Shown: in pieces, positions 1 through 64,000 of the stretch | Layout: each line of letters opens with the position of its first letter | Numbering within the stretch: the first letter of the stretch is position 1 | NCBI GenBank assembly: GCA_025054695.1 | Contig: JANWZI010000007.1 | Span: 333-64,332 of the forward strand | Reading direction: 5' to 3' | Origin: Myxococcota bacterium | GTDB taxonomy: Bacteria > Myxococcota_A > Polyangia > Polyangiales > JANWZI01 | Length of the DNA stretch: 64,000 bases | Translations under genes and position numbers: made by a program | Notes under the pieces: model-generated | Databases searched by the model: none | What the model saw: the letters and a program-made list of their open reading frames with translations, nothing else | Told to the model about the DNA's origin: nothing

Positions 1-82
1 CGACGCGCAGGCTGACCCCGCGCACGGCGCGGATCCCGCCGTACGCGACGTGCAGGTCCTCGACCAGGAGCGCCGCGCTCAC
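1..82 (-). CDS. livF: Branched-chain amino acid ABC transporter ATP-binding protein LivF, N-terminal fragment (gene runs off the window start)
   Basis: Minus-strand GTG at 82 overlaps the livG stop (GTGA). Translation VSAALLVEDLHVAYGGIRAVRGVSLRV looks like a LivF N-terminus. Position after livG fits the livKHMGF order. Confidence 0.6.
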   Translation of the reverse strand, partial: MSAALLVEDLHVAYGGIRAVRGVSLRV

Positions 83-879
83 GAGCCGGCCCCCGATCCG
101 GCGACCGATGGCTCGCCCAGATACGCCGCGAGCACCGCCGGATGGTTGCGTACCTCGTCCGGCGTGCCCGACGCGATGGTCTCGCCGTGGTCGACGCAGT
201 GCACGTGCTCGCAAACGCCCATCACCACGTGCATGTTGTGCTCGACGAGCACCACCGTGAGCCGGAACGTGTCCCGCAGCCAGCGGATCTGCTCCTTGAG
301 CACGTCGGCTTCCTTGCTGTTGAGGCCCGCGGCCGGCTCGTCGAGCAGCACCAGGCGCGGCTCGAGCATCAGCGCGCGTGCGATCTCGACCCGTCGTTGC
401 GACCCGTACGGCAGATTGCGCGCCTGCTCGTCCGCGAGCGCGGACAGCCCCAGCACCTCGAGCAGCTCGTCGGCCTTGCGCCGCAGCGCCCGCTCGCCGT
501 CCGACCAGCGTCGGGTGCGCAGAACCGTGCCGAGAAGCCCGACTCCGCGTCGATGGTGTCCCGCCACCATCACGTTCTCCCGCACCGTCATCTCGCCGAT
601 GAGCCGGATGTTCTGGAACGTCCGCGCGATGCCCATCAGCGCGATGCGCGCCGGCGGCAGCCCCCCGATCGGACGGCCGTCGAAGAGCACTTCCCCGCCG
701 TCGGGGCGGTAGATCCCGGTGATCACATTGAACAGCGTCGTCTTGCCCGCGCCATTGGGGCCGATGAGCCCGAAAATCTGCCCGGCCTCGATCCGCAGCG
801 AAACGCCCGAAATGGCCCGCAGGCCCCCGAAGACCTTGTGTACCTCGCGCAGCTCGAGCAGCGGCCGCCCACCGCTCAC
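79..879 (-). CDS. livG: Branched-chain amino acid ABC transporter ATP-binding protein LivG
   Basis: C-terminal 266 aa of track ORF 79..1839. Walker A GPNGAGKTT, signature LPYGSQRRVEIARAL, Walker B LVLLDEPAAG. GTG start at 879 overlaps the livM stop. Confidence 0.9.
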   Translation of the reverse strand: MSGGRPLLELREVHKVFGGLRAISGVSLRIEAGQIFGLIGPNGAGKTTLFNVITGIYRPDGGEVLFDGRPIGGLPPARIALMGIARTFQNIRLIGEMTVRENVMVAGHHRRGVGLLGTVLRTRRWSDGERALRRKADELLEVLGLSALADEQARNLPYGSQRRVEIARALMLEPRLVLLDEPAAGLNSKEADVLKEQIRWLRDTFRLTVVLVEHNMHVVMGVCEHVHCVDHGETIASGTPDEVRNHPAVLAAYLGEPSVAGSGAGS

Positions 880-1892
880 GAGGCCCCTCCCGTACGCCGG
901 GCGCGCCACCACCGCCCAACCGCCGCGAGATCGAGCTCGCGCGTTCCAAGAAGGCCCTGCGGCCGCACGATCATGAGCACGACCAGCAACAGCGCATACG
1001 CGACCAGCCGGTACTCGGCCCACTGCCGGAACAGCTCCAGCGTGACGGCCACGAAGATGCCGCCGAGCACCGCGCCGGTCACGCTGCCCAGGCCCCCGAC
1101 GATGATCATCACGATCATGTCGACCGAACGGTCGAGCTTGAAGTCGTCGGGGCGCACGGCGCTCTGCAGGTGTGCGAACAGCGCGCCCGCAATCCCCGCC
1201 GCCGCGGCCGACACGACGAAGGCCATCACCTTCAGGCGCGTCGTCGGCAAACCCACGGCCTCGGCAGCGATCTCGTCCTCGCGGATCGCGCGCAGCGCGC
1301 GCCCGTAGGAGCTGCGCGTCAGGTGCGCGACGACCGTCACGACGATCACGGCCCACAGGGCGACCCAGAAAAAGCTCGTGTACGTGGTCAGGCCGAGGGG
1401 ACGGCCGCCGCTGTATCCCGTGGCGCCGCCGAACGTCTCGCTGTTGTTGAACAGCAGCCGGATGATTTCGCCGAAGCCCAGCGTGACGATCGCGAGGTAA
1501 TCGCCCCGCAACCGCAGACTCGGCACGCCGACGAGGAACCCGGCGATTGCGGCCACCGTGGCGCCGACGAGCACGCCGCTCGTCAACGCCACCGCCTGTT
1601 GGGCGAACGTCGGCAGCGCGGTCAGCGAGGGACCGAGCCACGTTTCGAGCTGCACCACCGTGTACGCGCCCCCGTACGCGCCCACGGCCATGAACCCCGC
1701 GTGACCGATCGAGAACTGGCCCGTCGTTCCGTTGATGAGGTTGAGGCCGACGGCGAGGATCGCGTTCAGGCCGCAGAAGATGACGATCCGCACCGCATAC
1801 TCGACGAGGAACGCCTCGAAGAGCCGATCGAGACCCCAACAGAGGGCGACGACGAGCAACGCGATGGCGCCGCGGCGCAACCAGCGGCTCAT
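876..1892 (-). CDS. livM: Branched-chain amino acid ABC transporter permease LivM
   Basis: Internal ATG (MSRWLRRGAIALLVV) of track ORF 876..2129. Multi-TM LivM-type permease. ATGA overlap with the livH stop. Confidence 0.9.
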   Translation of the reverse strand: MSRWLRRGAIALLVVALCWGLDRLFEAFLVEYAVRIVIFCGLNAILAVGLNLINGTTGQFSIGHAGFMAVGAYGGAYTVVQLETWLGPSLTALPTFAQQAVALTSGVLVGATVAAIAGFLVGVPSLRLRGDYLAIVTLGFGEIIRLLFNNSETFGGATGYSGGRPLGLTTYTSFFWVALWAVIVVTVVAHLTRSSYGRALRAIREDEIAAEAVGLPTTRLKVMAFVVSAAAAGIAGALFAHLQSAVRPDDFKLDRSVDMIVMIIVGGLGSVTGAVLGGIFVAVTLELFRQWAEYRLVAYALLLVVLMIVRPQGLLGTRELDLAAVGRWWRARRTGGAS

Positions 1893-2800
1893 ACCTTCTC
1901 CTGGCGCACGGTGCCGAGCAGGCCCGCGGGTCGCAGCAGCAGCACCCCGATGAGCAGCACGAACGTGATCGCGTCGCGGTAGTCGGCGGAAAGGTATCCC
2001 GCGGTCATCTGCTCGGCGACGCCGATGAGCAGCCCGCCGAGCGCGGCGCCGCGGATGTTGCCGATGCCGCCGACGACGGCCGCGACGAAGGCCTTCAATC
2101 CGACGAGCACGCCCATCTGCGGGTCGCACTTGCTCTGGTCGAGGCCGAAGAGGATCCCGCCCGCGGCGGCGAGCGCCGAGCCGATGGCGAACGTCTGCGC
2201 GATGACGCGGTCGACCGCGATCCCCATCAGCCGCGCGGCGCCCATGTTGAAGCTCAGCGCCCGCATGGCCTTGCCGGTCCAGGTCCGGTGCACGAGCAGC
2301 TCGAGGGCCACGACGAGCACGATCGCGATGGCCACGATGAGCAGCTTGACGTTGGTGACGACCACCCCGCCGACGTCGTAGACGCGCTCGACGACGATGC
2401 GCGGGAAGCTCTCCGGGTCGGCGCCGAAGACGAGCATGCCGAGGTTCTGCAACAACAACGAGACGCCGATAGCGGTGATGAGCGCCGTCAGCCGGGGAGC
2501 ACCGCGCACCGGCCGATAGGCCAGCCGCTCGATGGTCAGCCCCAACATCGCGGCCCCCGCCATCGCCGCGAGCATCACGACGAGCGCCTGGTGCGGCCCG
2601 AACGCCTCAGGACGCATCGCCTCATAGCCCAGCGCCAGCGCCGCGTAGATGCCAACGTAGGTACCGACCATGAACACCTCGCCGTGGGCGAAGTTGATGA
2701 GGCCCAGCACCCCGTAGACCATCGTGTAGCCGAGGGCGATGAGCGCGTAGATCGCCCCGACGGTCAGGCCGTTGACGAGTTGTTGGAGGAAGGTGACCAA
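1889..2800 (-). CDS. livH: Branched-chain amino acid ABC transporter permease LivH
   Basis: Full track ORF of 303 aa. MVTFLQQLVNGLTVGAIYALIALGYTMVYG is a typical LivH N-terminus, and the protein is multi-TM. Confidence 0.92.
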   Translation of the reverse strand: MVTFLQQLVNGLTVGAIYALIALGYTMVYGVLGLINFAHGEVFMVGTYVGIYAALALGYEAMRPEAFGPHQALVVMLAAMAGAAMLGLTIERLAYRPVRGAPRLTALITAIGVSLLLQNLGMLVFGADPESFPRIVVERVYDVGGVVVTNVKLLIVAIAIVLVVALELLVHRTWTGKAMRALSFNMGAARLMGIAVDRVIAQTFAIGSALAAAGGILFGLDQSKCDPQMGVLVGLKAFVAAVVGGIGNIRGAALGGLLIGVAEQMTAGYLSADYRDAITFVLLIGVLLLRPAGLLGTVRQEKV

Positions 2801-2806
2801 GCGGCG

Positions 2807-4156
2807 TCAGCTTCGCGGAGCGGCAGCCGGATCCCGCGCCTCGGGAACGCGCTCGCCGCCGCCGGAACCCGGTCGTTCGGCGGGGGCAGCGGCGCCCGTC
2901 GTGGACGCCCCCGAAGGCGGTGGAACCGTCGTCGGCGAGCTACCCGTGCCGGTCCCCGCGCCGCCGGTCGTTGCCGGCTGCGTCGGCGGATCGATCTGCG
3001 CCTCGAAGCGATCCCCCTCGGCCGTGACGCGGAGCACGACGGCCGGCTTGATGGGATTGCGCTTCTCGTCGAACGTGATGCGTCCCGTCACCCCCTCGAC
3101 GTTCGCCGTAACGAGCGCATCCCGGATGGCGACGGGCGTCAGTTCCCTCGCGCGGCGCATCGCGTCGAGGAGGACGAGCGCGGCGTCGTAGCCCAGGGCG
3201 GCGAGCCCACTGGGCGTCTCGCCGTGTCGCGCGCGGTAGCGCTCGATGAACCCGCGCGTCCGGTCGTCGACGCGATCGGGCGCGAAGTGATTGCTGTAGT
3301 AGCTCCCGACGATGTCGGGTCCGCCGATTGTCCGCAACTCCGGGCTGTCCCAGCCGTCGCCGCCGAGCAGCGGCACCGTCAGCCCGAGCCGTCGCGCCTG
3401 CCGCGCGATGTTGCCCACCTCGGTGTAGTAGCCGGGGATGAACAGCCCGTCGGGCCCCGCGGACTTGATCGCGGTCAGCTGCGCGCTGAAGTCCGTGTCG
3501 CCCGCGTTGTAGCTCTGGTCGGCGACGATCGTCCCGCCGCCCGCCGTGAAGGCCTCGGTGAACGCCCGCGCCAGGCCGATGGAATAGTCACTGCGCACGT
3601 CGCGCAGGATGGCCACGCGGGAAAGACGCAGGTTCTCGCGCGCGAAACGCGCCATCACGGTGCCCTGGAACGGGTCGATGAAGCAAACACGGAAGACGAA
3701 GTCACCGATCTCGGTGACCTGCGTGTTCGTCGAAGACGGCGAGACCATCGGCACGCGCCGCCGCTGCGCAATCCTTCCGCCGACCAGGGAAAGACTCGAC
3801 TGCACCTCGCCCAGCAGGGCCACCGCCTTCTCCACGTCGATGAGCCGGCTTACCGCGTTGCCCGCCTCATCCGCCTGACCGCGATCGTCGATGGTCACGA
3901 GTCGCACCTGCCGCCCGCGGATGCCCCCCGCGGCATTCGTCTCGTCGATGGCCAACTGCGCGCCCCGCTGCGTCTCCTGACCGAACGTGGCCGTCGATCC
4001 GGTCATCGACAGGTACGCGCCGATCACGATGTCCCCCGTCGCTCCGGCGCCCGGCGCGGTCGTCGACGCCCCTGCCGACCCCGACTCGGCGGACCGATCC
4101 TTGCACCCCGCAGCGAGCACCAATAGGAGCCCGAGGGTCGTTGCGCCCCGTCGCAT
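2807..4156 (-). CDS. livK: Leu/Ile/Val-type ABC substrate-binding lipoprotein (LivK family) with Pro/Gly/Thr-rich C-terminal tail
   Basis: Internal ATG of track ORF 2807..4330 gives lipoprotein signal MRRGATTLGLLLVLAAGC. Type I periplasmic binding protein sequence. Sits upstream of livHMGF. Confidence 0.88.
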   Translation of the reverse strand: MRRGATTLGLLLVLAAGCKDRSAESGSAGASTTAPGAGATGDIVIGAYLSMTGSTATFGQETQRGAQLAIDETNAAGGIRGRQVRLVTIDDRGQADEAGNAVSRLIDVEKAVALLGEVQSSLSLVGGRIAQRRRVPMVSPSSTNTQVTEIGDFVFRVCFIDPFQGTVMARFARENLRLSRVAILRDVRSDYSIGLARAFTEAFTAGGGTIVADQSYNAGDTDFSAQLTAIKSAGPDGLFIPGYYTEVGNIARQARRLGLTVPLLGGDGWDSPELRTIGGPDIVGSYYSNHFAPDRVDDRTRGFIERYRARHGETPSGLAALGYDAALVLLDAMRRARELTPVAIRDALVTANVEGVTGRITFDEKRNPIKPAVVLRVTAEGDRFEAQIDPPTQPATTGGAGTGTGSSPTTVPPPSGASTTGAAAPAERPGSGGGERVPEARDPAAAPRS

Positions 4157-4247
4157 GGCGATTCCTCCCCGCGACCCACACGGTCGCGCGCGCCGCCACC
4201 TAGCAGAAAGCCCCGGTGCGGACAACGCCTCGAGGCCGCGGGCGACT

Positions 4248-4778
4248 TCAGCCCGGCGTCCGGTACACTTGGACGCCGAACTCCCCGGCGCCAGCGAACA
4301 TGCGAACCTGAACGCGATAGGCGCCGGCACGCTCGGGGCAGATCGGCGCGTTCAAACCGAGCACGGGATAGGCGTCGACCGCGGTGTCCTGCTGGACCTG
4401 CACGCCGGCCGGATCGAACAAGAACAGGTCCAGATCGGTCACGCCCTGTCCGCCCACGGCCACGATGCGGAAGCAGTGACCCGCCTGCAGCACCGCCTGG
4501 AAGTCCTGACTCTCACCCGTCGAGAGTCGCCCGCGCTGCATCGGAGTGGCCGCGATCATGTTCGGGGCGAAGAGCGCAACCCGACGCAGCATCTCCGCGT
4601 CCAGCGGGTCGGAGGGGTCGAGGGGCGGCACGCCCTCGTCTGCCGTCGGCCGGACGGGACGGCCGGGCTCTGGCCTGGCGACGGGCGGGCCGGATGGCGC
4701 GGCCTCGGAACCGCAGCCGACTTGGAACAGCACGGCGAGGGCACGAACCAAGACGCGGGCCACGGATCGAGCGTACAC
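4248..4778 (-). CDS. Hypothetical lipoprotein
   Basis: C-terminal 176 codons of track ORF 4248..5123. GTG start gives the signal/lipobox YARSVARVLVRALAVLFQVGC. High GC3. Beta-rich C-terminal domain of no recognised family. Confidence 0.55.
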   Translation of the reverse strand: MYARSVARVLVRALAVLFQVGCGSEAAPSGPPVARPEPGRPVRPTADEGVPPLDPSDPLDAEMLRRVALFAPNMIAATPMQRGRLSTGESQDFQAVLQAGHCFRIVAVGGQGVTDLDLFLFDPAGVQVQQDTAVDAYPVLGLNAPICPERAGAYRVQVRMFAGAGEFGVQVYRTPG

Positions 4779-4868
4779 CAGGCGTCCGGTTCGTTCCGCA
4801 TCGCCGTCGAGCGAGGGAAACCAGAGGCTGGTGGTTGCGGACTCACGCTCGCGCGCGGTCTCGGGCCC

Positions 4869-4898
4869 CGACTCCGACTCGAACTCAGGCTCCGGCTC
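4869..4898. repeat. Short hexamer array (5 units, CGACTC/GAACTC/AGGCTC)
   Basis: Direct reading. Same unit family as the larger arrays. Lies in a divergent intergenic gap. Confidence 0.5.
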
Positions 4899-5255
4899 GT
4901 TCGCGATCTCGGGCCCCGTCTCGAGCTCGCGCCGGGGCTTGGGCCCGAACCGGGGTACGCTTCGAACCTCGAACGGCCAACCGCGCCGGGCCCTCGTCGT
5001 CCCCCCAGGCCAGACGGAACCTCTTCGTCCGCCGCGCCACCACCCGGCGCCGTTGCTCTGACGCTCGCTGTCGGCTTTCCGACGATCCGCCAACTCCAGA
5101 CGACGAGATCCATCGGCTTCCACGCGGTCGCGTCTTTGGCACGCTCACTGCTGTCGTGGCGAACCGTGAGCCTCTTCGACTCGTCTGATCCGTGCGCGCT
5201 CGTTTCTTGCCCTCTGCTCGACACGCCTCGACTCCTCTCCGCCACCGCCGAGGCG

Positions 5256-6167
5256 GTGCGCCGTCCCACGGCGGACACGTCGCGTCCGTTGCCGCCGCCC
5301 GACGCACCCCATCACACATCGCCCCGCGCGCGGACTACTCGCCGCGAGTCGTCGAGCCACTTTCCTCGTCGAGTTGCGTTCGACGTCGTCGGGCCCTCAC
5401 CCGCGCCGCTGCGCGCCCGCGCGTATGGAGTCGCTCCGAGCCCATGCCCCCGCAGTACGAATCCGGCCGCGTCGGCATCCCGTCGCGACGACCTGCTCCG
5501 CCGGGGATTGCCGCTGGTGCGACGGATCGCGTTCCGGCTCGCGCGGAGACTGCCCCCGTGCGTCGACGTCGGAGACCTCGTCGGAGCCGGCTGCGAGGGA
5601 CTGCTGCGCGCCATCGCGAGCTACGATGCGGCGCGCGACGCCGCCTTCGAGGCCTACGCGGAGATGCGCATCCGGGGGGCGATGTTCGACGAGTTGCGGC
5701 GGTTCGACCCGGTCACCCGTCACGGTCGGCGACGGATGGCGCAGATCGGGCGCACGATCCGCGCGCTCGAGTCCCATCTCGGGCGGCCGCCGGACGACGA
5801 TGCCGTCGCGGAGGCTCTCGGCATCGACATCGAACGGTATCACCGGGTCTGCGACGACCTTTCACGCGCCCCCGCCCTTGCGTGCTCCGGGGAGGTCGAT
5901 CCGGACAGCATCGCGGACCCCGCACACGAGGACCTGGAGCCGTTCGACCGTGCGTACCTTCGGAGCAAGCTCACCGCCGTGATCGCGACGCTGCCCGAAC
6001 GCCAACGACGTATTCTCGTCCTCTACTACGCCGAGCAGCGCACGCAGGCCGAAATCGGACGGCTCCTCGGGATCACGGAGAGCCGCGTCTGCCAGGTCCT
6101 CGCTGAGAGCGTCGCGCAACTGCGCATCTTGCTCGCGGGATCCGACGAGGTTCCGGCAGCGGCCTGA
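5256..6167 (+). CDS. FliA/WhiG-family RNA polymerase sigma factor (start uncertain)
   Basis: C-terminal part of track ORF 3987..6167. Sigma regions 2-4: LPLVRRIAFRL, DLVGAGCEGLLRAIASYD, FEAYAEMRIRGAMFDELRRFDPVTR, HTH QAEIGRLLGITESRVCQV. In-frame start candidates are only GTG 5256, TTG 5289 and TTG 5508. The conserved core begins near 5490. Confidence 0.8.
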   Translation: MRRPTADTSRPLPPPDAPHHTSPRARTTRRESSSHFPRRVAFDVVGPSPAPLRARAYGVAPSPCPRSTNPAASASRRDDLLRRGLPLVRRIAFRLARRLPPCVDVGDLVGAGCEGLLRAIASYDAARDAAFEAYAEMRIRGAMFDELRRFDPVTRHGRRRMAQIGRTIRALESHLGRPPDDDAVAEALGIDIERYHRVCDDLSRAPALACSGEVDPDSIADPAHEDLEPFDRAYLRSKLTAVIATLPERQRRILVLYYAEQRTQAEIGRLLGITESRVCQVLAESVAQLRILLAGSDEVPAAA

Positions 6168-6193
6168 TCGGGACCACCGCATCAGCCGCACGC

Positions 6194-6279
6194 GGCCTCG
6201 GATTCGGGCTCGGACTCCGGCTCGTGCTCGGATTCGGAACTCCCCTCGGTCAGCTCAACCCATGTGACCGCCGCTGTCA
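6194..6279 (+). repeat. Hexamer array (9 units GGNCTC) plus conserved right module ending in CCGCCGCTGTCA
   Basis: Array at 6194-6247, then GGTCAGCTCAACCCATGTGACCGCCGCTGTCA. The terminal 12 nt are the reverse complement of TGACAGCGGCGG. Confidence 0.8.
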
Positions 6280-6376
6280 GCCCACAGTGGCGTCCGTCCC
6301 CGCGTGGTACCGTCGTCGGCGGACACAGATGGACGGTCGCGGAAGGGATTGACAGCCCCGCGGGGGCCGCCCGACG

Positions 6377-6775
6377 ATGCGCGCGATGGCCGGACGCCCC
6401 CGCATCGTCGTGGCCGACGACGACCTCGAGATTCTCGCGCTCCTCAAGCGACATCTGGTGCGCATGGACGCCGAAGTCGTCGAGGCGAGCGACGGGGAGG
6501 AGGCCTTGCGTGCCGTGCGGCGGCACCGCCCGGATCTCGTGATCCTCGACGTGATGATGCCGGGCATGAGCGGGTGGGAGGTCTGTCGCGCGATCCGCGA
6601 CGACGAGTCGCTCGCGCGCACCGGCGTTATCATGCTCACCGGCATCGGCGAGCGACTCAACGAGATGACCTCGCCGCTGTACGGCGCGGACGAACACCTC
6701 GACAAGCCCTTCGATTTCGGGGAGCTCGATCAGAAGATCCGCAACGTGCTGCGCGCACGGCGCGAGGAGGGCTGA
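6377..6775 (+). CDS. Single-domain response regulator (CheY-like receiver)
   Basis: Acid pocket VVADDD, phospho-acceptor Asp in LVILDVMMPG, conserved IMLTG and LDKPF. No output domain. Confidence 0.9.
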   Translation: MRAMAGRPRIVVADDDLEILALLKRHLVRMDAEVVEASDGEEALRAVRRHRPDLVILDVMMPGMSGWEVCRAIRDDESLARTGVIMLTGIGERLNEMTSPLYGADEHLDKPFDFGELDQKIRNVLRARREEG

Positions 6776-6824
6776 CGCGATTGCGCCTTGACGCAGCCGC
6801 GTCGATCGATCGGGGCGATGCGCG

Positions 6825-7226
6825 ATGCACGAACGATTCTCGTGGGGCCGTGCGTGCGTCGAGATCGAGGCGAGGCCAGGCTACCTCCACGTCGTCGAGA
6901 GCGGGCGCCTCGAATCGCTCGACGAGCTTCGCGCGTATCTGCGGACGCTCGAGGACTGCATCGCCCGCACCGGTCTGCGCCGTGCCATCATCGACGCGCG
7001 CGGCGAGGAACCGGGCGCCAGCCGTCCGGATCTCGTGCGCGAGATGTGGCGCTGGCTGGGCTCGCCGGCCGCGTTCCAAAAAGTCGCGTACGTGCTTCCC
7101 GATCCGCTCGCCGTCGCTCGGGTCAACATGACGGCTCTCGCGAAGCGTCGTCCGGTCCGCGCCTTCGACAACGTGCCGGAGGCCGCCGCCTGGCTTCTGC
7201 GCACCACGCTCCTTCCCACCGCCTGA
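6825..7226 (+). CDS. Hypothetical protein, possibly SpoIIAA/STAS-like
   Basis: 133-aa high-GC3 ORF. Only weak resemblance to small STAS-like proteins. Its TGA stop abuts a hexamer array. Confidence 0.55.
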   Translation: MHERFSWGRACVEIEARPGYLHVVESGRLESLDELRAYLRTLEDCIARTGLRRAIIDARGEEPGASRPDLVREMWRWLGSPAAFQKVAYVLPDPLAVARVNMTALAKRRPVRAFDNVPEAAAWLLRTTLLPTA

Positions 7227-7313
7227 TACGCGGTCGGGCCGGGACTCGGGCTCGGCCCCAGACTCGCGCTCAGGCTTGGTCTCGGACTCTGTCTCGGACT
7301 CGATTTCGGACTC
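7224..7313 (+). repeat. Hexamer array (12 units GGACTC family) starting at the stop codon of the upstream gene
   Basis: TGATACGCGGTCGGGCCGG followed by GGACTC GGGCTC GGCCCC AGACTC ... at 7242-7313. Confidence 0.8.
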
Positions 7314-7353
7314 GCTCGTGCGTTCGAAGGCGCGTGACCCGACTCACGGGCCC

Positions 7354-10143
7354 TCAGTCCGCCGCGTCTTGGATGAACCCGCGTGCGATGTGCGGAGGAG
7401 CGGGATGGGGACCCGGAAGCGGCCGGATCGCGACGGCCGTCACCTTGAATTCCGGGCACCCCGTGAGCGGATCCCTCCCGGGTCCCGTCAGCACGTTCGT
7501 CCGCAGCTCCGGGAAGTGGAACGCCAGGAACAACTGCCCGGGCGCGACCCGACGCGACCAGCGTGCCCAGACCTGCACGCGCCCCTGCTCGCTCTCGACC
7601 TCGCAGCGCGCGCCGTCGGCGATCCCGAGCCGCGCGCCGTCGTCGGGATGCAGCTCGAGCATGTCGGTGCCCTGCAGCGCGAGGTTCGGCGTCCGGCGCG
7701 TCTGGGTGCCCGCGTTGTAGTGCGCGAGCTGCCGCCCGGTGACGAGAAGGAACGGATACCGCTCCGAAGTCTGCTGGCGCGAGGGCGTCCATTGCGCGCA
7801 GTGCAGCGCCGCGCGCCCCGAGGGGGTGTCGAATCGCTCCTCGTACAGGATGGGCGTTCCCGGATGCTCCGCGTCGAAGACCGGCCACTGCAGTCCCTGG
7901 GTCCCCAGCCGCGCGTGGGAGACGCCGCGCAGCTCCGGCGTGAGCGCCGCGATTTCATCCATGATGTCCGCCGCGTCGCGATGCGGCAGCGGACGACCCA
8001 GGCGCGCGGCGAGCTCGAGCAGCACGTCGATCTCCTCGCGCACGGCGCCCGGAGGCTCGACGACGCGCCGCACGAGCTGGATCCGCCGCTCGGCGTTGGT
8101 GAACGTGCCGGTTTTCTCGAGGAAACTGGCCCCGGGCAGCACCACGTGCGCGAACTGCGCCGTGCGGCACTCGAACAGGTCGTGCACGACGAGCAGCTCG
8201 AGCGCGCGAAGGGCCTGTTCGACCTTGTCGACCTCCGGCTCGCTCTGCGCGATGTCGTAGCCCTGCACGTACAGGGCGCGCAGCCGACCGTCGCGCGCCG
8301 CCTCGAGCATTTTGGGTAGGGTCATGCCCGGCTCCTCGGGGAGCTTCACGCCCCAGCGCGCCTCGAACGGCGCTCGCGTCGCCGGGTCGGCGAGCGGCCG
8401 ATACATCGTCAGATACGTGGGCAACGCGCCGACGTCGCTCGAGCCCTGCACGTTGTTCTGACCGCGCAGCGGATGCACCCCGCCGCCGCGCCGGCCCACG
8501 TTGCCCGTCAGCAGCGCGAGGTTGGCCAGACACCGCACCCCGTCGACGCCCTGTGCCTGCTCGGTCACGCCGAGCCCGTACGCGATGAGCGCGGGCCGAT
8601 GGCCGCCGTACAGGTGCGCCGCACGCTCGATGTCCGCGGCCGGCACGCCCGTGATCGCAGCGGCGCGCTGCGGCGTCCACGACTCCAAGTGCGCCGCGAG
8701 CGACTCGAATCCGTCCACGCGCGCGGTCAAGAACGCCCGGTCGACCAGCCCGTCGCGCACCAGCACGTGCGCGAGCGCGTTGTACAGGGCGACGTTGGTA
8801 CCCGGCCGAAGCTGGAGGAACACGTCCGCCAGGCGCACCAGCTCGATCCGCCGCGGGTCGGCGACGACGAGCCTGGCGCCGCGCAGCACCGCCTGCTTGA
8901 TGCGGGCGCCGAGCACCGGATGGCCTTCGGTCGGGTTGGCGCCCGTCACGAAGAGGACCGCGGCCTCGTCGATGTCCGAAAAGCTCCCCGTGCTCCCCGA
9001 GCGCCCGAACGAGCGGATGAAGCCCAACGAAGTCGGCGAGTGGCAGACGCGCGAGCAGTTGTCGACGTGGTTAGTGCCGACGACCGCACGCGCGATCTTC
9101 ATCACGAGGTAGTTCTCCTCGTTCGTGCAGCGGCTGCTCGAGACGAAGCCAATGGCACCCGGTCCGTACCGCGCCCGGATCTCGATCAGGCGCTCGGCCA
9201 CGAACGACAGCGCCTGCTCCCAGCTCGCCTCGCCCAGGGTTCCGTCCGCGCGGCGCAGCAGCGGCGCGCGCAGTCGCGCCTCGGAGAACGCGTACCGGAA
9301 GGCGAACCGGCCCTTGAGGCACGCGTGCCCGAGGTTGCTCGGCCCGTCCGGCGCCGGGTGCATCGCGACGACGGCTCCGTCCCGCACGACCGCGTCGAAC
9401 CCGCAGCCGACGCCGCAATAGGCGCACGTCGTCCGCACGACGCGATCGACGGGGGCCCCCTTGCCCAGGCCTCGGTCCTCGATGGCGCCCGTCGGACAGC
9501 TCGCCGCGCACGCGCCGCACGAGACGCACGCGCTGGCCTCGAACCCCACGCCCGGACCGGCCGCGATGACCTCGTTCCAGCCGCGCCCCGCATACGTGAG
9601 GGCGAACGTCCCCTGCACCTCGTCGCACGCGCGAACGCACCGCCCGCACAGGATGCAGCGCTCCAAATCGAGCGCGAGGTAGGGATGGCGCTCGTCGCGT
9701 CTCGCCGCTCGTCGCGGTCCGTCGAAGCGCGAGCCGTGCAGCCCGAAGTGACGCGCGACGGCGTCGAGCTCGTCGGCATTGTAATCTGGATTGCAGTTTG
9801 CGTCGCCGGCCGCCGCAGCCCGCTCGGGCGGCCGCACCTCCGAGAGCACGAGCTCGACGACCGTGCGCGCGACGCGGCGCGCGACCGGGTCGTCGGTCCG
9901 CACGACCAATCCCGGCTGCGCGGGTGTCGTGCACGCCGCGACGGGCCCGCGCGCCCCCTTCACGCCCACCAGGCAAACGCGACAGCTGCCGACGGCCGAC
10001 AGGTTCGGCTGCCAGCACAGCGTCGGAACGTACACGCCCGCGCGCCGCGCCACCTCGAGGAGGCTTTCGCCCGGCCGCGCCCGAACCGTCTTGCCATCGA
10101 GCTCGATGTCGAACGTGGGTGTCTTGCCGTTCGTCGGGCTCAT
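7354..10143 (-). CDS. fdhA: NAD-dependent formate dehydrogenase alpha subunit (molybdopterin, Cys-type)
   Basis: Internal ATG ([17 protein letters not shown]) of track ORF 7354..11937. N-terminal 2Fe-2S region, 4Fe-4S motifs [11 protein letters not shown] and [12 protein letters not shown], Mo-bisPGD domain with active site [14 protein letters not shown] overlap with the upstream gene. Confidence 0.92.
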
Positions 10144-11927
10144 GCGCGGACCTCCCCTGCCATCGGTTCCCCGAGCAGCTCCGCTCCGAAGTGGCGGAAG
10201 AGCGACGCAATGGGATCGGGAATCGCCCCACCGTGCGCGCACAACGAACCGAGCCGCATCGTCTCGAGCAGCTCGAGCAACAGCTCCGCATCCGCTCGCC
10301 TCTCGGCGGCGGGGCGCGCCGGGTCGAGCCGCCGCACGATCTCGAGGGCGCGGTGCGTGCCGATGCGGCACGGGAAGCACTTGCCGCACGACTCGTCGGC
10401 CGCGAACTCGAGCAGGTGCTCGGCGATGGCGCGCGCGCTCGTGCGCTCGTCCCACGCGACCACGCTGCCGTGACCGAGCAGCGCCCCGCGCGCGGCCATC
10501 TCCTCGAAACCCAGCCGCACGTCGAGCTCGTGCGCGGGGAGGATCCCGCCGAGCGGGCCTCCGACCTGGACGGCCTTGATGCGGTGCCCGACGCGCAGCC
10601 CCCCGGCCACCTCCTCGACGAGCCCGCGCAGCGTGAGACCGAGCGGCACCTCGTAGATGCCCGGCCACTCGAACAGACCGTTGAAGCAGAAGCACTTGGT
10701 GCCCCGGCTCTGCTCCGTGCCCCACGCGGCGTAGGCGTCCGCGCCGTGCCTCAGAATCCAGCCGAGGTTCGCGAGCGTCTCGACGTTGTGCACCACGGTG
10801 GGCCGTTCGAACAGCCCGCGCTCGGCCGGATACGGCGGCCGCGCCGTCACCATGCCGCGCAGCCCTTCGAGCGAGCGCAGCAGCGCCGTCTCTTCGCCGC
10901 ACACGTACGATCCGGCGCCTTCGACGACGTCCACGTCGAACGCGAACGGCGTGCCGAGCACGCGCTCGCCGAGCAGGCCGGCCGATCGGGCCTGCTCGAC
11001 CGCGTCGCGCAGCCGGGGCGTCGCGTGCGGATATTCGCTCCGTACGTAGACCACGCCGCGCCGCGCGCCGATGGCCCGGGCGCAGATGGCCATGCCCTCG
11101 AGCAGCGCGAACGGATCGCGCTCCATCAGCGCCTTGTCGATGTAGGAGCCCGGATCGCCCTCGTCGCCGTTGGCGACGACGAACGCCTCGTCGGCCGCGC
11201 GCGCGTGCGGCGCCGCGAGCCTCCACTTGCGCCCCGTCGGAAAGCCCGCTCCGCCACGTCCGCGCAGCCCGGAGCCTTCGAGCACGGCGATGACCTCGTC
11301 GGGCGTCATCTGCAACGCGCGCCGCAAGCCCTCGAAGACCCCGTGGGCGCGCGCGACCTCGAGCCGCGTCGCGTCCAGACCCTGGTGCCGCAGGCGCTCG
11401 AGCACGATGGCCGGGCCTCCGCCCACGACGCACGGCGGCACGGCCGCGCGCTGCGCGTCCGGCAGTTCCGGCGCGTCGAGCGATCGAGCCAGCCGCTGCG
11501 CCGCCTTCTCGTCGAGGCGAGCGACGACGTGCCGCTCGACCGCGGCGACCGGCGCCGCGTGACAGAAGCCGAGGCAGTAGACGGGCTCGAGCGAGACCGA
11601 TCCGTCGGGCGACGTCTGTCCCAATCGCAGTCCGAGCGCCCGCTCGAGCCAGCGCACCGGCGCATCGCCCGCCTCGGCGTGACATGCGCTCCCACGGCAG
11701 ACCCGCACGCGCCGCCGTCCGCGAGGCTCGGTCGACAGATCCCCGTAGAACGTCGCGACTCCCCAGACGGCCGCCTCCGGCTGCCCGCAGGCCCGGGCGA
11801 CGGCGCGGACGTCGTCGGCGGTAATCACGCGCCGCTCCTCCATGACCTGCTTGAGCCGCTGAAGCGCGGTGCCGTGTACGTCGAAGCGATCGGGGCCGCG
11901 CCGCAGCGCGATGAGATTGTGTGACAC
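10140..11927 (-). CDS. Formate dehydrogenase diaphorase subunit, fused NuoE-like and NuoF-like domains
   Basis: GTG start. NuoE-type 2Fe-2S (CRGSACH, CLGFCH) followed by a NuoF-type FMN site [13 protein letters not shown] and 4Fe-4[11 protein letters not shown]. Confidence 0.9.
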
Positions 11928-12009
11928 CGTCGCCCATCGTAGCGCAGGACGACGCGCGAGGCGTCCCTCGCCACTCCCATGGGGCGCTCCATGAACGCGG
12001 AACGCGTTG

Positions 12010-12228
12010 GAGTCCGAGGCGGAGCCCGAGTCCGAGTCCGAGTCCGAGTCGGAGTCCGAGTCGGAGTCCGAGTCCGAGTCCGAGCCCGAGGCCGAGTCCG
12101 AGTCCGAGTCCGAGCCCGAGTCCGAGTCCGAGTCCGAGTCGGAGTCCGAGTCCGAGTCCGAGTCCGAGTCCGAGCCCGAGTCCGAGTCCGAGTCCGGGCC
12201 CGAGCCCGAGTCCGACCCGATGCCGTCA
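12010..12228 (-). repeat. Largest hexamer array (35 units; plus strand GAGTCC/GAGCCC/GAGGCC/GAGTCG)
   Basis: Units counted at 12010-12219, 26 of them containing GAGTC. On the minus strand the array follows the phoD stop directly (TGACGGCATCGGGTCGGACTCGG). Confidence 0.95.
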
Positions 12229-13710
12229 GGGTCCCGTCCGGCGGAGCCACGGCTCGCCGTGGCGCACCTCGAAGCGCGCCGCCACGCGCTCGCGACCCCC
12301 GTCGGGACGCTCGACGTCCTCGACGAACCGATGCTCCGCGAGCAGCCGCTCGGGCGTGATCTCGAGCCATAGCCATCCTCGGTGCTCGGCGTCGACGAAC
12401 TTCGTCTCCGGGCTGGCCGCGCGGACCATGGCTTCGAACGCGCGCGCCTCGGCGCCGAAGAGATTCGGCGAGCTGACGGCGGGTGTCATCAGCTCGACCG
12501 CAACCGAGCCGCGTCCGGTCGCCGGGTCGTACGTGCGGCGATCCAACGGCACGTCCTGCGCGAAGCTCTTGTGGCCATCGCCACACAGAAACACCACGCC
12601 CTCGATTCGCTCCGACGCAACGAGCTCGAGCAAGGCATCGCGCTCCACCGCCCACCCGTCCCACGCGTCGAGGTTCCAGAACTCCGGGTGCGGGGAGAAC
12701 TGGACCGCTCCCGCGACGAGCTTCCAGCGCGCCCGGGACGCGCGAAGTCCTTCGAAGAGCCAGCGGCGCTGGCCCTCCCCGAGCATCGAGCGGCCCGGCG
12801 CGCGCGCCTCGCGTTCGTCGGCCGGCGGACGGTCGCGCTGCAAGCGCGTGTCGAGCACGAACAGCTCGACCAGATCCCCGAATCGCAGCGAACGCCACAA
12901 CGGCTCGACCGATCCGAGCGGCATCCACTCCGCGTAGGCGCGCGTCGAGGCGCGCAGGCGCTCGGCCCACGGTCCTTCGGTGGCCTCGTCGTGCCACGGC
13001 GAGCCGCCGGGCCAGGCGTCGTTGGCGTGCTCGTGATCGTCCCACGTCGCGACCAGCGGGTGCATGCCGAGCAGCGCCACCAGGTCGGGGTCGAGCCGGT
13101 AGTGGGCGTGCCGGCGGCGGTAATCGTCGAGCGAGCGGCATTCGTGCGGCGGATCGTAGGCGCGCAGCGAGCCGTAGAACCCGTCGGCCACCTCGTAGAT
13201 GAAGTCGCCCAGGTGCAGCACGGCGTCCAGATTGGTAACCTGAGATACATTTCGATAGACGTGGAAGAACCCGTGCGCGTAGCTCGCGCACGACAGCACC
13301 GCGAGCCGAACGGACGGCACCTCGCCCTCCCCCGCCGTGCGCGTCCGCCCGACGGCCGAGCGCTCGCCCCGAACCGTCTCGAACGCGTAGTACAGCGTGC
13401 GGCCCGGGGGCAGCCCATCGACTTCGGCGCGCACCGTGTGACCCGCCGACTCGAACGCGACCAGCTCGCGACTCGCCACCACGTCGCGCAACGCCTCGTC
13501 GGTCGCAACGAGCAGCCGCAGCGGCTCGTCCCCCACCGCCTCGGCCAGATGCGTCCAGAAGACCACTGCATCCGCTCGCGGATCGCCCGTCGCGACTCCG
13601 CGCCGAAAACGGCCCCACGTCGGTGAGCGACCGTCCGCCCCGCACGCTCCGAGCCACGTTCCGGCCATCGCGCCGACCACCCCGCGCAACAGCTCCCTGC
13701 GCAACACCAT
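12226..13710 (-). CDS. phoD: Alkaline phosphatase D family protein (PhoD)
   Basis: Tat-like N-terminus (RRELLRG). PhoD metallophosphatase motifs [21 protein letters not shown]. Confidence 0.88.
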
Positions 13711-13755
13711 CGAGCGTTATAGCGGCCAGCTTGCCGCACGCGAGGCCGCAGGCCC

Positions 13756-13866
13756 GAGCTCGGGCTCGGACTCAGGCTCGGACTCTGTCTCGGTCTCGCA
13801 TTCGGGCCCCCTCGTCACGAGGGGCCGTGGCCCCGCGCTCCGCTCAACCGCCCGTGGAGGTCAGTT
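13756..13866 (+). repeat. Hexamer array (8 units) plus degenerate right module overlapping the gltX 3 prime end
   Basis: Array at 13756-13803. The flank contains GCTCAACC..GTG..GTCAG, similar to the module at 6250-6279. It includes the gltX stop (GGTTGA on the minus strand). Confidence 0.65.
13805..13836 (-). terminator. GC-rich hairpin downstream of gltX (possible intrinsic terminator, no U-tract)
   Basis: CCCCTCG-TCA-CGAGGGG 7-bp stem (13808-13824), with an overlapping GGGGCC..GGCCCC alternative. It begins about 8 nt after the gltX stop on the minus strand. Confidence 0.35.
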
Positions 13867-15292
13867 GACTCGGGCGGGGGTCGGCAGCCCGCAGCCGCGC
13901 CACCGTGCGCTCCTTGCCAAGCACCGCCATGACCTCGAACAGGCCGGGGCTCGCGGTGCGACCGGTCAGCGCGACCCGCGCGGGCTGTGCGACCTGCTTG
14001 AGCGATCGCCCCGTCTGTTGAAGCCACTGGTGAACGCGCGCTTCGAGCGTGGCCGCGTCGAACGGCTCGACCGTTTCGAGCAACGCGGCGAGCTCCTCGC
14101 GCGCCGCGCGCGTCGATTCGACGAGGAATCGCGCGGCCGCCTGCTCGTCGATCCGCGGCGGCTCACGGAAGTAGAAGTCGACCATGTCGGCGACGTCCAC
14201 GAGGGTGACGGCGCGCGTCCGCACGGTCGCGACGGCCGCCTCCAGCGTGCGCCGATCCGGCCGCAGCCCCGCTCGCTCGAGAAACGGCATGGCGAGCTCC
14301 GCGATGCGTGCGTCGGAGAGCGCGCGCAGGTGCTCGGCCTGGATGTAGGCGAGCTTTTTCGGATCCCAGCGCGCGGCGGTCGCGCCCACCCGCGACCAGT
14401 CGAAGAGCGCGACGAGCTCGTCTCGGCGGAACACTTCCTGGTCGCCGTGCGACCAGCCCAGGCGCGCCAGGTAGTTGAGCAGCGCGTCGGGAAGGTAGCC
14501 CGCGTCGCGGTACTCGGTCGTGCTCACCGCTCCGTCGCGCTTGCTGAGCTTCTTGCCGTCTTGCCCGAGGATCATCGGCAAATGCGCAAACCGCGGCGGA
14601 GTGCGGCCGAGCGCCTCGTAGAGCAGGAGCTGCGGCGGCGTGTTGACGACGTGGTCGTCGCCGCGCGCGACGAGCGTGATGCCCATTTCGACGTCGTCGA
14701 CGACGCACGCGAAGTTGTAGAGCGGCAGGCCGTTCTGACGCAGCAGCACGAAGTCCTGCTGCTGCTCGTTGGGGACGTCGATGCGGCCCTTGACCAGATC
14801 CACGAAGCCGGTGCTGCCCGTGCGCGGCGCGCGGAGCCGGATGGCATACGGGGCATCGGAATGGGGTGGAGGCCGACGACCGTCCCGCCACGGGCTGACG
14901 AACCGGAAATCGCGCCCGCCACGCGCCTCGTGGGCGGCACGGGCCGCCTCGACTTCCTCGCGCGTCGCGTAGCAGCGGAACGCGTGGCCCGTCGCGACGA
15001 GCCGCTCCGCGTACGCTCGATACAGCTCGAGCCGCTCGCTCTGGAAATACGGTCCGTGCGGTCCGCCGACTTCGGGCCCTTCGTCCCAGTCGAGGCCGAG
15101 CCATCGCATCGATTCGAGGATGACCGACGTCGACTCACGGAGGTTCCGATCGACGTCGGTGTCCTCGATGCGGAGGATGAACGAGCCGCCGTGTCGTCGC
15201 GCCCACAGCCAGTTGAAGAGCGCCGTACGCACGCCGCCGATGTGCAGGTAGCCGGTGGGAGATGGGGCGAAGCGGACGCGGACCTCACTCAT
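13844..15292 (-). CDS. gltX: Glutamate--tRNA ligase
   Basis: Internal ATG (MSEVRVRFAPSPTGYLHIGG) of track ORF 13844..15340. HIGH (HIGG) and KMSKS (KLSKR) motifs. Confidence 0.95.
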   Translation of the reverse strand: MSEVRVRFAPSPTGYLHIGGVRTALFNWLWARRHGGSFILRIEDTDVDRNLRESTSVILESMRWLGLDWDEGPEVGGPHGPYFQSERLELYRAYAERLVATGHAFRCYATREEVEAARAAHEARGGRDFRFVSPWRDGRRPPPHSDAPYAIRLRAPRTGSTGFVDLVKGRIDVPNEQQQDFVLLRQNGLPLYNFACVVDDVEMGITLVARGDDHVVNTPPQLLLYEALGRTPPRFAHLPMILGQDGKKLSKRDGAVSTTEYRDAGYLPDALLNYLARLGWSHGDQEVFRRDELVALFDWSRVGATAARWDPKKLAYIQAEHLRALSDARIAELAMPFLERAGLRPDRRTLEAAVATVRTRAVTLVDVADMVDFYFREPPRIDEQAAARFLVESTRAAREELAALLETVEPFDAATLEARVHQWLQQTGRSLKQVAQPARVALTGRTASPGLFEVMAVLGKERTVARLRAADPRPSQLTSTGG

Positions 15293-15354
15293 GACGCCGG
15301 GCGGGCAATCGTGCCGACATCGGTCCGTCCGCGCAATCACGGCGCCATGACGGC

Positions 15355-15514
15355 GGATTCGGGCTCAGGCTCCGACTCGGGCTCGGACTCGGGCTCGGGC
15401 TCCGACTCAGCCTCGGGCTCGGACTCGGACTCGGTCTCGGGCTCGGGCTCGGTCTCCGACTCAGCCTCGGACTCGGGCTCAGGCTCGGACTCGGACTCCG
15501 ACTCGAACGACTCC
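15355..15514. repeat. Hexamer array (about 25 units GGACTC/GGGCTC/GGTCTC/CGACTC/AGCCTC)
   Basis: Units counted at 15355-15504, between the gltX start and the SDR stop. Confidence 0.95.
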
Positions 15515-15571
15515 CGGTCGCAATCGGGCGTCGTTCAGGCGTCGTCCTTCGTCCGACGCGGCAGCCCAGGC

Positions 15572-16396
15572 TCACGGCTCGACCGGCTGGGCTCGCCGCA
15601 GCCAGCGGGCGAGCGGCGCGTACAGCAGGCGCAGCACCGCGCGCGGCGTCAGCGCACCCAGAGCCAGCAGCAGCCTCATCGCGAGCCCCGGAACGACGAG
15701 CGGGCGACCGCGCTCCAGGGCGCGAATCGCGATGCGCGCGCACCGTTCGGCCGAGATGACGAGCGCGCGCGGAGGGCGGCGGCCCGTGAAGTTACCGACG
15801 TGGGACTCGAACTCCGTATCGACGGGGCCCGGACAGATCTGCGTGACGCGGATCCCCGCCGGTCGCAGCTCGGCGGCCAGCGCTTCGGCGAAGCCTGTGA
15901 CGAAGTGCTTCGTGCCGATGTATGCCGCGAACCCCGGCAGCCACTGCAGGCCGAAGCCGCTGGAGACGAAGAGCAACCCGCCGCGGCCGCGCGCCACCAT
16001 GGCCGGCAGCAGCCGCCGCGTGAGGTACGCCACGGCCGTCGCGTTGAGGGCGATCATCCGCTCGACCTTCGACCAGTCGCATCGCTCGAACAGGCCGAAG
16101 TCGCCGAAGCCCGCGTTGTTGACGAGAACGTCGACGGCTCCGACTCGCCTCTCCAGCGCCTCGAGCATTGCGTCGGTGCTGCCGCGATCCGCGAGGTCGG
16201 CCGGTAGCACGTGCACGCGCAGTTCCGGTCGCTTCGCGCAAAGCTCCTGGGCGAGCGCCTCGAGTCGGTGGACGCGGCGGGCCACGAGCACGAGGGCCTC
16301 CGCGCGCGAAGCGAGCTGCCGTGCGAGGGCCTCGCCGATGCCGGAGGAGGCCCCGGTGATCAGGACCGTCGTTCCGTCGAGTCGCCAGCGCGCCAT
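15572..16396 (-). CDS. SDR family oxidoreductase
   Basis: TGASSGIGEAL, NNAG and YIGTK (YxxxK) motifs. Confidence 0.88.
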   Translation of the reverse strand: MARWRLDGTTVLITGASSGIGEALARQLASRAEALVLVARRVHRLEALAQELCAKRPELRVHVLPADLADRGSTDAMLEALERRVGAVDVLVNNAGFGDFGLFERCDWSKVERMIALNATAVAYLTRRLLPAMVARGRGGLLFVSSGFGLQWLPGFAAYIGTKHFVTGFAEALAAELRPAGIRVTQICPGPVDTEFESHVGNFTGRRPPRALVISAERCARIAIRALERGRPLVVPGLAMRLLLALGALTPRAVLRLLYAPLARWLRRAQPVEP

Positions 16397-16451
16397 GGGT
16401 GAGCCGTAGCACGCGCGCGCCGGACGTCGGGCGGCCGGCGCTGCGAACGTC

Positions 16452-17477
16452 TCACCAGTCCACGATGGCGGCCCCCCACGTGAAGCCGCTGCCGAAGGCC
16501 ACCGCGGCCACCTTCATGCCGCGCCGCAGTCGGCCCTGCTCGACCGCCTCGGCGAGCAGGATGGGAATCGTGGCCGCCGTGGTGTTGCCGTATCGCTCGA
16601 TGTTGCTGACGAACTTGTCGGGGGGCGCGCCGATCTGCTCGCGGATGAACTCGTTGATGCGGAGGTTGGCCTGGTGGAACACGAACAGATCGACGTCGTT
16701 CAGGGTGAGCCGGTGCGCGGCGAACACCTGCATCAGCGCCCCGATCATGCGTTCGACGGCGTGCTTGAAGACCGCGCGCCCGTCCATGTGCGCCCACATC
16801 ATCTCCGGGACGACCTGACCGACGCCGCGCTCGTCGACGGGAATGAACGGCCGCCGCCGCATGTCCCAGACCCGCTGACACAGCGTCTCGGCGTATCGGC
16901 CGTCGGCCCCGAGCGCCCAGCCCCGCACGCCTCGGTCCTCGTCGGTCGCGCTGACGACGACTGCACCCGCGCCGTCGCCGAAGAGCGAGGCGACCTGACG
17001 GCCTCGCGTGGACAGATCCAGCGCCGCCGAATGCACCTCGGAGCCGACGAGCAACACGTGCCGGTGCTGCCCGCTCATCACGAGCGAGGCGGCGGTCGCG
17101 AGCCCGTAGACGAAGCCGGAGCACTGATTTCGCACGTCCAGCGCGGGCACGAAGTGCCCGATGTCGCAGAAGCCCATCTTCTGCTGCAGATAGACGCCGC
17201 TACCCGGGAACGCGCTCTCCGGCGAGAGCGTCGCGAATACGATCATGTCGATGTCGCGCAGCGTCAGGCCCGCGTTGCGCAGCGCCATCTCGGCGGCCGG
17301 CTTCGCCAGGTCCGCCGGTCCCGTCCCCTCGTCGGCGAACCGGCGCTCGACGATCCCGGTCCGCTGGCGGATCCACTCGTCGGTCGTGTCGATACCGTAC
17401 ACGTCACGCAGCTGGGAGTTGGTGACGACGCGCGGAGGCACGTAGTAGCCGGTGCCCGAAATGTACGCGTTCGGCAT
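16452..17477 (-). CDS. 3-oxoacyl-ACP synthase III family protein (second FabH-like paralog)
   Basis: KAS III Cys-His-Asn contexts NQCSGF, FHQAN, GNTTAAT. 341 aa. Distinct from the canonical fabH at 47336..48337. Confidence 0.85.
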   Translation of the reverse strand: MPNAYISGTGYYVPPRVVTNSQLRDVYGIDTTDEWIRQRTGIVERRFADEGTGPADLAKPAAEMALRNAGLTLRDIDMIVFATLSPESAFPGSGVYLQQKMGFCDIGHFVPALDVRNQCSGFVYGLATAASLVMSGQHRHVLLVGSEVHSAALDLSTRGRQVASLFGDGAGAVVVSATDEDRGVRGWALGADGRYAETLCQRVWDMRRRPFIPVDERGVGQVVPEMMWAHMDGRAVFKHAVERMIGALMQVFAAHRLTLNDVDLFVFHQANLRINEFIREQIGAPPDKFVSNIERYGNTTAATIPILLAEAVEQGRLRRGMKVAAVAFGSGFTWGAAIVDW

Positions 17478-17567
17478 GAGAATCTCGTCTACCGTCCGGC
17501 TGCCCCAAGGACAAGCGGCCCGCTCCCCCCCGACCCGATCGGTGCTCGTTGCGTCGGCCGATCGCGC

Positions 17568-18176
17568 TCAGCGTCGTTGCAGCCACCGCACGCCCGCACC
17601 GGCCAGCACCCAGCCGTGGGGAGCTCCGGGATCGCGTCCCCCGGCGTGAACCACCAGCGCACCCTCCAGCTCCACGAAGACGGCCCAGCGCGGCGTCAGG
17701 AGCCACGACGATCCCGCCGCCAGCGCCATGCACGACGTGTGCATCAGGCCGTGCGAGGGATCGCCGACCAGATTGGCGCCGAAGTGTTCCATCCAGCTTT
17801 GCCGCGACGCATCGTGGATGTGCCACACGCGCAGGCCGACGTGCGGCCACCAGCCGTCGAGGCGTGATTGCCAGCGTGGTCCCGCCGCCAGACGGATCCA
17901 GCCACGCGGGTGGGTTCCGAAGCTCACGCCGACACCCCCCACGACGTCGATGGCCCAGCTCGGATGCAGCTCGATGCCGAGCCGCACGGCGCCTTCGGCT
18001 CCGACGCTCGACGTCGAGACGGGCACGACGAACGCCGTCGAGAGTGCCGGCTCCAGGTGAACGGAGTCCGCTTCGGCCGTCGCCGACCGAGTGAGGGTCG
18101 CCGCGCATCCCGCAACGGCCGCGAGCGTCGCCACCAACGGGCGAAGGCGGTCCGCGACGCCCACCGGCGCTCCCAC
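17568..18176 (-). CDS. Hypothetical lipoprotein / beta-rich envelope protein
   Basis: C-terminal part of track ORF 17568..18476. GTG starts at 18176 or 18164 give lipobox LAAVAGC. Gly/Trp-rich sequence of unknown family. Confidence 0.5.
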
Positions 18177-18267
18177 GGTCGAAGCATGCGGGCTCGTTCG
18201 GGTCGCGTCCACGTCTCCGTCGGCAAGCCGTATGCAGCGCTCACCGCGAGGGTTGGGTTGCTCGATC

Positions 18268-18330
18268 GCGGCTCCGACTCGCCCTTGGGATCCGTCCCGG
18301 AATCGGGCTCGGACTCCGATCGGGCTCGCG
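18268..18330. repeat. Degenerate hexamer array
   Basis: CGGCTC CGACTC ... GGAATC GGGCTC GGACTC CGATCG GGCTCG. Same gap as the composite element at 18377. Confidence 0.5.
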
Positions 18331-18376
18331 CGCGATCCACGGCGCAAGCCCGCGCCGTCACCGATCCCGTGCCGAT

Positions 18377-18513
18377 TGACAGCGCCGGCCAGTGGGTTGA
18401 TCGCGCTTTCTACTCGGGCTCGGGGTCGGTCTCGGCCTCGGACGCGGGCACGGACCCGGTCTCGGTCTCGCAACACTCCCCGGCCACGTCAAGCAACGTC
18501 ACCGCCGCTATCA
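18377..18513 (+). repeat. Composite MITE-like element copy A: left module, 9-unit hexamer array, right module, 12-nt inverted termini
   Basis: TGACAGCGCCGGCCAGTGGGTTGATCGCGCTTTCTACTCGG, array at 18416-18469, then CGCAACACTCCCCGGCCACGTCAAGCAACGTCACCGCCGCTATCA. Mobility unproven. Confidence 0.8.
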
Positions 18514-18954
18514 GGGGATCGAACCGTCGCCGTCCGGCGGGCCGCCGTCCGCGGGCGGAGGGATCGCATCGTCGGTGCCTGCGGCGTCGCGCGGGGCGTC
18601 CTCGCGCGTCTCGCCGTCTCCACGCATCGCCGCGTCCGGAGAGCTCGCCTCGCCCGTGTCGGTCCCCGCGTCGGCTGCACGCGCGTCGTCCGTCGCAGCG
18701 TCACGCATCGTGCCGTCGGTGCCCGCGTCGGAAGCTCCGGCATCCGTCCCGCTCGTCTCGCAGCGCGACGCGCAGACGCCGCGCGCGGTCAGCGCGACGC
18801 TCGCCTTGCAGCAAACCAGACCGTCGGAGCAATCCGACTGCAATTCGCACGAATCACCCTCGGCGCCCGTGCAGGCCATGGCGGTCGTCACAAAGACCAC
18901 CGCCCAGCCATGCCTGCAACCGCGCAACACGCGTCCTGCACGCACGCTCGCCAC
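18511..18954 (-). CDS. Hypothetical Cys-cluster lipoprotein with acidic Asp/Ala/Thr/Gly-rich tail
   Basis: Signal/lipobox [10 protein letters not shown]. Cys cluster [16 protein letters not shown]. Its stop codon is the TGA inside the terminal motif of the adjacent repeat element. Confidence 0.5.
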
Positions 18955-19199
18955 CTCGACCGGCGCGCACGCTAACCTGCGCCGACGGCGAGGTCCAGCT
19001 CGCCGGAAAATCGACGGGAGCGGTCCGATCGGACGATCGGATCACCCGACGCGGTGAACAATCGAGCGGAACGCTCAGGCACGGCGGGGGCCATGCCGAA
19101 CGTCGGATCGCACTGCACCCGCCAGTCGAGAAGTTTCGACGGTGTACCCGATCCCGCGCCGGGCCCCCCATTCCTCGAAGAGGACCAAGACGTCGACCC

Positions 19200-19444
19200 A
19201 TTCGGAATCGCCGTGAAAGTGTTGCGAGCCCGAGACCGATCCCGAGCCTGAACCTGAGCCCGAGCCCGAGTCCGAGTCCGAGACCGAGTCCGTGCCCGAG
19301 CCCGAATCCGAGTCCGAGCCCGAGTCCGTGCCCGAGCCCGAATCCGAGTCCGAGCCCGAGTCCGTGCCCGAGCCCGAATCCGAGTCCGAGTCCGAGCCCG
19401 AGACCGAGTGGAATCGCGATCAACCCACGTGGCCTGCGCGGTGA
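19200..19444 (-). repeat. Composite element copy E (reverse orientation) with a 30-unit array including three 36-bp higher-order repeats
   Basis: Array at 19226-19405. Minus-strand left module TCACCGCGCAGGCCACGTGGGTTGATCGCGATTCCACTCGG. The other end shares CGCAACACT and then diverges. Confidence 0.75.
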
Positions 19445-19539
19445 GACGGCACCGGCCAGAGGCGCCGACGGCCCACCCCTGGGATGCGGCTGGGTGCTCC
19501 CCTCGCCACTGTCCGACACGCCGCGCAACTTCGTCGAGG

Positions 19540-20139
19540 TCACGGCGGCGCGCGAAGCACCATCACGATGTGTCCGCTCGGGCCGGGCCGCGGATCGGCC
19601 TGTCCGGGATCTCGAGTCAACGCGACCGTGAGTGCGACGGCCCCACCGGCCACGAGCACGCCCACAGCAGCCCAGAACCACGGACTCGACAACAAACCGT
19701 GGGATGATGGCTCGGAGCTGACGGCGGCTGGCTGCTGTCGCAATCGGGCCTCGATGCGCTGCTCGCGCTCCAGCTCTCGTTCGAGCACGCGGACGCGTGC
19801 CTCGACCTCCGCGCGTACCGCACTGTCCGGCTCGGCCTCCAAGAAGCGTCGATACGCTTCGAGGGCCTCGCGGTCGTGGCGCAGCCGGTCGTGCGCGAGC
19901 CCGATGTTGTACAACAGTGCCGCCCGTCCGCTCAGCTCGTACGCGCGCTGGAATCGCTCGAGGGCGAGCTCGTAGCGTCCCGCCGCGTACGCGTCACGCC
20001 CCTCGACGAACGCGCGGCGAGCCTCCGCGTCCGCCTCTGACGGCACCCCGGAAGGCTCGGATTGAGCCGCACTGCGCGCGGGATTGCCGGCGAGCACGAG
20101 CCACGTGCCGATGCAGCCCACGACGACACGCATGCGCAC
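19540..20139 (-). CDS. TPR-like repeat protein with signal peptide and C-terminal TM anchor
   Basis: [18 protein letters not shown] and [16 protein letters not shown]-like helices, a coiled segment, and the TM helix [21 protein letters not shown]. Confidence 0.7.
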
Positions 20140-20154
20140 CCGGTCAGCATAACC

Positions 20155-20208
20155 GAGACCGAGACCGAGACCGAGTCCGAGTCCGAGTCCGAAACCGGGT
20201 GCGAGCCC
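20155..20208. repeat. Hexamer array (9 units GAGACC/GAGTCC)
   Basis: Direct reading, between a gene start (20139) and a gene stop (20233). Confidence 0.85.
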
Positions 20209-20232
20209 ACAGCCGCTCGGGCGCCGGCCGGC

Positions 20233-20673
20233 TCAGCCTGCGTGCCGTTCGACGAGGCGTCCGAGCCGCGGGACGGCCTGCTCGACGTTGCGCTTGGCCG
20301 TGCCGCGGAGCTTGTCGTAGGTGCCCCGAATGAGCCCGTTGGTCGTTCTCCGCGCCTTCTCGTCGGTGATGGCGAGCAGGGCGTCGGCGACGCGGCCCGC
20401 GTTGCGCTCGAAGTATCCCGCGATGGGCTCGGCGCGACCGACCGCTTCTTGATAGATGGGATCGAGCGCCGCGGCGAACTCCGGCAGCAGATCGCGCACG
20501 ACGTTGCGGATGAACCCCGGCTTGATGCCCTTGACCGCCGCGTACCCCGCTTTGATGGCGAGCCCGCTGATTCCCGTCTTGTCGCGCACTTCGTCGTCGA
20601 CGAGCTGCACGCACTCGTCGATCACGGTCTGCTTGCGTCGCTCGTCCGTGAGCAGCTCGGGCAGGCTCGGCAT
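20233..20673 (-). CDS. Conserved hypothetical protein
   Basis: Full 146-aa track ORF with high GC3 and no recognisable motif. Confidence 0.65.
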   Translation of the reverse strand: MPSLPELLTDERRKQTVIDECVQLVDDEVRDKTGISGLAIKAGYAAVKGIKPGFIRNVVRDLLPEFAAALDPIYQEAVGRAEPIAGYFERNAGRVADALLAITDEKARRTTNGLIRGTYDKLRGTAKRNVEQAVPRLGRLVERHAG

Positions 20674-20748
20674 GGCGCGCCAGGCTTAGAGGGGCGCTCG
20701 CGCCTCCGCAAGCGCCAGGCCCCCTGACCGGCCGACGCACCGCGTGCT

Positions 20749-22110
20749 ATGCGCCGCGCCGCCATGGCCCGCATCCACCGTTCCCTGCCTCCACCCGGCA
20801 CCCGTCTCGGCCTCGCCTTCTCTGGAGGCCTCGACACGCGCTGCGCGGTCGCCTGGCTCAGCCGCAACGGAATCGAGGTGTACGCCTACACCGCCGATCT
20901 CGCCCAACCCGACGAAAAGGATCCGGCCGACATTCCGACCGTCGCGCTCGCCCACGGCGCACGTCGCGCGCGCCTGCTCGACTGCCGCGAGGCGCTCGTC
21001 CGCGAGGGAATCGTCGCGCTGCAATGCGGTGCCTTCCACGTCGCCACGGCCGGCAAGAAGTACTTCAACACGACGCCGCTCGGCCGGGCGGTGACCGCGA
21101 CGGCCATCGTACAGGCCATGCGTGAAGACGGCGTGGACTGCTTCGGCGACGGCAGCACGCACAAGGGCAACGACATCCAGCGCTTCTACCGCTACGGCCT
21201 GCTCGTCAACCCTGCGCTCACCATCTACAAGCCGTGGCTCGATCCGCGCTTCGTCGCCGAGCTCGGCGGCCGCGCCGAGATGAGCGCGTACCTCGAGCGG
21301 CTCGGCTTGCCCCATCGCACGAGCGCCGAGCGCGCCTACAGCACCGACGCCAACTGCTTGGGCGCGACGCATGAAGCCAAGGACCTGGAGCGGCTCGACC
21401 GCGGACTGCACGTCGTCGAACCGCTGATGACGGTGCCGTTCTGGCGCGCCGAGGTGCCCATCGACCCCGAGCGAGTCGAAATCGAGTTCGAGCGGGGCGT
21501 GCCGGTCGCCCTCGGCGGCCGCCGCTTCGCCTCGCGCCTGGAGCTGATGCTCGAAGCCAATCGCGTCGCGGGCCGGCACGGGCTCGGCACGAGCGATCAG
21601 ATCGAGAACCGCGTCGTCGAGGCCAAGAGCCGCGGCATCTACGAGGCACCGGGCATGGCGCTGCTGCACGTGGCCTACGAGCGGCTGCTGTCGGCCATCC
21701 ACGACGAGAACACGCTCGAGCTGTACCACACGCTCGGCCGACGACTGGGCCGCTGGCTGTATGAGGGCCGTTGGTTCGATCCGGCGGCGATGCTCGTCAA
21801 GGACGCGCTGCGCCGCTGGGTGGCGTCGCCCGTCACCGGCCGCGTCGTCGTCGAGCTACGGCGCGGTGACGACTACAGCATCATCGAAACGAGCGCACCG
21901 CGCATGGCCTATGCGCCGGACAAACTGTCGATGGAGAAGGTCGCCACGGCCTTCGGCCCCGAAGATCGAATGGGTGCGCTCGAGGTGCAGACGCTCTCGG
22001 TCCTCGACGCGCGCGATCAGTTGCTCGCCCAGCTCGAGTGGATGCGTCGTCTGAGCGACCGACCGGAGCTGCCGTGGCTCGGCGCGGGCGACCCGGAGTC
22101 CGCTCCGTAG
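20749..22110 (+). CDS. argG: Argininosuccinate synthase (type 2, E. coli-like)
   Basis: [59 protein letters not shown]. Near-colinear with E. coli ArgG from memory. Start may be ATG 20764. Confidence 0.95.
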
Positions 22111-22159
22111 TCCGCGGCTCGCGGCACTCCACGCTCGCGGGCGCGCCGACGCGCCGCGC

Positions 22160-22237
22160 GAGACCGGGAGCGAGACCGAGACCGAATCCGAGTCCGAGCC
22201 GGAGACCGAGACGCAACCCGAGTCCGAACCCGAGGTC
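22160..22237. repeat. Hexamer array (13 units GAGACC/GAGTCC/GAATCC)
   Basis: Direct reading, in the convergent gap between argG and the thiolase gene. Confidence 0.85.
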
Positions 22238-22252
22238 GGGCGCGGCTCTCGG

Positions 22253-23494
22253 TCAGACGCGCTCGATGATCGTGGCGATCCCCATGCCTCCGCCGATGCA
22301 CAGCGTGACGAGTGCCGTGCCCAGGCCGCGCCGCTCCAGTTCGTCGAGCGCGGTGCCGAGCAGAATTGCGCCCGTCGCGCCGAGCGGGTGACCGAGCGCG
22401 ATCGCCCCGCCGTTTACGTTGACGCGATCGGGATCGATCTCCAAGGCCCGCATCGTCTGCAGGGGCACGACGGCGAACGCCTCGTTGATCTCCCACAGGT
22501 CGATGTCCCGTGCGGTCATGCCGGCCATCGCGAGTGCCTTGCGGGAAGCCGGTGCGGGCGCGGTGAGCATGATGACGGGCTCGGCGCCGGCCGTGGCCAT
22601 CGCGCGGATCCGGGCGCGCGGGCGCAGACCGCGTTCCCGGACGTAGGCGTCCGAGGCCAGGGCGACCACAGCTGCCCCATCGACGATGCCGGAGGAGTTG
22701 CCCGCGGTGTGCACGTGCCGAATGGCCCCCGCCTGCGGGTAGCGCGCGAGCGCGAGCTGGTCGAGGCTCTCTCCGTTCGGCCCGGCCGGCGTCGCCCCCA
22801 GGGCCTCGAACGCCGGCTGCAACGCAGCGAGCGCCTCGAGCGTCGTGCCGTGACGCGGATGCTCGTCGACCTCGAGCAGCACCTTGCCGCTCTCCGGATC
22901 GCGCACCGGCACCAGGCTGCGCTGGAAGCGCCCCTCCTTTTGCGCCGCCTCCGCGCGCTGCTGGGAGCGCAGCGCGAACCGATCGACGTCCTCGCGCGAG
23001 AATCCCTCCAGCGTCGCGATCAAGTCGGCGCTGATCCCCTGCGGCACCTGGAAGTGCTTGCGGCGCAGCAGCGCATTGTTCCCGTCGAGTCCCCCGCCGT
23101 CGCTGCCCATGGGCACGCGGGACATGCTCTCGACGCCCCCCGCCAGCACGAGCCGTTGCGCCCCGCTCGCGACGCCCATGGCAGCGAAATTGACCGCCTG
23201 CAACCCCGACCCGCAGAAGCGATTCAGCGTCACGCCCGTCACCGACTCGGCAAGCCCCGCCGCAAGCACCGCGTTGCGCGCGAGGTTGGCGCCCTGCTCG
23301 CCAGCCTGCGAGACGACGCCCAGCACCACGTCATCGACGTCGCCGGCGGAAACACCCATCCGGTCGACGATCGCCCGAAGCAGCTGCGCGACGAGCTCCT
23401 GCGGATGCACGCCCGAAAGCGCCCCCTTGCCCGCCTTGCCTCGACCGCGCGGTGTGCGCACCGCATCCACGATCCACGCCTGACCCGTCAGCAT
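22253..23494 (-). CDS. Acetyl-CoA C-acyltransferase (thiolase)
   Basis: Internal ATG ([19 protein letters not shown]) of track ORF 22253..23575. Active-site [10 protein letters not shown] and C-terminal CIGGGMG. Confidence 0.93.
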
Positions 23495-23691
23495 CGGATG
23501 CCTCCTGGCCCGCGCCTGGGCGGGCCCGCACCGCTGTCGTTGCGCGATGCGGACCCTCGAGCAAGCGGGAAGCAAATTCGGCCACCGCGTCGGTGTTGGT
23601 CCTGGGTTCGAGCTTGCGCACGGACTCCGACTCCGACGCCCCGATCGCGCATTGCGTCACGGTCCGAAACGACCGCCGCGTTCGAACGAGC

Positions 23692-24552
23692 TCAGGTCCG
23701 ACGCAATCCCAACAGCGTCAATGGCTCGTCGCCTAACTCCATTTCGAGCCGCCCCCCGAAGACGACGCGGTGAGACCGGTGCGGCCCGTCGATCCAGACC
23801 CGCGCCGCGTCCATGAGACTGACGACCCGTACGCGCTCCTCGGGACCCACCGTCCCGCGTCGCAGCACCGGCGCCGACACGCCCGGCCCTTGATACGGCT
23901 CTCGCACGACCCACTGCAGCCGGCGCGACCGCACCGGGAGCACACGGCCACCCGCCGAGCGCTGCGCGGCCGTCGAACCGGCCGCCGGCCCGACCCACAG
24001 CCCGCTCGATCGCTGCTCTTCGGAGCGCTCGCCGACCGAGAGCACGTAGCGCGCGGCCGCGGCCGCCGAAGCATGCGCGAAAAGCACGTCGTTGAGCACG
24101 CGATTGGACAGCCGCCTGCCGTCCAGCTTCACGCGCATCCGCTGCAGCGCCACCGCGGGCAGGCGTCCCGACAGCGCGTCGGAGATGGCGTCGGCCGCCT
24201 CGCGCCGATCCGCCGCGCAGAAATGGCCCACCGAGCCGAGCGGCGTGCTTCGCACCGCGAGCACCGGCGTGCCCGCCGTGACGTGGTGCGAGGTGCCGAG
24301 CAGCGTGCCATCTCCACCGACCGTCACGACGAGGTCGAACGCACCGCTCGGCACGCGCCGCAGCGTGGCGACACAGACGCGCGCGCGGTGCCGGCGCAGC
24401 GTGGTCAGGACGAGCCGCAGCGTCGCGGCGTGCTCGAGCGCATCGAGCCGCTGCCGTTCGAGCCAGGCGCGCAAGGCGGGCTCGACGTCACCGCGCCGCG
24501 TCGACGGCGTGACCGGCTCCTTGGCGACGAGGAGCACCGACGGACGTTTCAC
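23692..24552 (-). CDS. nadK: NAD kinase
   Basis: GTG start overlapping the Nudix stop (GTGA). GGDGTLL motif. C-terminal part of track ORF 23692..25455. Confidence 0.85.
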   Translation of the reverse strand: MKRPSVLLVAKEPVTPSTRRGDVEPALRAWLERQRLDALEHAATLRLVLTTLRRHRARVCVATLRRVPSGAFDLVVTVGGDGTLLGTSHHVTAGTPVLAVRSTPLGSVGHFCAADRREAADAISDALSGRLPAVALQRMRVKLDGRRLSNRVLNDVLFAHASAAAAARYVLSVGERSEEQRSSGLWVGPAAGSTAAQRSAGGRVLPVRSRRLQWVVREPYQGPGVSAPVLRRGTVGPEERVRVVSLMDAARVWIDGPHRSHRVVFGGRLEMELGDEPLTLLGLRRT

Positions 24553-25238
24553 GACCCTTCCCCGCGCGCCCAGCGTGCGGCGAGCCGCCGCAGTACCACC
24601 TCGGTCTTGGCGTCGGCGATGCGGCCGTCCGCGCACGCCGCGAGCGCCTCGCGCAACGGCACGAGCACGCACCGCGCCCCCTCTTCGACGACGCTCCCGT
24701 CCGACGTCGGCGTCTCGACGTGACCCTCGGCGAGCTCGGCCGCGAACGGGAACACGCGCTCGGCGAACACCCCCGGCGTCAGATAGAAGGGGGGGCCGAC
24801 CGGCTCGAACGCATCGGCCGCGACGCGCAACCCCGTCTCCTCGGCGCACTCGCGCTCGGCGCACGCCCGCAGCCCCTCCTCGCCGCGCATGCGCTCGTCG
24901 GGCTCGACGAGCCCTGCGGGAAGCTCCCACAGCACGGGACTGGCTCCCGGTGCGCGCTCGCCTTGCAGCGCGAGCGGCGGACGCAACGCCGAGCGCAGCA
25001 GCACGAACCGCTCGTCGCCCTCGCGCGCGTGCAACGCGACCACCACCGCGTCGAGCGCATGGCGATCGACCACGTCGTAGCGGAACTCCCGGCTGACCGA
25101 TCCGTCGGGCCACACGGTGCGCAGTCGCAATCGCCGCACGCGGAGGAATCCCTCGCGCGAGGGCGTCCGTTCGGTTTCGTCCGCGACGAGCTCGATACGC
25201 ACGAGGGGCACGGGGCCCACCGACCGGACGCGCTCCAC
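24549..25238 (-). CDS. Nudix hydrolase (ADP-ribose pyrophosphatase-like)
   Basis: Nudix box GLVEPDERMRGEEGLRACAERECAEETGL. GTG start at 25238, or 25220. Confidence 0.8.
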   Translation of the reverse strand: MERVRSVGPVPLVRIELVADETERTPSREGFLRVRRLRLRTVWPDGSVSREFRYDVVDRHALDAVVVALHAREGDERFVLLRSALRPPLALQGERAPGASPVLWELPAGLVEPDERMRGEEGLRACAERECAEETGLRVAADAFEPVGPPFYLTPGVFAERVFPFAAELAEGHVETPTSDGSVVEEGARCVLVPLREALAACADGRIADAKTEVVLRRLAARWARGEGS

Positions 25239-25246
25239 GGGCTCGC

Positions 25247-25753
25247 TCAGCCTCCCGGCGCGGGCCACCAGCCCACCGACAGCAACAGGGTGCCGACCCA
25301 CGTGGCGCGCGGCCCTCCCAGCCACCACGCGCCGGCTCCCACCGACAGCGCGGCCTTGTCCGCGACGCGCAGTCCCGCGCCCAGCTCGGCGCCCCCGAAC
25401 GGACCCGCCCGCAGCCCTTCGTGCAAGGCCCCGCTCCACAGCCCCGCGCGCGCACGTGCCCCGGTCACCCACCGCGCGCCGCGGTGCTCCCATCCGAGCA
25501 CCGCGCCCAGCGGCATCACCGCACGGGTGTCCGCCTCCCCTTCCGCGGTCAGCATCGCGACGCCGACCGATGGCCCCAGCTCGAGCGCGCCGAGGCCCCA
25601 TCCGGCCTCCGCGAGCAGCGCTCCACCCTGGGCACGGGGCGAGGCCAGCGCAGCGACACCGACGCGACCCGCCACGTCCGCGCGCGCCGGAGCCGTCGGG
25701 AGCCCGACGCCGAGCAACGCCACGACGGGCGCGAGGGGGGGCCTGCCTCTCAT
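25247..25753 (-). CDS. Hypothetical secreted Gly/Ala/Trp-rich protein (possible small OM protein)
   Basis: Signal peptide [29 protein letters not shown] overlap with the tal stop. 168 aa. Confidence 0.5.
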
Positions 25754-26406
25754 CCGCGCCCGCCGCCCGGGCTGCGGCGCGCGTCCTCGAGGAAGCGCGC
25801 GAGCCCCACGTCCGTGAGCGGATGCGACAGGAGCTGGTGGATGACCTTGTGGGGGACGGTGGCCGCGTGCGCGCCGAGTCGCGCGGCCTGCACCACGTGC
25901 ACCGGATGGCGGATCGAGGCGGCGAGCACCTTCGTGCGCAGCCCGTAGTTCCGATAGATGCCCACGATCTGCTCGACGAGCGCCATCCCGTCGCCGGCCG
26001 CATCGTCGATCCGACCGATGAAAGGACTGATATACGTCGCCCCGGCCTTCGCCGCGAGCAACGCCTGAGGCGCGCTGAAGCACAGCGTCACGTTCGTGCG
26101 AATGCCCTCCGAGGCAAGCGTGCGCACCGCCTTGAGGCCCTCGGCGATGAGCGGGACCTTGACGACGACGTTGCGGTGCAGCGCGGCAAGCTGCCGGCCC
26201 TCGCGCACGATGCCCTCGTAGTCCGTCGAGATCACCTCGGCGCTGATGGGACCGTCGACGATCTCGCAGATCTCGACGATCACCTCGCGCAACGACCGCC
26301 CGGTCCGCGCGACGAGCGTTGGATTGGTCGTCACGCCGTCGATGACGCCCATCGCCGCGACGTCGCGGATCTCGGCGACGTCGGCGCTGTCGATGAAGAT
26401 CTCCAT
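25750..26406 (-). CDS. tal: Transaldolase family protein (short TalC/Fsa type)
   Basis: Internal ATG ([13 protein letters not shown]) of track ORF 25750..26520. Schiff-base Lys context VVKVP. 218 aa. Confidence 0.92.
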
Positions 26407-26473
26407 GCGCCCCCTCGTAGCACGCCGGCACCCGCACCGGCCACGGGGCCACCGATCCGAAAGCCGAGGCCGG

Positions 26474-26635
26474 GAGCCCGAGCCCGAGTCCGAGCCAGAG
26501 CCCGATTCCGAGTCCGACACCGATTCCGAATCCGACTCCGAGACCGAGGCCGAGTCCGAGTCCGAGTCCGATACCGAGCCCGTGGCCGAGCCCGAGCCCG
26601 AGCCAGAGCCCGATTCCGAGTCCGAGTCCGTGTCA
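26474..26635. repeat. Hexamer array (26 units) with an internal duplicated block of about 42 bp
   Basis: Units counted at 26474-26629. The block GAGCCCGAGCC.GAG.CAGAGCCCGATTCCGAGTCCGA occurs at both ends. The array ends GTGTCAGCTC. Confidence 0.9.
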
Positions 26636-26674
26636 GCTCGAGAACGCAGCCTCGGGATTCAAACCCGCCGTCGA

Positions 26675-27550
26675 TCAGAGCTCCGGCCACCAGACCGTCG
26701 GCAAACCCGTCGTCTGGAGCAGCGCGGCGACGTCCATGCTCACCGCGACGCTGACGTGGATGAGAAAGCCGCTCCAGATCGAGCGCGTTTTCATCGCCAG
26801 CGTGCCGAGCACGACTCCGGCGACGATGGCCGCCACCGCCTCGAGCCCGGGCTTGCCGTAGTGAATCATGCAATAGGGCACAACCATCGCGAAGATCGCG
26901 TGGCTTCCCATGGCCGCCTTGCACTGCGCGAGCCACCACCCGCGGAAAAAGAACTCGAGCGAAAAGAACTGCGCGGCGTACAGCAGCTCCCAGACAATCA
27001 GGTCGAACCAGCTTCGCGACGCGAGCTTGTAGAAGGGGTAGTACGTCGAAAACTCCTCGGTGAAGCTGACGACGATCACGCAGACGAGCACGACGGCATA
27101 GGCGAGCACGTACATCCAGGCGTGCTCGAGCCAGCCACGCGTCTGCAATCCGTTGTCGACCAGGCGCTGCCCTTGAAGCTTGAGCACGACGACGGGCAGC
27201 AGGAAGTAGCCGAGCACGCGCCAGCCGGCCCACCAGCCCAGAGCCACGAGCCGCCCCCACGGCGAGTCGCGCAGCTCGCTCCAGAAGCTCGGTCCGGCGC
27301 GGTCGCCGTGCAGCCGCTCGAGCACCCAGCCCAGCGTGTCCACCCGGAGTCCGTCGCCGCCGCTGTTGCCGAGGTACTCCATCGCCGTCAGGCAGACGGC
27401 CCCGACGCACATGGCCACCAGCGGCCTGCTGTCCCAGCCCGCCCCCTCGCGGCGGCGCCGTTCCCGCTCCGCGCGCGCCTCCTCGTCCATCTGGCGCCAC
27501 GTCTCGAGGAAGAAGCGCCGCGGGTGCAGCTCCGCGAGCCTCGAAGTCAC
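26675..27550 (-). CDS. CPBP family intramembrane glutamic endopeptidase (CAAX protease-like)
   Basis: Multi-TM protein. Motifs SLEFFFRGW, MIHYG and LIHVSVA match CPBP motifs 1-3. Confidence 0.8.
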   Translation of the reverse strand: MTSRLAELHPRRFFLETWRQMDEEARAERERRRREGAGWDSRPLVAMCVGAVCLTAMEYLGNSGGDGLRVDTLGWVLERLHGDRAGPSFWSELRDSPWGRLVALGWWAGWRVLGYFLLPVVVLKLQGQRLVDNGLQTRGWLEHAWMYVLAYAVVLVCVIVVSFTEEFSTYYPFYKLASRSWFDLIVWELLYAAQFFSLEFFFRGWWLAQCKAAMGSHAIFAMVVPYCMIHYGKPGLEAVAAIVAGVVLGTLAMKTRSIWSGFLIHVSVAVSMDVAALLQTTGLPTVWWPEL

Positions 27551-27630
27551 GGACGCGCGGTGCTACCGAAACGGGGTCCGGCCGTCCAGCCGCGCCGGCG
27601 ACCGGTCGCGTATCGCACGGAGGATGAACG

Positions 27631-29013
27631 ATGGACCGCGACGACCCGACGCCGCGGAGCGAGCCTCGCGACGAGCTGCAGGCCCTGTTCGAAGCGCTGC
27701 GCGCGCAGCCTCAAGCGCCTGCGACCCTCTGCGGCGGACAGCAACCGTTGCACACCGTCTACGGCGGCGCCCATCTGTTTCGCGCCGACGTGGCGGTACG
27801 CCTCGGCCGCCGCGCGCTCGAAGCGCTCGAGCGCTGGGCCCCGGACGCGCGCGCTTTCGCGCGGGCCATCGGCATGCGCGGCGCCGACGACCCCGCCGAC
27901 CCCTTGCCCGAACGCGTCCATGCCCGCGTCCGCGCCCGCCTCGAACGGTTGCCCGTCGAAGATCTGCGGGTCGACTTCGAGGACGGTTTCGGCGTGCGCT
28001 CCGACGCCGAAGAGGACGAGCACGCCGATCGCGTCGCGCAGCAGCTCGTCGAAGGCGCCCGGAACGGGACGCTTCCGCCGTTGGTGGGCATCCGCGTCCG
28101 GGCGCTGGACGAGACGAGCGCGGCCAGGGCGGTGCGAACGCTCGAGCGCGTCGTACGGCCCGTCGGCACCGCGCTCGGCACGCTGCCGTCCGGGTTCGTC
28201 GTCACGTTGCCCAAGGTGCGCTGCGCCGCGCAGCCCCGGACGCTCGCGCGCCTCCTCGACCGGATCGAGCGCAGCATCGGCCTGCCGCCGCGGACGATTC
28301 CCATCGAGCTGATGATCGAGCTTCCCCAGGCGCTTTTCGGACCGGACGGTCGCATCGTCGTGCGCGACCTGCTCGACGCCTGCGAGGGGCGTTGCCGCGG
28401 CCTTCACTTCGGCACCTACGACTACACCGCAGCGTGCGACGTGACGGCCGCGCACCAGGCGATGGACCATCCGCTGTGCGACTTCGCGCTCGCCGTGCTC
28501 AAGAACGCGCTCTCGGGCACCGGGGTCTGGCTCTCGGACGGCGCGACGACCGAGCTGCCGGTGCCGCCGGAGCCCGAGTCGGGCGACGAGCCCGATCGTG
28601 CACGTCGAAACGCGGCGAGCGTGCACGCGGCCTGGCGCCGGATGTATGCGAACGTCCAGCGCGCGCTCCGCATGGGCATCTACCAGGGCTGGGACCTTCA
28701 CCCGGCCCAGCTTCCGGTGCGTCACGCCGCGGTGCAGGCGTTCTTCCTCGAGGGCATCGATTCGCTGCTCGAACGGCTCCGCAACTTCGTCGATCGGGCG
28801 GCACGCGCGACCCGGACGGGCGCGCTGTTCGACGACGCCGCGACGGGCCAGGGGCTGCTCAACCACGTTCTGCGCGCGCTCCATTGCGGCGCCATCGACG
28901 TCGCGGATCTCCAGGCCGTCGGACTGGCACCCGACGAGATCGCCACGCGCTCCTTTTCGCGGATCGTGGCCGCACGGGCGATTTCCGAGGAAGCCGACCG
29001 ACCCCACCCCTGA
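27631..29013 (+). CDS. HpcH/HpaI aldolase - citrate lyase beta-like TIM-barrel protein (family not resolved)
   Basis: 460-aa ORF. LRVDFEDGFG, IELMIELPQA and HFGTYDY resemble the metal/substrate motifs of CitE/HpcH enzymes. Confidence 0.55.
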   Translation: MDRDDPTPRSEPRDELQALFEALRAQPQAPATLCGGQQPLHTVYGGAHLFRADVAVRLGRRALEALERWAPDARAFARAIGMRGADDPADPLPERVHARVRARLERLPVEDLRVDFEDGFGVRSDAEEDEHADRVAQQLVEGARNGTLPPLVGIRVRALDETSAARAVRTLERVVRPVGTALGTLPSGFVVTLPKVRCAAQPRTLARLLDRIERSIGLPPRTIPIELMIELPQALFGPDGRIVVRDLLDACEGRCRGLHFGTYDYTAACDVTAAHQAMDHPLCDFALAVLKNALSGTGVWLSDGATTELPVPPEPESGDEPDRARRNAASVHAAWRRMYANVQRALRMGIYQGWDLHPAQLPVRHAAVQAFFLEGIDSLLERLRNFVDRAARATRTGALFDDAATGQGLLNHVLRALHCGAIDVADLQAVGLAPDEIATRSFSRIVAARAISEEADRPHP

Positions 29014-29015
29014 GC

Positions 29016-29141
29016 GAGCCGGAGTCCGAGTCCGAGACAGAGCCCGAGTCCGAGACAGATGCGGAGCCCGAGTCGGAGTCGGAGTCCGAGACCAAGTCCA
29101 AGCCCGAGCCCGCACCCGAGTCCATCGCCGCGCCCGAGCCT
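29016..29141. repeat. Hexamer array (about 21 units GAGTCC/GAGACA/GAGCCC) starting 3 nt after the upstream stop codon
   Basis: TGAGCGAGCCGGAGTCCGAGTCCGAGACAGAGCCC... It lies upstream of dnaK. Confidence 0.85.
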
Positions 29142-29320
29142 GAAGATGACGATCGCCGCGGCAGCCTGGCGCCCCCTCGGACCGAAACGGCGGCCCCATG
29201 AGCCCGTACTGCGGCCGGCACGCCCCGTGCCAGCGATCCCGACGCAGTCCTTGCGACCGCGGACGGGGTGGTTATCTTCGGGCCGTCGCTCGCGGTCGGC
29301 GAGCGCGGGACGAGGCAACC

Positions 29321-31213
29321 ATGGGAAAGATCGTCGGAATCGACCTCGGGACCACGAACTCGGTGGTCGCCATCATGGAGGGCAAGGAACCCAAGGTCAT
29401 CGTCAACGAGGAAGGCGACCGGCTCACGCCCTCCGTCGTGGCCTGGGACGAGCAAGGCGAGATCCTCGTCGGCCAGATCGCCAAGCGCCAGGCGATCACC
29501 AACCCGGAGGGCACCATTTACTCGGCCAAGCGCTTCATCGGCCGGCGCTACGAGGAGGTCGGCGAGGAAATCAAGCGCGTCCCGTACAAGGTCGTCCGGC
29601 GCGCCAACGGCGACGCAGGCTTCGTGGTCCGGGGCAAGGAGCTCGCTCCGCCCGAAGTGAGCGCGCACGTGCTGCGCAAGCTGAAGAAGGCGGCGGAGGC
29701 CTACCTCGGCGAGCCGGTCACCGAGGCCGTCATCACGGTTCCCGCTTACTTCAACGACAGCCAGCGTCAGGCGACCAAGGACGCGGGGCGAATCGCGGGA
29801 CTCGAGGTCAAGCGCATCGTCAACGAGCCGACCGCCGCCGCGCTCGCGTATGGCCTCGACAAGAAGAAGGACGAGACGATCGCCGTCTACGACTTCGGGG
29901 GTGGGACCTTCGACATCTCGATCCTCGAAGTGGGCGAGGGCGTCGTCGAGGTCATCAGCACCAACGGGGACACGCACCTCGGCGGTGACGACGTCGATCA
30001 CCGCATCATGGACTACCTGGTGGCCGAATTCCGCAAGGACACCGGCATCGACGTCAGCAAGGACAAGATGGTCATCCAGCGGCTCAAGGACGCCGCCGAG
30101 AAGGCCAAGATCGAGCTGTCGAGCAAGCTCGAGACGACCATCAACCTGCCGTTCCTGACGGCCGACGCCAGTGGACCCAAGCACATGAACATCCGCCTGA
30201 CGCGGGCGCGGCTCGAATCGATGATCGAGGATCTGGTCGAGCGCACCTTCGAGGCATGCAAGCGCGCTCTGGCCGATGCGAAGAAGTCGCCCTCGGACAT
30301 CGACGAGGTGGTCCTCGTCGGCGGCAGCACGCGCATCCCGCTGGTGCAGGAGCGGGTGCGCAAGTTCTTCGGCAAGGAGCCGCACAAGGGCGTCAACCCC
30401 GATGAGGTCGTCGCGGTGGGCGCCGCGGTCCAGGCCGCCGTGCTCGCCGGCGACGTCACGAACATGGTCCTGCTCGACGTCACGCCGCTCTCGCTGGGCG
30501 TCGAGACGCTCGGCGGCGTGATGACGGTGCTCATCCCGCGCAACACGACCATCCCCACGCGGCGCGAGGAGGTCTTTTCGACCGCCGAGGACAACCAGAC
30601 CAAAGTCGAGATCCACGTGCTGCAGGGCGAGCGCGCCGAGGCACGCCACAATCGGACGTTGGGACGCTTCTACCTCGAGGGGCTGCTGCCGGCGCCTCGC
30701 GGGGTCCCCAAGATCCGCGTCACGTTCGACATCGACGCCAACGGCATCCTGTCGGTCACGGCCAAGGACGAAGCGACCGGCAAGGACAAGAACGTGCGCA
30801 TCGAGGCCAAGAGCGGGCTCAGTCAGGACGAAATCGAGCGCATGGTCAAAGAGGCGCAGGAGCACGAATCCGAAGACCGACGCCGACGCCAGGAGGTCGA
30901 GGAGCGCAACCGCGCCGACCAGCTCTGCTATTCGGTCGAGAAAACGCTCGGCGAGGTCAAGGACAAGCTTCCCGCCGACAAGGTCTCCAGCGTCGAGTCC
31001 CGCATCCGTGCGCTGCGCGAGGCGATCGACAAGCAGGACGCGGAGGCCATTCGCTCCGGAACCCAGGCGCTCGAGCGCGAGTTGAGCGAGCTGGCGCGCC
31101 TCGCGTACGAATCGGCGAGCTCCTCGAGTGGGTCGGGCAATGGCAAGCGTCCCGCCGACGGTGGCAAGAAGAAGGACGACGTCATCGACGCCGAGTTCGA
31201 CGAGGCCAACTGA
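29321..31213 (+). CDS. dnaK: Molecular chaperone DnaK
   Basis: Internal ATG ([17 protein letters not shown]) of track ORF 29198..31213. Hsp70 signatures throughout. C-terminal ...[12 protein letters not shown]. Confidence 0.97.
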
Positions 31214-31326
31214 CGGCGAGCGCGCACGCAGAAGGTCCTCTCACGCGGCTCGCCTCCGACGGAGGCCGCCGGAGCGTGGCGTCCGCGGTGCAGGCCGAGC
31301 GCGTGGCCGCGTCTTGGTCGCTGCGC

Positions 31327-31968
31327 TCAAAGCACGTAGCGGAGGTATGCGCCGAGCTCCACGCCGATGGCTCGCTCGCCGTCGGGGCCTCTGAGAGAGG
31401 GGAGGAGCCTCGCACCCCCGGCGACGCCGGCCGAATAATGAAGATGGACGAAGTGCCAGTCGATCCCCGCGTTGGCCCCGCCGACGAGCGCGACGGAGCC
31501 CGCGTCGTCGATACCGAACAACTGCAGATAGCGACCCGTGGCCGCTGCCACTCCACCGTCCACGCCGGCCCAGAGCGCTAGGCGGGACCCCAGGTTCCAC
31601 TGCAGACGCGCCTCGAGCACCGCCGAAAGGATCTCGACGGCGGTCGGAGACGGAGGACTCGGCCCCCGCGTCTCGTGCATGGACATCTCCCCACGCGCTC
31701 CGATCCACAGCCAGCGCAACGCCTCGACGCCCACGCCCAGCGACGCCCCCGGCCCCGGTTCGAGGTAGCGCCCGGCACCCCCGCGCAGCCAGCGCGCGCC
31801 GAGGCGCCCTTCGACGTACACGCCGTGAGCGTACATGTCGCGATCCACCCGGACCGCCTCCGGCGGCAGTCGCTCGACGTCGAGCCGGGTTCGGTCGACG
31901 GACTCGACCGGCGGTCCGTCCTGTGCGACGACCACGGCGGCGGTCACGATGCACGAGATCAGCACCAT
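31327..31968 (-). CDS. Hypothetical protein, possible outer-membrane beta-barrel
   Basis: Short signal MVLISCIVTAAVVVAQ. Alternating Gly/aromatic strand-like pattern. C-terminus GAYLRYVL. Confidence 0.5.
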   Translation of the reverse strand: MVLISCIVTAAVVVAQDGPPVESVDRTRLDVERLPPEAVRVDRDMYAHGVYVEGRLGARWLRGGAGRYLEPGPGASLGVGVEALRWLWIGARGEMSMHETRGPSPPSPTAVEILSAVLEARLQWNLGSRLALWAGVDGGVAAATGRYLQLFGIDDAGSVALVGGANAGIDWHFVHLHYSAGVAGGARLLPSLRGPDGERAIGVELGAYLRYVL

Positions 31969-32150
31969 CGAAGCGGCCCAGAGGCTACACGATCCGATCG
32001 GGACGTGGGCCGCGGATTCGCGCCGTGACGCGCGCCGACCCCCACCAAGCCCTTCGATCTGAAAGCGCTCGACATGCCCGACGGCCTCGATCCGCGGAGA
32101 CGCCCGTCCGATGGCGACCCACGGCGCCTCGAGTCGGCGCGATGGCCGGA

Positions 32151-32375
32151 GTCACGGCGGCCGGGCCAGCGTGGTTGATCGCGCCTTCTACTCGGTCTCG
32201 GACTCGGACTCGGCCTCGGCCTCGGGCTCAGGCTCGGGCTCTGGCTCGGACTCGGACTCTGGCTCGGTCCCGGCCTCGGACTCGGTCTCGGTCTCGGTCT
32301 CGGACTCGGTCTCGATCGCGGACTCGGACTCGCAAAACCCCTCGGCCACGTCAACCTACCTGACCGGCGCTGTCA
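32151..32375 (+). repeat. Composite MITE-like element copy B: left module, 23-unit array, right module, terminal CCGGCGCTGTCA
   Basis: GTCACGGCGGCCGGGCCAGCGTGGTTGATCGCGCCTTCTACTCGG, array at 32194-32331, then CGCAAAACCCCTCGGCCACGTCAACCTACCTGACCGGCGCTGTCA. Its terminal 12 nt are the exact reverse complement of the copy A left terminus. Confidence 0.85.
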
Positions 32376-32414
32376 GAGCCGGAGCTCCGGCACGCACGCG
32401 CGCGCTACGGCGGT

Positions 32415-32936
32415 TCAGCCTCCGGACGGACTGGCCGCGCCAGGCTCGACGCCTGCGGTGGGACGCTCGCCGACCCGGATGCCGACGACGAGGGTTCCTC
32501 CCTCGTGCTGCTGGCCCGCCACGAAGAACGGATCGCCCGGCGAGGCAACCACCTGGAGCAGCGGCAGGTAATCGTTCTGACCCGGCCGATTGATCGAAAC
32601 GCGAACGCGGTACCGACCATCCGGCGTCAGCTGCTGCAGGATGATTTGCAGACGGCGACCGTTGGGCAGCTCGACCATCGCAGGCTGGGCCGCGCGCAGC
32701 TCCAGACGGGGCCGCGCGAGCACTTGCATCTGCCGGAACGCGTTGAACGGCGGCCGCGCGAGCGCCGCGATGCCGGCGAGTTGCGGATCGACGGCACCCG
32801 GCTCCTCGCGTGCGAGCACGATGAGTACCTCCGCGCGGACCGCGCGTGCCGGTTGCGCGCCCACCGTCGGCGGACGCACCGAAAGGGCCGCGATCGATGC
32901 AATCGATGCGACGAGTCCGCATGCCCTCGCGCTCAT
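32415..32936 (-). CDS. Hypothetical secreted protein co-transcribed with the ECF sigma/anti-sigma pair
   Basis: Internal ATG ([20 protein letters not shown]) of track ORF 32415..33230. ATGA overlap with the anti-sigma stop. Confidence 0.6.
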
Positions 32937-33622
32937 CGCATCACCTCGTCCATGGTGCGAGCGTCCACGATCCACACGACCGCGATGGGCTCGCCGGCGT
33001 CCCCCTCGACCTCGAACACGCTGCCCGCGTTCTGACCGAAGTCGACCTCCTCGACCTGCGAGCCCATCGGAGGCTCGATGTGCAGCGCCGTCGTCTGCGG
33101 CGGACCTTGCGCGTCCACGGCCCCTTGCGCCTCGTGCCGCCCGCCGGGAGCGCGGCTGGCCCCAGCCCAGAGCAGCGCGAGCATGGCGGCGGCCGCCGCG
33201 GCGAAGGCGACGGGGATCCAGACCTTCCACGGCTCCACGGGCGGGAGCAGCACCGAGACCCGGCTCGGACGCCCCGCCTTCCCGACGTCGCGACCGACGT
33301 CCGCATCGGCGCCCAGCGCGCGGAGCGCGGGTCTCGACCCGGACGAGCGAGCCCCGAGCTCCGGCGCAACGGCCTCGCGCACCCCGCCATCGGTGCCCGC
33401 GCGCGCCAGTCTCGCGCGCAAACCCTCGAACGCGGCCTCGACGTCCACCGCTCCGACGCGGTCCTCGACCGCGAGCCGAACCATCGCGCCAAGCCGCTCG
33501 AGGCGCTCCCGATGACGGCGCAGCCCCGGTTCGCGCTCGAGCAGCGCGCGCACCGCGGCCGCCTGCGCCGGGGGCAGGTCGTCGTCGTGCAGACGCTGCA
33601 GCGTGCGCTCGTCCAGCTCCAT
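32933..33622 (-). CDS. Putative anti-sigma factor (single-pass membrane protein)
   Basis: Starts 1 nt after the ECF sigma stop. N-terminal helix LQRLHDDDLPPAQAAAVRALLE, TM helix VWIPVAFAAAAAAMLALLWAG, and an extracytoplasmic C-domain. Confidence 0.65.
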   Translation of the reverse strand: MELDERTLQRLHDDDLPPAQAAAVRALLEREPGLRRHRERLERLGAMVRLAVEDRVGAVDVEAAFEGLRARLARAGTDGGVREAVAPELGARSSGSRPALRALGADADVGRDVGKAGRPSRVSVLLPPVEPWKVWIPVAFAAAAAAMLALLWAGASRAPGGRHEAQGAVDAQGPPQTTALHIEPPMGSQVEEVDFGQNAGSVFEVEGDAGEPIAVVWIVDARTMDEVMR

Positions 33623-33623
33623 C

Positions 33624-34346
33624 TCACTCCTCGACCGTCAGCTCGACCTCGACGTACGCGCGAAGTCGCTGCTGCATCTTGCGTCGCGCGTGGAACAACC
33701 GGCTCATGACCGTACCCTTCGGGATCGACAACACCTCCGCGATCTGCTCGTAGCTCATCCCTTCCAGCTCGCGCAGGACGATGACCGCGCGGTGGTACGG
33801 CGGCAGTTCGTCGAGCGCCTCGTCGATCGCCTCACGCAGCCGACGACGCTCGACGGTTCGCAGCGGATCGGCCTCGGGGATCGGCGCGAGCGGGACGACC
33901 GCCCCCTCCGCATCGGCCAGATGGACTCCGAGCCCGTCGTCGTAGTCGAGCTCGCGCGTGCGGCGCGTCCGGCGCAAGTGGTCGATCGCGAGGTTCATGA
34001 CGGTCCGGTACAGCCACGTGTAGAAGCTCGACCGCCCCTCGAACGCATCGAGGTGTCGGTGGATGCGAACGAATGCTTCCTGCACCACGTCCTCGGCGTC
34101 GTGACGGTTGCGCAGCACGCCGCAGGCCACGGTGAAAACCCGCCGATAGTGGCGCTCGAACAGCGCACGGAAAGCGCGTTCGTCGCCTCGCCGCGCGGCG
34201 TCCACAAGCAGGCGGTCCGCATCCGGTCCATCCACCCGGTTCGACGCCTTCCCCGCGGAATCATTCACGAGGGACGAGAGCGGAACGGCACCCGCCCGTG
34301 CCGACGCCTCGGTCACCTGTCGCCGCCCTTCACGCGCCATTTTCAT
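33624..34346 (-). CDS. ECF (group IV) RNA polymerase sigma factor
   Basis: Region 2 (DAEDVVQEAFVRIHRHL, YTWLYRTVMNLAIDHLR) and region 4 HTH (MSYEQIAEVLSIPKGTVMSRLFHARRKM). Confidence 0.92.
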   Translation of the reverse strand: MKMAREGRRQVTEASARAGAVPLSSLVNDSAGKASNRVDGPDADRLLVDAARRGDERAFRALFERHYRRVFTVACGVLRNRHDAEDVVQEAFVRIHRHLDAFEGRSSFYTWLYRTVMNLAIDHLRRTRRTRELDYDDGLGVHLADAEGAVVPLAPIPEADPLRTVERRRLREAIDEALDELPPYHRAVIVLRELEGMSYEQIAEVLSIPKGTVMSRLFHARRKMQQRLRAYVEVELTVEE

Positions 34347-34382
34347 AGCGGAACCGGCGCAGGACGGCCAGCCACCCGGACC

Positions 34383-35723
34383 TCAGCGCGGCGTTCCCCC
34401 TCGAATCCAGGCCGCCACGACCCCCACGTCGGACAGTGGGAGCGGCGGCAGCGCGAGTGGCATGCCCGGCGCCATGGCCCCCGCGCTCGCCGCGTTCGAC
34501 TGAGGGAAGGCCGGCGCGAGAGTGTCGTGGCCTTCGGGCACGACGTCCCGCACCGCCTCCTCGTGTCGCCGAAGCAGTCGGGCCAGCAGCGGCGGCACCC
34601 CGTCGGGTCCTGGCGCGAGCACCGACCGCCGGCGACCGTCCGGCAGTCGGACGCCGGCGAGCACGCCTTCGTAGCTCGCCAGGTCCAGCGCCGTCGCGTC
34701 GAACCCGAAGGCGCTCGCGGCCGCGGCGTCGGTCGAGTGCGCGTGGCAATGCACGCACGAGCGCTGGAAAATGCGCCGCACGTCGTCGAATCCCACGCGA
34801 CGGGAGGGCATGGGCAGCGACGTCCAGGCCGGTGGGGGTTGCGGCGGAGCCGCAGGACGACCCGCGTCGCCGAGATAGAGGAAGTCGCGGACGGCGATCG
34901 CCTCCTGGCGCGAGATGCTCGGGCGCGGCATGCGTGCGGCCGGATGGACCGCGGTCGGATCGACGATGACCGCAAGTGCGACGCCCGGATCCATGCGATC
35001 GCGAACGAATCGCAGGTTGGGCGCGAGCGTGGCGGCCGGGCCGAGCGCCGCGATCGCGGCGGCCGGAAGCCGGAAGCCGGGGTCCAGGTTGCCGAAGGCG
35101 TGGCAACTGGCGCAGGCGCGGACGAACACGGCCCGACCGGCGTCGACGTTGGCGGGCGACGGCGCCGGCGCTGCCTCGAGGCGTGGTGGGCCCACCTGCG
35201 CCCTCAGATATGCCACGATGGCCCGTGCGCGCTCGGCCGTGACGGGCAGCCGCGGCATCGCCTCCTCGAGCCGCGGGCGAACGTCGTGCGGACGCTCCAG
35301 ATATCGGGCGAGGTAGTCGGGTCGCAGCCGGGCCGCGGCGTGCGCGAGGTCCGGAACCTCGACGAAGTGTCGGACGCGAGGGCGGGAGCCCAGCCCTGGA
35401 CGCTGACGGCGCAGCAGCGCCTGGTGGCAGCCCGTGCAGCTCTGGGCAACGGAGGGACGGGCGATACCCGGCGCGTCGTGGCACAGCACGCAGCCGTGCT
35501 CGACGAGCGCGCGCCGGCCGAGCTCGATCGAGGCTTGCTGCGCAAGCGCGCCTGCGACCGGCAATTTCCCCATGAGCGCCACCACCAGCACGGCGGCCGC
35601 CGATCGGGGGAAGCGTTCCGGCCGCACGCAGCGCAGCCGGTCGGTCGACGGCGCCAGACGCGCGACGATCATGACCAGGTACCCGACCCCGGCCGCCGGA
35701 CCAGCTGCTACGCGAAACGACAC
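34383..35723 (-). CDS. Multi-haem c-type cytochrome (four CxxCH)
   Basis: CVLCH, CTGCH, CASCH and CVHCH motifs. N-terminal hydrophobic signal. The C-terminal part resembles planctomycete-type cytochrome domains. Confidence 0.8.
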   Translation of the reverse strand: MSFRVAAGPAAGVGYLVMIVARLAPSTDRLRCVRPERFPRSAAAVLVVALMGKLPVAGALAQQASIELGRRALVEHGCVLCHDAPGIARPSVAQSCTGCHQALLRRQRPGLGSRPRVRHFVEVPDLAHAAARLRPDYLARYLERPHDVRPRLEEAMPRLPVTAERARAIVAYLRAQVGPPRLEAAPAPSPANVDAGRAVFVRACASCHAFGNLDPGFRLPAAAIAALGPAATLAPNLRFVRDRMDPGVALAVIVDPTAVHPAARMPRPSISRQEAIAVRDFLYLGDAGRPAAPPQPPPAWTSLPMPSRRVGFDDVRRIFQRSCVHCHAHSTDAAAASAFGFDATALDLASYEGVLAGVRLPDGRRRSVLAPGPDGVPPLLARLLRRHEEAVRDVVPEGHDTLAPAFPQSNAASAGAMAPGMPLALPPLPLSDVGVVAAWIRGGTPR

Positions 35724-35741
35724 GTCCGAGTCCAGTGCGGC

Positions 35742-36527
35742 TCAGTCGAGCCGCGTCGCATTCGACGACGAAACGCCACCGTCGGCGGGTCGGTTGCTTC
35801 CGACGTCACCCCAGACGGCAACCCGTCCCCCGAGAGCCTCGTCGAGTTGTGCGTCGATGTCGTCGAAGAATGCCGCGAGGGGCTCTGCGTGAGCCAGGCG
35901 CAGCGCGAAGGCGTTCGCCATCGCGACGAGCATCGCGTCGGGATCCTGCTCCAGCCGACCGAGCAACGCGTAGGCGCCGTAGCACGCGCCGTAGTCCACC
36001 GGCTCCGTCTCGCAGAGCGACACCAGCTTCTGCGCCTCCGACATCGACTGCTCGCGGTGACCCGACGCCGCGAGCGCCACCGACAGCCCGAGCGCGACCG
36101 GTGTCGCCGCCAGATCCGGATCCGCGCGCAGCGCTCTGCGATAGGCGGCCACCGCAGCCGCGTGTCGGCCGAGCTTGACGTAGGCATCCCCGATCATCGT
36201 CCAGGCCACCGGCCGGTTCCAACGCTCGATGCGGCCGGCGTACAACGCCCGACGAAGCCTGCGAACGGCGGCCTGTGGGCGACCGTCCTCGATATCAAGG
36301 TACGCGCGGCCGAGCTCCCCGTCGGTCTCGCCGCCACAGAACATGGCCTCCTCGTGGCCGAGCTCGATCTCGGCCTCCGTCGTCTGCTGTGGCGTTTCTT
36401 CCGGCAACGCGCGCAGTGCGTCCAGACCAGCCCCGGGCGGTGGTTCCAGGCTCGGCTGGGCTCGCAGTCCCGAAGGAACGACCAGCAGCACGCACGACAG
36501 TCCGAACAGAGCGCTTCCGAGGCTCAT
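35742..36527 (-). CDS. Secreted TPR-like repeat protein
   Basis: Internal ATG (MSLGSALFGLSCVLLVVPSGLRA) of track ORF 35742..36794. TPR-like helices (IGDAYVKLGRHAAAVAAYRRALRADP). Confidence 0.65.
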   Translation of the reverse strand: MSLGSALFGLSCVLLVVPSGLRAQPSLEPPPGAGLDALRALPEETPQQTTEAEIELGHEEAMFCGGETDGELGRAYLDIEDGRPQAAVRRLRRALYAGRIERWNRPVAWTMIGDAYVKLGRHAAAVAAYRRALRADPDLAATPVALGLSVALAASGHREQSMSEAQKLVSLCETEPVDYGACYGAYALLGRLEQDPDAMLVAMANAFALRLAHAEPLAAFFDDIDAQLDEALGGRVAVWGDVGSNRPADGGVSSSNATRLD

Positions 36528-36827
36528 GACGACCCTCCTACCGACTACGCTTGAGGCAACGGCCGTGCCCCCGAGGTTCCCACGCTCTCGCGACTCCGCG
36601 CGAGTCAGCCACACGGGGTACGCGGGGATCCCGAAGGGAAGAGCATCCAAAGCGTGCTGCGAAATGACTTCCGAATTGCGGACGCATCGCGTTGGATTCG
36701 TCGACCACGACGAGAGTGCCACGCTCCGGCGGACCTCTCGCTCGACATCGGGGTGAGCACCGAGGAACACGCGATCGTGCATCGGCGTCCACAATCCTCG
36801 ACCTGGCTAGCCGACCGGATTGCGCCG

Positions 36828-38288
36828 ATGGTGGCGGTGCTCGCCACGATCGGCTGGGGATGGGCGGCGTGGCCCTACACGGTCGACGACGCCTACATCG
36901 TCGCGCGGGTCGGTCGCACGCTGGTCGAGCACGGCACCTGGGGCATCAATCCGGCGATGCCCGTCGACGCGGTCACGTCCCTCCCGTGGGGACTCCTGGC
37001 GGCCTCGGCGGTCGCCTTTGGCCTCGACCCGATGGCGGTGGCCAAGGTCGTCGGCATCGCCTGTGCCGCGCTCGCCGCGTGGATCTGCGTGCGGTCGGTC
37101 GCACGGCGCGCACGTGGTCGGACTGCCGCCTGGCTCGCCGCGATGCTCGTGAGCGGGCAGCACCTCAATGGACTTTCGGCCGCGGCGGGACTCGAGACGG
37201 GCCTCGCCACGCTTCTCGTCACCGGATCTGCGACCGAAGCGGCTCGCGCCCGGCCGCGCGCCATGCTCGTGGGCCTGCTGGCGGGCGCGCTCGCGTGGGT
37301 GCGCCCCGAGGCGACGGCGGCAGGACTGGCCGCGCTCGCGGCGCTCGCGCTGCGGCGACGTCTCACCGTCGCCTCGGTCGCGGTCGCCGGCGGCGCGATT
37401 CTCGGCGTCGCCGCGCTGCGCCTGCTCGCGTTCGGCGACCCGTGGCCGCTCGCCGCCCACGCCAAGCCGCCCGATCCTTCGCACGCGGTGGCCTATCTCG
37501 CGTCGGGGCTCGTGCTCTCCGGGGCGATTGCGCTGCTACCCGCGGCTATCCCCGCATTGCGCAGAAGGGATCGTCGGCCGTGGGGTCTCGCGCTACCTTC
37601 GGTCGCCGGGCTCGGCGCGATCCTGGTCGCGGGCGGAGACTGGATGCCGACGTACCGGATGATCGCGCCGGTGTTGCCTCCGCTCGCGGCGCTCGCCGCG
37701 CTCGGTCTCGCACGTCCCTGGCCGGAAATGCGGCAGTCGCGCTCGGCGCTTCCCCGCATGGCTCGTCGCATCGCCGTCGTCGCGCTGCCACTCACCGCGG
37801 TCGCGTTGCCCGGCCTGGACGCCTGGAACGAGGTCCCCGAGATGCGCCGCGCGGGGCTGCTCGCATCGCAGCGGGGGCCGCTGCTGGCCGAGCGCATCGC
37901 CACGCACGGTCGGCGCGTCGCCCTGGTCGACGTCGGCATCGTGGGCTGGCATCGGCCCGAACTGGACATCATCGACCTCGGCGGACTGACCGAGCCATCC
38001 GTCGCGCGCGCAGCGGGCGGCTACCTCGACAAGCGCATCGATCCGGGATGGCTCGCGGCACGTGGCCCGGATGTCATCGTGGTCCACAGTCGCACGCGGC
38101 CCTGGGTCGATCGGGAAACCGGCCGAATCCGCATCCGCGGCCATCCCGTCGAGCACCGGGTTCTAGGACTCCCGTGGGTCACGAGGAATTTCTTGCCACG
38201 GGAGCTGTTCGAATACCGACGAGGCTACTGGTACCTCGTGATGGCCATCGCCTCCGAACGCACCCACGCTCGCGCGATCGCCCCGTAG
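36828..38288 (+). CDS. GT-C fold membrane glycosyltransferase-like protein (ArnT/arabinofuranosyltransferase-like); start uncertain
   Basis: Part of track ORF 36654..38288. Many TM helices. First-loop motif TVDDAYI is typical of GT-C enzymes. Soluble C-terminal domain. GC3 is low before about 36700. Confidence 0.6.
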   Translation: MVAVLATIGWGWAAWPYTVDDAYIVARVGRTLVEHGTWGINPAMPVDAVTSLPWGLLAASAVAFGLDPMAVAKVVGIACAALAAWICVRSVARRARGRTAAWLAAMLVSGQHLNGLSAAAGLETGLATLLVTGSATEAARARPRAMLVGLLAGALAWVRPEATAAGLAALAALALRRRLTVASVAVAGGAILGVAALRLLAFGDPWPLAAHAKPPDPSHAVAYLASGLVLSGAIALLPAAIPALRRRDRRPWGLALPSVAGLGAILVAGGDWMPTYRMIAPVLPPLAALAALGLARPWPEMRQSRSALPRMARRIAVVALPLTAVALPGLDAWNEVPEMRRAGLLASQRGPLLAERIATHGRRVALVDVGIVGWHRPELDIIDLGGLTEPSVARAAGGYLDKRIDPGWLAARGPDVIVVHSRTRPWVDRETGRIRIRGHPVEHRVLGLPWVTRNFLPRELFEYRRGYWYLVMAIASERTHARAIAP

Positions 38289-38525
38289 GACGTCGCGCTC
38301 GCTGCGGTCGCACGGCGCCCGCCGACGCAACCGGTCGGGTCGGTCCGCGGTGAACGCTGAATCGCACGTGGACTCCGGGTGCGCCTCGGCATCGAGCACG
38401 AGATCGGCCAATGGCTCGGAATCGGGCCGGGGCGCGGAGTCGCAGGACGCAGAGAAACCATCGATCCCAGTCAGCACCGAGCCACGGTCGACGTCCGGAT
38501 CACGAGTTCCGGCTTGCGCAAGGAC

Positions 38526-38590
38526 TTCTCATATGCTTTCGTAATGATTTCTTTTTTTGACATGTAGTCAATGGTAGACGTCAATCCTAC
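38526..38590 (+). promoter_or_regulatory. AT-rich island (about 35 percent GC) upstream of dam, candidate promoter/operator
   Basis: Counted 23 G+C in 65 nt. Contains a T7 run, TTGACA at 38557-38562, and GTCAAT at 38567 and 38580. There is no convincing -10 hexamer. Confidence 0.4.
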
Positions 38591-38592
38591 CC

Positions 38593-39486
38593 GTGCGCGC
38601 GAGGGCCGTCCGCACGGGTGCATTCGTAAAGCAGAGCGCCGTCGGCGAGTCCGTCGAGCTCGTGCCCCGAGCCACGCCCATCGTGAAGTGGGCCGGGGGA
38701 AAGGGCCGGCTCTTGGCGCAGCTCGTTCCGCTGCTTCCACCCGCCCTCGAGATGCGCCGCCACGTCGAGCCGTTTTTCGGCGGCGGCGCACTCTTCTTCG
38801 CGCTCGGTCCCGAGCGCGCACTGCTCTCCGACGTCAACCCCGAGCTGGTCAACCTCTACGTACAGGTCCGCGACCGCCTCGAAGCGCTGCTCGAAGCGTT
38901 GCGACGACTGGCTCGCGATCACGACGCGACGGCCTTCTACCGGGTTCGCGAGCGATACAACCGGCGGCGCGGGAGCCTATCGGACCTCGAGCGGGCCGCC
39001 GCGTTCCTCTACCTCAACCGGACTTGCTTCAACGGCCTGCACCGCGTCAATCGTCGGGGGGAGTTCAACGTTCCGGTCGGCCGTTACGAGCGACCGCGCA
39101 TCGTCGACGAGCCCGCGCTGCGCGCCGCGAGCACATGGCTCCAACACGCCGAGCTTCGCGTGGCCTCGTTCGAGCACCTGCTCGATTCGGCGCGTCCGGG
39201 GGACTTCGTCTACCTGGATCCGCCGTACGAGCCGACGAGCCCGACGGCGCGGTTCACGTCGTACTGCGCCGACGGTTTCGACCGGGACGCCCAGCGGCGT
39301 CTTCGCGACGTATTCGGCGCGCTCGACCGCCGCGGCTGTGCGCTCATGCTCAGCAACAGCGACGTGCTCTTCATCCGAGAGCTGTACGCCGGTTATCGGA
39401 TCGACCGCGTGGCGGCCCCTCGGCCCATCAACGCCGACGGGCGCGGGCGCGGCCTCGTCAGCGAGCTGGTCATCCGCAACTACTGA
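38593..39486 (+). CDS. dam: D12-class (Dam family) DNA N6-adenine methyltransferase, orphan
   Basis: KWAGGK, EPFFGGGALFF (SAM site) and VYLDPPY catalytic motif. A more likely start is GTG 38662 (MPRATPIVKWAGGK). Confidence 0.9.
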   Translation: MRARAVRTGAFVKQSAVGESVELVPRATPIVKWAGGKGRLLAQLVPLLPPALEMRRHVEPFFGGGALFFALGPERALLSDVNPELVNLYVQVRDRLEALLEALRRLARDHDATAFYRVRERYNRRRGSLSDLERAAAFLYLNRTCFNGLHRVNRRGEFNVPVGRYERPRIVDEPALRAASTWLQHAELRVASFEHLLDSARPGDFVYLDPPYEPTSPTARFTSYCADGFDRDAQRRLRDVFGALDRRGCALMLSNSDVLFIRELYAGYRIDRVAAPRPINADGRGRGLVSELVIRNY

Positions 39487-39525
39487 CCCGCGCGCCGCGC
39501 CGACCCACCACGCGCGAGCCAGCCG

Positions 39526-40170
39526 TTACTGGATCTCGATGGGGACTTCCTGCGTCGCCCCCTCCATGAACGTCAACCCCGTCGCGCGGATCGTCTGCCG
39601 TCCGACCACCACGTCGGCCTCGTAGCGTCCTGGCTGGATAACGATGTGCTCATCGCCCGGGGTGAACGTGGCCACCGGATCGGACTCGCCATGCCGGATG
39701 AGCGAGACGCGCGCACCGCGCACGGGCCGGCCGCGTCGCTTGACGACCAGCCGGACGCGAGCCGGCTGCATCTCGACGCGCACCGAGCGCTCGTCGGCGG
39801 GAGCGAGGCTCACCTCCGTTTCGCCTCGGAGCGAGCCCACTACCCCCGGTGCCTCCGAGACGCGAGCGCGAACGACATAGTTGCCGGCGGGAACCTCGAA
39901 CGACTGCCCGGCGCGACCCGACGCCGCAACGGCCCCGGCGCCGTCGACGACCTCGACTTCGCCCTCGAGCGTGCTCTCGCCCAGACCGATCGAGACGGTG
40001 AGCCGCGCGGGGCCGCTCGCCGGCGCTGGATTGGGATCCGCCTCGACCGAGGTCTCGACCGGTGGCTCGCTCACGTGCTCGATCGGCGTCGTCTGCAAGC
40101 CCGACTGCTGTTGGCTCCCGCCGCAGGCCGCGGCAAGCACGAGCGCGAGCAAGCTTGCGTGGACGTGCAT
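39526..40170 (-). CDS. Hypothetical lipoprotein (beta-sandwich repeats)
   Basis: Internal ATG gives MHVHASLLALVLAAACGG lipobox. Carboxypeptidase-regulatory-like strand pattern (PAGNYVVRARV, QPGRYEADVVV). Confidence 0.65.
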   Translation of the reverse strand: MHVHASLLALVLAAACGGSQQQSGLQTTPIEHVSEPPVETSVEADPNPAPASGPARLTVSIGLGESTLEGEVEVVDGAGAVAASGRAGQSFEVPAGNYVVRARVSEAPGVVGSLRGETEVSLAPADERSVRVEMQPARVRLVVKRRGRPVRGARVSLIRHGESDPVATFTPGDEHIVIQPGRYEADVVVGRQTIRATGLTFMEGATQEVPIEIQ

Positions 40171-40362
40171 CTCAACCCCCTTTGCTCCAAGACGGCAGCC
40201 GACCGATAGCACGCCCTGTCCGCCGCAGGAACCTCCCCCGCGCCGTTCCGCGCAGCTGACCCGACGGATCTCGGTCTCAGGCTTGCGATCGAATCGACCC
40301 ACCTGCCGTCGCTCGGGGAACGAGCTCGCGGCGAACCGCGGGACGCCCAGGCATGCGTTCCG

Positions 40363-41238
40363 TCAGCCCGCGGCACGGCCCGCCGCCCGCCGGAGCGCCT
40401 CGGGGGAAACCCCGCTCGCGCGCAGAAAGGCGAGGGCCGACTCGTTGTCGGTTTCAAGAAAGACCGACGGGGGGCCGCTCAGCTCGATGCGACCGCGGTG
40501 AAGGTAATGGATGTGGTCGGCGATCCCGAACACGGAGGCCATGTCGTGACTGATGACCACGGCCGTCACGCCGAAGCGCTCGACGGTCCGCACGATGAGC
40601 TCGTCGACCGATCGCGAAGTGAGTGGATCGAGGCCGGTCGTCGGCTCGTCGAAGATGAGAATTTGCGGCTCGAGCACGAGCGCGCGGGCGACTGCCACGC
40701 GCTTGCGCATGCCGCCGGAAAGCTCCGCCGGCAATTTCGCGACGGCCTGCTCGACGCCGAGCGCCGCGAGCCGATCCAGGACGCGCTCGCGGATCTGCCG
40801 CTCCGGCATCCGCGTGTGCTCCCGGAGCGGGAAGGCGACGTTGTCGTATACGGTCATCGAATCGAACAGCGCGCTCATCTGGAAGACCATGCCGAACTTG
40901 CGGCGAATGGGCCCGAGCGCGCGCTCGTCGAGCGCGGCGATGTCGCGGCCGTCGACGACAATCCGACCCGCGTCCGGTCGTTCGAGGCGGATGACCTGGC
41001 GCACGAGCACGGTCTTTCCCGAGCCCGACGCGCCGATGATCACGTTGATGCGGCCGCGCAGCACGTCGAAGCTGACGCCGCGCAGCACCTCGTGATCGCC
41101 GTAGCGCTTGACCAGATCGCGGACGGCGACGTGCACGGGACCGTCCGGGTCCGGATCGGGTGGCGGGGGACGTCCGGGCAGCCAGCGCACGGGCCTCAGC
41201 CCCCTCGCGGTCCTCGCGCCATTCGCGACGTTCGCCAT
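40363..41238 (-). CDS. mlaF: ABC transporter ATP-binding protein, MlaF-like
   Basis: Internal ATG (MANVANG) of track ORF 40363..41448. Walker A GASGSGKT, signature LSGGMRKRV, Walker B ILIFDEPTTGLD. Confidence 0.88.
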   Translation of the reverse strand: MANVANGARTARGLRPVRWLPGRPPPPDPDPDGPVHVAVRDLVKRYGDHEVLRGVSFDVLRGRINVIIGASGSGKTVLVRQVIRLERPDAGRIVVDGRDIAALDERALGPIRRKFGMVFQMSALFDSMTVYDNVAFPLREHTRMPERQIRERVLDRLAALGVEQAVAKLPAELSGGMRKRVAVARALVLEPQILIFDEPTTGLDPLTSRSVDELIVRTVERFGVTAVVISHDMASVFGIADHIHYLHRGRIELSGPPSVFLETDNESALAFLRASGVSPEALRRAAGRAAG

Positions 41239-41306
41239 GCGACGGCGGCGGATCGCACCGGCACGAGGCGACGGCCCGCGTGCACGGCCGTCACAACACC
41301 CATGCG

Positions 41307-42272
41307 TCAGGGAGCTCCCTGGCCAGTGACGAGGCTCGTGACCACATAGTCGAGCACGAGAATCGCCACGGCGCTCTGGACGACGGCACGATTGGTCGCG
41401 CGCCCCACGCCCGCCGCGCCGCCGCTCGCCCAGAAGCCATGACGGCACGCGATGAGCGCGATCGTGAATCCGAAGACGGCGGCCTTGAGCAGACCCTGGC
41501 CGAGATCATCCGCGTCCACGTACCAGCGCACCTTGTCGAGGAACACGCCGGGGTCGAGCCCGAGCATCTGCACGCACACGAGCCAGGCGCCCGCGAGCCC
41601 GACGAGGTTGAACAGCATCGTGAGCACGGGGGTCATCACGAGCCCCGCCAGCAACCGGGGCACGACGAGATACTGGACGGGATGAACGGCCATCGTGGTC
41701 AAGGCGTCGATCTGATCGGTCACGCGCATCGAGCCCAGCTCCGTGGTCATCGCGCTGCCGGCGCGACTGGAGACCATGAGCGCGGCGAACACCGGTGCCA
41801 GCTCGCGGGCGAGCGCGAGCCCGACCACCGCCCCGACCTGATTCTCGGCCCCGAACTGACGGAACCCGTCCACGAGCTGGATCCCGAACACCATCCCGAC
41901 GAACGTACCGGTCAGCCCGACGATGAAGAGCGAGCCGGTCCCGACGAAGTCCATGGCCTCGATCCACAACCGCACGCGGTAGGGCGGGCGCAAGCCCCAA
42001 TAGAGCGCCTGCATGAGCAGCGAGGCATGGGCCCCCACTTCGGCGAGCACGGCGTTGGCCGGAGCGAGCACGAGCCGCGTGGCCCTGCGGACCGCGCCGA
42101 TGCCGGGATGCGTCGCGGGCTGCGTCACGCCCGCGATGTACACCGGAACCGCGGTCGAGCGCGACGTCACTGTGGGCGCATCGCTCGCCCCGTCTCGCGC
42201 GGGGGCCTTGCCTCTCGCCCGCCCACTGGCCTCCGATGCCATGCGAGACCGGCGCAGCCGAACGGGTGTCAC
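41307..42272 (-). CDS. mlaE: ABC transporter permease, MlaE-like
   Basis: MlaE/Ttg2B-type sequence (ELGSMRVTDQIDALTTMAVHP, VVPRLLAG). Start may be ATG 42242. Confidence 0.88.
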   Translation of the reverse strand: MTPVRLRRSRMASEASGRARGKAPARDGASDAPTVTSRSTAVPVYIAGVTQPATHPGIGAVRRATRLVLAPANAVLAEVGAHASLLMQALYWGLRPPYRVRLWIEAMDFVGTGSLFIVGLTGTFVGMVFGIQLVDGFRQFGAENQVGAVVGLALARELAPVFAALMVSSRAGSAMTTELGSMRVTDQIDALTTMAVHPVQYLVVPRLLAGLVMTPVLTMLFNLVGLAGAWLVCVQMLGLDPGVFLDKVRWYVDADDLGQGLLKAAVFGFTIALIACRHGFWASGGAAGVGRATNRAVVQSAVAILVLDYVVTSLVTGQGAP

Positions 42273-42310
42273 TTGCCTCGAGCGGCGAGCGGCCCTAGCT
42301 TGCGCGCCGC

Positions 42311-42511
42311 GTGCGCGTCACGGTCAACGGCGAGTCGGTCGAGCTGCGCGGGCCGATGACCGTTCGGGACTTGCTCGAGTCACTGGGCCTCGGCGCGACA
42401 CCCGTCGCCGTCGAGCGCAACGCCGAGGTCGTTCCGCGTGCGGACCACACGCGGGTCTGGCTTCGCGACGGGGATTGCGTCGAGATCGTGCACTTCGTGG
42501 GCGGGGGATAG
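42311..42511 (+). CDS. thiS: Sulfur carrier protein ThiS
   Basis: 66 aa ending ..HFVGGG. GTG start. Immediately upstream of thiG. Confidence 0.85.
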
Positions 42512-42515
42512 CCGC

Positions 42516-43310
42516 GTGTCGATCGAGGACGAGCCGCTGCGGATCGGTCCGTACGCCTTCCGCTCGCGACTGTTCGTGGGGACGGGGAAGTTTCCCGACC
42601 TCGAGACGAGCCGCCGGGCGATCGAAGCGTGCGGCGCCGAGGTGGTCACCGTCGCCGTGCGCCGTGTGGATCTCGCGGACCGGAGCGCAGGATCGCTGGG
42701 CGCATGGCTGCGCGAGTCGGGGCTGACGCTCCTGCCCAACACGGCGGGTTGCACGACGGCCGACGAGGCCGTGCGCACCGCGCGGCTGGCGCGCGAGCTG
42801 CTCGGCACCCCGCTCGTCAAGCTCGAGGTGATCGGCGACGACCGCACGCTCTTTCCGGACGTATCGGCGACGCTGGAGGCCGCCCGCGTACTGCTGGCCG
42901 AGGGGTTCGTGGTCCTTCCGTACGTCAACGACGACCCGGTCGCCTGCAAGCGCCTCGAGGAGCTCGGATGCCCGGCCGTCATGCCGCTCGCCGCGCCCAT
43001 CGGGAGCGGGCTCGGCATCCGCAATCCCGTCAACCTCGCCATCATCGTCGAGCAGTCGCGCGTCCCGGTCATCGTTGACGCCGGCGTCGGCACCGCGTCC
43101 GACGCGTCGATCGCGATGGAGCTCGGTTGCGACGGGGTCCTGATGAACACCGCGATCGCGTGTGCGCGCGATCCCGTCCGCATGGCGCACGCGATGCGGC
43201 TTGCGGTCGAGGCCGGCCGGCACGCGTTCCTGGCCGGCCGCATCCCGCCGCGGATGTATGCGTCCGCTTCGAGCCCGCTTCACGGGCTCATCGCACCGCG
43301 CGGCCCGTGA
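42516..43310 (+). CDS. thiG: Thiazole synthase ThiG
   Basis: GTG start 4 nt after the thiS stop. Motifs [23 protein letters not shown]. Confidence 0.93.
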
Positions 43311-43612
43311 GGTCCGCCCTCGGCGTGGCCGGCGTGTTGCTCTGCTCGCTCCACGCCCCCTATCAGTGCGCCTCCGATCCCGATCCGGCGCGCGCGCGCG
43401 AGGAGTCCGCGCCCGAAGCCCTCTGGCTCTACGCCGAGCGGCTCGCGCAGCGCGGCGACCGATCCGGACGCCGGTCGGTGCTCGAGTTCCTCGTCGAGCG
43501 TTACCCCTCGTCGCGGTTCGCCGCCCGCGCACGCATGGAGCTCGAGGCGCTCCCCCCGGGGCACACCGAGTCGGTCGGTGGCGGCGGCGCGGCCCCCCCG
43601 CCCTCACGTTGA
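43307..43612 (+). CDS. Hypothetical small envelope protein (YbgF/BamD-like TPR fragment?)
   Basis: GTG start overlapping the thiG stop (GTGA). Very high GC3. N-terminus [15 protein letters not shown], then [19 protein letters not shown]. Confidence 0.6.
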
Positions 43613-43614
43613 GC

Positions 43615-44298
43615 ATGCGTGCGGCCACGGCGACCATCCGCTCCGAAAGCACGACCGGAGCGTCGGGCGCGCCCGCGGTTCCAGCACTGTACGTGTTGCT
43701 CGAGCCTAGAAACCCGGAGCACGCCGCCGCGCTCGCAAATGCCGTCGTCGAAGGCGCCGGCACGATTCGGCTCGCCCTGTGCGTCCGTCGGCGCGGGGCC
43801 GCGGCGCACGAACAAATCGATCTGCTGCGCGCTGCTGCGTCCGTCGCACGCCCTCGAAGCGTCGAGGTCTGGCTCGCGGCCGATCCGGCGCTCGCGCGAC
43901 AGGCTGGGGCCGACGGAGCGCACCTTCCGGACCGAACGGCATTGGGAACGACGGCGGCCCGCGACGTTCCGCTCGCGATGTCCGTGCACGACCCTGCGGG
44001 GCTCGAACGCGCGGCCGCCATCGGCGCCCGTTTCGCGGTGCTCGCGCCCATCTTCGAGGTACCTGGCAAAGGCCCGCCGCTCGGCCTCGGGCGGCTCGCT
44101 CGTCTCGTCGCCGGCGCGACGCTGCCGGTGCTGGCCCTGGGCGGCATCGGGCCCGAGCACGTCGCCGAAGTACTCGGCACGGGCGCCGCCGGCATCGCGG
44201 TACTGCGAGGGATCGCGGAGGCTACCGATCCGCGCGAAGCGGCCGCGCGTTATGCCGAGGCGCTCCGCATCGCGTGCGGCGCGCGCGTGTCGCGCTGA
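43615..44298 (+). CDS. thiE: Thiamine-phosphate synthase ThiE
   Basis: Internal ATG of track ORF 43162..44298. TIM-barrel motifs MSVHD, FAVLAPIFEVPGKG, PVLALGGIGPEHV, GIAVLRGI. Confidence 0.8.
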   Translation: MRAATATIRSESTTGASGAPAVPALYVLLEPRNPEHAAALANAVVEGAGTIRLALCVRRRGAAAHEQIDLLRAAASVARPRSVEVWLAADPALARQAGADGAHLPDRTALGTTAARDVPLAMSVHDPAGLERAAAIGARFAVLAPIFEVPGKGPPLGLGRLARLVAGATLPVLALGGIGPEHVAEVLGTGAAGIAVLRGIAEATDPREAAARYAEALRIACGARVSR

Positions 44299-44340
44299 CC
44301 GGAACGTGGGACGGCGGTCGGATGGATCGAGGTGATCTCC

Positions 44341-44418
44341 GAGACCGAGTCGGAGTCCGAGTCCGAGCCCGAGGCCGTGCCTGAGTCCGCGTCGGAGTCC
44401 GCTACCGAGTCAGAGTCC
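44341..44418. repeat. Hexamer array (13 units GAGACC/GAGTCG/GAGTCC)
   Basis: Direct reading, in the convergent gap between thiE and rpiB. The flank on the rpiB side contains GGTTGA, which includes the rpiB stop. Confidence 0.85.
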
Positions 44419-44454
44419 CTGTGGGAGACCGGGATCGACTCGCCCCCACCCTCC

Positions 44455-44910
44455 TCAACCCGACTCCGGGTCGATGCGGGCGGCCCGCCGCGCGTGCCGT
44501 CCTCCCTCGTGCTCCGAGTCGAAGAACGCGTCCAGGAGCGCCACCGCCATCGCCGGGCCGACGATGCGCGCACCGAAGCAGAGCGCGTTGGCGTCGTTGT
44601 GGGCCCGCCCCAGCCTCGCGCTGAGCGGCTCGCTGCACAGCACGGCCCGCACGCCGCGGTGCCGATTGGCAGCCATCGACATGCCTACCCCCGAGCCGCA
44701 GACGAGCACCGCCCGGTCGGCCCGTCCCTCCGCAAGGGCACGCGCCACAGCGTGCGCAATGTCGGGATAGTCACACGGATCGGGCCGGTCGGTCCCGAAG
44801 TCGAGCACTTCGAAGCCACGCCCCCTCAGGTACTCGACCACGGTCTGTCGCAGCGCGAATCCCGCGTGATCGCAACCGAACGCGACGCGTCGGACGGCCC
44901 CCTCGCTCAT
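44455..44910 (-). CDS. rpiB: Ribose-5-phosphate isomerase B
   Basis: Internal ATG (MSEGAVRRVAFGCDHAGF). Active-site CGSGVGMSMAANR. ATGA overlap with the fabF stop. Confidence 0.92.
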   Translation of the reverse strand: MSEGAVRRVAFGCDHAGFALRQTVVEYLRGRGFEVLDFGTDRPDPCDYPDIAHAVARALAEGRADRAVLVCGSGVGMSMAANRHRGVRAVLCSEPLSARLGRAHNDANALCFGARIVGPAMAVALLDAFFDSEHEGGRHARRAARIDPESG

Positions 44911-46154
44911 CCACCCTCGTAGCGGCCGAACAAGAGCGCGACGTTGGTGCCGCCGAAGCCGAACGAGTTGCTCATCACGCGTCGCAGCGGACGCCGGCGC
45001 GCCTCGTGCGGAACGAGGTCGACGCCGGCAGTGGCCGGGTCGGGCCGGTCGAGGTTCACGGTCGGCGGAACGATTCCGTCGCGCAGCGCGAGCACCGACA
45101 AAACAGCTTCCAGGCCCCCGGCGGCTCCGAGCAGGTGCCCGGTGACGCCCTTGGTACTCGACACCCACAGCGCACGCGTCGCGTGCTCGCCGAAGACGTG
45201 TCGAATCGCCTCGATCTCCTGCACGTCGCCCGCAGGCGTCGACGTTCCGTGCGCGTTGATGTACTCGACCTCGTCCGGCCGGGTGCGACCGTCCTCGAGG
45301 GCGGCGCGCATCGCCCGCTGTGCCCCCTCGCCCTCGGGCGCGGGCTGCGTCAGATGGTGCGCGTCGGCGGAGGCCCCGTAGCCCAACACCTCGGCCAGGA
45401 TGGGCGCGCCCCGCGCGCGGGCCGCCTCTTCCGTCTCGAGGACCAGCATGCCCGCCCCCTCGCCCATCACGAACCCGTCGCGGTCGACGTCGAACGGACG
45501 GCTGGCGCGCTCCGGCTCCTCGTTGCGCGTCGACAGCGCCCGCATCGCGCAGAAGCCGGCCACTCCCACCGGCGTGACGGCCGCCTCGGCTCCACCCACG
45601 ACGGCCGCGTCGTACACACCCGCTCGAATCGCGTGCAGCGCCTCGCCGATGGCGTGCGCGCCCGATGCGCACGCGCTCGTGATCGTGTAGCTGGGCCCCC
45701 GCAGCCCCCATCGCATCGAGATCTGGCCGGGGGCGAGGTTCGCGATGACCGAGGGGATGAAGTACGGAGAGACGCGACGCGGACCGCGCTCGTGCAGGGT
45801 GCGCACCTGCTGCTCGAGGCCCTCCAGGCCGCACATCCCGACCCCGACGATCGTCGCGACGCGCGTGCGGGCCGCCTCGGGGGGATCGAAACCCGCCACG
45901 CGAATGGCCTCGTCGGCCGCGGCGATCGCAAGATGGATGAACCGATCCATCTCGCGCACGCGCCTGCGCTCGATCCAGCGCTCCGGATCGAAACCGCGCA
46001 CCTCGCCCGCGATGCGGCACGGAAAGCTCGCCGCGTCGAAGCGCGTGATGGTCGCGATGCCGCTGCGGCCGGCCACCGCGGCGCGCCAGCTCTCGTCGGC
46101 CGTCAGCCCGCACGGGCTGACGGCGCCGACTCCCGTGACGACCACCCGACGCAC
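44907..46154 (-). CDS. fabF: 3-oxoacyl-ACP synthase II
   Basis: TSACASG active Cys, NAHGTSTP, GHLLGAAG. 415 aa. Confidence 0.96.
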   Translation of the reverse strand: MRRVVVTGVGAVSPCGLTADESWRAAVAGRSGIATITRFDAASFPCRIAGEVRGFDPERWIERRRVREMDRFIHLAIAAADEAIRVAGFDPPEAARTRVATIVGVGMCGLEGLEQQVRTLHERGPRRVSPYFIPSVIANLAPGQISMRWGLRGPSYTITSACASGAHAIGEALHAIRAGVYDAAVVGGAEAAVTPVGVAGFCAMRALSTRNEEPERASRPFDVDRDGFVMGEGAGMLVLETEEAARARGAPILAEVLGYGASADAHHLTQPAPEGEGAQRAMRAALEDGRTRPDEVEYINAHGTSTPAGDVQEIEAIRHVFGEHATRALWVSSTKGVTGHLLGAAGGLEAVLSVLALRDGIVPPTVNLDRPDPATAGVDLVPHEARRRPLRRVMSNSFGFGGTNVALLFGRYEGG

Positions 46155-46167
46155 GGCGCAGGCCGAC

Positions 46168-46404
46168 TCAGCTGCCCTTCTTGGCGCGGATGTAGGCGAT
46201 GGCGTCGCCGACCGTGCGGATCTTCTCGGTGTCCTCGTCCGGCACGTCGATCTCGAACTGTTCCTCGAAGGCGAGCACCATCTCGACGATGGCGAGCGAG
46301 TCCGCGTTCAGGTCCTCGATGAACCGGCTGCTTTCCTGGATTTCGTCCTTCTTGACGTCCAGTTGCTGCGCGATGATGTCCTTGACCTTCTCCGCGATGT
46401 CCAT
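46168..46404 (-). CDS. acpP: Acyl carrier protein
   Basis: 78 aa. LNADSLAIVE phosphopantetheine site. AAGGAG Shine-Dalgarno 7 nt upstream. Confidence 0.97.
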   Translation of the reverse strand: MDIAEKVKDIIAQQLDVKKDEIQESSRFIEDLNADSLAIVEMVLAFEEQFEIDVPDEDTEKIRTVGDAIAYIRAKKGS

Positions 46405-46569
46405 CGTTGGCTCCTTGATGATCGTGCCGTTGACCGCTTCCGAGAGGCCACCGACCCTTGACCGCGACGGCCGACGCCCCGCACTTGCTTCGCGCGACGC
46501 ACCTCTCGGTGTCCTCGACCTGAGGAACGGACCCGGCGCCGCGCGCGGCCCGCTCCAGCCCCGTCGGCT

Positions 46570-47316
46570 TCAGACGTACATCCCCCCGTTGACCCGGAGC
46601 ACCTGTCCGGTGACGTACCCCGCCTCGTCGCTCGCCAGGAACAGCACCGCCGCCGCCACCTCCTCCGGCTTGCCCGCCCGTCCGAGCGGCGTCTGTGCGA
46701 TCATGGCCCCTTTTGCCTCCTCCGGAAGCGCCGCGGTCATGTCCGTCTCGATCAGCCCGGGCGCGACGCAGTTGACCGTGATGCCGCGCGATGCGTACTC
46801 CCGTGCCAGCGCCTTCGTCAAGCCGATGAGCGCCGCCTTGCTCGCGGCGTAGACCGACTGGCCCACGTTGCCCGTCTCGCCCACGACGCTGGAGACGTTG
46901 ACGACGCGCCCGCGGCGCGCGCGAATCATGAGCCGGATCGCGGCCTTGCAGCACCACAGCGCGCCCTGCACGTTGATTCGCCATGTGGCCGCGACGTCCT
47001 CGGGGCGCACGCGCAACAACAACGCGTCGCGCGCGATGCCCGCGTTGTTCACGAGCACGTCGAGACGGCCGAGCCGTTGATGCAGCCGCGTGACGGCCTC
47101 CTCGACCGCGTCCGGATCGCCGACGTCGAAGCGCATGGGCTCGGCCCGACCCCCACCCGAGGCGATCCGTTCGACGGTTTCCGTCGCGGCTCGCTCGTCG
47201 GAAACGTAGTTGACGACGACGTGGGCGCCGCGCGCCGCCAGAGCCTCGCAGACCGCGCGCCCAATGCCCCGCGAGCCACCGGTCACCAGGGCGACCTTGC
47301 CGTCCATGGAGAACAT
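46570..47316 (-). CDS. fabG: 3-oxoacyl-ACP reductase
   Basis: Internal ATG (MFSMDGKVALVTGGSRGIG). NNAG and YAASK motifs. C-terminus VNGGMYV. Confidence 0.95.
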   Translation of the reverse strand: MFSMDGKVALVTGGSRGIGRAVCEALAARGAHVVVNYVSDERAATETVERIASGGGRAEPMRFDVGDPDAVEEAVTRLHQRLGRLDVLVNNAGIARDALLLRVRPEDVAATWRINVQGALWCCKAAIRLMIRARRGRVVNVSSVVGETGNVGQSVYAASKAALIGLTKALAREYASRGITVNCVAPGLIETDMTAALPEEAKGAMIAQTPLGRAGKPEEVAAAVLFLASDEAGYVTGQVLRVNGGMYV

Positions 47317-47335
47317 GCCGCCTCCGTTGACCCCC

Positions 47336-48337
47336 TCACATCCGCACGACGGCACCGCCCCACGCGATGCCCCCACCGAGCGCGCACATCGCGACGAGCG
47401 CGCCCGGTCGGATCCGGCCCTCCCGCATCGCCTCGTCGAGCGCGATGGGCACCGACGCGCTCGACGTGTTGCCGTACCGGTCGATGTTGAGATGGAAGCG
47501 CTCCCAGGGGATCCCGCAGCGTTCGGCGACGGCCGCCAGGATCCGCAGGTTGGCTTGATGCGGAACCACGTGCTCGATCTCTTCGGGCGTGACCCCCGCG
47601 CGTTCGATGGCCGTGCGCGTCGCCTGCGCGAGCGCGCGCACCGCGAACTTGAAAATCTGGCTCCCCTCCATGCGCACGAAGTGGCGCCGTGCCGCGACCG
47701 TGGCCGCGGTCGCAGGCTCGACCGACCCGCCGGCGGGGATGCAGAGCGCCGGAGCGAGCGATCCGTCGGCGTACAGCGTCGTCGACAGAATGCCGCGGCC
47801 ATCGCCCAGCGCGGGCGAGACGACGACCGCTCCGGCTCCGTCCCCGAACAGCACGCACGTCGACCGGTCGGTCCAGTCGAGCACGCGCGAAAGCAGCTCG
47901 ACGCCGACGACGAGCACGTGCCGGGCCGCCCCGCCGCGAACAAACTGGTCGGCGACGGCCAGCCCGTAGATGAAACCCGCGCACGCGGCGGACAGGTCGA
48001 AGCCCGGACAGTCGTTGCGGGCGCCGATCTTCTGCTGCACGAACATCGCCGTAGCCGGCAGCGGCATGTCCGGCGTGACGGTCGCAACGAGAATGAGGTC
48101 CAGGTCGCGCGCCGACAGCCCCGCGCTGGCCAGCGCCTCGCGCGCCGCGGCCGCGGCCATGTCGCTCGTGTGCTCGCCATCGGCCGCGATGCGCCGCTCG
48201 CGGATGCCCGTCCGCTCCACGATCCACGCGTCGGAGGTGTCCACCATCCGCTCGAGGTCGTGGTTGGTCAGCACGCGCGCCGGCAGGTAACGCCCGGTGC
48301 CCGCGATGCGGCTCATGACTGGCCGCGACGCGCTCAC
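47336..48337 (-). CDS. fabH: 3-oxoacyl-ACP synthase III
   Basis: SAACAGFIYG active Cys, PHQAN, GNTSSAS. 333 aa. Confidence 0.95.
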   Translation of the reverse strand: MSASRPVMSRIAGTGRYLPARVLTNHDLERMVDTSDAWIVERTGIRERRIAADGEHTSDMAAAAAREALASAGLSARDLDLILVATVTPDMPLPATAMFVQQKIGARNDCPGFDLSAACAGFIYGLAVADQFVRGGAARHVLVVGVELLSRVLDWTDRSTCVLFGDGAGAVVVSPALGDGRGILSTTLYADGSLAPALCIPAGGSVEPATAATVAARRHFVRMEGSQIFKFAVRALAQATRTAIERAGVTPEEIEHVVPHQANLRILAAVAERCGIPWERFHLNIDRYGNTSSASVPIALDEAMREGRIRPGALVAMCALGGGIAWGGAVVRM

Positions 48338-48343
48338 GCGCCT

Positions 48344-48535
48344 TCAGCCCTCGCCCTGCTCGCCCGACGTCACCTGCCGCCCGCGGTACTTCCCGCACGC
48401 GGGGCACGCTCGGTGGGGCACCATCATCTCGCCGCACGCGGGACAGGCCACGAGCGCGGGCGCGACGACCTTGTCGTGCTCGGAACGACGCTTGCGGGTG
48501 TTGGCCCGCGACGTCTTGCGCTTGGGGACCGCCAC
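48344..48535 (-). CDS. rpmF: 50S ribosomal protein L32
   Basis: MAVPKRKTSRANTRKRR N-terminus with a CxxC..CxxC zinc ribbon. Confidence 0.95.
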   Translation of the reverse strand: MAVPKRKTSRANTRKRRSEHDKVVAPALVACPACGEMMVPHRACPACGKYRGRQVTSGEQGEG

Positions 48536-49099
48536 TCAGCTCTCCTTCCTCGTCACGCGGGGATCCGGCACGGCGGATGACGCCGCGGACACGCCGATGC
48601 GCTCGTCGACGTCGCGAAGGCCCGGAGCCCGCACGTGCGCGGGCATCTCGATGCCGGGACAATCGGGCCGACAGAGCGGTTGCATGGGAATCTCGACCAA
48701 GATGTGCTCGCGCACGAGCGCGTCGAGGCCGATCTGCTCGCCGCGATACGTCTCCACGTCGATGTCGTCGTCGTCGCGTACCGCGCGATCGGCGCCCGCG
48801 GGAACGAAGAGCGCGATCAGGTCCGTGCGCACCGCGACCCGCGCGGGCTCGAGGCAGCGAGCGCACTCGGCGAGCACGTCCACGGCCAGACGCCCGCGCA
48901 CGAGCACCTCCGAGCCCCTGCGCTGGGCCTCCAGGTCGAGCGAACCCGGCGCGCCGGGCGACGGCTGCAGCCCGGTGCCCTCGAGCGCTTCGAGCAGGTA
49001 GGCCGATCCCACGTCGAACGCGTACGGTCGCGCGACGGGCGACAGTTCGAGCAGGTCGATCGAGAAGTGCGCCATGCCACGATCGGGCTCGAGAGCCAC
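48536..49099 (-). CDS. yceD: YceD family (DUF177) protein
   Basis: Directly upstream of rpmF. ECARCLEP and LCRPDCPG motifs. Start may be ATG 49075. Confidence 0.85.
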   Translation of the reverse strand: MALEPDRGMAHFSIDLLELSPVARPYAFDVGSAYLLEALEGTGLQPSPGAPGSLDLEAQRRGSEVLVRGRLAVDVLAECARCLEPARVAVRTDLIALFVPAGADRAVRDDDDIDVETYRGEQIGLDALVREHILVEIPMQPLCRPDCPGIEMPAHVRAPGLRDVDERIGVSAASSAVPDPRVTRKES

Positions 49100-49227
49100 G
49101 GGGCGCTCGACCGAGCGCGCTACTATGGAAACGAGCCCGCGTCTGTCAAGGAGAACCGCGCATGGCTGGCCGCCTCGATTCGCCGCCTACGTGTCAGCAC
49201 AGGGCCGACCAGAGCGCGGCGACCATC

Positions 49228-49390
49228 GTGACAGCGCCAACGGGTTGGTCGGTGGTGCGGACCGAAGCTGCGACTCCGAGCCCTGGACCGACCCCGAGTC
49301 CAAGTCCGAGCCCGAGCCCGACTCCGAGTCCGTTTCCGATTCCGAGCCCGAGCGCGTGCCCGAGTCCGAGACCGAGGCCGAGTCCAAGTC
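49228..49390. repeat. Terminal-motif variant TGACAGCGCCAA plus a 20-unit hexamer array
   Basis: TGACAGCGCCAACGGGTTGGTCGG at 49228, array at 49271-49390. An inverted TGTCA..TGACA pair lies at 49193-49233. Confidence 0.75.
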
Positions 49391-49417
49391 CCCGATGGAG
49401 GCATCGATGCGCGACGC

Positions 49418-50527
49418 TCAAAGTGCGTACGGGTAGCTCACGGTGAACGACTCCGCGGAAAACGCGGGGAAGCGCGCCTCGCGCGCCGCGCGCGCCATGC
49501 ACGAACCCTCGGGACTTCCCGCGAAACTGCCCAGCACCGTCGCGGTGCGGACGCGGCCACTGGATCCGATGACGAAGCGGATCTCGACGAGACCGCCGCG
49601 GCCGGACGCGCAGGCCGCGATGGCGGACCGCACCGATTCGGCCGCGTCGCGGACGTGCTGGCGGTCGGGCACCTCGGGCAGCGAAGCGGCAGCCTGCGCT
49701 TCCGCGCCGCCAACGATGTCCGCGCCCGGCTCTCCCGCGGTTCCCTGCGGCGGCTCCGCCGAGGAGGAAGCCCGCGCGGAGTCCGCCTCGGACGCAGGGC
49801 CGGCGGTCGGCGACGCTTCGAGACCCGACGGTCCGTCGGAAGCGCCGGAACGCGCGCGGCCGTCGCCCGCAGACGCCGGAACCCGAGGGCCGCCGATCGT
49901 GGTCGAATCGCCTCGGGAGGGAGAATCGAACGCCGCCGTCGCGAGCGCGCCGCGAACCTGCGCCGACGTGCCCGGGCCCTCGTCGATTCGTCGCGACTCG
50001 TCGGGTCCTCGCGCGGCGCTTCGGGGACGCGCCGCGTGTACGCCGACCGTTTCGTCGCGACCCGCCGGCATGTCGGCAACGCCGCGTGCCTCGATCGATC
50101 CAGGCGACGGCTCGTCGAGTCGCAGCGGCGCGGGGCGGGATGGCGTCACGGACGCAAGCCCGACGTCCCCGAGGGGATCCGTCACCGCGGTGGAACCGTC
50201 GCGCACCGAACGGAGCAACCACGCACACGCCGCCCCCGACGCGACGGCCGCGACGGCCGCGATCGCGCGAGCCGCGAGGCCCGGACGAGCACGTCGCGGC
50301 GCGCCGCCCGCCGCGACGCCGTGCGGGGGCGCCGATGGTCGCGCAGGACGCACCGCTCCGGCGGGATCGGTGCCGGTGGACGCAGCCCCTGCGAAGGCGA
50401 CGTCTCTCTCGATGGATCCGAAGCTGATGCGCTCCGGCTCGTCGGTCTCTGGAACGGCCATGTCGGTCAGGTCGGCGATCTCGCTCGGCGCGATGGCCGC
50501 CGGCGCCTTCGGACGCTTCTCGTCCAT
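49418..50527 (-). CDS. TonB C-terminal-like (AgmX/PglI-type) membrane protein with long disordered linker
   Basis: TM helix AIAAVAAVASGAACAWLL, a Pro/Ala/Gly/Ser-rich linker, and a C-terminal domain of about 80 aa (VRSAIAACASG..VEIRFVIGSSGRV..GSCMARAAREARFPAF). Confidence 0.6.
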   Translation of the reverse strand: MDEKRPKAPAAIAPSEIADLTDMAVPETDEPERISFGSIERDVAFAGAASTGTDPAGAVRPARPSAPPHGVAAGGAPRRARPGLAARAIAAVAAVASGAACAWLLRSVRDGSTAVTDPLGDVGLASVTPSRPAPLRLDEPSPGSIEARGVADMPAGRDETVGVHAARPRSAARGPDESRRIDEGPGTSAQVRGALATAAFDSPSRGDSTTIGGPRVPASAGDGRARSGASDGPSGLEASPTAGPASEADSARASSSAEPPQGTAGEPGADIVGGAEAQAAASLPEVPDRQHVRDAAESVRSAIAACASGRGGLVEIRFVIGSSGRVRTATVLGSFAGSPEGSCMARAAREARFPAFSAESFTVSYPYAL

Positions 50528-50825
50528 TTCGGACTCCCCCGTTCAGTCGTGCTGTAAAGTGACGGGCGGTGTGGTAGCATTGGATGCGGGGTCCGCCACG
50601 CGATGGCCCAAGGCGAGCTCCCGCGCAGACGGCGACCAACCAGCATTTGGAGCGGGGCTCGGGGCGCCAATCGACGCCGGTTGAAGTCAAGGTTGGGAAG
50701 CGAATCGGAGTCGAAGACCGACCTTGCCAATCGAGCCATTCGACCGCGCTGGCGCGGCCCCGAACCGCGGTGGCCTGCGTTCGTACGCGTCGCGTGCTAA
50801 GGAGTTTTGGGGCGCATCTCTTGAG

Positions 50826-50845
50826 GGGACGGTGCGTACCGTCCC
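50826..50845 (+). other. Perfect 8-bp hairpin in the 5 prime leader of the TPR gene
   Basis: GGGACGGT-GCGT-ACCGTCCC, ending 35 nt upstream of ATG 50881. Confidence 0.3.
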
Positions 50846-50880
50846 GAGCATCCCCCGATTGCCGACCGAGGTCCAATCCA

Positions 50881-52218
50881 ATGCCCAGGCTCGCCGTCGT
50901 TCGTCCGTGGGTCGCGATCGCGCTCGCCGTCGGTCCCCTTGGGTCCAGCGCCGCGGCCCAGCAGACCCGGATCGCGGCGCTCGAGGCGGCGGCGCGCAAC
51001 GCGCCGGCGGACGCCGACGCGCACGCCGCGCTCGGCCACGCCTATCTGCGGGCCGGTCGACTGCGTGAGGCGCGCGCGGCGCTGCAGCGCGCCGCGAGCC
51101 TGCGCCGACAGGCGCCCGAGGCCGTCTTCGACGTGGCGCGGGTCGCATTCGCCTCCGGCGACTATCGTGCCTCGCGCAATGCCTGCAGACCCCTCGAGCG
51201 GGCGGGTCGCGACGCACCGCTCGCGCGCGTCTGTCGCGCCCGCGCGTTCCTCGTCTGGAATCGAAGCGCGCGCGCGTTCGAGGAGCTCGAGGCGGTCCTC
51301 GCCGCCGATCCGCAGAACCTCGAGGCCCTGCTCGCGCTGGGCGACGCGCACCGGATCCGGGCCGACGTCGCCGCCGCCGAGGACGCCTACCGACGCGCTG
51401 CGGCCATCGCGCCGCAGCGCGCCGATCCGCGGCTCGGGCTTGGGCGTCTGTACGCAGCGGCCGGACGGCGCGAGGAAGCGATTCGAGAGTTGCGTGGGGC
51501 GCTCTCGCTCGATCCCGAACATCCCGAAATCCAGTACGAGCTCGGTCGCCTTCTCGGCGAAGGGGAAGAAGCGCGTGCCCTGCTGCGCGCAGCGGTCTCC
51601 GGACGACCGGCCTGGGCGGAGGCGCAGGTGGCGCTTGGCCAGCAGCTTCTGCTTTCGGGCGATACCGACGGAGCCGAGCGTGCATTCACCGAGGCCATCC
51701 AATTGCAACCCACGTTCGCGGAAGCCCATCTCGGTTTGGCACGCGTCCACATCGCCCGCGGCGCGCCGGACGCCGCGGAGGCGAGCCTGCAGCGCGCGAC
51801 CGAGCTCGTCCCGAACTCGCCCGGAAACGCGCGCGCGGCCGCAGAGCTCGCCCTGGCGCGCGGACGGATCGAAGAAGCCCTCGAGCACCTGCGCCGCGCG
51901 GCCGACCTGGATCCGCGCGACCCCGGCCCGCTGCTCGAGGCAGCGCGACTTGCGTTGCGGCACGGCCGCGACGTGCTCGCGGCCGGATTCCTCGACCGCG
52001 TGCTGCAGGCGCACCCGGATCGCGCCGAGGCGCTCGCCCTGTACGGCGACGTGATGGTCGTCCGACGCGATGTGGTCGCGGCACGCGGCTACTACGAGCG
52101 CGCTCTGCGAGGAGCGGGCCCGCTCGACCGCGCGCGCGTGCAGACGGCACTTCAGCAGCTTCCCGCTCAGGCTCCGCGACGCGAGCGACCGCCCGAGCTC
52201 GCGACAGTTCCGCGCTGA
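50881..52218 (+). CDS. Secreted TPR repeat protein
   Basis: Internal ATG (MPRLAVVRPWVAIALAVGPLGSSAAAQ) of track ORF 50584..52218. At least 8 TPR-like units. Confidence 0.8.
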   Translation: MPRLAVVRPWVAIALAVGPLGSSAAAQQTRIAALEAAARNAPADADAHAALGHAYLRAGRLREARAALQRAASLRRQAPEAVFDVARVAFASGDYRASRNACRPLERAGRDAPLARVCRARAFLVWNRSARAFEELEAVLAADPQNLEALLALGDAHRIRADVAAAEDAYRRAAAIAPQRADPRLGLGRLYAAAGRREEAIRELRGALSLDPEHPEIQYELGRLLGEGEEARALLRAAVSGRPAWAEAQVALGQQLLLSGDTDGAERAFTEAIQLQPTFAEAHLGLARVHIARGAPDAAEASLQRATELVPNSPGNARAAAELALARGRIEEALEHLRRAADLDPRDPGPLLEAARLALRHGRDVLAAGFLDRVLQAHPDRAEALALYGDVMVVRRDVVAARGYYERALRGAGPLDRARVQTALQQLPAQAPRRERPPELATVPR

Positions 52219-52228
52219 CGCCCGCGCC

Positions 52229-52963
52229 GTGAGATTGCCGCGCCCCGGGCCGACCGGCGTCGCCTTGTTCGCCGTCGCCGTCGCGGCCGCGGGTGCCTGG
52301 GGCGTATGGGCATGGCACGAGCGATCGACACGCGACCGAGCCGAGCGACGTGCCGCCGCCGAACGCGAAGCCGCCGAGCGACGCAACCGCGAGCGCCTCG
52401 ATGCCGTGCGCCGCGAGTCGGCCACGCTCGTGCCCGAACCGCTGCGTGGGCTCGCGCTCGCGCAGACCGAGGACGAGGCACGATCCGTGCTGCCCGCGTT
52501 GCGACCGGCCGACGTGGAGTCGGAGCCGGACCGGCGATGGCTCGAATCCAGCCTGCCGAACGGATCGCGGATTCTGCTGGGCTTCGACCGGCAGAGCGGT
52601 CGCCTCGCCCAGATCCAGGTGCTGTCCCTGCTCCCCGCGCCCGAGGCCCTCGCCGCGCATCTCGCGGCGATGATCGAGCGCTACGGCCGACCCACGGGAG
52701 TCTGGACGTGCCCCGATCCGAACGTGCCGACGCGCCGGTTCACGTGGCGACGCGCGCACGTCGCGATCATGGACGCGGTGCTCGCGTACGACGATCGCAT
52801 CAGCGTCACCTTCTACCTGGCCGACGACGAGACCATCGGGCGCTCGCTGAGGCGCTCGGACTGCCGTCCGTTACGAGCCAGCGAGGATCCGGCACTTCTG
52901 CCCGTCACGACGCGAGAGGCGCTCCGACGCCACCGCGAGATGCGAGATGCGCCACGACCGTGA
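52229..52963 (+). CDS. Hypothetical membrane-anchored protein
   Basis: GTG start. TM helix GVALFAVAVAAAGAWGVWAW, a charged coiled segment, and a globular C-domain. Confidence 0.55.
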   Translation: MRLPRPGPTGVALFAVAVAAAGAWGVWAWHERSTRDRAERRAAAEREAAERRNRERLDAVRRESATLVPEPLRGLALAQTEDEARSVLPALRPADVESEPDRRWLESSLPNGSRILLGFDRQSGRLAQIQVLSLLPAPEALAAHLAAMIERYGRPTGVWTCPDPNVPTRRFTWRRAHVAIMDAVLAYDDRISVTFYLADDETIGRSLRRSDCRPLRASEDPALLPVTTREALRRHREMRDAPRP

Positions 52964-53085
52964 GTGCATCCCACCCGAACGGCCCCGCGCGCGGTCGCGG
53001 CACGCGCGTCGTGACCCCATCCCCGGCATGGCGTAGAACCGCGGGGCCCGTGCAGACCGAAGAGCCGAACGTCTCCGGCGCCGTC

Positions 53086-53607
53086 GTGCTCGACCAGACC
53101 CGTGTGATGGAAGAAATCGCGGGCCGCGACGCCGTCGCGCGCGCGCTCGGGCGCCTGCCCCGTGAGGCGCAGGAGCACTACGCATCGCTGACCCCCGCGG
53201 GCAAGATTCCCGCGCCCTGGGCACGTCAGCACATCATCGAAGTCGCGCGCGAGCTCGACGTCTCGCCGAGCAGTTTGCAGGCGCAGGTCGTCCGCCGCGG
53301 AGTCGAGCGGACGCTACGCGGACCGTGGCGACTGCTGCTGCGGTTCACGAGCGACGAGGCGCTCGTCGCGCGCACGCCCTTGCTGTATCGACAGGCCTAC
53401 GATCGAGGGAGGCTGACGGCGCGCATCACCGCTCCAGGGCGCGCCGAGCTCGAAGTCGAGGGCTGGGACCGCATCCCTCGCCTCGAGCTGGAGGGGCTCG
53501 CCTGCGCCATCGAGACCGTCCTGCGATGCGCCGGCCGACCCGACGTCCAGGTCGTCATCGAGGAGCGCCCGCGCGGTGCGTTCTTCGTCGCCACGTGGAG
53601 GCGCTGA
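53086..53607 (+). CDS. Hypothetical protein resembling the myxobacterial TIGR02265 (DUF2378) paralogous family
   Basis: C-terminal 173 codons of track ORF 52306..53607. Size and sequence style fit the family. This is a recollection-based call. Confidence 0.5.
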   Translation: MLDQTRVMEEIAGRDAVARALGRLPREAQEHYASLTPAGKIPAPWARQHIIEVARELDVSPSSLQAQVVRRGVERTLRGPWRLLLRFTSDEALVARTPLLYRQAYDRGRLTARITAPGRAELEVEGWDRIPRLELEGLACAIETVLRCAGRPDVQVVIEERPRGAFFVATWRR

Positions 53608-53721
53608 CCGTCTCTGCCGAGGGGACTGCCCTCAGCGACACGGAGCTCGACCGCGCCCCGACTCGGAGCCGCAGCGCGGGCCTGCCATCCCCCCGCGGAT
53701 CGACCCACGAGCCCGACGCGG

Positions 53722-54606
53722 TCAGCGTCTGCGCGCGAGCCGTCCGCGACGCGACGAGGCCCTCGCCTTCGAGCGCACCGGAGCCGCGCTGAGCTCCGGC
53801 TCCGGGCGCGCCGGCGCGATCGGAGCGGCCGCGCCCCCGATCACGTTGCCTTGCTCGTCGAAGACGAGATCCACCGCCGGTGCTGGGGTGACTGGAGCAG
53901 TCGGCATCGTCAATCCCCGACGAGCGTCGACCGGAACGCGGGTTACGATCAGGGAGCCGATGCCTCGCTGCTGAATCGACGCGGCACCCGCACTCCGCGC
54001 GGCGACGGCGAGCAGCCCGCCACCCAGTCCGAGCACGACGAGCATCGCCGCGGCACCAAAGAGCCATCGGGCGCTCGCCGGTCGATCGCCACGAAGGAGA
54101 CATGCGATGCGAGCTGCAGCGCGAACGGCCGCATCCCGTGCTGGCCCTCGCAGCCATCCCGATGACCGGGCCGCCAGCGTCCGCACCTGCGGTTCAAGCC
54201 GAAGCCCGATGGCTCGAGCGTGGTCGACGATCGCGGCGAGCACGCGATCGCACGCGGTGCGCGTGCGATCGAGCAGCGACCGCGCACCGCGCGCCCACGC
54301 AGGTTCCGGAAGCCGCAGTCCCGCAGTCAACGCGATTTCGGACGCATCGTACGTCCCCGTCTCGTCCGCTCCACGACTGCCTTCGATTCCCGGATCCTCG
54401 GCATCCTCGGAACGGTACAAACGCGCGCCGGACAACGAGACATGCTCGTATCGCATCGCATCGGCGAGGCTGGCAACTTCGTCCCGGCTGGCCGGAACCA
54501 TGTCCAGGAGGCGGATCTCGCGAGTCGGCTCGGACAGCACCCGGAGCTGACCGTCCTCGATGTACCAGCGCTGCGTCAGCGACTTGCGGGCGTTCATACC
54601 CGGCAC
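53722..54606 (-). CDS. Hypothetical membrane protein
   Basis: 294-aa ORF with one TM helix (WLFGAAAMLVVLGLGGGLLAVAA). GC3 is visibly lower than in neighbours. Confidence 0.5.
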   Translation of the reverse strand: MPGMNARKSLTQRWYIEDGQLRVLSEPTREIRLLDMVPASRDEVASLADAMRYEHVSLSGARLYRSEDAEDPGIEGSRGADETGTYDASEIALTAGLRLPEPAWARGARSLLDRTRTACDRVLAAIVDHARAIGLRLEPQVRTLAARSSGWLRGPARDAAVRAAARIACLLRGDRPASARWLFGAAAMLVVLGLGGGLLAVAARSAGAASIQQRGIGSLIVTRVPVDARRGLTMPTAPVTPAPAVDLVFDEQGNVIGGAAAPIAPARPEPELSAAPVRSKARASSRRGRLARRR

Positions 54607-55580
54607 GTCGATGCAGCCGCCATGCCTCCGAAAAAGCGTGTGATGATGGGATACGTCGTGCCGTCATCGATGGGTTGGAGCATCGATCGCTCCGGATGCG
54701 GGACGATTGCCCCCCGCCGCCGTCCCACCCCGATCCAGAACAGGACGAGCACGAGCACCGCGGACAGACGGCGAGCGCCGGGCCTTCCCCTCGCGAACGG
54801 CAGGACGGCGCAACCGGCGAAGAACGGTGGCCGTAGCGTCGTCGTGCAGGCCGGAGCCGTCGTCGGGCTCCACTGACCGGACGCATCGAGCGCCGCGGCG
54901 ACGAAGCAGACACGCCCGAGAGCCTCTTCGCGAGGAAGGGATACGCGCACATTCGACGCCACCGGTCGCGCGACGTCGAGCAGACGCGGGGTGCCGTCGC
55001 GCCGAACCCCGGGCCCGTCGGTCGCGAACACGTACACCTCGAGCAGGCCCGGTGTCTCGTCGTGCAGACCCGACAACGTCAGGTCGAACTCGTAACGCTC
55101 CACGCGATCCCGCACGCAGGGGTCGGGCGTGCGGCGCACGTCCCAGCGGACCGCGTCGATCGCGTCGAGCGAGGGGGGGCCGTCCGATCCGAGATCGGCA
55201 ACCACGAACGAGACGGCCTGCCCCGTTCCACGCTCGATGCCCCCGCGCGCTCGAAGCCCGGGCCACCACAGCGTGTGGAGACGACCCGCCGCGAGGGGGG
55301 CGCGCGCGTACAGCGTAGACTCGGCTGCATCGAACCACGCCTCGATCGCGGTCGGGCGTTCCGCATCCACGGCGATCCGGACCGGTTCCCCCTCGTGGCG
55401 CGCCGGGGGCTCGTAGCGCGCGCGCAGCAGCGTCGTCGTCGGCACGTGCGCCTCGCCCGACGCGGGGATCGACTGACGCACGGCGGGCGCCGCGCACTGG
55501 GCCCTGGCGCGGGGCGATCGCACGCCTCCCGCAGGCGTCGGCGCGATGCCGACGATCAGCGCAGCGATCACGAGCCGCAC
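54594..55580 (-). CDS. Secreted Ig-like domain protein with MYXO-CTERM-like segment
   Basis: GTG start (VRLVIAALIVGIAPTPAGG). Near the C-terminus, FFAGCAV..RLSAVLVLVLFWIGVGRRRG resembles the MYXO-CTERM sorting signal but is followed by 38 more codons. Confidence 0.55.
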   Translation of the reverse strand: MRLVIAALIVGIAPTPAGGVRSPRARAQCAAPAVRQSIPASGEAHVPTTTLLRARYEPPARHEGEPVRIAVDAERPTAIEAWFDAAESTLYARAPLAAGRLHTLWWPGLRARGGIERGTGQAVSFVVADLGSDGPPSLDAIDAVRWDVRRTPDPCVRDRVERYEFDLTLSGLHDETPGLLEVYVFATDGPGVRRDGTPRLLDVARPVASNVRVSLPREEALGRVCFVAAALDASGQWSPTTAPACTTTLRPPFFAGCAVLPFARGRPGARRLSAVLVLVLFWIGVGRRRGAIVPHPERSMLQPIDDGTTYPIITRFFGGMAAASTCRV

Positions 55581-56200
55581 GTGACCCCGTCGCACGCTCC
55601 GATCGACTCGCCTCGGTCGCCGTCGGCGTCGAGGTCGAACCGATCGTGGCAGCAACCACCGGTCTCGATGCAACAGCGCTGGAGCTCGGGCGAGTCGCGG
55701 TGCTCGAAGGCGACGTCGATGCAGCGCTCGGGAATCTCCTCGCGATCGATCTCGCGGCATCGGCCGAACGAGCGCCCGTCGGCCGCGCACGTCTGCCGTC
55801 CCCAGTAGTAACAATACGAGAGAAAGCAGACGCGCTCCGAGCCGGGCTCGCACAACCTGCACGCAACCGCGCACGCGGACATGCGTCCGGCGACGCACAG
55901 GCGCAGACCCCCCCCGGGGCACGGCTCCGGCGGCAGCTCGTCGACGCGCCCGTCGCAGTCGTCGTCCCGTCCGTTGCACGTCTCGGGCGCCGGCACGCAT
56001 CGCGCGGCCGGGCCATCCGCCTCAGTCCCATCGAGGGGAGCGTCCAGGCCGACGTCCGTGGCGCCCGGCGCCGCGTCGGCGTGCGGCCCGTGCGGTGGGA
56101 CCTCGGCGCGTCGCGCCGAGCGCAGCGGCGAGCGGCCACACGCCACGGTGGTGAGCGAAACGAGCAGAGCGGCGAGCCCTCGTAGGCCGGCGACCCGCAT
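55568..56200 (-). CDS. Cys-rich lipoprotein with MopE-type putative metal-binding motif
   Basis: Lipobox LVSLTTVACG. Motif CNGRDDDCDGRVDE. About 24 Cys in 210 aa. Confidence 0.7.
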   Translation of the reverse strand: MRVAGLRGLAALLVSLTTVACGRSPLRSARRAEVPPHGPHADAAPGATDVGLDAPLDGTEADGPAARCVPAPETCNGRDDDCDGRVDELPPEPCPGGGLRLCVAGRMSACAVACRLCEPGSERVCFLSYCYYWGRQTCAADGRSFGRCREIDREEIPERCIDVAFEHRDSPELQRCCIETGGCCHDRFDLDADGDRGESIGACDGVTCGS

Positions 56201-56398
56201 CCTGTCTCGAGTGTAGCGCCATGCGACGCGAGGCTCCGTCCCCGGCGCCGTGCCGATCCCCGCCGGGCGCCGCCACCCGGTGCAGACGTGGATCGATGGC
56301 GCAGATCGGTTGCGATGCTCGGAGCGCGGCTTCGACTCCCACGTCGATCCCGCCGCTCGGCCGAGAAGGCCTCGAGGGTGCTGCGCGACGCCCGCCCG

Positions 56399-57505
56399 TC
56401 AACCGCTCGCCCCGGGTCGCCCCTCGCTGACGCGCGTCCGAGGCAACCAGCTTCCTCCGTGCTGCTCCCGGAGCCAACGGAGCATGTGCTCGCGCAGCGC
56501 AAAGCGCAGATCGAAGAGCTGCCCGACCTCGGCGCTCGCCGTCAGGCGCAACTGCACCGCGCGATCGGTGCAGTCGCTGACCACGCAGCGGGCATGCCGG
56601 CGGCTCCAGGCCGGATGGCCCTCGAGGAATCGCATCATTTCCGCGCGGATGGCCTCCACGTCGGCCGTGAAATCCACCCAGAGGAACACGATCCCGACGA
56701 GGTCGCCCGGCTTGCGCGTCCAGTTGACGAACGGCCTGTCCAGAAACGTCGTCAGCGGAACGACCATCCGGCGCTCGTCCCACAATTGCACGAGCGCGTA
56801 CGTCAGACCGATCTCCTCGACGGTGCCCCATTCGCCTTCGATCACCACCGCGTCACCGACGCGCACCGGCTGGGTGAGCGAGAGCTGCAGCCCCGCGAAG
56901 ACCGAACCGAGCGAGCGCTGCGCGGCCAGGCCGAGCACGAGCGAGGCCGCGCCCGCGGATGCGAGCACCGACAGACCGAGCGAGCGCACGACGTCGAACT
57001 GCACGAGGGCGAGCCCCACGCCGACGACGACGACGACCACGCGCAGCACACGTCCGATGACCTGCGCCCGCGTCCGAAGCGCGCGCACCGAGTGCGGATC
57101 GACCCCCGCGTCCTGCGTTCGCCGCTCGATCGCCCACTGCACGAGGTCGACGAGCTTCCAGGCGAAGAACGCCGCGCCGAACGCGAGCAGCAACCGGCCC
57201 GCGAACGTCGCGACGAGCCGCGGGCCGGGCACGAGCCGCGGCAGCTCGTAGGCAAGACGCAACAGGGCCGCGAACAGACCGAAGCGAACCGGGGCGACGA
57301 AGAGGCGCACGGCCGTGTCGTCCCAGTCCGCGCGCGTGCGCGCGGCCAGCCGGCGCGCGCTCGCCCCCAGAAGGGCCGAGACGAGGCGGCCGAACGCATA
57401 GGCGACCGGAACCGCGAGCAGGAGCCAGAGCCACTGCCAGGCCGGAGCGCCGCCCACCGAAACGCCGAGGAACGCGAGCCAGGTCGGGAGATCGACGTCG
57501 AACAC
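56399..57505 (-). CDS. Mechanosensitive ion channel family protein (MscS-like)
   Basis: TM helices followed by the MscS beta-domain motif VRVGDAVVIEGEWGTVEEIGLTYALVQLWDERRMVVP. Confidence 0.9.
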   Translation of the reverse strand: MFDVDLPTWLAFLGVSVGGAPAWQWLWLLLAVPVAYAFGRLVSALLGASARRLAARTRADWDDTAVRLFVAPVRFGLFAALLRLAYELPRLVPGPRLVATFAGRLLLAFGAAFFAWKLVDLVQWAIERRTQDAGVDPHSVRALRTRAQVIGRVLRVVVVVVGVGLALVQFDVVRSLGLSVLASAGAASLVLGLAAQRSLGSVFAGLQLSLTQPVRVGDAVVIEGEWGTVEEIGLTYALVQLWDERRMVVPLTTFLDRPFVNWTRKPGDLVGIVFLWVDFTADVEAIRAEMMRFLEGHPAWSRRHARCVVSDCTDRAVQLRLTASAEVGQLFDLRFALREHMLRWLREQHGGSWLPRTRVSEGRPGASG

Positions 57506-57622
57506 GCGCCTCGTTTACATCGAAACGCAAAGGCGCGGTCGAGGCAGGCCCGAGCGGGTCAGGGCGCAGCCCAGGACGCTCGCCGGTGCTGAGCGGGATT
57601 TCGCGGCCAAGGCCGAAGCCGC

Positions 57623-57783
57623 GCCACGTCAACCCGCCCCCGAGCTCCCAGCGGCGGTCACGTTGCGTGACGTGGCCGAGGCCTGCTGCGAGGCCGAGTC
57701 CGAGACGGAGGCCGAGACCAAGGCCCAGGCCGAGACCAAGACCGAGTAGAAGGCGCGATCAACCAGACTGGCCGGCACTGTCA
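57623..57783 (-). repeat. Composite MITE-like element copy D (reverse orientation)
   Basis: Minus strand reads TGACAGTGCCGGCCAGTCTGGTTGATCGCGCCTTCTACTCGG, then a 12-unit array (57678-57749), then CGCAGCAGGCCTCGGCCACGTCACGCAACGTGACCGCCGCT. An extra inverted GCCACGTCA lies at 57623. Confidence 0.8.
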
Positions 57784-58338
57784 CTTCTCGCTCACGCGGC
57801 GCATCGGCACGGGGCGTCCCGCGGCGCGCAACGCAGCGGCGATCGCCTCGCCCAAATCGGCCCGATGCCCGTACCCCGCGGGCAGCTCGTAGACGCCTCG
57901 TTCACCCGTAGGCTGCCGGAACCGAATCCGTACGAATGCATGGACGACGTCGTTCGAGGGCACGACGTATTCGACGGCTTCGATGCGCTCGACGGGAATC
58001 CACGTCCGACGCGGCGTCGCATCGCCCGCGAAGTATTGATGCACGAACCCACTGTCGCGCACCTCGACGAAGAGCCGTCGGCGCGTGCGACGCTCCCGGA
58101 TCCAATCCTTGGCGAACCCCGCGCACGCCACCACCACGGCGACGCCGACGAGCGCCGTGCATCCCAATCCGGCCTTCTCGGTCCACGTCAGCTCGTACCA
58201 CGCGGCGGGCTCGACCTCCGGTAACCCTCGCGGTCGCACGTCGAATCCCCGGTGGAGCACGAGCGCCACCCCGACGACGACGAGCGCGGCAAGTGCCGCC
58301 GCCACGGCCAACGCGATCCCCACCACGAACGCCACCAT
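57781..58338 (-). CDS. Hypothetical membrane protein (2 TM plus cytosolic domain)
   Basis: Internal ATG (MVAFVVGIALAVAAALAALVVVGVAL) of track ORF 57781..58800. Its stop codon is the TGA of a repeat-element terminal motif. Confidence 0.55.
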   Translation of the reverse strand: MVAFVVGIALAVAAALAALVVVGVALVLHRGFDVRPRGLPEVEPAAWYELTWTEKAGLGCTALVGVAVVVACAGFAKDWIRERRTRRRLFVEVRDSGFVHQYFAGDATPRRTWIPVERIEAVEYVVPSNDVVHAFVRIRFRQPTGERGVYELPAGYGHRADLGEAIAAALRAAGRPVPMRRVSEK

Positions 58339-58439
58339 CGGCCAAGAGGGTGGCGTCTCCAGCACGCGGAGATGAACGCGGTCGCGGGCGGCCGATTGCC
58401 CCGTGCCCGTCTCGGCCCTGTCCTGCACCCGGTCGTCGA

Positions 58440-58865
58440 TCACGACGAGCGCGTCCGACGCAAGCGCACGCGCGTGCGACGATCGTAGCATGCGCGCGCT
58501 CGCTGGATGGCGGGACGGTACCGCTCCGCCCAAGCGGCCAGCCCCATGATCGGCTCGAGGAGCGTGCGCCCGAGCGGAGTCAGCGCGTACTGAACGCGCG
58601 GAGGCGCCGTGGGCAGCACGGTCCGCTTGACGATCCCGTCGCGCTCGAGTCCCCGCAGCGTCGCGGCGAGCATGCGCTGCGAAATCCCCTCGATCGACCG
58701 ACGCAACGCGCTGAACCGAAGTGGGCCGTCGCGCAGCAACGCCACGACGAGCACGCTCCACTTGTCGCCGATGCGCTCGAGCACGTCGCGCACGGGACAT
58801 GCGTCGCCCTGATCGACAGCGTTCTCACGACGGCCTGCGTCTCGACGGGTCGCGGCACCGCGCAC
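58440..58865 (-). CDS. HxlR family transcriptional regulator
   Basis: CPVRDVLERIGDKWSVLVVALLRDGPLRFSALRRSIEGISQRMLAATLRGLERDGIV winged-helix core. GTG start at 58865. Confidence 0.85.
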   Translation of the reverse strand: MRGAATRRDAGRRENAVDQGDACPVRDVLERIGDKWSVLVVALLRDGPLRFSALRRSIEGISQRMLAATLRGLERDGIVKRTVLPTAPPRVQYALTPLGRTLLEPIMGLAAWAERYRPAIQRARACYDRRTRVRLRRTRSS

Positions 58866-59154
58866 GGTCGGTGCCGAGAGTGTAACCCCGGCCGACCCGA
58901 CGCGAACGTACGAGCGTCGACCTGGCGCGACCCGTCCCCATCGAAACCGACCGCATCCATCACTCGAGCACGCGGGGCTGAGGGGTGTTTCGAGCCCGAG
59001 CCCGAGCCCACCGCACGCGACTGGGTGGTGCCTGCTCACAATCACCGTGTTGGGCACGATCCTCGCCGCGGTCGTGTTCCTCAGACCGCCCGCCCCCCTC
59101 GTCGCCGAGGTTTTCTAGCTGCTGCGTTGTTGACACCCGGGACCCGACACTCCG

Positions 59155-61806
59155 TTAGCGCAGCACGACGAGGTCCCGCGCATCGCCGGGGCGTCCGGCG
59201 CTGCCTGCGGAACCCGGTGAGTAGCCCCCGCGACCCGCGCGACCTCCGAGGCCGACGGCATCCACCTCGAGCCCCGCGCGCAACGACGTGAAGTACGCGT
59301 CCGAAACGACGCCGACGATCACGACGCCGTAGCTGCCTCCTCCGCAGCCGCCGCCGCCCCCTCCACCGGCTCCTCCGCGGCCGCCATCGCCGCCGCGCCC
59401 GCCGTTGCGCGCGCACCAGAACGTCGAGGTGCCCCCGCGTCCACCCACGCCCCCGCGTCCTCCATCGGCGCCGATACCTCCATCTCCGCCGTCGCCCCCG
59501 CTGGCCGTCACCACGCGCACGTCCTCGAGACCCGGGCCGCGGTCCCGACCCGACGCGAGGCGGATCGCAATCCCGACGCTGGCGCCACCGCCGCCGCCTC
59601 CACGCGCGCCCGGCGCACCGCATCCGCCGGATCCGCCCCCCCCACCGCTGCCACCCGACCGATCGGCGCAGCCCGCCTCGGTGCCCGCGATGACGTCGTA
59701 TCCCGCACCGGCCGTACCTCCACCACCGCCGGAACCGTCGGTGCCGTCGGCCCCATCACCGCCGTGGCCTGCGGACACTCGTCCCGACGACGGATCGAAA
59801 CGCTCCGATACGGCGCATCCCGCGCCCCCCGATCCGTCCATTCCGTCGGCGCCACGACCTCCATGCCCCCCCTCACGCGGCAGCGTCGGGTTGTCGTCGC
59901 AGAAATGGCAGACGCCGCGGTTCGTGGGCGAATTGTAAGTCAGCTCACCCGCCGCGCCGGGCGACGGGCCACGACCCGGTTGCGCGGGCGGATTGGACAC
60001 CGCCACGCGCCGCGCGGCATCGAGATCGCACACGCCGCCGACCGTGAAATCGGTGCATCCGGCGTTCCCGCAGGGAGCGCCGACGCGACATCCGGTCTCC
60101 GCGCAGGCCGCATCTCCTCCTCGCCCCCCGCCCACGTCGCGCCCGCGACACGCGTGCGTCCCCCCCGACCCACCGGGCAGCCGCGTACACTCCGCCCCCG
60201 AGGCGGGCGCGCGACCCTCGCCGCCGGGCCGGCCGTCGAGGTCGGCGAGCGAGCGCAGCCCCCACTCCGACAGTCGCTCGCTCGACGAGGCTCCTCGAGC
60301 GCCCGCTGCGCCGCGGCCCGCGACCACTTCCAGGGCGGCCAGAACCACCGACGGCCCGCACGCATCGAGGTAGACGGCGGTGCTCCCCTCGCCGGGTCCC
60401 GTCGCGTCCGAGCCGCGTACGACGAAGCCCTCGATGCGCGTAGGCGTCTCGACGCCGCGACAGCGCAAGACCGGCTCGCCGGGCCTGCCGCCGCCCTCGA
60501 GCACGACCGGGTACAGCGCGAGGTCGCGATCGCGGAAGTCGGACCGGTAGCCGCCGTACACGTCGACGCCCCCGACCACCGAGAACCCCGCGTAGCGCCC
60601 CGTCGCCACGAGCACGTCCTTGCCCTGGGCGCGCGCCCGTTCGACGGCGCGCTCGATGGTGCGCATGGGGCGCGCGAGCGTGCCCGGCTGACCGTCGTTG
60701 CCGGTCGGGGCGACGTAGACGTAGTCGTCCGCGTCGTCGACGACTCCGTCGCAGTCCGCGTCGCCTCCCAGCACCGGAGGCGGGCCGGTGCCGTCCCACC
60801 GCTCGCATTCGCACCCCGTGGCCGCGACGCCGTCGACGTCGACGAAACCCTCGAGGCACTCGGTCGCGCACCGGACCTCGCCGCCCTCGACGACGCAACG
60901 CGCGAGCATGTTCGGACCCGGCGGTGCGCACGGTCGGCCGCATTGTCCGCAGTGCGTCGGGCCCACATACCGCCCCGCCTCGTCGACGAAGTCCTCGTCG
61001 ACGTCGCCGTCGCAATCGTCGTCCTCGCCATTGCATGCTTCGCCCAGCACGGGCTCGCATGGACCGAATCCGTCCGGGCCGCAGGTGCGCGTCCCGGCAC
61101 AACGTCGTCCGTCCTCGCGCTCGACGGTGCACGCGACCACGAGCCCCACGTCGTCGGGGCCGCACTCGCAATCGCCGCCCACGGGCAAACAGCCCGTGCG
61201 CTCAAGTCCCGTTTCCGGATCGGACGTCGGCGCGCACACCGTGCCGGGGGCGCAGTCCGACGTCGCCTCGTCGCACGCGGGCACGCACCGGCCTGCATCG
61301 AGGGCACGCGCGCAGAACGCCTGCGGATCGCGCACCCGACAGGCCTCGTCCGAGGCGCACGGCAGACAGAGCGAGTCGACGAGGGGCAGACAGGCTCCGT
61401 CGGTCGAGGGATGCGTGCCCGGCGGACAGGCGACGAGCACGCAGCGCGGCCCCTCGTCGGTGTCGACTCGACACTCGGTCCGTTCGGCCGTCGGAAACGC
61501 GGCCGCGCACGACAGACCGCAGGAGCCGCAGTGCTCGGCCGACGCGTATCGACCCGCTGCGTCGAGGAAGTCTTCGTCGATTCGGCCGTCGCAGTCGTCG
61601 TCGAGGTAGTTGCAGCGCTCTTCGGTGGCGCACGGATGGCTCGCATAGCAGCCGACGAGGCCGACGCCTCCGACGCAGACGAGCACCGACCCGATGCCGC
61701 GGACGCCGCGTGCCGCGCTCACGCGCCGTGACGGCCCACCGCGCGCGTCGTGCGCGCGGGCCCACGCACCCGCGGTGCGATGCGACTCAGCGCACGATGA
61801 TTTCAT
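59155..61806 (-). CDS. Large secreted Cys-rich / right-handed beta-helix (DUF1565-like) / Gly-rich repeat protein
   Basis: Signal/lipobox IGSVLVCVGGVGLVGC. Two MopE-type motifs (CNYLDDDCDGRIDEDF, CNGEDDDCDGDVDEDF), each followed by HCGxCG. YVAPTGNDGQPGTLARPMRTIERAV beta-helix start. C-terminal GGxGG tracts. Start at ATG 61806, or a downstream GTG. Confidence 0.75.
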   Translation of the reverse strand: MKSSCAESHRTAGAWARAHDARGGPSRRVSAARGVRGIGSVLVCVGGVGLVGCYASHPCATEERCNYLDDDCDGRIDEDFLDAAGRYASAEHCGSCGLSCAAAFPTAERTECRVDTDEGPRCVLVACPPGTHPSTDGACLPLVDSLCLPCASDEACRVRDPQAFCARALDAGRCVPACDEATSDCAPGTVCAPTSDPETGLERTGCLPVGGDCECGPDDVGLVVACTVEREDGRRCAGTRTCGPDGFGPCEPVLGEACNGEDDDCDGDVDEDFVDEAGRYVGPTHCGQCGRPCAPPGPNMLARCVVEGGEVRCATECLEGFVDVDGVAATGCECERWDGTGPPPVLGGDADCDGVVDDADDYVYVAPTGNDGQPGTLARPMRTIERAVERARAQGKDVLVATGRYAGFSVVGGVDVYGGYRSDFRDRDLALYPVVLEGGGRPGEPVLRCRGVETPTRIEGFVVRGSDATGPGEGSTAVYLDACGPSVVLAALEVVAGRGAAGARGASSSERLSEWGLRSLADLDGRPGGEGRAPASGAECTRLPGGSGGTHACRGRDVGGGRGGDAACAETGCRVGAPCGNAGCTDFTVGGVCDLDAARRVAVSNPPAQPGRGPSPGAAGELTYNSPTNRGVCHFCDDNPTLPREGGHGGRGADGMDGSGGAGCAVSERFDPSSGRVSAGHGGDGADGTDGSGGGGGTAGAGYDVIAGTEAGCADRSGGSGGGGGSGGCGAPGARGGGGGGASVGIAIRLASGRDRGPGLEDVRVVTASGGDGGDGGIGADGGRGGVGGRGGTSTFWCARNGGRGGDGGRGGAGGGGGGGCGGGSYGVVIVGVVSDAYFTSLRAGLEVDAVGLGGRAGRGGYSPGSAGSAGRPGDARDLVVLR

Positions 61807-64000
61807 GCGCGCCTCCAGCCGCGCCGTCCGGGGCCGGCGCCCCTCCCTCGCCTCCGCGTCCAGGCACCCCACCGCGACCGAGCAGGAACGTGTTGTCGCG
61901 ACGCCATCGCCCGATGGTCGCCTCGTCGATCCGCATCCCCGTCACCCAGATGCCCACGCTGGCGCCGCCGCAACCCGCGCCGCCGCCACCGCCTGGTCCG
62001 CCGTCGCCGCCAGGGCCGCCCGGCCCGCCTGGAAACGGCCCCGCGAGCGTCGGCGTCGAGCGCGCCTCGCGCGGCACCGAGCCACCACGACCTCCGGCGC
62101 CCCCGCGCCCCCCCTCGCCGCCTGCACCTCCATCACCGCCGCGCCCACCGTCGGACGGCTGCAGCACGCATTGCTCGACCACCGGAGCCGCCCCCGCGGA
62201 GCGCGTGCGCCGCACCAGGAGTGCGACCGAGGGGCCACCGCTCGTCCCCGCAGCGCCGCCCTGCCCTCCACAACCTCCCGCTCCACCGCCACCACCTCCG
62301 CCGCCGAGTCCATCGGCGTACTCGCAAGAGCCCGCCGTCCACTCCATCACCGTTCCGCCGCCTGCGCCGCCCCCTCCGCCTCCACTTCCCGGACCCCCTG
62401 CGGTGCCCGCGGTCGCGCTCGCAGGCACCCACCGGTCGCCGTCGAATCGACCGAGTGGCTCGGTGCAGCTTCGTCCGGGCCGTCCTGCGCTTCCCGTTTC
62501 CCCGGGGCCGCCCGCCTGCGGGCCGGTGAACTCGGTCGGCACCTCGAAGTCGGCCAGCCCGCAGCACAGCCGGGTCGGGCAGCCACTTCCCGTAATGGGA
62601 CCTCGTGAGTCCATGCCCCCCCGTCCGCCCTGACCAGCCGCCGCACCGGGGGCTTCGCGTCCCGCCATCCCGGAGGGTTGCGTCGCCGCGAATCGAGGAC
62701 AGCGCGACGAGCCGCCCTGCCCGCCGGAGACATCTGTAGTCGAGCATACATTTCGTCCACCGGCGCCCCCGCGCACGACGTTACGGTCGTCGGGGACGCA
62801 CGCGTGCGTGGCGCTCTCGACCGCGGCGCGCGGGGGGTTCCCATCCATGCCGGACGGCCCCGATAAACCCGCCTGGCCGTCCCGGCCCGCGCTCCCCTCG
62901 CCCCCGACGCCCGCACGGATCCGTAGGCCGCGCAGCACGAGTCGTGACCCCGGATCGGTGAGCACCGCGCCGAAGGCCGGCGCGGACTCCGCGCTCGCGT
63001 CGAGGCCGCGCAGCGTCATCCACGCGACGGTCGTCGGACGAGTGCCCACGTTCTCGCCCACGAGCGCCGCACCGCCCGGTGCCGTCGTCCCGACCGGCGC
63101 GCGCACCTCGCTGACGTGGCCGTCGGGATCGAGCGCACGGAAGTCGCGCCGATAGCCACCGTGCATGTGCACGCCGTCGACGAGGTCGAGCGACTCGGCA
63201 TAGACGCCGGCAGCTACGAAGATCGCCGCGCGCACTTCCGGCTCGGCGAGCGACGCCGACGCGCGCCGCAACGCCTCGCCGATCGTCGCCAGCGGGCGCG
63301 AGGGCGAGCCGGGCGAATCGGGCGCGTCACTGCCATCGGGTGCCACGTACCAGCTGCGCACGACGACGCCGTCGGCCCCGTCGCAGTTGGCGTCGAGCGC
63401 ATCGCCCTCCGTGCCCGGCGGCCCGGGCGGATCGTCGGGCGAGCTGAAGCGACACTCGCATCCGTTGCGCGGATCACCGTCGGCGTCGACGCGGTCGCCT
63501 GGATGCAGCCCGTCGCGCGCGTCAGGACAGTCGAGCACACAGCGCGGCGCGAGCGGATCGCCGCCGCAGACGAACCCACCGGTCGGCAACCGCTCGCGCG
63601 TGCAATCGACGCCACAGGCTCCGCAGTGGCGCGGATCGACCCGGTAGATGCCGCGCGCGTCGACGAACGGGTCGTCGACGACGCCGTCGCAGTCGTCGTC
63701 CGCACCGTCACACAGCTCCTCGGGGGGCACGCAATCGGACAGGACGCCGCCTTCGCATCGCGCGCGGCCCACGCACCGCGTGCCGTCCGGTGCCTCGAGC
63801 GCGCACGCCACGTCGAACGCGTCGCCGGGCCCGCACGCGCAGCTTCCAGCGGCAGGCACGCACGAGCCGAGCACCGGATCGCACCGGTAGCCCTCCGGAC
63901 AGCCGCCTTCGCAGCCCACGACGCACCGGGGCTCGCCACCGACGGGCCTGCACGCCGCGCTCGCCGCCGTTCCACAGTCCGCGTCGGACACGCAGGGCAA
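61787..64000 (-). CDS. Paralog of the previous gene (Cys-rich / beta-helix / Gly-rich), 5 prime end beyond the window
   Basis: Same architecture: CDGADDDCDGVVDDPF plus HCGACG, YVAPDGSDAPDSPGSPSRPLATIGEAL, and long GGxGG tracts. The ORF is open to the window end. Confidence 0.75.
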   Translation of the reverse strand: MPCVSDADCGTAASAACRPVGGEPRCVVGCEGGCPEGYRCDPVLGSCVPAAGSCACGPGDAFDVACALEAPDGTRCVGRARCEGGVLSDCVPPEELCDGADDDCDGVVDDPFVDARGIYRVDPRHCGACGVDCTRERLPTGGFVCGGDPLAPRCVLDCPDARDGLHPGDRVDADGDPRNGCECRFSSPDDPPGPPGTEGDALDANCDGADGVVVRSWYVAPDGSDAPDSPGSPSRPLATIGEALRRASASLAEPEVRAAIFVAAGVYAESLDLVDGVHMHGGYRRDFRALDPDGHVSEVRAPVGTTAPGGAALVGENVGTRPTTVAWMTLRGLDASAESAPAFGAVLTDPGSRLVLRGLRIRAGVGGEGSAGRDGQAGLSGPSGMDGNPPRAAVESATHACVPDDRNVVRGGAGGRNVCSTTDVSGGQGGSSRCPRFAATQPSGMAGREAPGAAAGQGGRGGMDSRGPITGSGCPTRLCCGLADFEVPTEFTGPQAGGPGETGSAGRPGRSCTEPLGRFDGDRWVPASATAGTAGGPGSGGGGGGAGGGTVMEWTAGSCEYADGLGGGGGGGGAGGCGGQGGAAGTSGGPSVALLVRRTRSAGAAPVVEQCVLQPSDGGRGGDGGAGGEGGRGGAGGRGGSVPREARSTPTLAGPFPGGPGGPGGDGGPGGGGGAGCGGASVGIWVTGMRIDEATIGRWRRDNTFLLGRGGVPGRGGEGGAPAPDGAAGGAHEIIVR

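Follow-up and report, generated by a model that had tools for sequence, protein, structure and literature searches.

Dispersed heptamer repeats are known from the intergenic DNA of Xanthomonas, where the array is (GGGAATC)n, and of Nostoc and Calothrix, where they form the STRR repeats (GGGGA(C/T)T and others) (PMC4692102; PMC2670836). About 90% of the Xanthomonas and Nostoc loci are intergenic, with both strands used equally, and the repeats lie 28 nt from the upstream ORF and 160 nt from the downstream ORF, mostly between co-oriented ORFs (~16% convergent and 7–8% divergent); they comprise 2–26 units and occupy different gene sites in related species (PMC4692102; PMC2670836). The Xanthomonas repeats were reported to be generally unassociated with mobile elements (PMC4692102). 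The TAACTGA direct repeats of Beggiatoaceae and cyanobacteria are abundant, intergenic and lineage-patchy heptamers, usually in 2–6 copies a few nucleotides upstream of start codons, and have been proposed to serve as a protein-binding platform (PMC4679880).

We analyzed 64,000 nucleotides of a Myxococcota MAG (hereafter, the window) and found arrays that resemble the Xanthomonas and Nostoc heptamers in their short head-to-tail units, one to two degenerate positions, many dispersed loci, and placement on the stop-codon side of genes. The period is 6 instead of 7, however, so that arrays would remain in frame if inside genes; the unit sequence is unrelated, and none of the 19 arrays contains a G-quadruplex motif. 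The arrays of this Myxococcota host are also longer on average. Their density, 19 per 64 kb, is ~8-fold that of Xanthomonas campestris, with 186 loci reported in a whole genome of about 5 Mb.

The 19 arrays have a strict 6-nt period and the unit GAG-N-C-S and are spread over 18 intergenic gaps, totaling 1,713 nt, close to the 1.7 kb originally estimated. Tandem Repeats Finder (TRF) placed period-6 arrays with 0% indels at essentially every coordinate of the original prediction, a regular expression for at least three perfect GAGNCS units returned 21 runs in the window, and the three-unit pattern had 82 matches, compared with 0.00 in 100 dinucleotide-preserving shuffles, all in agreement that the arrays are real. 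Across 275 units, position 1 was G in 95%, position 2 A in 91%, position 3 G in 88% and position 5 C in 95%, while position 4 was T, C, A or G in 45, 30, 16 and 8% and position 6 was C in 83% and G in 9%, supporting both the near-invariance of GAG and C5 and the earlier view that the arrays are not simple slippage products of one unit. The expected ranking of GAGTCC (81) before GAGCCC (47) was recovered, but GAGGCC (12) fell below GAGACC (28) and GAGTCG (13). Outside the arrays, the array hexamers occurred at the expected frequency (observed/expected 0.8–1.07), and the genome favors the very -CG forms that the arrays avoid; the arrays are therefore not a compositional by-product, and none lies within a called gene of the window.

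The arrays comprise between 3 and 35 units each, and TRF detected higher-order periods of 12, 18, 24, 30 and 36 nt, with 0% indels, within several arrays. The longest and purest (12010–12219, plus strand; 35 units, 33 of them perfect and 74% GAGTCS) begins 6 nt past the PhoD stop codon. Naked arrays are found on the minus strand at 7242–7313 (12 units; convergent gap between hyp133 and an FdhA-like gene) and 15355–15504 (25 units with a 30-nt higher-order period; between the GltX start at 15292 and an SDR stop at 15572). Those on the plus strand are at 20155–20208 (9 units, filling most of the 99-nt gap between a TPR gene and DUF6918), 22160–22237 (13 units; convergent gap ArgG/thiolase), 26474–26629 (26 units, the same in three assemblies; between the transaldolase start at 26406 and an Rce1-like stop at 26675), 29016–29141 (about 21 units, beginning 2 nt past the stop codon of DUF6986 and ending 179 nt upstream of the dnaK ATG at 29321), and 44341–44418 (13 units; convergent gap ThiE/RpiB, where the fatty-acid synthesis operon ends). 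Three arrays have merely three to five units each: a short, imperfect one at 4869–4898 (minus; five units, three perfect) between hyp171 and a sigma factor, a minimal one at 23622–23639 (minus; three units) between the thiolase start and the NAD kinase stop, and another at 58992–59009 (plus; 3 x GAGCCC), whose match to the 5' flank of the element described below is marginal (p = 0.009).

A conserved element of ~140–220 bp, class A, encloses five to eight of the 19 arrays: the array forms its core in at least five and probably in eight. Its ends are 12-bp terminal inverted repeats, TGAYAGCGSCGG ... CCGSCGCTRTCA, and its conserved 5' and 3' flanks, detected by nhmmer with E from 1e-12 to 1e-15, are significant against background; the 5'-flank model also matches the 3' flanks, in the reverse direction. 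The terminal 12-mer has four perfect matches in the window, every one at an element end, and within single copies the inverted repeats are imperfect (10/12 at best). A complete copy of 137 bp (18377–18513, minus strand) comprises IR-L TGATAGCGGCGG (18502–18513), a linker, an array of nine units (18416–18469), a flank GAGTAG...GCGCGATCAACC, and IR-R, TGACAGCGCCGG on the plus strand (18377–18388); hyp144 uses its terminal TGA as stop codon. The second complete copy, of 138 bp (57646–57783, plus), has a degenerate IR-L TCCCAGCGGCGG, the 5' flank, nine units (57690–57743), the 3' flank and IR-R (57772–57783), and its minus-strand terminal TGA is the stop codon of hyp236. The copy at 32134–32391 (minus) has IR-L TGACAGCGCCGG (32364–32375) in its 5' flank, 23 units (32194–32331), and a 3' flank (32134–32193) with degenerate IR-R. 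At 19213–19465 (plus), a truncated 5' flank (GTGAAAGTGTTGC) precedes 30 units (19226–19405) with a 36-nt higher-order repeat of 89% identity and a conserved 3' flank (19406–19465). The 5' half of an element, with a degenerate 3' side, is present at 6194–6295 (minus; E = 3.6e-13), consisting of an array (6194–6235), a linker, and the conserved 5' flank (6236–6295), with the terminal 12-mer TGACAGCGGCGG at 6268–6279 (12/12). Degenerate termini at class-A distance flank two further arrays: TGACAGCGCCAA (IR-L, 10/12) lies 42 nt upstream of the 20 units at 49271–49391 (plus; between the YceD start and the hyp369 stop), and a 9/12 terminus lies on the 3' side of the eight units at 13756–13803 (minus; between the PhoD start and the GltX stop). 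Directly downstream of the 137-bp element lies a degenerate array of 8–10 units (18268–18330, minus), beyond which the 3' flank recurs as a weak second copy, and another nested copy was found outside the window. The array boundaries first proposed mostly stood, with three adjustments: the last 12 nt of 6194–6247 and the first 12 nt of 57678–57749 are conserved flank, and 18268–18330 had been read out of phase and is weak (eight units, four perfect). That some arrays are enclosed by conserved flanks ending in inverted repeats was not part of the original prediction.

Conserved flanks bounded by terminal inverted repeats point to a mobile-element origin. Similar to bacterial MITEs (Correia/NEMIS of Neisseria, RUP, ERIC), class A is small and without an ORF, its inverted repeats start with 5'-TG and end with CA-3', and its copies are dispersed in intergenic DNA in both orientations, sometimes nested and with termini that abut or overlap gene ends. 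Unlike in MITEs, the core is a hypervariable hexamer array instead of unique sequence, most arrays of the window are without termini, no target-site duplication was evident when the sequence was read directly, and no transposase or autonomous relative was found within 76 kb; a generic repeat finder did not pick up the class-A inverted repeats. REP/BIME elements are dispersed, mostly just past stop codons, in both orientations and form mosaics, and the present arrays share these features. The class-A flanks, however, contain no imperfect palindrome of 20–40 nt, and RNA folding of the whole element was no better than that of shuffled sequence (z = –0.4).

We compared strains and relatives. In GCA_033577305.1, 99.9% identical to the source MAG, the array at 12010 has 37 units instead of 35, with a reshuffled interior and identical ends. 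The sequences come from MAGs, and if these are short-read assemblies, arrays exceeding the read length could be mis-assembled. The remaining 18 arrays are identical across two or three assemblies, indicating that turnover is slow at that time scale; the proposed slippage hot spot thus finds support in the longest, purest array and none in the other 18. Contingency-locus SSRs, which underlie phase variation, are homogeneous repeats of 1–5 nt units, lie in genes or promoter spacers, and vary strongly among strains. The arrays share with them the short tandem units and the capacity for copy-number change, but have heterogeneous units, lie on the 3' side of genes, and are nearly invariant between strains. 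At greater distance, the arrays are absent from the nearest sampled relatives (GltX identity 64–75%), and none of 80 GltX-related loci (1.3 Mb) carries a comparable array, the only hit being a single three-unit match. The family is lineage-specific. Rfam gave no match, BLAST against plasmids and phages matched the array part alone, within annotated protein-coding genes of other taxa, and a full-text literature search did not find tandem GAGTCC or GGACTC as a bacterial repeat. The suggestion that the arrays belong to no described class therefore holds for the family and not for its kind, which is known from the Xanthomonas and Nostoc (STRR) heptamers (PMC4692102).

Recognizable flanks are missing from 11 of the 19 arrays, as they would be if a lineage-specific mutational bias toward hexamer slippage had given birth to each gap's array separately, the class-A flanks being coincidence or secondary capture. 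The higher-order periods and the ±2-unit polymorphism indicate that slippage or unequal exchange operates, and GAGTC is a quasi-palindrome. As single-stranded DNA, some arrays fold better than shuffled sequence does (z down to –3.3), though most are unremarkable. We nevertheless consider separate births improbable. The proto-repeat is rare, with only six two-unit matches outside arrays in 62 kb (both strands counted), and the arrays are made of -CC hexamers, the less common forms in the genome. Separate births would not converge on five identical fixed positions, and five to eight arrays form the interior of a conserved element with inverted termini instead of adjoining it.

Gene calls independent of our own reading, taken from a near-identical NCBI record and mapped onto the window, leave 7,644 nt (12%) as intergenic DNA, 22% of which is filled by arrays. 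All 19 arrays lie outside these calls, in accordance with the reported lack of overlap with confident CDSs; they occur in 18 of the 36 gaps that measure 40 nt or more, the predicted half, and in 17 of the 27 that measure 100 nt or more. The use of both orientations was also confirmed, the orientation relative to neighboring genes being mixed. Contrary to the original prediction, gap types are not all alike: only one of six divergent gaps holds an array, the weakest (4869–4898), and 12 of the 14 arrays in tandem gaps are closer to the upstream stop codon than to the downstream start (median 40 versus 132 nt; p = 0.013). Such avoidance of divergent gaps and of the promoter side makes their suggested role in changing promoter–gene spacing unlikely. 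While they share with the TAACTGA repeats the form of short intergenic direct repeats and the patchiness by lineage, they differ in avoiding the start-codon side, and their placement, which obeys the rules also seen in Xanthomonas and Nostoc (PMC4692102), is consistent with selection against promoter disruption.

The unit is also a perfect codon pair, Glu plus Ser/Pro/Thr/Ala (E-x), or Asp/Gly/Val/Ala plus Ser (x-S) on the other strand, and varies mostly at position 4, raising the idea of translation into tiny acidic peptides or low-complexity tails or leaders of neighboring proteins. Class A can be read as GTG-GCC-GxG-xxx-TGy-TGC-(GAG-NCS)n-GAG-TAG, that is M-A-x-x-C-C-(E-x)n-E-stop, with GTG and TAG conserved in three copies; the x-S frame agrees with genome codon usage, and the similar arrays of other taxa lie within annotated genes. 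Most of the evidence makes this reading very improbable. An upstream start codon is lacking in four to five arrays in the E-x frame and in eight in the x-S frame (in both for 7242, 19226 and 22160), and class-A copies 6194 and 19226 are without the start codon, while TAG is lost in one copy. Changes between copies in the "N-terminal" codons are mostly nonsynonymous, and no Shine–Dalgarno motif was seen on direct reading. In the E-x frame, the arrays use NCC (83%) over NCG (9%), whereas genes favor NCG 1.6- to 2.7-fold. The array between dnaK and DUF6986 is in frame with neither, and the mixed orientations and the three arrays in convergent gaps also stand against it. No gene call covers any array, and we regard them as untranslated.

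The arrays lie at operon boundaries, with none inside the liv, thi or fatty-acid synthesis operons, and ~40 nt (median) from the upstream stop codon in tandem gaps. They could accordingly be cis-elements at transcription-unit ends, acting as terminators or insulators through a periodic platform for an oligomeric protein; candidate binders, of DNA or RNA, would be Rho, a TRAP-like binder of GAG triplets, or a roadblock-forming nucleoid protein. No gap in the 20 kb scanned has a terminator-like hairpin followed by a T-run, nor do hairpins occur systematically in any gap. Rho loads on YC dinucleotides, and the invariant bases, read directly, place one YC per 6 nt whichever strand is transcribed (CC in the GAG orientation, UC in the CUC orientation). 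Rho-loading (rut) sites typically show a C>G skew, however, and such skew is absent from the arrays. The analogous Xanthomonas repeats are in their majority transcribed (PMC4692102), and five of the six unit positions are strongly conserved across 18 loci. On balance, we find the cis-element reading doubtful: array size is widely variable, no array is present in ten of the gaps that measure 100 nt or more (seven of these ten include a gene's 3' end), and the arrays are missing from all sampled relatives. They are also strongly clustered by region (13 of 14 versus 4 of 13 gaps; p = 0.0013), which is unexpected for a general terminator.

We lean, somewhat beyond even chances, toward the arrays being a lineage-specific, noncoding, dispersed hexanucleotide family that spread in a MITE-like manner, grew in place, and is mainly selfish or neutral. 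A MITE-like carrier, mobilized by a transposase acting in trans, would have seeded the repeat across the genome, and after insertion the arrays would grow and turn over in 6-nt steps or multiples of these, through replication slippage or unequal exchange. The unique flanks would meanwhile decay, leaving naked arrays behind. Copies would survive only where neither coding sequence nor promoters are disrupted. The carrier probably accounts for part of the spread, unlike in Xanthomonas, and slippage for the growth; the 11 arrays with no trace of class-A flanks may descend from it. Since the arrays are orientation-independent, any effect on the host would act on double-stranded DNA. Against neutral turnover, positions 1, 2, 3 and 5 stay 88–95% conserved over 18 loci with position 4 free, which suggests sequence-specific recognition or function, and a putative role as a protein-binding platform is possible. 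We read the family as a new form of the STRR/Xanthomonas heptamer kind. Bacterial repeats of this kind have been little studied, and the arrays of this uncultured myxobacterium are a new and unusually dense case.

Tandem Repeats Finder returned period-6 arrays with 0% indels at the predicted places, and a regular-expression search gave 21 runs of at least three perfect GAGNCS units (S = C or G) in the window. The three-unit pattern had 82 matches, compared with 0.00 in 100 dinucleotide-preserving shuffles, and the arrays are thereby confirmed. Across 275 phased units, the composition was G 95%, A 91%, G 88%, N (T 45%, C 30%, A 16%, G 8%), C 95%, and C 83% or G 9% at the last position. The window has 71.5% G+C, and the original prediction had itself named a compositional by-product as an outcome that would refute it. 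None of the 82 matches lies in a gene, however, and away from the arrays these hexamers are as frequent as expected (observed/expected 0.8–1.07), with six two-unit matches only. The -CG forms of the hexamer are preferred in this genome, whereas the arrays are made of -CC forms. The arrays are therefore not a by-product of composition. Avoidance or enrichment of the hexamer as a restriction site was ruled out by an observed/expected ratio of ~1.

The gene context was taken from a near-identical genome. The window GltX protein has a counterpart of 100% identity in "MAG: Myxococcota bacterium," and the window is 99.84–99.96% identical to contig JAVQYH010000005.1 of assembly GCA_033577305.1; further matches to its proteins come from a second MAG (accessions MCS67974xx, 73.5-kb contig) and from Logan contigs of run SRR15826901. 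Genes in the window are the independent calls mapped over from the GCA_033577305.1 record, with the main genes confirmed by Pfam. No gene call covers any array, in keeping with the claim that the arrays stand outside coding sequence, and the estimate of about half of the gaps and some 1.7 kb was likewise borne out. All 19 arrays are intergenic, and their 1,713 nt, spread over 18 gaps, make up 22% of the 7,644 nt of intergenic DNA (12% of the window). Of the 36 gaps that reach 40 nt, 18 contain arrays, as do 17 of the 27 that reach 100 nt.

The arrays had also been described as occurring in both orientations and in all types of gap alike. The first part stands, with orientation relative to the upstream gene being mixed (GAG-type in 6 gaps, CTC-type in 8), but the second does not. 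Among 14 tandem gaps with an array, 12 have it closer to the stop codon upstream than to the start downstream (medians of 40 and 132 nt, p = 0.013), and one of six divergent gaps contains an array, the weakest, compared with 17 of 30 gaps that are tandem or convergent (p = 0.18, by itself not significant). Convergent gaps hold three arrays. Whole operons are bracketed by arrays while their interiors are array-free (NuoEF-FdhA, thiSGE, and yceD-rpmF-fab-acpP-rpiB). The distribution is also regionally clustered, with an array in 13 of the 14 gaps of at least 100 nt in 4.7–32.4 kb versus 4 of 13 in 32.4–64 kb (p = 0.0013), which could reflect local spread or differing tolerance.

One further array cluster was found in the 9 kb left of the window. 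In that leftward sequence (L322), positions 14423–18513, ~2.5–6.6 kb left of the window, form a 4.1-kb stretch with neither a called gene nor hexamer arrays. At L322 20185–20226, a weak array-like stretch (seven units, four perfect) lies within a called 477-aa hypothetical gene, in the Ser-Pro frame; no other array-like stretch within a gene occurs in the 76 kb read from this genome. Inside the window, a Dam-family DNA adenine methylase (MethyltransfD12; 38593–39486) has no obvious adjoining restriction partner and is preceded by an array-free gap of 304 nt. An imperfect (CCG)21 run at 59342–59404 and an 18-nt Pro-rich repeat at 61979–62032 lie within hyp883 and hyp860, two large hypothetical genes, and look like ordinary coding low-complexity sequence, in contrast to the intergenic hexamer arrays.

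The unit reads as Glu followed by Ser, Pro, Thr, or Ala on the GAG strand (the E-x frame) or as Asp, Gly, Val, or Ala followed by Ser on the opposite strand (the x-S frame), and the wobble positions are common to both frames, so translation needed testing. Codon usage in the x-S frame fits that of the genome, whereas the E-x frame is unfit: genes favor NCG over NCC 1.6–2.7-fold, while the arrays have 83% NCC and 9% NCG. A codon-score gene finder ran genes on through the arrays. Nevertheless, none of the 19 arrays was continuous with the frame of a neighboring gene. The array at 29016–29141, which follows the DUF6986 stop codon (29013) and precedes the dnaK ATG (29321), is out of frame with both. 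Through the array upstream of the NuoEF-like gene, the NuoEF frame is open, yet the earliest in-frame start is the annotated one, 3′ of the array. Between the preceding stop and the array, no start codon exists in the E-x frame for four to five arrays and in the x-S frame for eight; the arrays starting at 7242, 19226, and 22160 are startless in both. Attachment of the arrays to neighboring genes as E-[SPAT] or [DGVA]-S dipeptide repeats was thus ruled out by the frame, start-codon, and codon-usage tests together with the independent gene calls. We conclude that the arrays are noncoding as a class and regard their translation as very improbable.

The window also contains, at 7354–11937, an ORF of 1,527 codons open in one frame, although Pfam and the gene calls place the NuoEF-like gene (10140–11927) in another. 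The case shows how long spurious ORFs originate at 71% GC. The NuoEF-like gene shares 4 nt with the start of the FdhA-like gene.

Once oriented by the GAG strand, a subset of the arrays was found to have unique flanks in common, CTGACAGCGGCGGTCACGTTGCTTGACGTGGCCGAGGGGTGTTGC on the 5′ side and GAGTAGAAGGCGCGATCAACCCACTGGCCGGCGCTGTCA on the 3′ side. Profile searches recovered each flank four times with E-values from 1e-12 to 1e-15, and each profile also matched the other flank reversed. A likeness of flanks seen by eye around most arrays failed a test against empirical background except for five to eight arrays: those at 6194, 18416, 19226, 32194, and 57678 are clearly flanked, and that at 58992 is marginal. 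No alternative common flank was found among the remaining arrays. The resulting class-A elements, an array core with conserved flanks, end in putative 12-nt inverted repeats with the consensus TGAYAGCGSCGG ... CCGSCGCTRTCA. All four perfect window matches of the terminal 12-mer, and one of the three 11/12 matches, are at element ends. The terminal inverted repeats are imperfect within each copy (10/12 at best), and a generic inverted-repeat search missed them.

Like MITEs (miniature inverted-repeat transposable elements), the class-A elements are small (complete copies of 137, 138, and ~224 bp), noncoding, and present in several dispersed copies, five to eight in 64 kb plus one outside the window. 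Unlike in MITEs, no consistent direct repeat that would mark a target-site duplication surrounds the copies at 18416, 32194, and 57678, three copies being too few to exclude a duplication of 2–3 bp. Unlike REP/BIME sequences, their flanks have no palindromic unit. A small acidic Cys-Cys peptide encoded by the elements was considered and rejected, as the start and stop codons are missing from some copies and most of the differences among copies are nonsynonymous. The 76 kb of this genome read contained no transposase gene, and the flanks were absent from the 3.3 Mb of other loci fetched and from plasmid and phage collections, in which the array part alone matched, within annotated protein-coding genes of other taxa.

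Traces of class A extend beyond the clearly flanked copies. Degenerate termini stand at the exact class-A distance beside the arrays at 49271 (10/12) and 13756 (9/12), and a degenerate copy is nested between arrays in the 9 kb left of the window. Twice, the terminal TGA of an element doubles as the stop codon of the gene beside it (hypothetical genes hyp144, at 18511–18513, and hyp236, at 57781–57783), which suggests insertion at the extreme 3′ ends of these genes. Birth of the arrays in place without any carrier appears unlikely. As a separate observation, an exact inverted match of 18 nt connects 13660–13677, in the 5′ region of phoD, to 32133–32150, just outside the class-A element at 32194.

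The near-identical assembly allowed a comparison of array lengths. Between the window and GCA_033577305.1, 1 of the 19 arrays differs, that at 12010–12219, which is the longest and purest (33 of 35 units perfect, 74% GAGTCS): it has 35 versus 37 units, its ends being identical and its interior reshuffled. The sequences are MAG assemblies, however, and if these are short-read based, the inside of an array of 210 nt may not be reliable. The other 18, among them arrays of 20–30 units, do not differ across two or three assemblies. Many arrays have extra periods of 12, 18, 24, 30, or 36 nt in the Tandem Repeats Finder output, and the array at 19226–19405 has a 36-nt period at 89% identity. Such higher-order periods indicate that the arrays grew through duplication of multiunit blocks. 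In contrast to the simple repeats of contingency loci, the arrays are on the stop-codon side of genes and just 1 of 19 differs between 99.9%-identical assemblies. Elsewhere, single-nucleotide differences from GCA_033577305.1 are clustered at 1422–1506 (five), 12502–12634 (seven), 36058–36066 (four), and 56855–56873 (four), and resemble what recombination tracts, or effects of population consensus, would leave between two MAGs from a single species.

On balance, and with moderate confidence, we favor a model in which the arrays are a lineage-specific hexamer repeat resembling the heptameric STRRs of Nostoc. A MITE-like carrier would have seeded the repeat at least in part, slippage or unequal exchange may then have enlarged the arrays in place, and only those copies on the stop-codon side of gaps would have been kept. 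Against this carrier and slippage explanation, the strongest objection is the conservation of five of the six unit positions at 18 loci. Because of this conservation, a functional role of the arrays in protein binding, independent of orientation, stays alive; we consider it possible though rather unlikely, with birth in place and translation less likely still.

The sequence gave no indication of structured RNA or terminators. An RNA gene or a long stem around the array was rejected: Rfam returned nothing at the gathering score and one chance match only (E = 0.7), two complete elements folded no better than shuffled sequence (z = −0.4), and differences between copies, inspected by eye in the alignment, break the putative long-range pairs with no compensation. 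No array contains a canonical G-quadruplex motif, which disposed of that reading, and hairpin-driven slippage was not upheld by folding the arrays as single-stranded DNA, the results being mixed (z from +1.4 to −3.3). Simple hairpins had no systematic association with arrays, and intrinsic terminators or hairpins adjoining them were ruled out on this ground. In the 20 kb scanned, terminator-like hairpins followed by T-runs were no commoner than in shuffled sequence (10 versus 6.3 ± 2.7), with 0 in gaps.

The absence of such hairpins from the scanned gaps of a high-GC genome enters a more specific form of the binding role, in which the arrays would be MITE-domesticated platforms for loading or blocking that serve, in either orientation, as general terminators or insulators of transcription units. 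The conserved GAG/CUC and CC bases could offer one recognition dinucleotide or triplet per 6 nt in either orientation to an oligomeric protein, such as Rho, a TRAP-like binder of GAG triplets, or a DNA roadblock protein. We regard this proposal as speculative and improbable.

The lineage-specific character of the repeat, as supposed in our favored model, was approached through other genomes. Among the matches listed, 80 loci around GltX relatives (1.3 Mb, high-GC Myxococcota included) contained one three-unit match, and the relatives from the genome contig scan, at most 60% identical, had no arrays among the matches listed. Arrays were also absent from the nearest GltX relatives, a 2.1-kb JGI contig (75%), two further contigs (66%), and Sandaracinus amylolyticus (64%). 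When contigs from viruses and metagenomes were scanned for the pattern, those that matched mostly had a single array. The viral matches were for the most part microsatellites of one unit, and the metagenome matches included no close relative of the source genome. One metagenome contig (Ga0310345_10000051, 73% GC) contains at 2627–6024 a gene-poor region of 3.4 kb packed with long arrays, among them (GAGGCGGCAGCG)n and a 54-unit GAGACC/GAGTCC array. The arrangement is unlike that of the window, with which the contig had no significant match at the protein level.

None of the full-text papers searched had tandem GAGTCC or GGACTC as a bacterial repeat. Dispersed tandem repeats with 6–9-nt units are recognized in bacteria but little studied; according to one review, units of 5–9 nt have rarely been worked on and their function is unknown (PMC4692102, PMC2670836), as is still the case for the STRRs (PMC2670836). 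The closest parallels are the (GGGAATC)n heptamers of Xanthomonas and the STRR heptamers of Nostoc, which form heterogeneous arrays of 2–26 units at ~186 loci per genome, are 89–93% intergenic, and use both strands equally; their mean distance is 28 nt to the upstream ORF versus 160 nt to the downstream one, 7–8% lie between divergent ORFs, they are not at the same genes in related species, and the majority are transcribed (PMC4692102). The TAACTGA repeats of Beggiatoaceae, a further example, are located just upstream of start codons (PMC4679880).

Like the Xanthomonas and Nostoc repeats, the hexamer arrays consist of short head-to-tail units at many dispersed loci, are in excess in noncoding DNA, and follow the ends of upstream ORFs; the depletion in divergent gaps, not significant alone, points the same way. 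They differ from STRR1–3 and the GGGNATC heptamers in that the unit is a hexamer, GAGNCS, of unrelated sequence, with a period that is a multiple of three and no G4 potential. They are also ~8 times denser, and a subset is inside an element bounded by terminal inverted repeats; for the Xanthomonas repeats, such an association was reported as generally not found (PMC4692102). The view of the arrays as a noncoding repeat family therefore holds, while that of an undescribed class holds only partly, the kind being known from Xanthomonas and Nostoc.

In half of all gaps and 22% of the intergenic DNA, the arrays are a far denser example than those known, and we found no such repeat reported in the phylum. 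Arrays of this sort may break or distort both the short-read assembly of high-GC MAGs and their gene calls, the latter because codon-based gene finders extend ORFs through them. As the period is a multiple of three, their full exclusion from genes in the window is not attributable to frameshifting and argues for selection on placement. Finally, a subset of the arrays is directly tied to a putative carrier with terminal inverted repeats, which provides a testable route for the spread of repeat families.

Follow-up and report, generated by a model that had tools for sequence, protein, structure and literature searches.

The 64-kb stretch of DNA analysed here (the window) carries a family of interspersed repeats whose ends are, at some loci, the stop codons of adjacent genes. 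The repeats are modular, with a 5′ module, a (NCCGAG)5-34 array and a 3′ module; partial copies without one or both modules are also present. They are best explained as lineage-specific, non-coding elements, probably selfish or neutral copies that are kept where they are harmless. The sequence family itself is new; its kind is known and resembles the pneumococcal BOX elements. Likewise, the provision of gene stops by repeat ends is a real effect, already known for selfish bacterial repeats. The initial annotation, which had noticed that element ends coincide with stop codons, is partly confirmed as an observation and partly supported as an interpretation. All the sequences it quoted were found where it had placed them.

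Anatomy and distribution of the hexamer repeats

The window is ~99.9% identical to contig JAVQYH010000005.1 of the Myxococcota MAG GCA_033577305.1, and its genes end where NCBI has called them in this near-identical record. It contains 20 intergenic arrays of the NCCGAG hexamer and eight end modules, the elements being 90-230 nt long and GC-rich. TRF identified a period of 6 with 8-34 copies at 11 loci. The window is 85% coding and the arrays cover 23% of its intergenic DNA, their overlap with coding sequences being limited to two 3-nt stop overlaps. Orientations are balanced on the window (10:10) and follow no rule relative to the upstream gene (5:7). Downstream start codons are 19-271 nt away from the elements. 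The features, numbered on the window, are as follows.

4838..4947 (-): array A1, the sole array in a spacer between divergent genes
6193..6279 (-): element A2, 5′ module 6227-6279 (E=2.4e-14) and short array; bare end 25 nt past the stop of the sigma-factor gene 5256-6167
7234..7314 (-): array A3, between convergent genes 6825-7226 and 7354, beginning 7 nt past the stop of the former, with that of the latter 39 nt away
12010..12215 (+): array A4, 34 GAGTCC units, the purest array; a 10-nt gap filled by degenerate units separates it from the phoD stop (12226)
13744..13849 (-): A5 locus, array 13744-13807, GC hairpin 13805-13826, 5′ module core 13831-13849, GGTTGAGCGGAGCGCGGGG
13844..15292 (-): gltX, stop 13844-13846 being the TGA of the A5 module core
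15354..15505 (-): array A6, in the spacer separating the gltX start from the SDR gene 15572, whose stop is 66 nt away
18242..18316 (-): degenerate copy A7, neighbour of e18; weak 3′ module 18242-18281 (E=0.16), short array 18270-18316
18377..18513 (-): full element e18, 3′ module 18377-18417, array 18413-18470, 5′ module 18461-18513; end modules at E=5e-12 and 6e-15
18511..18945 (-): small lipoprotein gene, with lipobox TAMAC, Cys-rich domain and D/T/A/G-rich tail
19217..19444 (+): element e19, array with a 36-nt higher-order period, 3′ module 19404-19444, no 5′ module; gene 19540 stop 95 nt away
20153..20208 (+): array A10, within a spacer of 99 nt; gene 20233 stop 24 nt away
22159..22238 (+): array A11, between convergent argG and thiolase gene, 48 and 14 nt from their stops
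26474..26634 (+): array A12; stop of the Rce1-like gene 26675 at a distance of 40 nt
29015..29143 (+): array A13, beginning 1 nt past the DUF6986 gene stop (29011-29013), 177 nt upstream of dnaK
32152..32375 (-): full element e32, both end modules and a 24-unit array
44307..44438 (+): element A15, degenerate 5′ module 44307-44349 (E=0.0015), beginning 8 nt past the stop of gene 43693-44298; array 44339-44438, ending 16 nt from the rpiB stop (44455)
49271..49391 (+): array A16; ORF 49418 stop at a distance of 26 nt
57646..57783 (+): full element e57, 5′ module 57647-57698 (E=2e-13), hexamer array 57671-57746, TAGAAGGCGCGA, 3′ module 57742-57783 (E=1.4e-12); final 3 nt 57781-57783 (TCA on the plus strand)
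57781..58491 (-): gene P0001, a 236-aa membrane protein without homologs

Imperfect inverted-repeat modules of ~25 nt, with the consensus TGACAGCGSCGGYCA..TGGGTTGA, bracket four or five of the arrays. The two ends of one element are only ~70% alike. Their inverted-repeat relationship is supported by a profile built from the 3′ modules, which also detects two 5′ modules, that of e32 at E=0.0055 and that of A2 at E=0.19. Moreover, three unrelated loci share an identical 23-nt string, GGTTGATCGCGCYTTCTACTCGG. Most arrays have no end modules, so that a different origin or mode of spread is possible for some of them.

As in simple-sequence (VNTR) loci, the units are arranged head to tail and the copy number of A4 differs between strains: compared with GCA_033577305.1, A4 has two 6-nt indels and 8 substitutions, and the other arrays in the compared stretches are identical. 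The elements contain no conserved ORF. They were not found in relatives with 60-75% gltX identity, including in the same spacers, nor in two public DNA collections.

Stop codons supplied by element ends

Of the eight end modules in the window, five open with TGA; three of these five (18377, 32375, 6279) have no gene end in front of them. A further module located outside the window also begins with TGACAG. The terminal TGA is therefore the element's own sequence. A second TGA, in the GGTTGA core, occurs at positions ~23-25 of the modules. With TGA at positions 1-3 and ~23-25, the end modules have stop codons in frames 1 and 2, so a gene entering the element terminates at once in two of the three frames.

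Two full copies had been noted as having a terminal TGA that is also the stop codon of the neighbouring gene, and this coincidence is exact in both cases. On the minus strand, the stop of P0001 (57781-57783) corresponds to bases 1-3 of the e57 3′ end module, TGACAGTGCCGG, and the stop of the lipoprotein gene (18511-18513) to bases 1-3 of the e18 5′ end module, TGATAGCGGCGG. In the latter case a TAG follows, giving tandem stops. At e32 there is no coincidence, 39 nt separating the element end from the stop of gene 32415-32936. Only four module ends face a stop, and two of them overlap it exactly; for this outcome P is ~2e-4 to 8e-4 (~2e-4 under uniform placement), a statistic that rests on two events.

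The stop of gltX had also been proposed to lie in a module core, and we retain this case. GGTTGA and the next 13 nt match the 5′ module core of A2 at 16 of 19 positions, with 0.03 such matches expected per window, and relative to array 13744-13807 the core has the side and strand expected of a 5′ module. At its C-terminus, gltX has a tail, ADPRPSQLTSTGG, that is 13 aa longer than in the nearest homolog (75% identity). The final ~7 codons of gltX and its stop look module-derived. Outside the window, an ABC-ATPase gene ends in GGTTGA followed, after 17 nt, by GCGAG, which is the spacing of the 5′ module.

The same claim is not supported for rpiB, where only GGGTTGA(G) matches (10 of 11 bases, E=3) and the alignment score is 17, against a background of 20-24. 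Similarly, phoD, the DUF6986 gene and gene 6825-7226, thought to end in degenerate termini, have no significant module; a bare array is found 10, 1 and 7 nt past their respective stops. The seven cases that were originally treated alike thus correspond to three situations: a terminal TGA, an internal GGTTGA, or a bare array beside a stop.

Placement of the elements relative to genes

The array-to-stop gaps in the window are -3, -3, 1, 7, 10, 14, 16, 24 and so on up to 145 nt, with a median of ~36. The statement that at least seven gene ends are abutted with no spacer was accordingly overstated. Proximity to stops is nevertheless real: of 15 intergenic regions between same-direction genes, 12 have the element closer to the upstream stop than to the downstream start (p=0.018). 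The initial annotation had considered that insertion targets stop-proximal sequence. Against such targeting, the bias fades to p=0.076 when the 60 nt upstream of the next gene are set as forbidden. Neither a target-site duplication nor a common flank motif was found around e18, e32, e57, e19 and A2, e32 alone showing TCA...TCA. Tolerance, that is, purifying selection on promoter and 5′-UTR space, explains most of the stop bias without targeting.

The alternative suggestion, that insertions have replaced native C-termini and stops, receives limited support. The module-like end of gltX and its longer tail argue for it. On the other hand, no protein is truncated: conserved domains are complete in the phoD, gltX, rpiB and DUF6986 proteins, and the lipoprotein 18511-18945, with 144 aa, has a normal length for its family (median 129, range 73-208). 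No homologs of P0001 were found for comparison of its C-terminus.

These observations lead us to propose the following scenario. The 5′ and 3′ modules are imperfect inverted repeats of each other placed around a (NCCGAG)n microsatellite, which would expand and contract through slippage or unequal exchange; one or both modules would have been lost from many copies. Copies would persist only in harmless sites, namely intergenic DNA, chiefly just downstream of coding sequence. An insertion at the very end of a gene, or slightly within its final codons, would leave the protein essentially intact and the copy would be retained, the annotated stop codon then being element sequence. As element ends bring a stop in two of three frames, copies at the extreme 3′ end of a gene would be harmless and persist. 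The anatomy, the confinement to intergenic DNA, the absence of an orientation rule, the overlaps with stops, the frame property and the length differences between strains are directly observed, whereas mobility, through transposition or recombinational spread, and the role of selection as a filter are inferred. Mobility remains a proposal, since no target-site duplication was found, no transposase gene and no IS with matching ends were found among the called genes in the ~76 kb examined, and no related strain offers an empty site.

Alternative readings and comparison with known repeats

The elements might instead be functional 3′-end modules comparable to REP/BIME sequences, ending or stabilizing the upstream transcript or modulating translation termination, so that a selected function sets their position. 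We consider this unlikely. The preference for stops over starts would fit, as would the occurrence of both orientations, as for REPs, the pairing of the outer ~12 bp of the end modules in predicted minimum-free-energy folds, the strong GC hairpin between the gltX stop and array A5, and the fact that canonical terminators were not seen in the region. However, folding z-scores range from -0.9 to +1.2, total energies being no better than those of shuffled sequences, and an Rfam search at the gathering threshold matched no family. Stop distances are scattered, the stop bias weakens once promoter space is reserved, relatives have the same spacers without the elements, and the length of one array varies between strains. 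Slightly less probable still is that the coincidences are mostly fortuitous: with short spacers filled by arrays and 92% TGA stops, a repeat bearing TGA or TTGA will sometimes fall on a stop. TGA indeed ends 54 of the 59 genes, as the original caveat on the dominance of this codon had anticipated; the rpiB match is not significant, a third gene ending in GGT TGA (56399) has no element beside it, and no end module is recognizable at phoD, at the DUF6986 gene or at gene 6825. Yet chance accounts poorly for the two exact overlaps among four candidate ends, or for a gltX match located exactly at the place of a 5′ module.

It is very improbable that the full copies encode small acidic peptides of the type ..AAVTL[RL]DVA..CCE(xE)n*, their translation being coupled to that of the upstream gene. 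In e18, e57 and e32, no stop interrupts the GAG frame between the 5′ module and the TAG of the 3′ module, and DVA..C(C)E is conserved. GC3 is very high, and in e18 a GTG lies 12 nt past the lipoprotein gene stop on the same strand. Besides, MIRU ends overlap adjacent genes (PMC3184786), and coupling has been proposed for mycobacterial MIRU ORFs. But the high GC3 follows automatically from the GAGNCC repeat composition, and it is the first position of the NCC codon, not the silent third one, that differs among units. Moreover, e19 has no start codon and carries TGG instead of TAG, the sole possible start of e32 is an internal GTG, the TAG is missing from the bare arrays, which are left with no defined stop, e57 is directed against its neighbour P0001, the elements show no orientation rule with respect to the upstream gene, and PGAP calls no gene over them.

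Under the preferred reading, non-coding interspersed repeats tolerated downstream of genes, several known families are of interest. Cyanobacterial STRR heptamers are dispersed intergenic arrays of 6-7-nt units, present at many loci in one lineage. To our knowledge, conserved inverted-repeat end modules have not been described for STRR and heptamer arrays, unlike the elements reported here. The Xanthomonas/Nostoc heptamer (PMC4692102) resembles our elements in the same respects, being a dispersed intergenic array of 6-7-nt units found at many loci of one lineage. MIRUs are units of 40-100 bp with ORFs in the operon direction that overlap the flanking stop and start (Supply et al. 1997 via PMC3184786). 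They share with our elements GC-rich intergenic tandem repeats within operons, ends overlapping adjacent genes, strain-variable copy number and imperfect terminal inverted repeats (PMC3184786). With a 6-nt unit, both orientations, overlaps restricted to stops and starts 19-271 nt away, the present elements are not MIRUs.

The REP/BIME sequences of enterobacteria and pseudomonads are likewise extragenic, usually downstream of stops, in both orientations and in clusters. REPs are associated with RAYT transposases, and roles in mRNA stability are known for them. They are imperfect palindromes of 21-65 nt (PMC3184786); our elements have no stable palindromic unit, and no Y1 transposase (RAYT) gene was seen in the region, which sets them apart from this class.

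Bacterial MITEs (Correia/NEMIS, ERIC/RU-1, RUP, Coxiella QMITEs) are, as here, short, multi-copy and non-coding, with terminal inverted repeats. Classical MITEs are AT-rich. The present elements are not, their internal microsatellite is unusual, their inverted repeats are only ~70% alike, and neither a target-site duplication nor, in ~76 kb, a partner IS was found. A further resemblance is that MITEs bring stops in more than one frame, and some of them form the 3′ ends of ORFs by fusion (PMC2229807; PMC5896051; PMC2759123).

By architecture only, the closest likeness is to BOX elements, in which two different end modules with inverted-repeat similarity surround a variable-number tandem array. 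These pneumococcal elements were reportedly described by Martin in 1992. They are boxA-boxB(n)-boxC composites enriched downstream of CDSs, and longer arrays are more variable between strains (Croucher et al. 2011, PMC3049150). As here, they are intergenic, favour the downstream side of CDSs, cluster, include partial copies and show more strain variation in longer arrays. Their host is Streptococcus instead of a Myxococcota MAG, the boxB unit has 45 nt instead of 6 nt, the sequences appear unrelated, and a strong predicted RNA structure contrasts with the weak one of the GC-rich elements described here. Finally, the BOX repeat encodes the stop codon of 36 pneumococcal CDSs with no clear protein truncation (PMC3049150), which is the same phenomenon as in the window.

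Modular hexamer arrays in intergenic DNA

The window (G+C about 71%) is 99.8-99.9% identical to NCBI record JAVQYH010000005.1 (119,956 bp; "MAG: Myxococcota bacterium", GCA_033577305.1), and nearly the same sequence is found in two Logan contigs of run SRR15826901. The gene map of the window was derived from codon statistics and is consistent with the gene calls of the public record; phoD, gltX, rpiB, the DUF6986 gene and dnaK were confirmed by Pfam. TRF and a periodic-pattern scan identified 20 arrays whose unit is the hexamer NCCGAG (CTCGGN in reverse complement), of about 4 to 34 units, several of them with higher-order periods of 12-36 nt. The N position is T in 47% and C in 30% of perfect units. 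Coding sequence makes up 85% of the window, yet all 20 arrays are intergenic; they occupy 23% of the intergenic DNA, at a density of about one array per 3 kb. A further ~12 kb of contig past the window carries six additional arrays or array remnants and one additional end module.

Conserved modules flank four arrays, those of e18, e19, e32 and e57, and are also found on the short copy A2. On the NCCGAG-reading strand, the 5' module reads TGAYAGCGSCGGTSAC.T.G.TTGACGTGGCCGRGG..TGYTGCGAG and the 3' module TAGAAGGCGCGATCAACC.ACTGGCCGGCRCTGTCA. Over roughly their outer 25 nt, both modules are inverted repeats of each other (consensus TGACAGCGSCGGYCA..TGGGTTGA), and a profile built from the 3' modules recovers the 5' counterparts in e32 (E=0.0055) and A2 (E=0.19). 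Weaker module remnants lie alongside arrays A7 and A15, with a further cluster just beyond the window. Overall, this is a real, previously undescribed repeat family.

Many arrays, including ones without end modules, open with a TGCGAG/TGCGAC junction (13802-13807, 15520-15526, 18466-18471, 19219-19227, 32333-32338, 49265-49270 and 57684-57689), which in the GAG frame gives Cys-Glu or Cys-Asp. This common junction suggests that the bare arrays descend from the modular element. The e19 array (19225-19408) contains five copies of a 36-nt higher-order unit at 89% identity, and array A6 (15354-15505) has a 30-nt one, which points to growth through multi-unit block duplication besides single-unit slippage. 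Just upstream of e57, at 57602-57645, a short NCCGAG-like remnant accompanies an inverted module core, GCCACGTCAACCC (reverse complement of GGGTTGACGTGGC); hence elements occur head-to-head or nested. A 9-bp hairpin is possible at this place from GCCACGTCA...TGACGTGGC. The interval separating array A5 from the gltX stop contains a strong GC hairpin at 13805-13826, GGCCCCCTCG-TCA-CGAGGGGCC; the region holding it looks like an expanded 5' module, and the hairpin may represent a terminator stem that lacks a U tract. A scan for canonical terminators and sigma-70 promoters near the arrays was uninformative in such GC-rich DNA.

Element ends and gene stops

The initial annotation had proposed that elements abut or overlap at least seven gene 3' ends with no spacer. 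The sites are as follows.

Stop codons and neighbouring repeat sequence
57781-57783: stop of P0001 (gene 57781-58491, minus strand, 236-aa membrane protein); bases 1-3 of the e57 3' end module
18511-18513: stop of the lipoprotein gene 18511-18945; bases 1-3 of the e18 5' end module
13844-13846: stop of gltX; GGTTGAGCGGAGCGCGGGG shares 16/19 positions with GGTTGAGCTGACCGAGGGG, the A2 module core; supported
44455-44457: stop of rpiB; match limited to GGGTTGA(G), not significant by profile or pairwise alignment
phoD: without end module; array starts 10 nt past the stop, the gap holding degenerate units
DUF6986 gene: without end module; array starts 1 nt past the stop
gene 6825-7226: without end module; array starts 7 nt past the stop

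Modules that face no gene end also open with TGA, so that the TGA at the ends of P0001 and the lipoprotein gene is element sequence. Among the four module ends facing a stop, two overlap it exactly and the others are 39 and 95 nt off; the probability of at least two exact overlaps is 2e-4 for uniform placement in the available spacer, and 8e-4 with 60 nt of promoter space reserved. At gltX, chance would produce a 16/19 match 0.03 times per window, every other match as good as this is a true module, and the core match is on the correct side and strand relative to A5. Two copies show a genuine coincidence and gltX a probable one; for the remaining four genes it had been overstated. At phoD, gene 6825-7226 and the DUF6986 gene, whose stops had been read as degenerate element ends, similarity to end modules is not significant by profile or pairwise alignment, and neither is the GGTTGA match of rpiB. 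Nor are spacers generally absent: gaps between an array and the stop that it faces range from -3 to 145 nt over the whole set (median ~36). No gene in the window reads on into an array. The caution that TGA is the dominant stop was justified (54/59 genes).

Three genes in the window end in GGT TGA (binomial P=0.04), one of which, at 56399, has no adjoining element. This is an MscS-like gene (56399-57505) ending GGT TGA at 56399-56404, GGT being a rare codon (1.2%); neither array nor module can be recognised downstream of this gene. In stretch L090 (20130-20385), some 7.5 kb before the window begins, an ABC-ATPase gene ends GAG GGT TGA, with GCGAG 17 nt later. This spacing equals the GGTTGA-N17-GCGAG of the 5' module, and three arrays and two 3'-type modules are clustered after the gene. 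Another module core probably serves as the stop codon there.

Read from the outside inward, the end modules have a TGA in frame 1 at position 1, and most copies have a second TGA in frame 2 at position 23, within the GGTTGA core; the GAG frame, which stays open, corresponds to frame 3 of the 5' module. P0001 and the lipoprotein gene overlap the terminal TGA and gltX the GGTTGA core, whose TGA a shorter module appears to put in the reading frame of the gene. Relative to the closest homolog (P0003, 75% identity), gltX runs on for another 13 aa in its tail, ADPRPSQLTSTGG; family tails measure 0 to 13 aa, and it is plausible that an ending of ~7 codons derives from the module. The idea that insertions had replaced native C-termini finds limited support in this longer tail. 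The lipoprotein has 144 aa, within a family of 94 representative sequences (median 129 aa, range 73-208) taken from a search of the representative protein library, and by this comparison is neither truncated nor grossly extended. Family members have a lipobox, a Cys-rich domain and a D/T/A/G-rich tail; their motif is C-x-[LV]-x3-DC-x2-GL-x-CCK, with no Pfam model. Conserved Pfam domains are complete in phoD, gltX, rpiB and the DUF6986 protein, that of rpiB reaching to 5 residues from the end. Homologs of P0001 other than itself were not found.

Arrays are present in 15/21 same-direction spacers of at least 90 nt, 3/5 convergent and 1/4 divergent ones. Counted by orientation, they split 10:10 over the window and 5:7 when the upstream gene is taken as reference. 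Where the flanking genes point the same way, the upstream stop is the nearer gene boundary in 12/15 cases (p=0.018), and the mean relative position of the element is 0.27 (p=0.001). Making the 60 nt before the next start codon unavailable raises this mean to 0.385 (p=0.076); the broad proximity to stops is therefore as expected from selection against promoter or 5' UTR hits. The exact overlaps are best explained by element ends that terminate translation harmlessly. A more active use of the stop codon or gene 3' end as a safe harbour, either by insertion directed at the TGA/translation-termination region or by selection of the end modules as portable two-frame stops, seems to us quite improbable; if true, thousands of copies could spread in a gene-dense genome at almost no cost. 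Target-site duplications and a common insertion motif were looked for at the element flanks and none was found.

Nature, relatives and strain variation of the repeat

Translation of e18 and e57 in the GAG frame gives AAVTL[RL]DVA..CCE(xE)n*. Small acidic peptide genes were rejected because start and stop are not conserved and no orientation rule exists: e19 lacks a start codon and has TAG changed to TGG, the sole possible start of e32 is an internal GTG, and bare arrays have no defined stop in this frame. In addition, hexamer units differ at a non-silent codon position. A structured RNA was likewise rejected, since folds computed for either strand of e18, e32 and e57 are not more stable than shuffles and an Rfam search of the repeat gave no match to a known family; the outermost portions of both end modules pair in these folds.

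In build and behaviour alike, the pneumococcal BOX element comes closest. BOX elements have a boxA-boxB(n)-boxC build whose ends show inverted-repeat similarity, are enriched downstream of CDSs, and their bigger arrays are more variable between strains; 36 pneumococcal CDSs take their stop codon from a BOX repeat (PMC3049150). MIRUs overlap adjacent genes too (PMC3184786), but differ in unit size, ORF content and fixed orientation. Inverted-repeat ends are shared with MITEs; target-site duplications were not found here. Because the same behaviour is documented for BOX elements, no new mechanism is revealed. The interest lies in an undocumented, very dense repeat family in an uncultured Myxococcota lineage, and in a GC-rich example, outside Firmicutes, of a modular repeat giving ordinary genes stops and short C-terminal tails (the latter plausible for gltX).

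Further copies were sought with the exact junction GGTTGATCGCG..TTCYACTCGG in genome and JGI metagenome contigs. It had no matches in 185,579 representative genomes, and only three in the metagenome contigs, all by chance inside coding sequence. The nearest gltX homologs show 60% identity (GTDB representatives) or 75% and 67% identity (a large protein collection); the spacers around gltX in these relatives contain no arrays. The family is thus young or lineage-confined.

Compared with L085, a stretch of GCA_033577305.1, the longest and purest array, A4, shows two separate 6-nt indels and 8 substitutions within 12055-12142, against ~1 difference per kb outside it, which makes this array a hypervariable VNTR between strains. 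Other arrays in the compared stretches are identical to the public record, which fits length change scaling with array size. In practice, such repeats obscure where genes end in annotation, fragment MAG assemblies and offer VNTR markers for strain tracking.

At 59155-64000, two very large minus-strand ORFs (~855-883 aa and >734 aa) have Asp/Cys/Gly/Pro-rich internal repeats (repeat families D9-D12) and gave no match in a Pfam search. In stretch L090, ~4 kb (15330-19422) has no annotated gene, yet contains ORFs of 485 and 823 aa; an Rfam search gave no match, which excludes an rRNA locus. The window departs from the public record at few sites, and these are unevenly distributed, with 4-7 within ~150 nt or less at 1422-1506, 12502-12634, 36058-36066 and 56711-56873. 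This clustering suggests recombination tracts or a mixed-strain consensus.

Follow-up and report, generated by a model that had tools for sequence, protein, structure and literature searches.

BOX repeats of Streptococcus pneumoniae are composed as boxA-boxB(n)-boxC, with a boxB unit of 45 nt present in 0-8 copies, and are MITE-like, having no transposase of their own. The two outer modules are in part inverted versions of one another, and the RNA of the repeat is predicted to form a stable stem-loop. Mycobacterial interspersed repetitive units (MIRU) are operon-oriented units of 40-100 nt, whose small ORFs are coupled to the flanking genes. The IS3, IS481, and IS21 families are insertion sequences with TG...CA ends (ISfinder conventions). 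The BrickBuilt MITE of Porphyromonas gingivalis is reported with 19 copies in the complete genome, promoter activity, and a core unit of 23 nt (Klein et al., 2015; PMC4596501). On hexamer arrays or MITEs of myxobacteria, nothing specific was found in the literature.

The DNA analysed here, hereafter the window, is a 64-kb stretch with a G+C content of 71%. It corresponds to record JAVQYH010000005.1 of assembly GCA_033577305.1, the metagenome-assembled genome of an uncultured Myxococcota (window position = record position minus 39796), with which it shares 99.7-99.96% identity without being byte-identical, and to Logan contigs of run SRR15826901 (99.98-100% identity). The nearest named relatives are Sandaracinus and other Sandaracinaceae, at ~60-65% protein identity, the best match of any kind reaching 75%. 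Annotated sequence covered ~75 kb, comprising the window, 7.2 kb to its left, and 3.5 kb to its right (10.7 kb of flanks).

In our estimation, the chances are evenly balanced that the module-bearing copies found in the window are relics of a small non-autonomous inverted-repeat element with a BOX/BrickBuilt-type layout, and hence a MITE in the broad sense; the element family is probably old and inactive. Inverted-end modules surrounding variable tandem units, with junctions in register, were observed in the copies designated A to D, and the location is intergenic, with no array base inside a gene. Terminal inverted repeats are present, as are the small size and the lack of coding capacity that characterise MITEs. 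The core unit, being of 6 nt with higher-order periods of 12-36 nt, falls short of the minisatellite size found in elements of the BOX/BrickBuilt type.

Like BOX, taken by its description, the element is a three-part intergenic repeat with partly inverted outer modules and a variable tandem middle. Its unit is 6 nt long and present in 7-31 copies, as opposed to the 45 nt and 0-8 copies of boxB; its folding is no better than that of shuffled sequences, whereas BOX RNA is predicted to form a stable stem-loop, and no sequence similarity is expected between the two, which belong to different phyla. With MIRU, the copy number of which varies between strains, it shares intergenic tandem units and ends that overlap stop codons, but it differs in having 6-nt units, arrays in both orientations, and inverted end modules. 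MITEs derived from TG...CA insertion sequences resemble it in their TG/CA ends, imperfect inverted ends of ~25 nt, small size, lack of an ORF, and short flanking duplications, the latter being candidates of unequal length here; unlike them, it has no cognate insertion sequence or transposase in the ~75 kb annotated. An assignment to REP/BIME was rejected, as the ends lie 90-200 nt apart and neither a compact palindrome of 20-40 nt nor a GTAG head is present. No Y1 transposase (RAYT/tnpA-REP) appears in the gene lists of the ~75 kb annotated.

The likeness to BrickBuilt includes the leader/tandem-core/tail layout, the small inverted-repeat ends, the intergenic sites, the variable repeat number, the coexistence of complete and partial forms, the restriction to one lineage, and the lack of an identified linked transposase (PMC4596501), which for the present element refers to the ~75 kb annotated. 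The two differ in the core unit (6 nt, CCGAGN, vs. 23 nt), with no sequence similarity, and in that no promoter-like site was found in the element, for which part of one contig was searched, whereas BrickBuilt has promoter activity; moreover, the CCGAGN unit here also forms many arrays devoid of end modules. What sets the element apart from the BOX/BrickBuilt layout is its 6-nt core unit.

Module-bearing copies and their inverted ends

Three complete copies (A, B, and C), 10-25% diverged, and four to five partial or degenerate ones were recognised in the window. They are intergenic, measure 133-250 bp, and occur at 6.2, 7.3, 18.4, 19.3, 32.2, and 57.7 kb, in both orientations and among unrelated gene neighbours. 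Since all of them are present in the NCBI record, and copy A is 100% identical in an independent Logan contig (L139), the copies are not assembly artefacts.

An initial annotation of the window, made from the sequence alone, had proposed a composite MITE-like element bounded by a 12-nt inverted terminal motif. This motif, TGAYAGYGSCRR, has six matches in the window, compared with a mean of 0.28 in shuffled sequences, none of 100 shuffles reaching six. The sites are 6268-6279(-), 18377-18388(+), 18502-18513(-), 32364-32375(-), 49229-49240(+), and 57772-57783(-), the fifth having been annotated one base off, at 49228-49239. Each motif is separated from the edge of a (CCGAGN)n array by 24-43 nt, in agreement with its proposed position at the outer edges of arrays. 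The core of the left module, GGTTGATCGCGCYTTCTACTCGG, was confirmed as exact at 18395-18417(+), 32173-32195(+), and 57742-57764(-), with zero occurrences expected even when three mismatches are allowed. Profile searches located the left module at 18417-18377, 32195-32151, 57742-57783, and 19404-19439, the last matching a variant annotated near 19405-19430(-), and the array-proximal right module at 18513-18471, 32375-32333, 57649-57688, and 6279-6239, thereby recovering the right modules reported for A, B, and C and, in part, for 6248-6279.

Copy A (18377-18513, minus strand; 137 bp) is complete and is identified by motif, core, and profile searches. Positions 18513-18471 form its 5' end and module, 18470-18413 an array of ~10 units, and 18417-18377 its 3' module with the inverted end; the gene at 18511-18945(-) uses the TGA at 18513-18511 as its stop codon. 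Directly downstream, a degenerate partial copy, A' (18240-18325, minus strand), emerged from the MAFFT alignment of the regions of A and B, in which a mini-array (18325-18296) is accompanied by a variant of the 3' module (~18290-18240, ending CGCGGTGAG) that aligns to the 3' module of B (score 16, empirical p = 0.0017). Copy B (32152-32375, minus strand; 224 bp), complete and supported by the same three lines of evidence as A, runs from its 5' end and module (32375-32333) through ~24 array units (32332-32190) to a 3' module (32195-32152) whose terminus, CCGCCGTGA, is a variant; the direct repeat CTCCGGC flanks it. Copy C (57647-57783, plus strand) is complete except for the first 3 nt (TGA) of its 5' end, its 5' module occupying 57647-57688, its ~10 array units 57688-57746, and its 3' module and end 57742-57783, where the TCA at 57781-57783 represents the stop codon (TGA) of the gene at 57781-58491(-).

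The remaining copies are incomplete or uncertain. Copy D (19190-19444, plus strand, start approximate; profile E = 0.0013 and 1.8e-11) bears ~31 array units (19224-19409) with a higher-order period of 36 nt, as well as a 3' module (19404-19444) that ends with GCGCGGTGA, while its 5' module is reduced to the junction, GTGTTG followed by CGAG. Copy E (6193-6279, minus strand; profile E = 1.6e-4 and 1.7e-11) retains the 5' end with its module (6279-6239) and ~7 array units (6237-6193), its 3' module being undetectable. Copy G (7224-7356, minus strand; 133 bp) is a degenerate candidate (empirical p = 0.003) that runs from TGAGGGCCCGTGAGTCGGGTCACGCGCCTTCGAAC through an array at 7315-7245 to CCGACCGCGTATCA, flanked by GGCGG, and its 5' side resembles an inverted 3' module. 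It exactly fills the gap between the convergent genes 7354-10143(-) and 6825-7226(+), and both of its terminal TGAs are their stops. Copy F (49229-49391, plus strand) is marginal (p = 0.03-0.06): the 12-nt motif, TGACAGCGCCAA, at 49229-49240 is followed after 30 nt by an array at 49271-49391, and other module parts are undetectable.

Over ~25 nt, the left and right modules repeat each other imperfectly in inverted orientation, with the consensus TGACAGCGCCGGYCAGKTRGGTTGA. When the 3' end of A is reverse-complemented and compared with the 5' end of B, 22 of 25 positions agree (score 35, compared with a shuffle maximum of 22), and the profile of each module finds the other on the opposite strand (E = 3.5e-4 and 0.016-0.18); against 3000 random 65-mers of the window, the inverted relation has an empirical p of 0.0003-0.006. 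The terminal repeat is thus ~25 nt long, approximately twice the length initially annotated, and starts with TG and finishes with CA (TGACAGCGSCGG-type ends). Within copy A, the terminal arms are imperfect (10/12). An inverted-repeat finder missed the terminal repeats because mismatches break its 6-nt seeds.

At the junctions between modules and arrays, copies A to D are in register, with [TC]TG running into CGAG on one side and CCGAG into T[AG]GAA on the other, and the final array unit GAC-CGAG is common to three of their four arrays, which count 10, 24, 10, and 31 units, respectively. The registered junctions suggest that the array was already inside the unit when this was copied. On the 5' side, the boundary is sharp: in A, B, E, and F, similarity sets in at (C)TGA, with nothing in common upstream. 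The 3' end is less uniform. It falls at GT[CG]A in five copies, of which A and C have the flavour CTGTCA, and B, D, and A' the flavour CSGTGA. Similarity also continues past the 3' terminus, with ATCGGCACGGG located directly after A and 19 nt after C, and CCGGCCA..GCGCCGAC after B and D.

This continued similarity in A/C and B/D favours an alternative in which the arrays are primary: (CCGAGN)n minisatellites would grow by slippage from CCGAG seeds, and the modules would be the flanks of one array, duplicated by recombination or segmental duplication instead of transposition. The location of A and D, 1 kb apart in inverted orientation, points the same way. This alternative, which we consider possible but unlikely, leaves unexplained why the two flanks are inverted copies over ~25 nt and why, in four copies lying in unrelated contexts, similarity ends abruptly at (C)TGA.

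Hexamer arrays with and without modules

Across the window, Tandem Repeats Finder detected 15 arrays with a 6-nt unit, which, when oriented alike, read (CCGAGN)n or, equivalently, (GAGNCC)n. The variable base N is T in 60 of the array units, C in 30, A in 21, and G in 9. Several arrays have higher-order periods of 12-36 nt (30 and 36 nt included), the array of copy D containing a 36-nt block repeated five times with 89% identity. In total, the arrays amount to 1565 nt, or 13% of the non-coding DNA in the window, and they occupy 14 of the 38 intergenic gaps of at least 40 nt.

The membership of arrays in the element family was assessed through all-vs-all comparison of 70-nt flanks, flank-restricted profile searches, and gapped alignment with an empirical null. 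A clear module is found at five of the 15 arrays, or at seven to eight if weak remnants are counted: both modules are clear at A, B, and C, the 3' module at D and A', and the 5' module at E, while G is weak and F marginal. Nine of the 15 arrays in the window, as well as two beyond its right end, have neither a module nor a shared flank at empirical p < 0.01. These two, both without modules, are the further arrays of the 3.5-kb right extension; the 7.2-kb left extension yielded neither arrays nor modules. The all-vs-all comparison revealed no second family of shared flanks among all the array flanks of the window. The proposal that the arrays are the core of a composite element therefore applies to a minority of them, and most arrays of the region are independent of the end-module element, or too decayed to tell. 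As for the MITE signature put forward by the initial annotation, the short, non-coding, intergenic, and dispersed family with inverted termini and a sharp 5' boundary stood up to analysis, whereas the role of the arrays as its general core did not.

The arrays without module or shared flank, together with the share of non-coding DNA and of intergenic gaps taken up by arrays, add to the case for arrays as the primary feature. Similar arrays are also common elsewhere: runs of seven consecutive CCGAGN units occur at at least 120 loci in metagenome contigs, and, in the high-GC loci among the matches listed, 47 of 53 internal arrays lie outside a long GC3-rich ORF, by a crude test. The modules were found in none of the 120 metagenome array loci listed (690 kb; best E = 0.38), where flank matches consisted mostly of array-like sequence, and (CCGAGN)n arrays thus exist independently of modules in other organisms. 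Against the primacy of arrays, 87 kb of sequence from four relatives of the source organism contains no CCGAGN array, which indicates that array formation is not a general property of the high-GC intergenic DNA of this family. The modules are peculiar to this lineage, and within the family arrays have proliferated in a patchy manner. Searches with the left-module core gave four chance matches, in unrelated phyla and without arrays, among species-representative genomes and none among JGI metagenome contigs, the source genome being part of neither collection.

The element with inverted ends could itself be the vehicle, present or past, that seeded (CCGAGN)n arrays genome-wide, the arrays outliving their decaying modules; we regard this extension as doubtful. 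A mobile unit would, in that case, bring an expandable hexamer minisatellite to gene 3' ends, and the arrays lacking modules would be old insertions, which might persist by virtue of a role at operon junctions, e.g., in spacing, protein binding, or RNA processing. That hexamer arrays are so abundant in the source organism is a more unusual fact than the composite element, and the wider puzzle is maybe the more interesting one, as arrays fill about one third of the intergenic gaps here, compared with none in the four related genomes (87 kb).

Gene 3' ends, folding, and coding potential

According to both the codon-usage gene map and the NCBI gene calls, every array and every element lies outside genes. 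All the copies and arrays adjoin at least one gene 3' end, and none is located in the six divergent (promoter-only) gaps. Genes that read into an element end, by annotation, on its terminal TGA at four termini, namely 18511-18513, 57781-57783, and both ends of the candidate copy G (7224-7356).

This association with gene ends, overlapping stop codons included, is also compatible with a host cis-element punctuating operons, in which the ends would provide an RNA hairpin or a site for a dimeric protein, and the array would serve as a spacer or offer a platform with multiple sites. In the minimum-free-energy fold of copy A, the two ends do pair, and the array at 20152-20205 begins 19 nt from a start codon and is therefore probably transcribed within an operon. 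We nonetheless judge such a role improbable. The absence of ~15 arrays from six divergent gaps is not significant (p ~0.1, analyst's estimate), and, with respect to the flanking genes, copies are found in either orientation. The predicted folds of A and C, on either strand, are no more stable than those of shuffled sequences (z = -1.95, +0.74, -0.67, and +0.24), and the arms of one copy match each other worse than the arms of different copies do, which is the opposite of what a maintained stem would predict and argues against one. Rfam 15 produced no match at gathering score in the window, with sub-threshold noise of microRNA type on the array. A structured RNA was rejected on the grounds of the missing Rfam match and of folding no better than that of shuffles, and a promoter or terminator role was rejected as the elements contain no consensus sites for either.

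A coding function was also considered, namely a small acidic peptide, M-A-E-x-C-C-(E-x)n, starting at the GTG in GACGTGGCC and ending at the conserved TAG of the 3' module. A common frame, GTG GCC ... TG[CT] TGC GAG ... GAG TAG, is indeed present in copies A, B, and C, and the codon model assigns a weak positive score to 57672-57749. GAG and NCC are, however, favoured codons, so that any frame of the array scores well, and the sole coding call within the elements was a 25-codon GAG/NCC artefact. No ribosome-binding sequence precedes the GTG, D has no start codon in frame, B has an in-frame TAG just upstream, no gene is called there in the NCBI annotation, and the modules are conserved as nucleotide sequence, even past the stop codon. 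The peptide can be given hardly any credence.

Mobility and change in array length

The initial annotation had suggested looking for target-site duplications, which could be done at three copies (A, B, and G; the 5' end of C is truncated). Candidate duplications of unequal lengths flank two of the three. At B, the 7-nt direct repeat CTCCGGC was observed (p ~0.013 for a shared 7-mer in 14-nt flanks); at G, the 5-nt GGCGG has the same geometry, the 5' copy lying 2 nt outside the TGA and the 3' copy abutting the terminus. No duplication was found at A. The flanking repeats at B and G are a further feature that duplication of array flanks leaves unexplained, while the lack of a transposase in the ~75 kb annotated speaks in favour of that origin. 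No transposase or integrase Pfam family occurs among the annotated genes of the window and its 10.7 kb of flanks, as had been noted for the window, and a plasmid collection returned no similarity to plasmid-borne IS ends.

No presence/absence difference was detected at any site between the window and the NCBI record or the Logan contigs, all of which are near-identical assemblies, and the next relatives, at 60-75% protein identity, are not syntenic with the window. A protein search for paralogues returned orthologues alone (~60% identity). The possibility that A and B represent a duplicated gene-plus-leader segment was rejected, the downstream proteins showing no similarity.

If the module-bearing copies are relics of a mobile inverted-repeat element, the ancestral unit would have comprised ~90 bp of unique sequence, with imperfect inverted ends of ~25 nt (TGACAGCGCCGGYCAGKTRGGTTGA) starting with TG and finishing with CA. 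These ends would have enclosed a short (CCGAGN)n run, putative seeds of which are visible in the modules as GGCCGAGG on one side and CCGAGTAG on the other. The whole unit, array included, may then have been copied to several intergenic sites by an end-recognising transposase acting in trans. Copies landing at or just inside gene 3' ends presumably survived because each end supplies a TGA stop codon. After dispersal, the length of the internal array changed locally via slippage or unequal recombination, a step supported by the differences between assemblies described below, and the unique modules drifted apart, their identity now standing at ~80-90% (analyst's reading of flank alignments).

In favour of this explanation stand the excess of motifs and modules over chance, the inverted relation of the two modules, the dispersal of copies among unrelated genes, the shared 5' and 3' boundaries, the registered junctions, the flanking repeats at B and G, the lack of coding and RNA signals, the instability of arrays, and the BrickBuilt precedent. 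Counterpoints are the small number of complete copies (three) and their divergence, the missing duplication at A and the unequal lengths of the candidate duplications, the lack of a transposase or integrase family in the ~75 kb annotated, the identical occupancy of the two near-identical assemblies, the two 3' flavours, the similarity past the 3' terminus, the arrays devoid of modules both here and in metagenome contigs, and the failure of the modules to turn up, beyond chance matches, in the two collections searched.

A true transposon relic would constitute a myxobacterial mobile element with its own expandable simple-sequence core and would offer one route for hexamer arrays to spread through intergenic DNA. 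Such elements would also reshape gene ends, given that four annotated genes terminate on the element's own TGA.

The longest array, at 12010-12215, consists of 34 units. Alignment of the window with the NCBI record revealed two 6-nt indels in it, along with several substitutions. The two indels are the sole net length differences between these sequences across the 64 kb. The comparison is direct evidence of long arrays changing faster than their surroundings, with assembly uncertainty within the repeat as a possible contributor. In phoD, the gene adjacent to this array, the two sequences differ by a few substitutions and two compensating 1-nt indels.

Placement of the hexamer arrays at gene junctions

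The 15 tandem (CCGAGN)n arrays of the window, starting at positions 6193, 7245, 12010, 13758, 15354, 18413, 19224, 20152, 22159, 26474, 29014, 32190, 44338, 49271 and 57688, fall in 14 of its 38 intergenic gaps and make up 13% of its non-coding DNA. Every array adjoins the 3' end of at least one gene, and none was found in the six divergent gaps of the window.

A TPR gene (19540-20133, minus strand) has its annotated start codon at 20133, and the array at 20152-20205 begins 19 nt upstream of this codon and ends 27 nt past the stop of the gene at 20233-20673 (minus strand), leaving little space for a separate promoter; it is almost certainly transcribed within a two-gene operon. The gene at 27631-29013 (plus strand) ends in a TGA stop that is followed after 2 nt by the array at 29014-29123, with dnaK (29321-31213) about 200 nt downstream of the array.

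Paired copies and variation between assemblies

Among the arrays flanked by conserved inverted end modules, the complete copy A (18377-18513, minus strand) and the partial copy D (19190-19444, plus strand) are mutually inverted, with about 700 nt between them, and the 5' ends of both face a small lipoprotein-like gene (18511-18945, minus strand), an arrangement which is composite-transposon-like. A third, degenerate copy, A' (18240-18325, minus strand), comes after A. The Logan assembly contig carrying copy A breaks within array D. Matches of animal and plant microRNA families from Rfam to array D (19249-19401) were sub-threshold, with 26.9 bits for the best of them where the gathering score is 100, and are repeat-driven noise.

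In the longest array (12010-12215, 34 units), the window is separated from the NCBI record (JAVQYH010000005.1, GCA_033577305.1) by two 6-nt insertions (CTGAGA and GAGACC) and about six substitutions. The adjoining phoD gene carries a further cluster of five substitutions and two compensating 1-nt indels at 12502-12634, 300-400 nt distant from the array. Divergence between the two sequences outside the array and this cluster is about 0.05%. The differences around the array may represent a recombination tract or a strain mixture.

Hexamer arrays in other DNA

The (CCGAGN)n arrays were absent from four related genomes, in which 87 kb were examined. Arrays of at least seven CCGAGN units occurred at no fewer than 120 metagenome loci and, among the matches listed, were common in high-GC environmental contigs; most of these looked non-coding, many were located at contig ends, and some contigs carried two to four. 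A few of the listed contigs were eukaryotic, one of which (L094) terminates in CCCTAA telomere repeats. A different hexamer, (TGCCCG)9, is intergenic between two genes in a relative of about 61% protein identity (L136, 12433-12485); the family may thus also contain intergenic hexamer arrays of other units.

Sequences beyond the left end and at the right end of the window

Outside the window on its left side, at a distance of about 2.5-6.6 kb from position 1, NCBI annotation leaves 4 kb without a gene call (positions 16687-20777 of locus L009). This stretch contains long ORFs, including one of 823 codons (17962-20433, minus strand of the locus), and neither arrays nor modules were found in it. 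At the right end, two adjacent genes (59155-61806 and 61787-64000) encode large proteins rich in Cys and Gly (883 and 860 aa), neither of which has a Pfam domain. In Sandaracinus amylolyticus, as in many Sandaracinaceae and Polyangia MAGs, the two are conserved together, with identities of about 55-62%.
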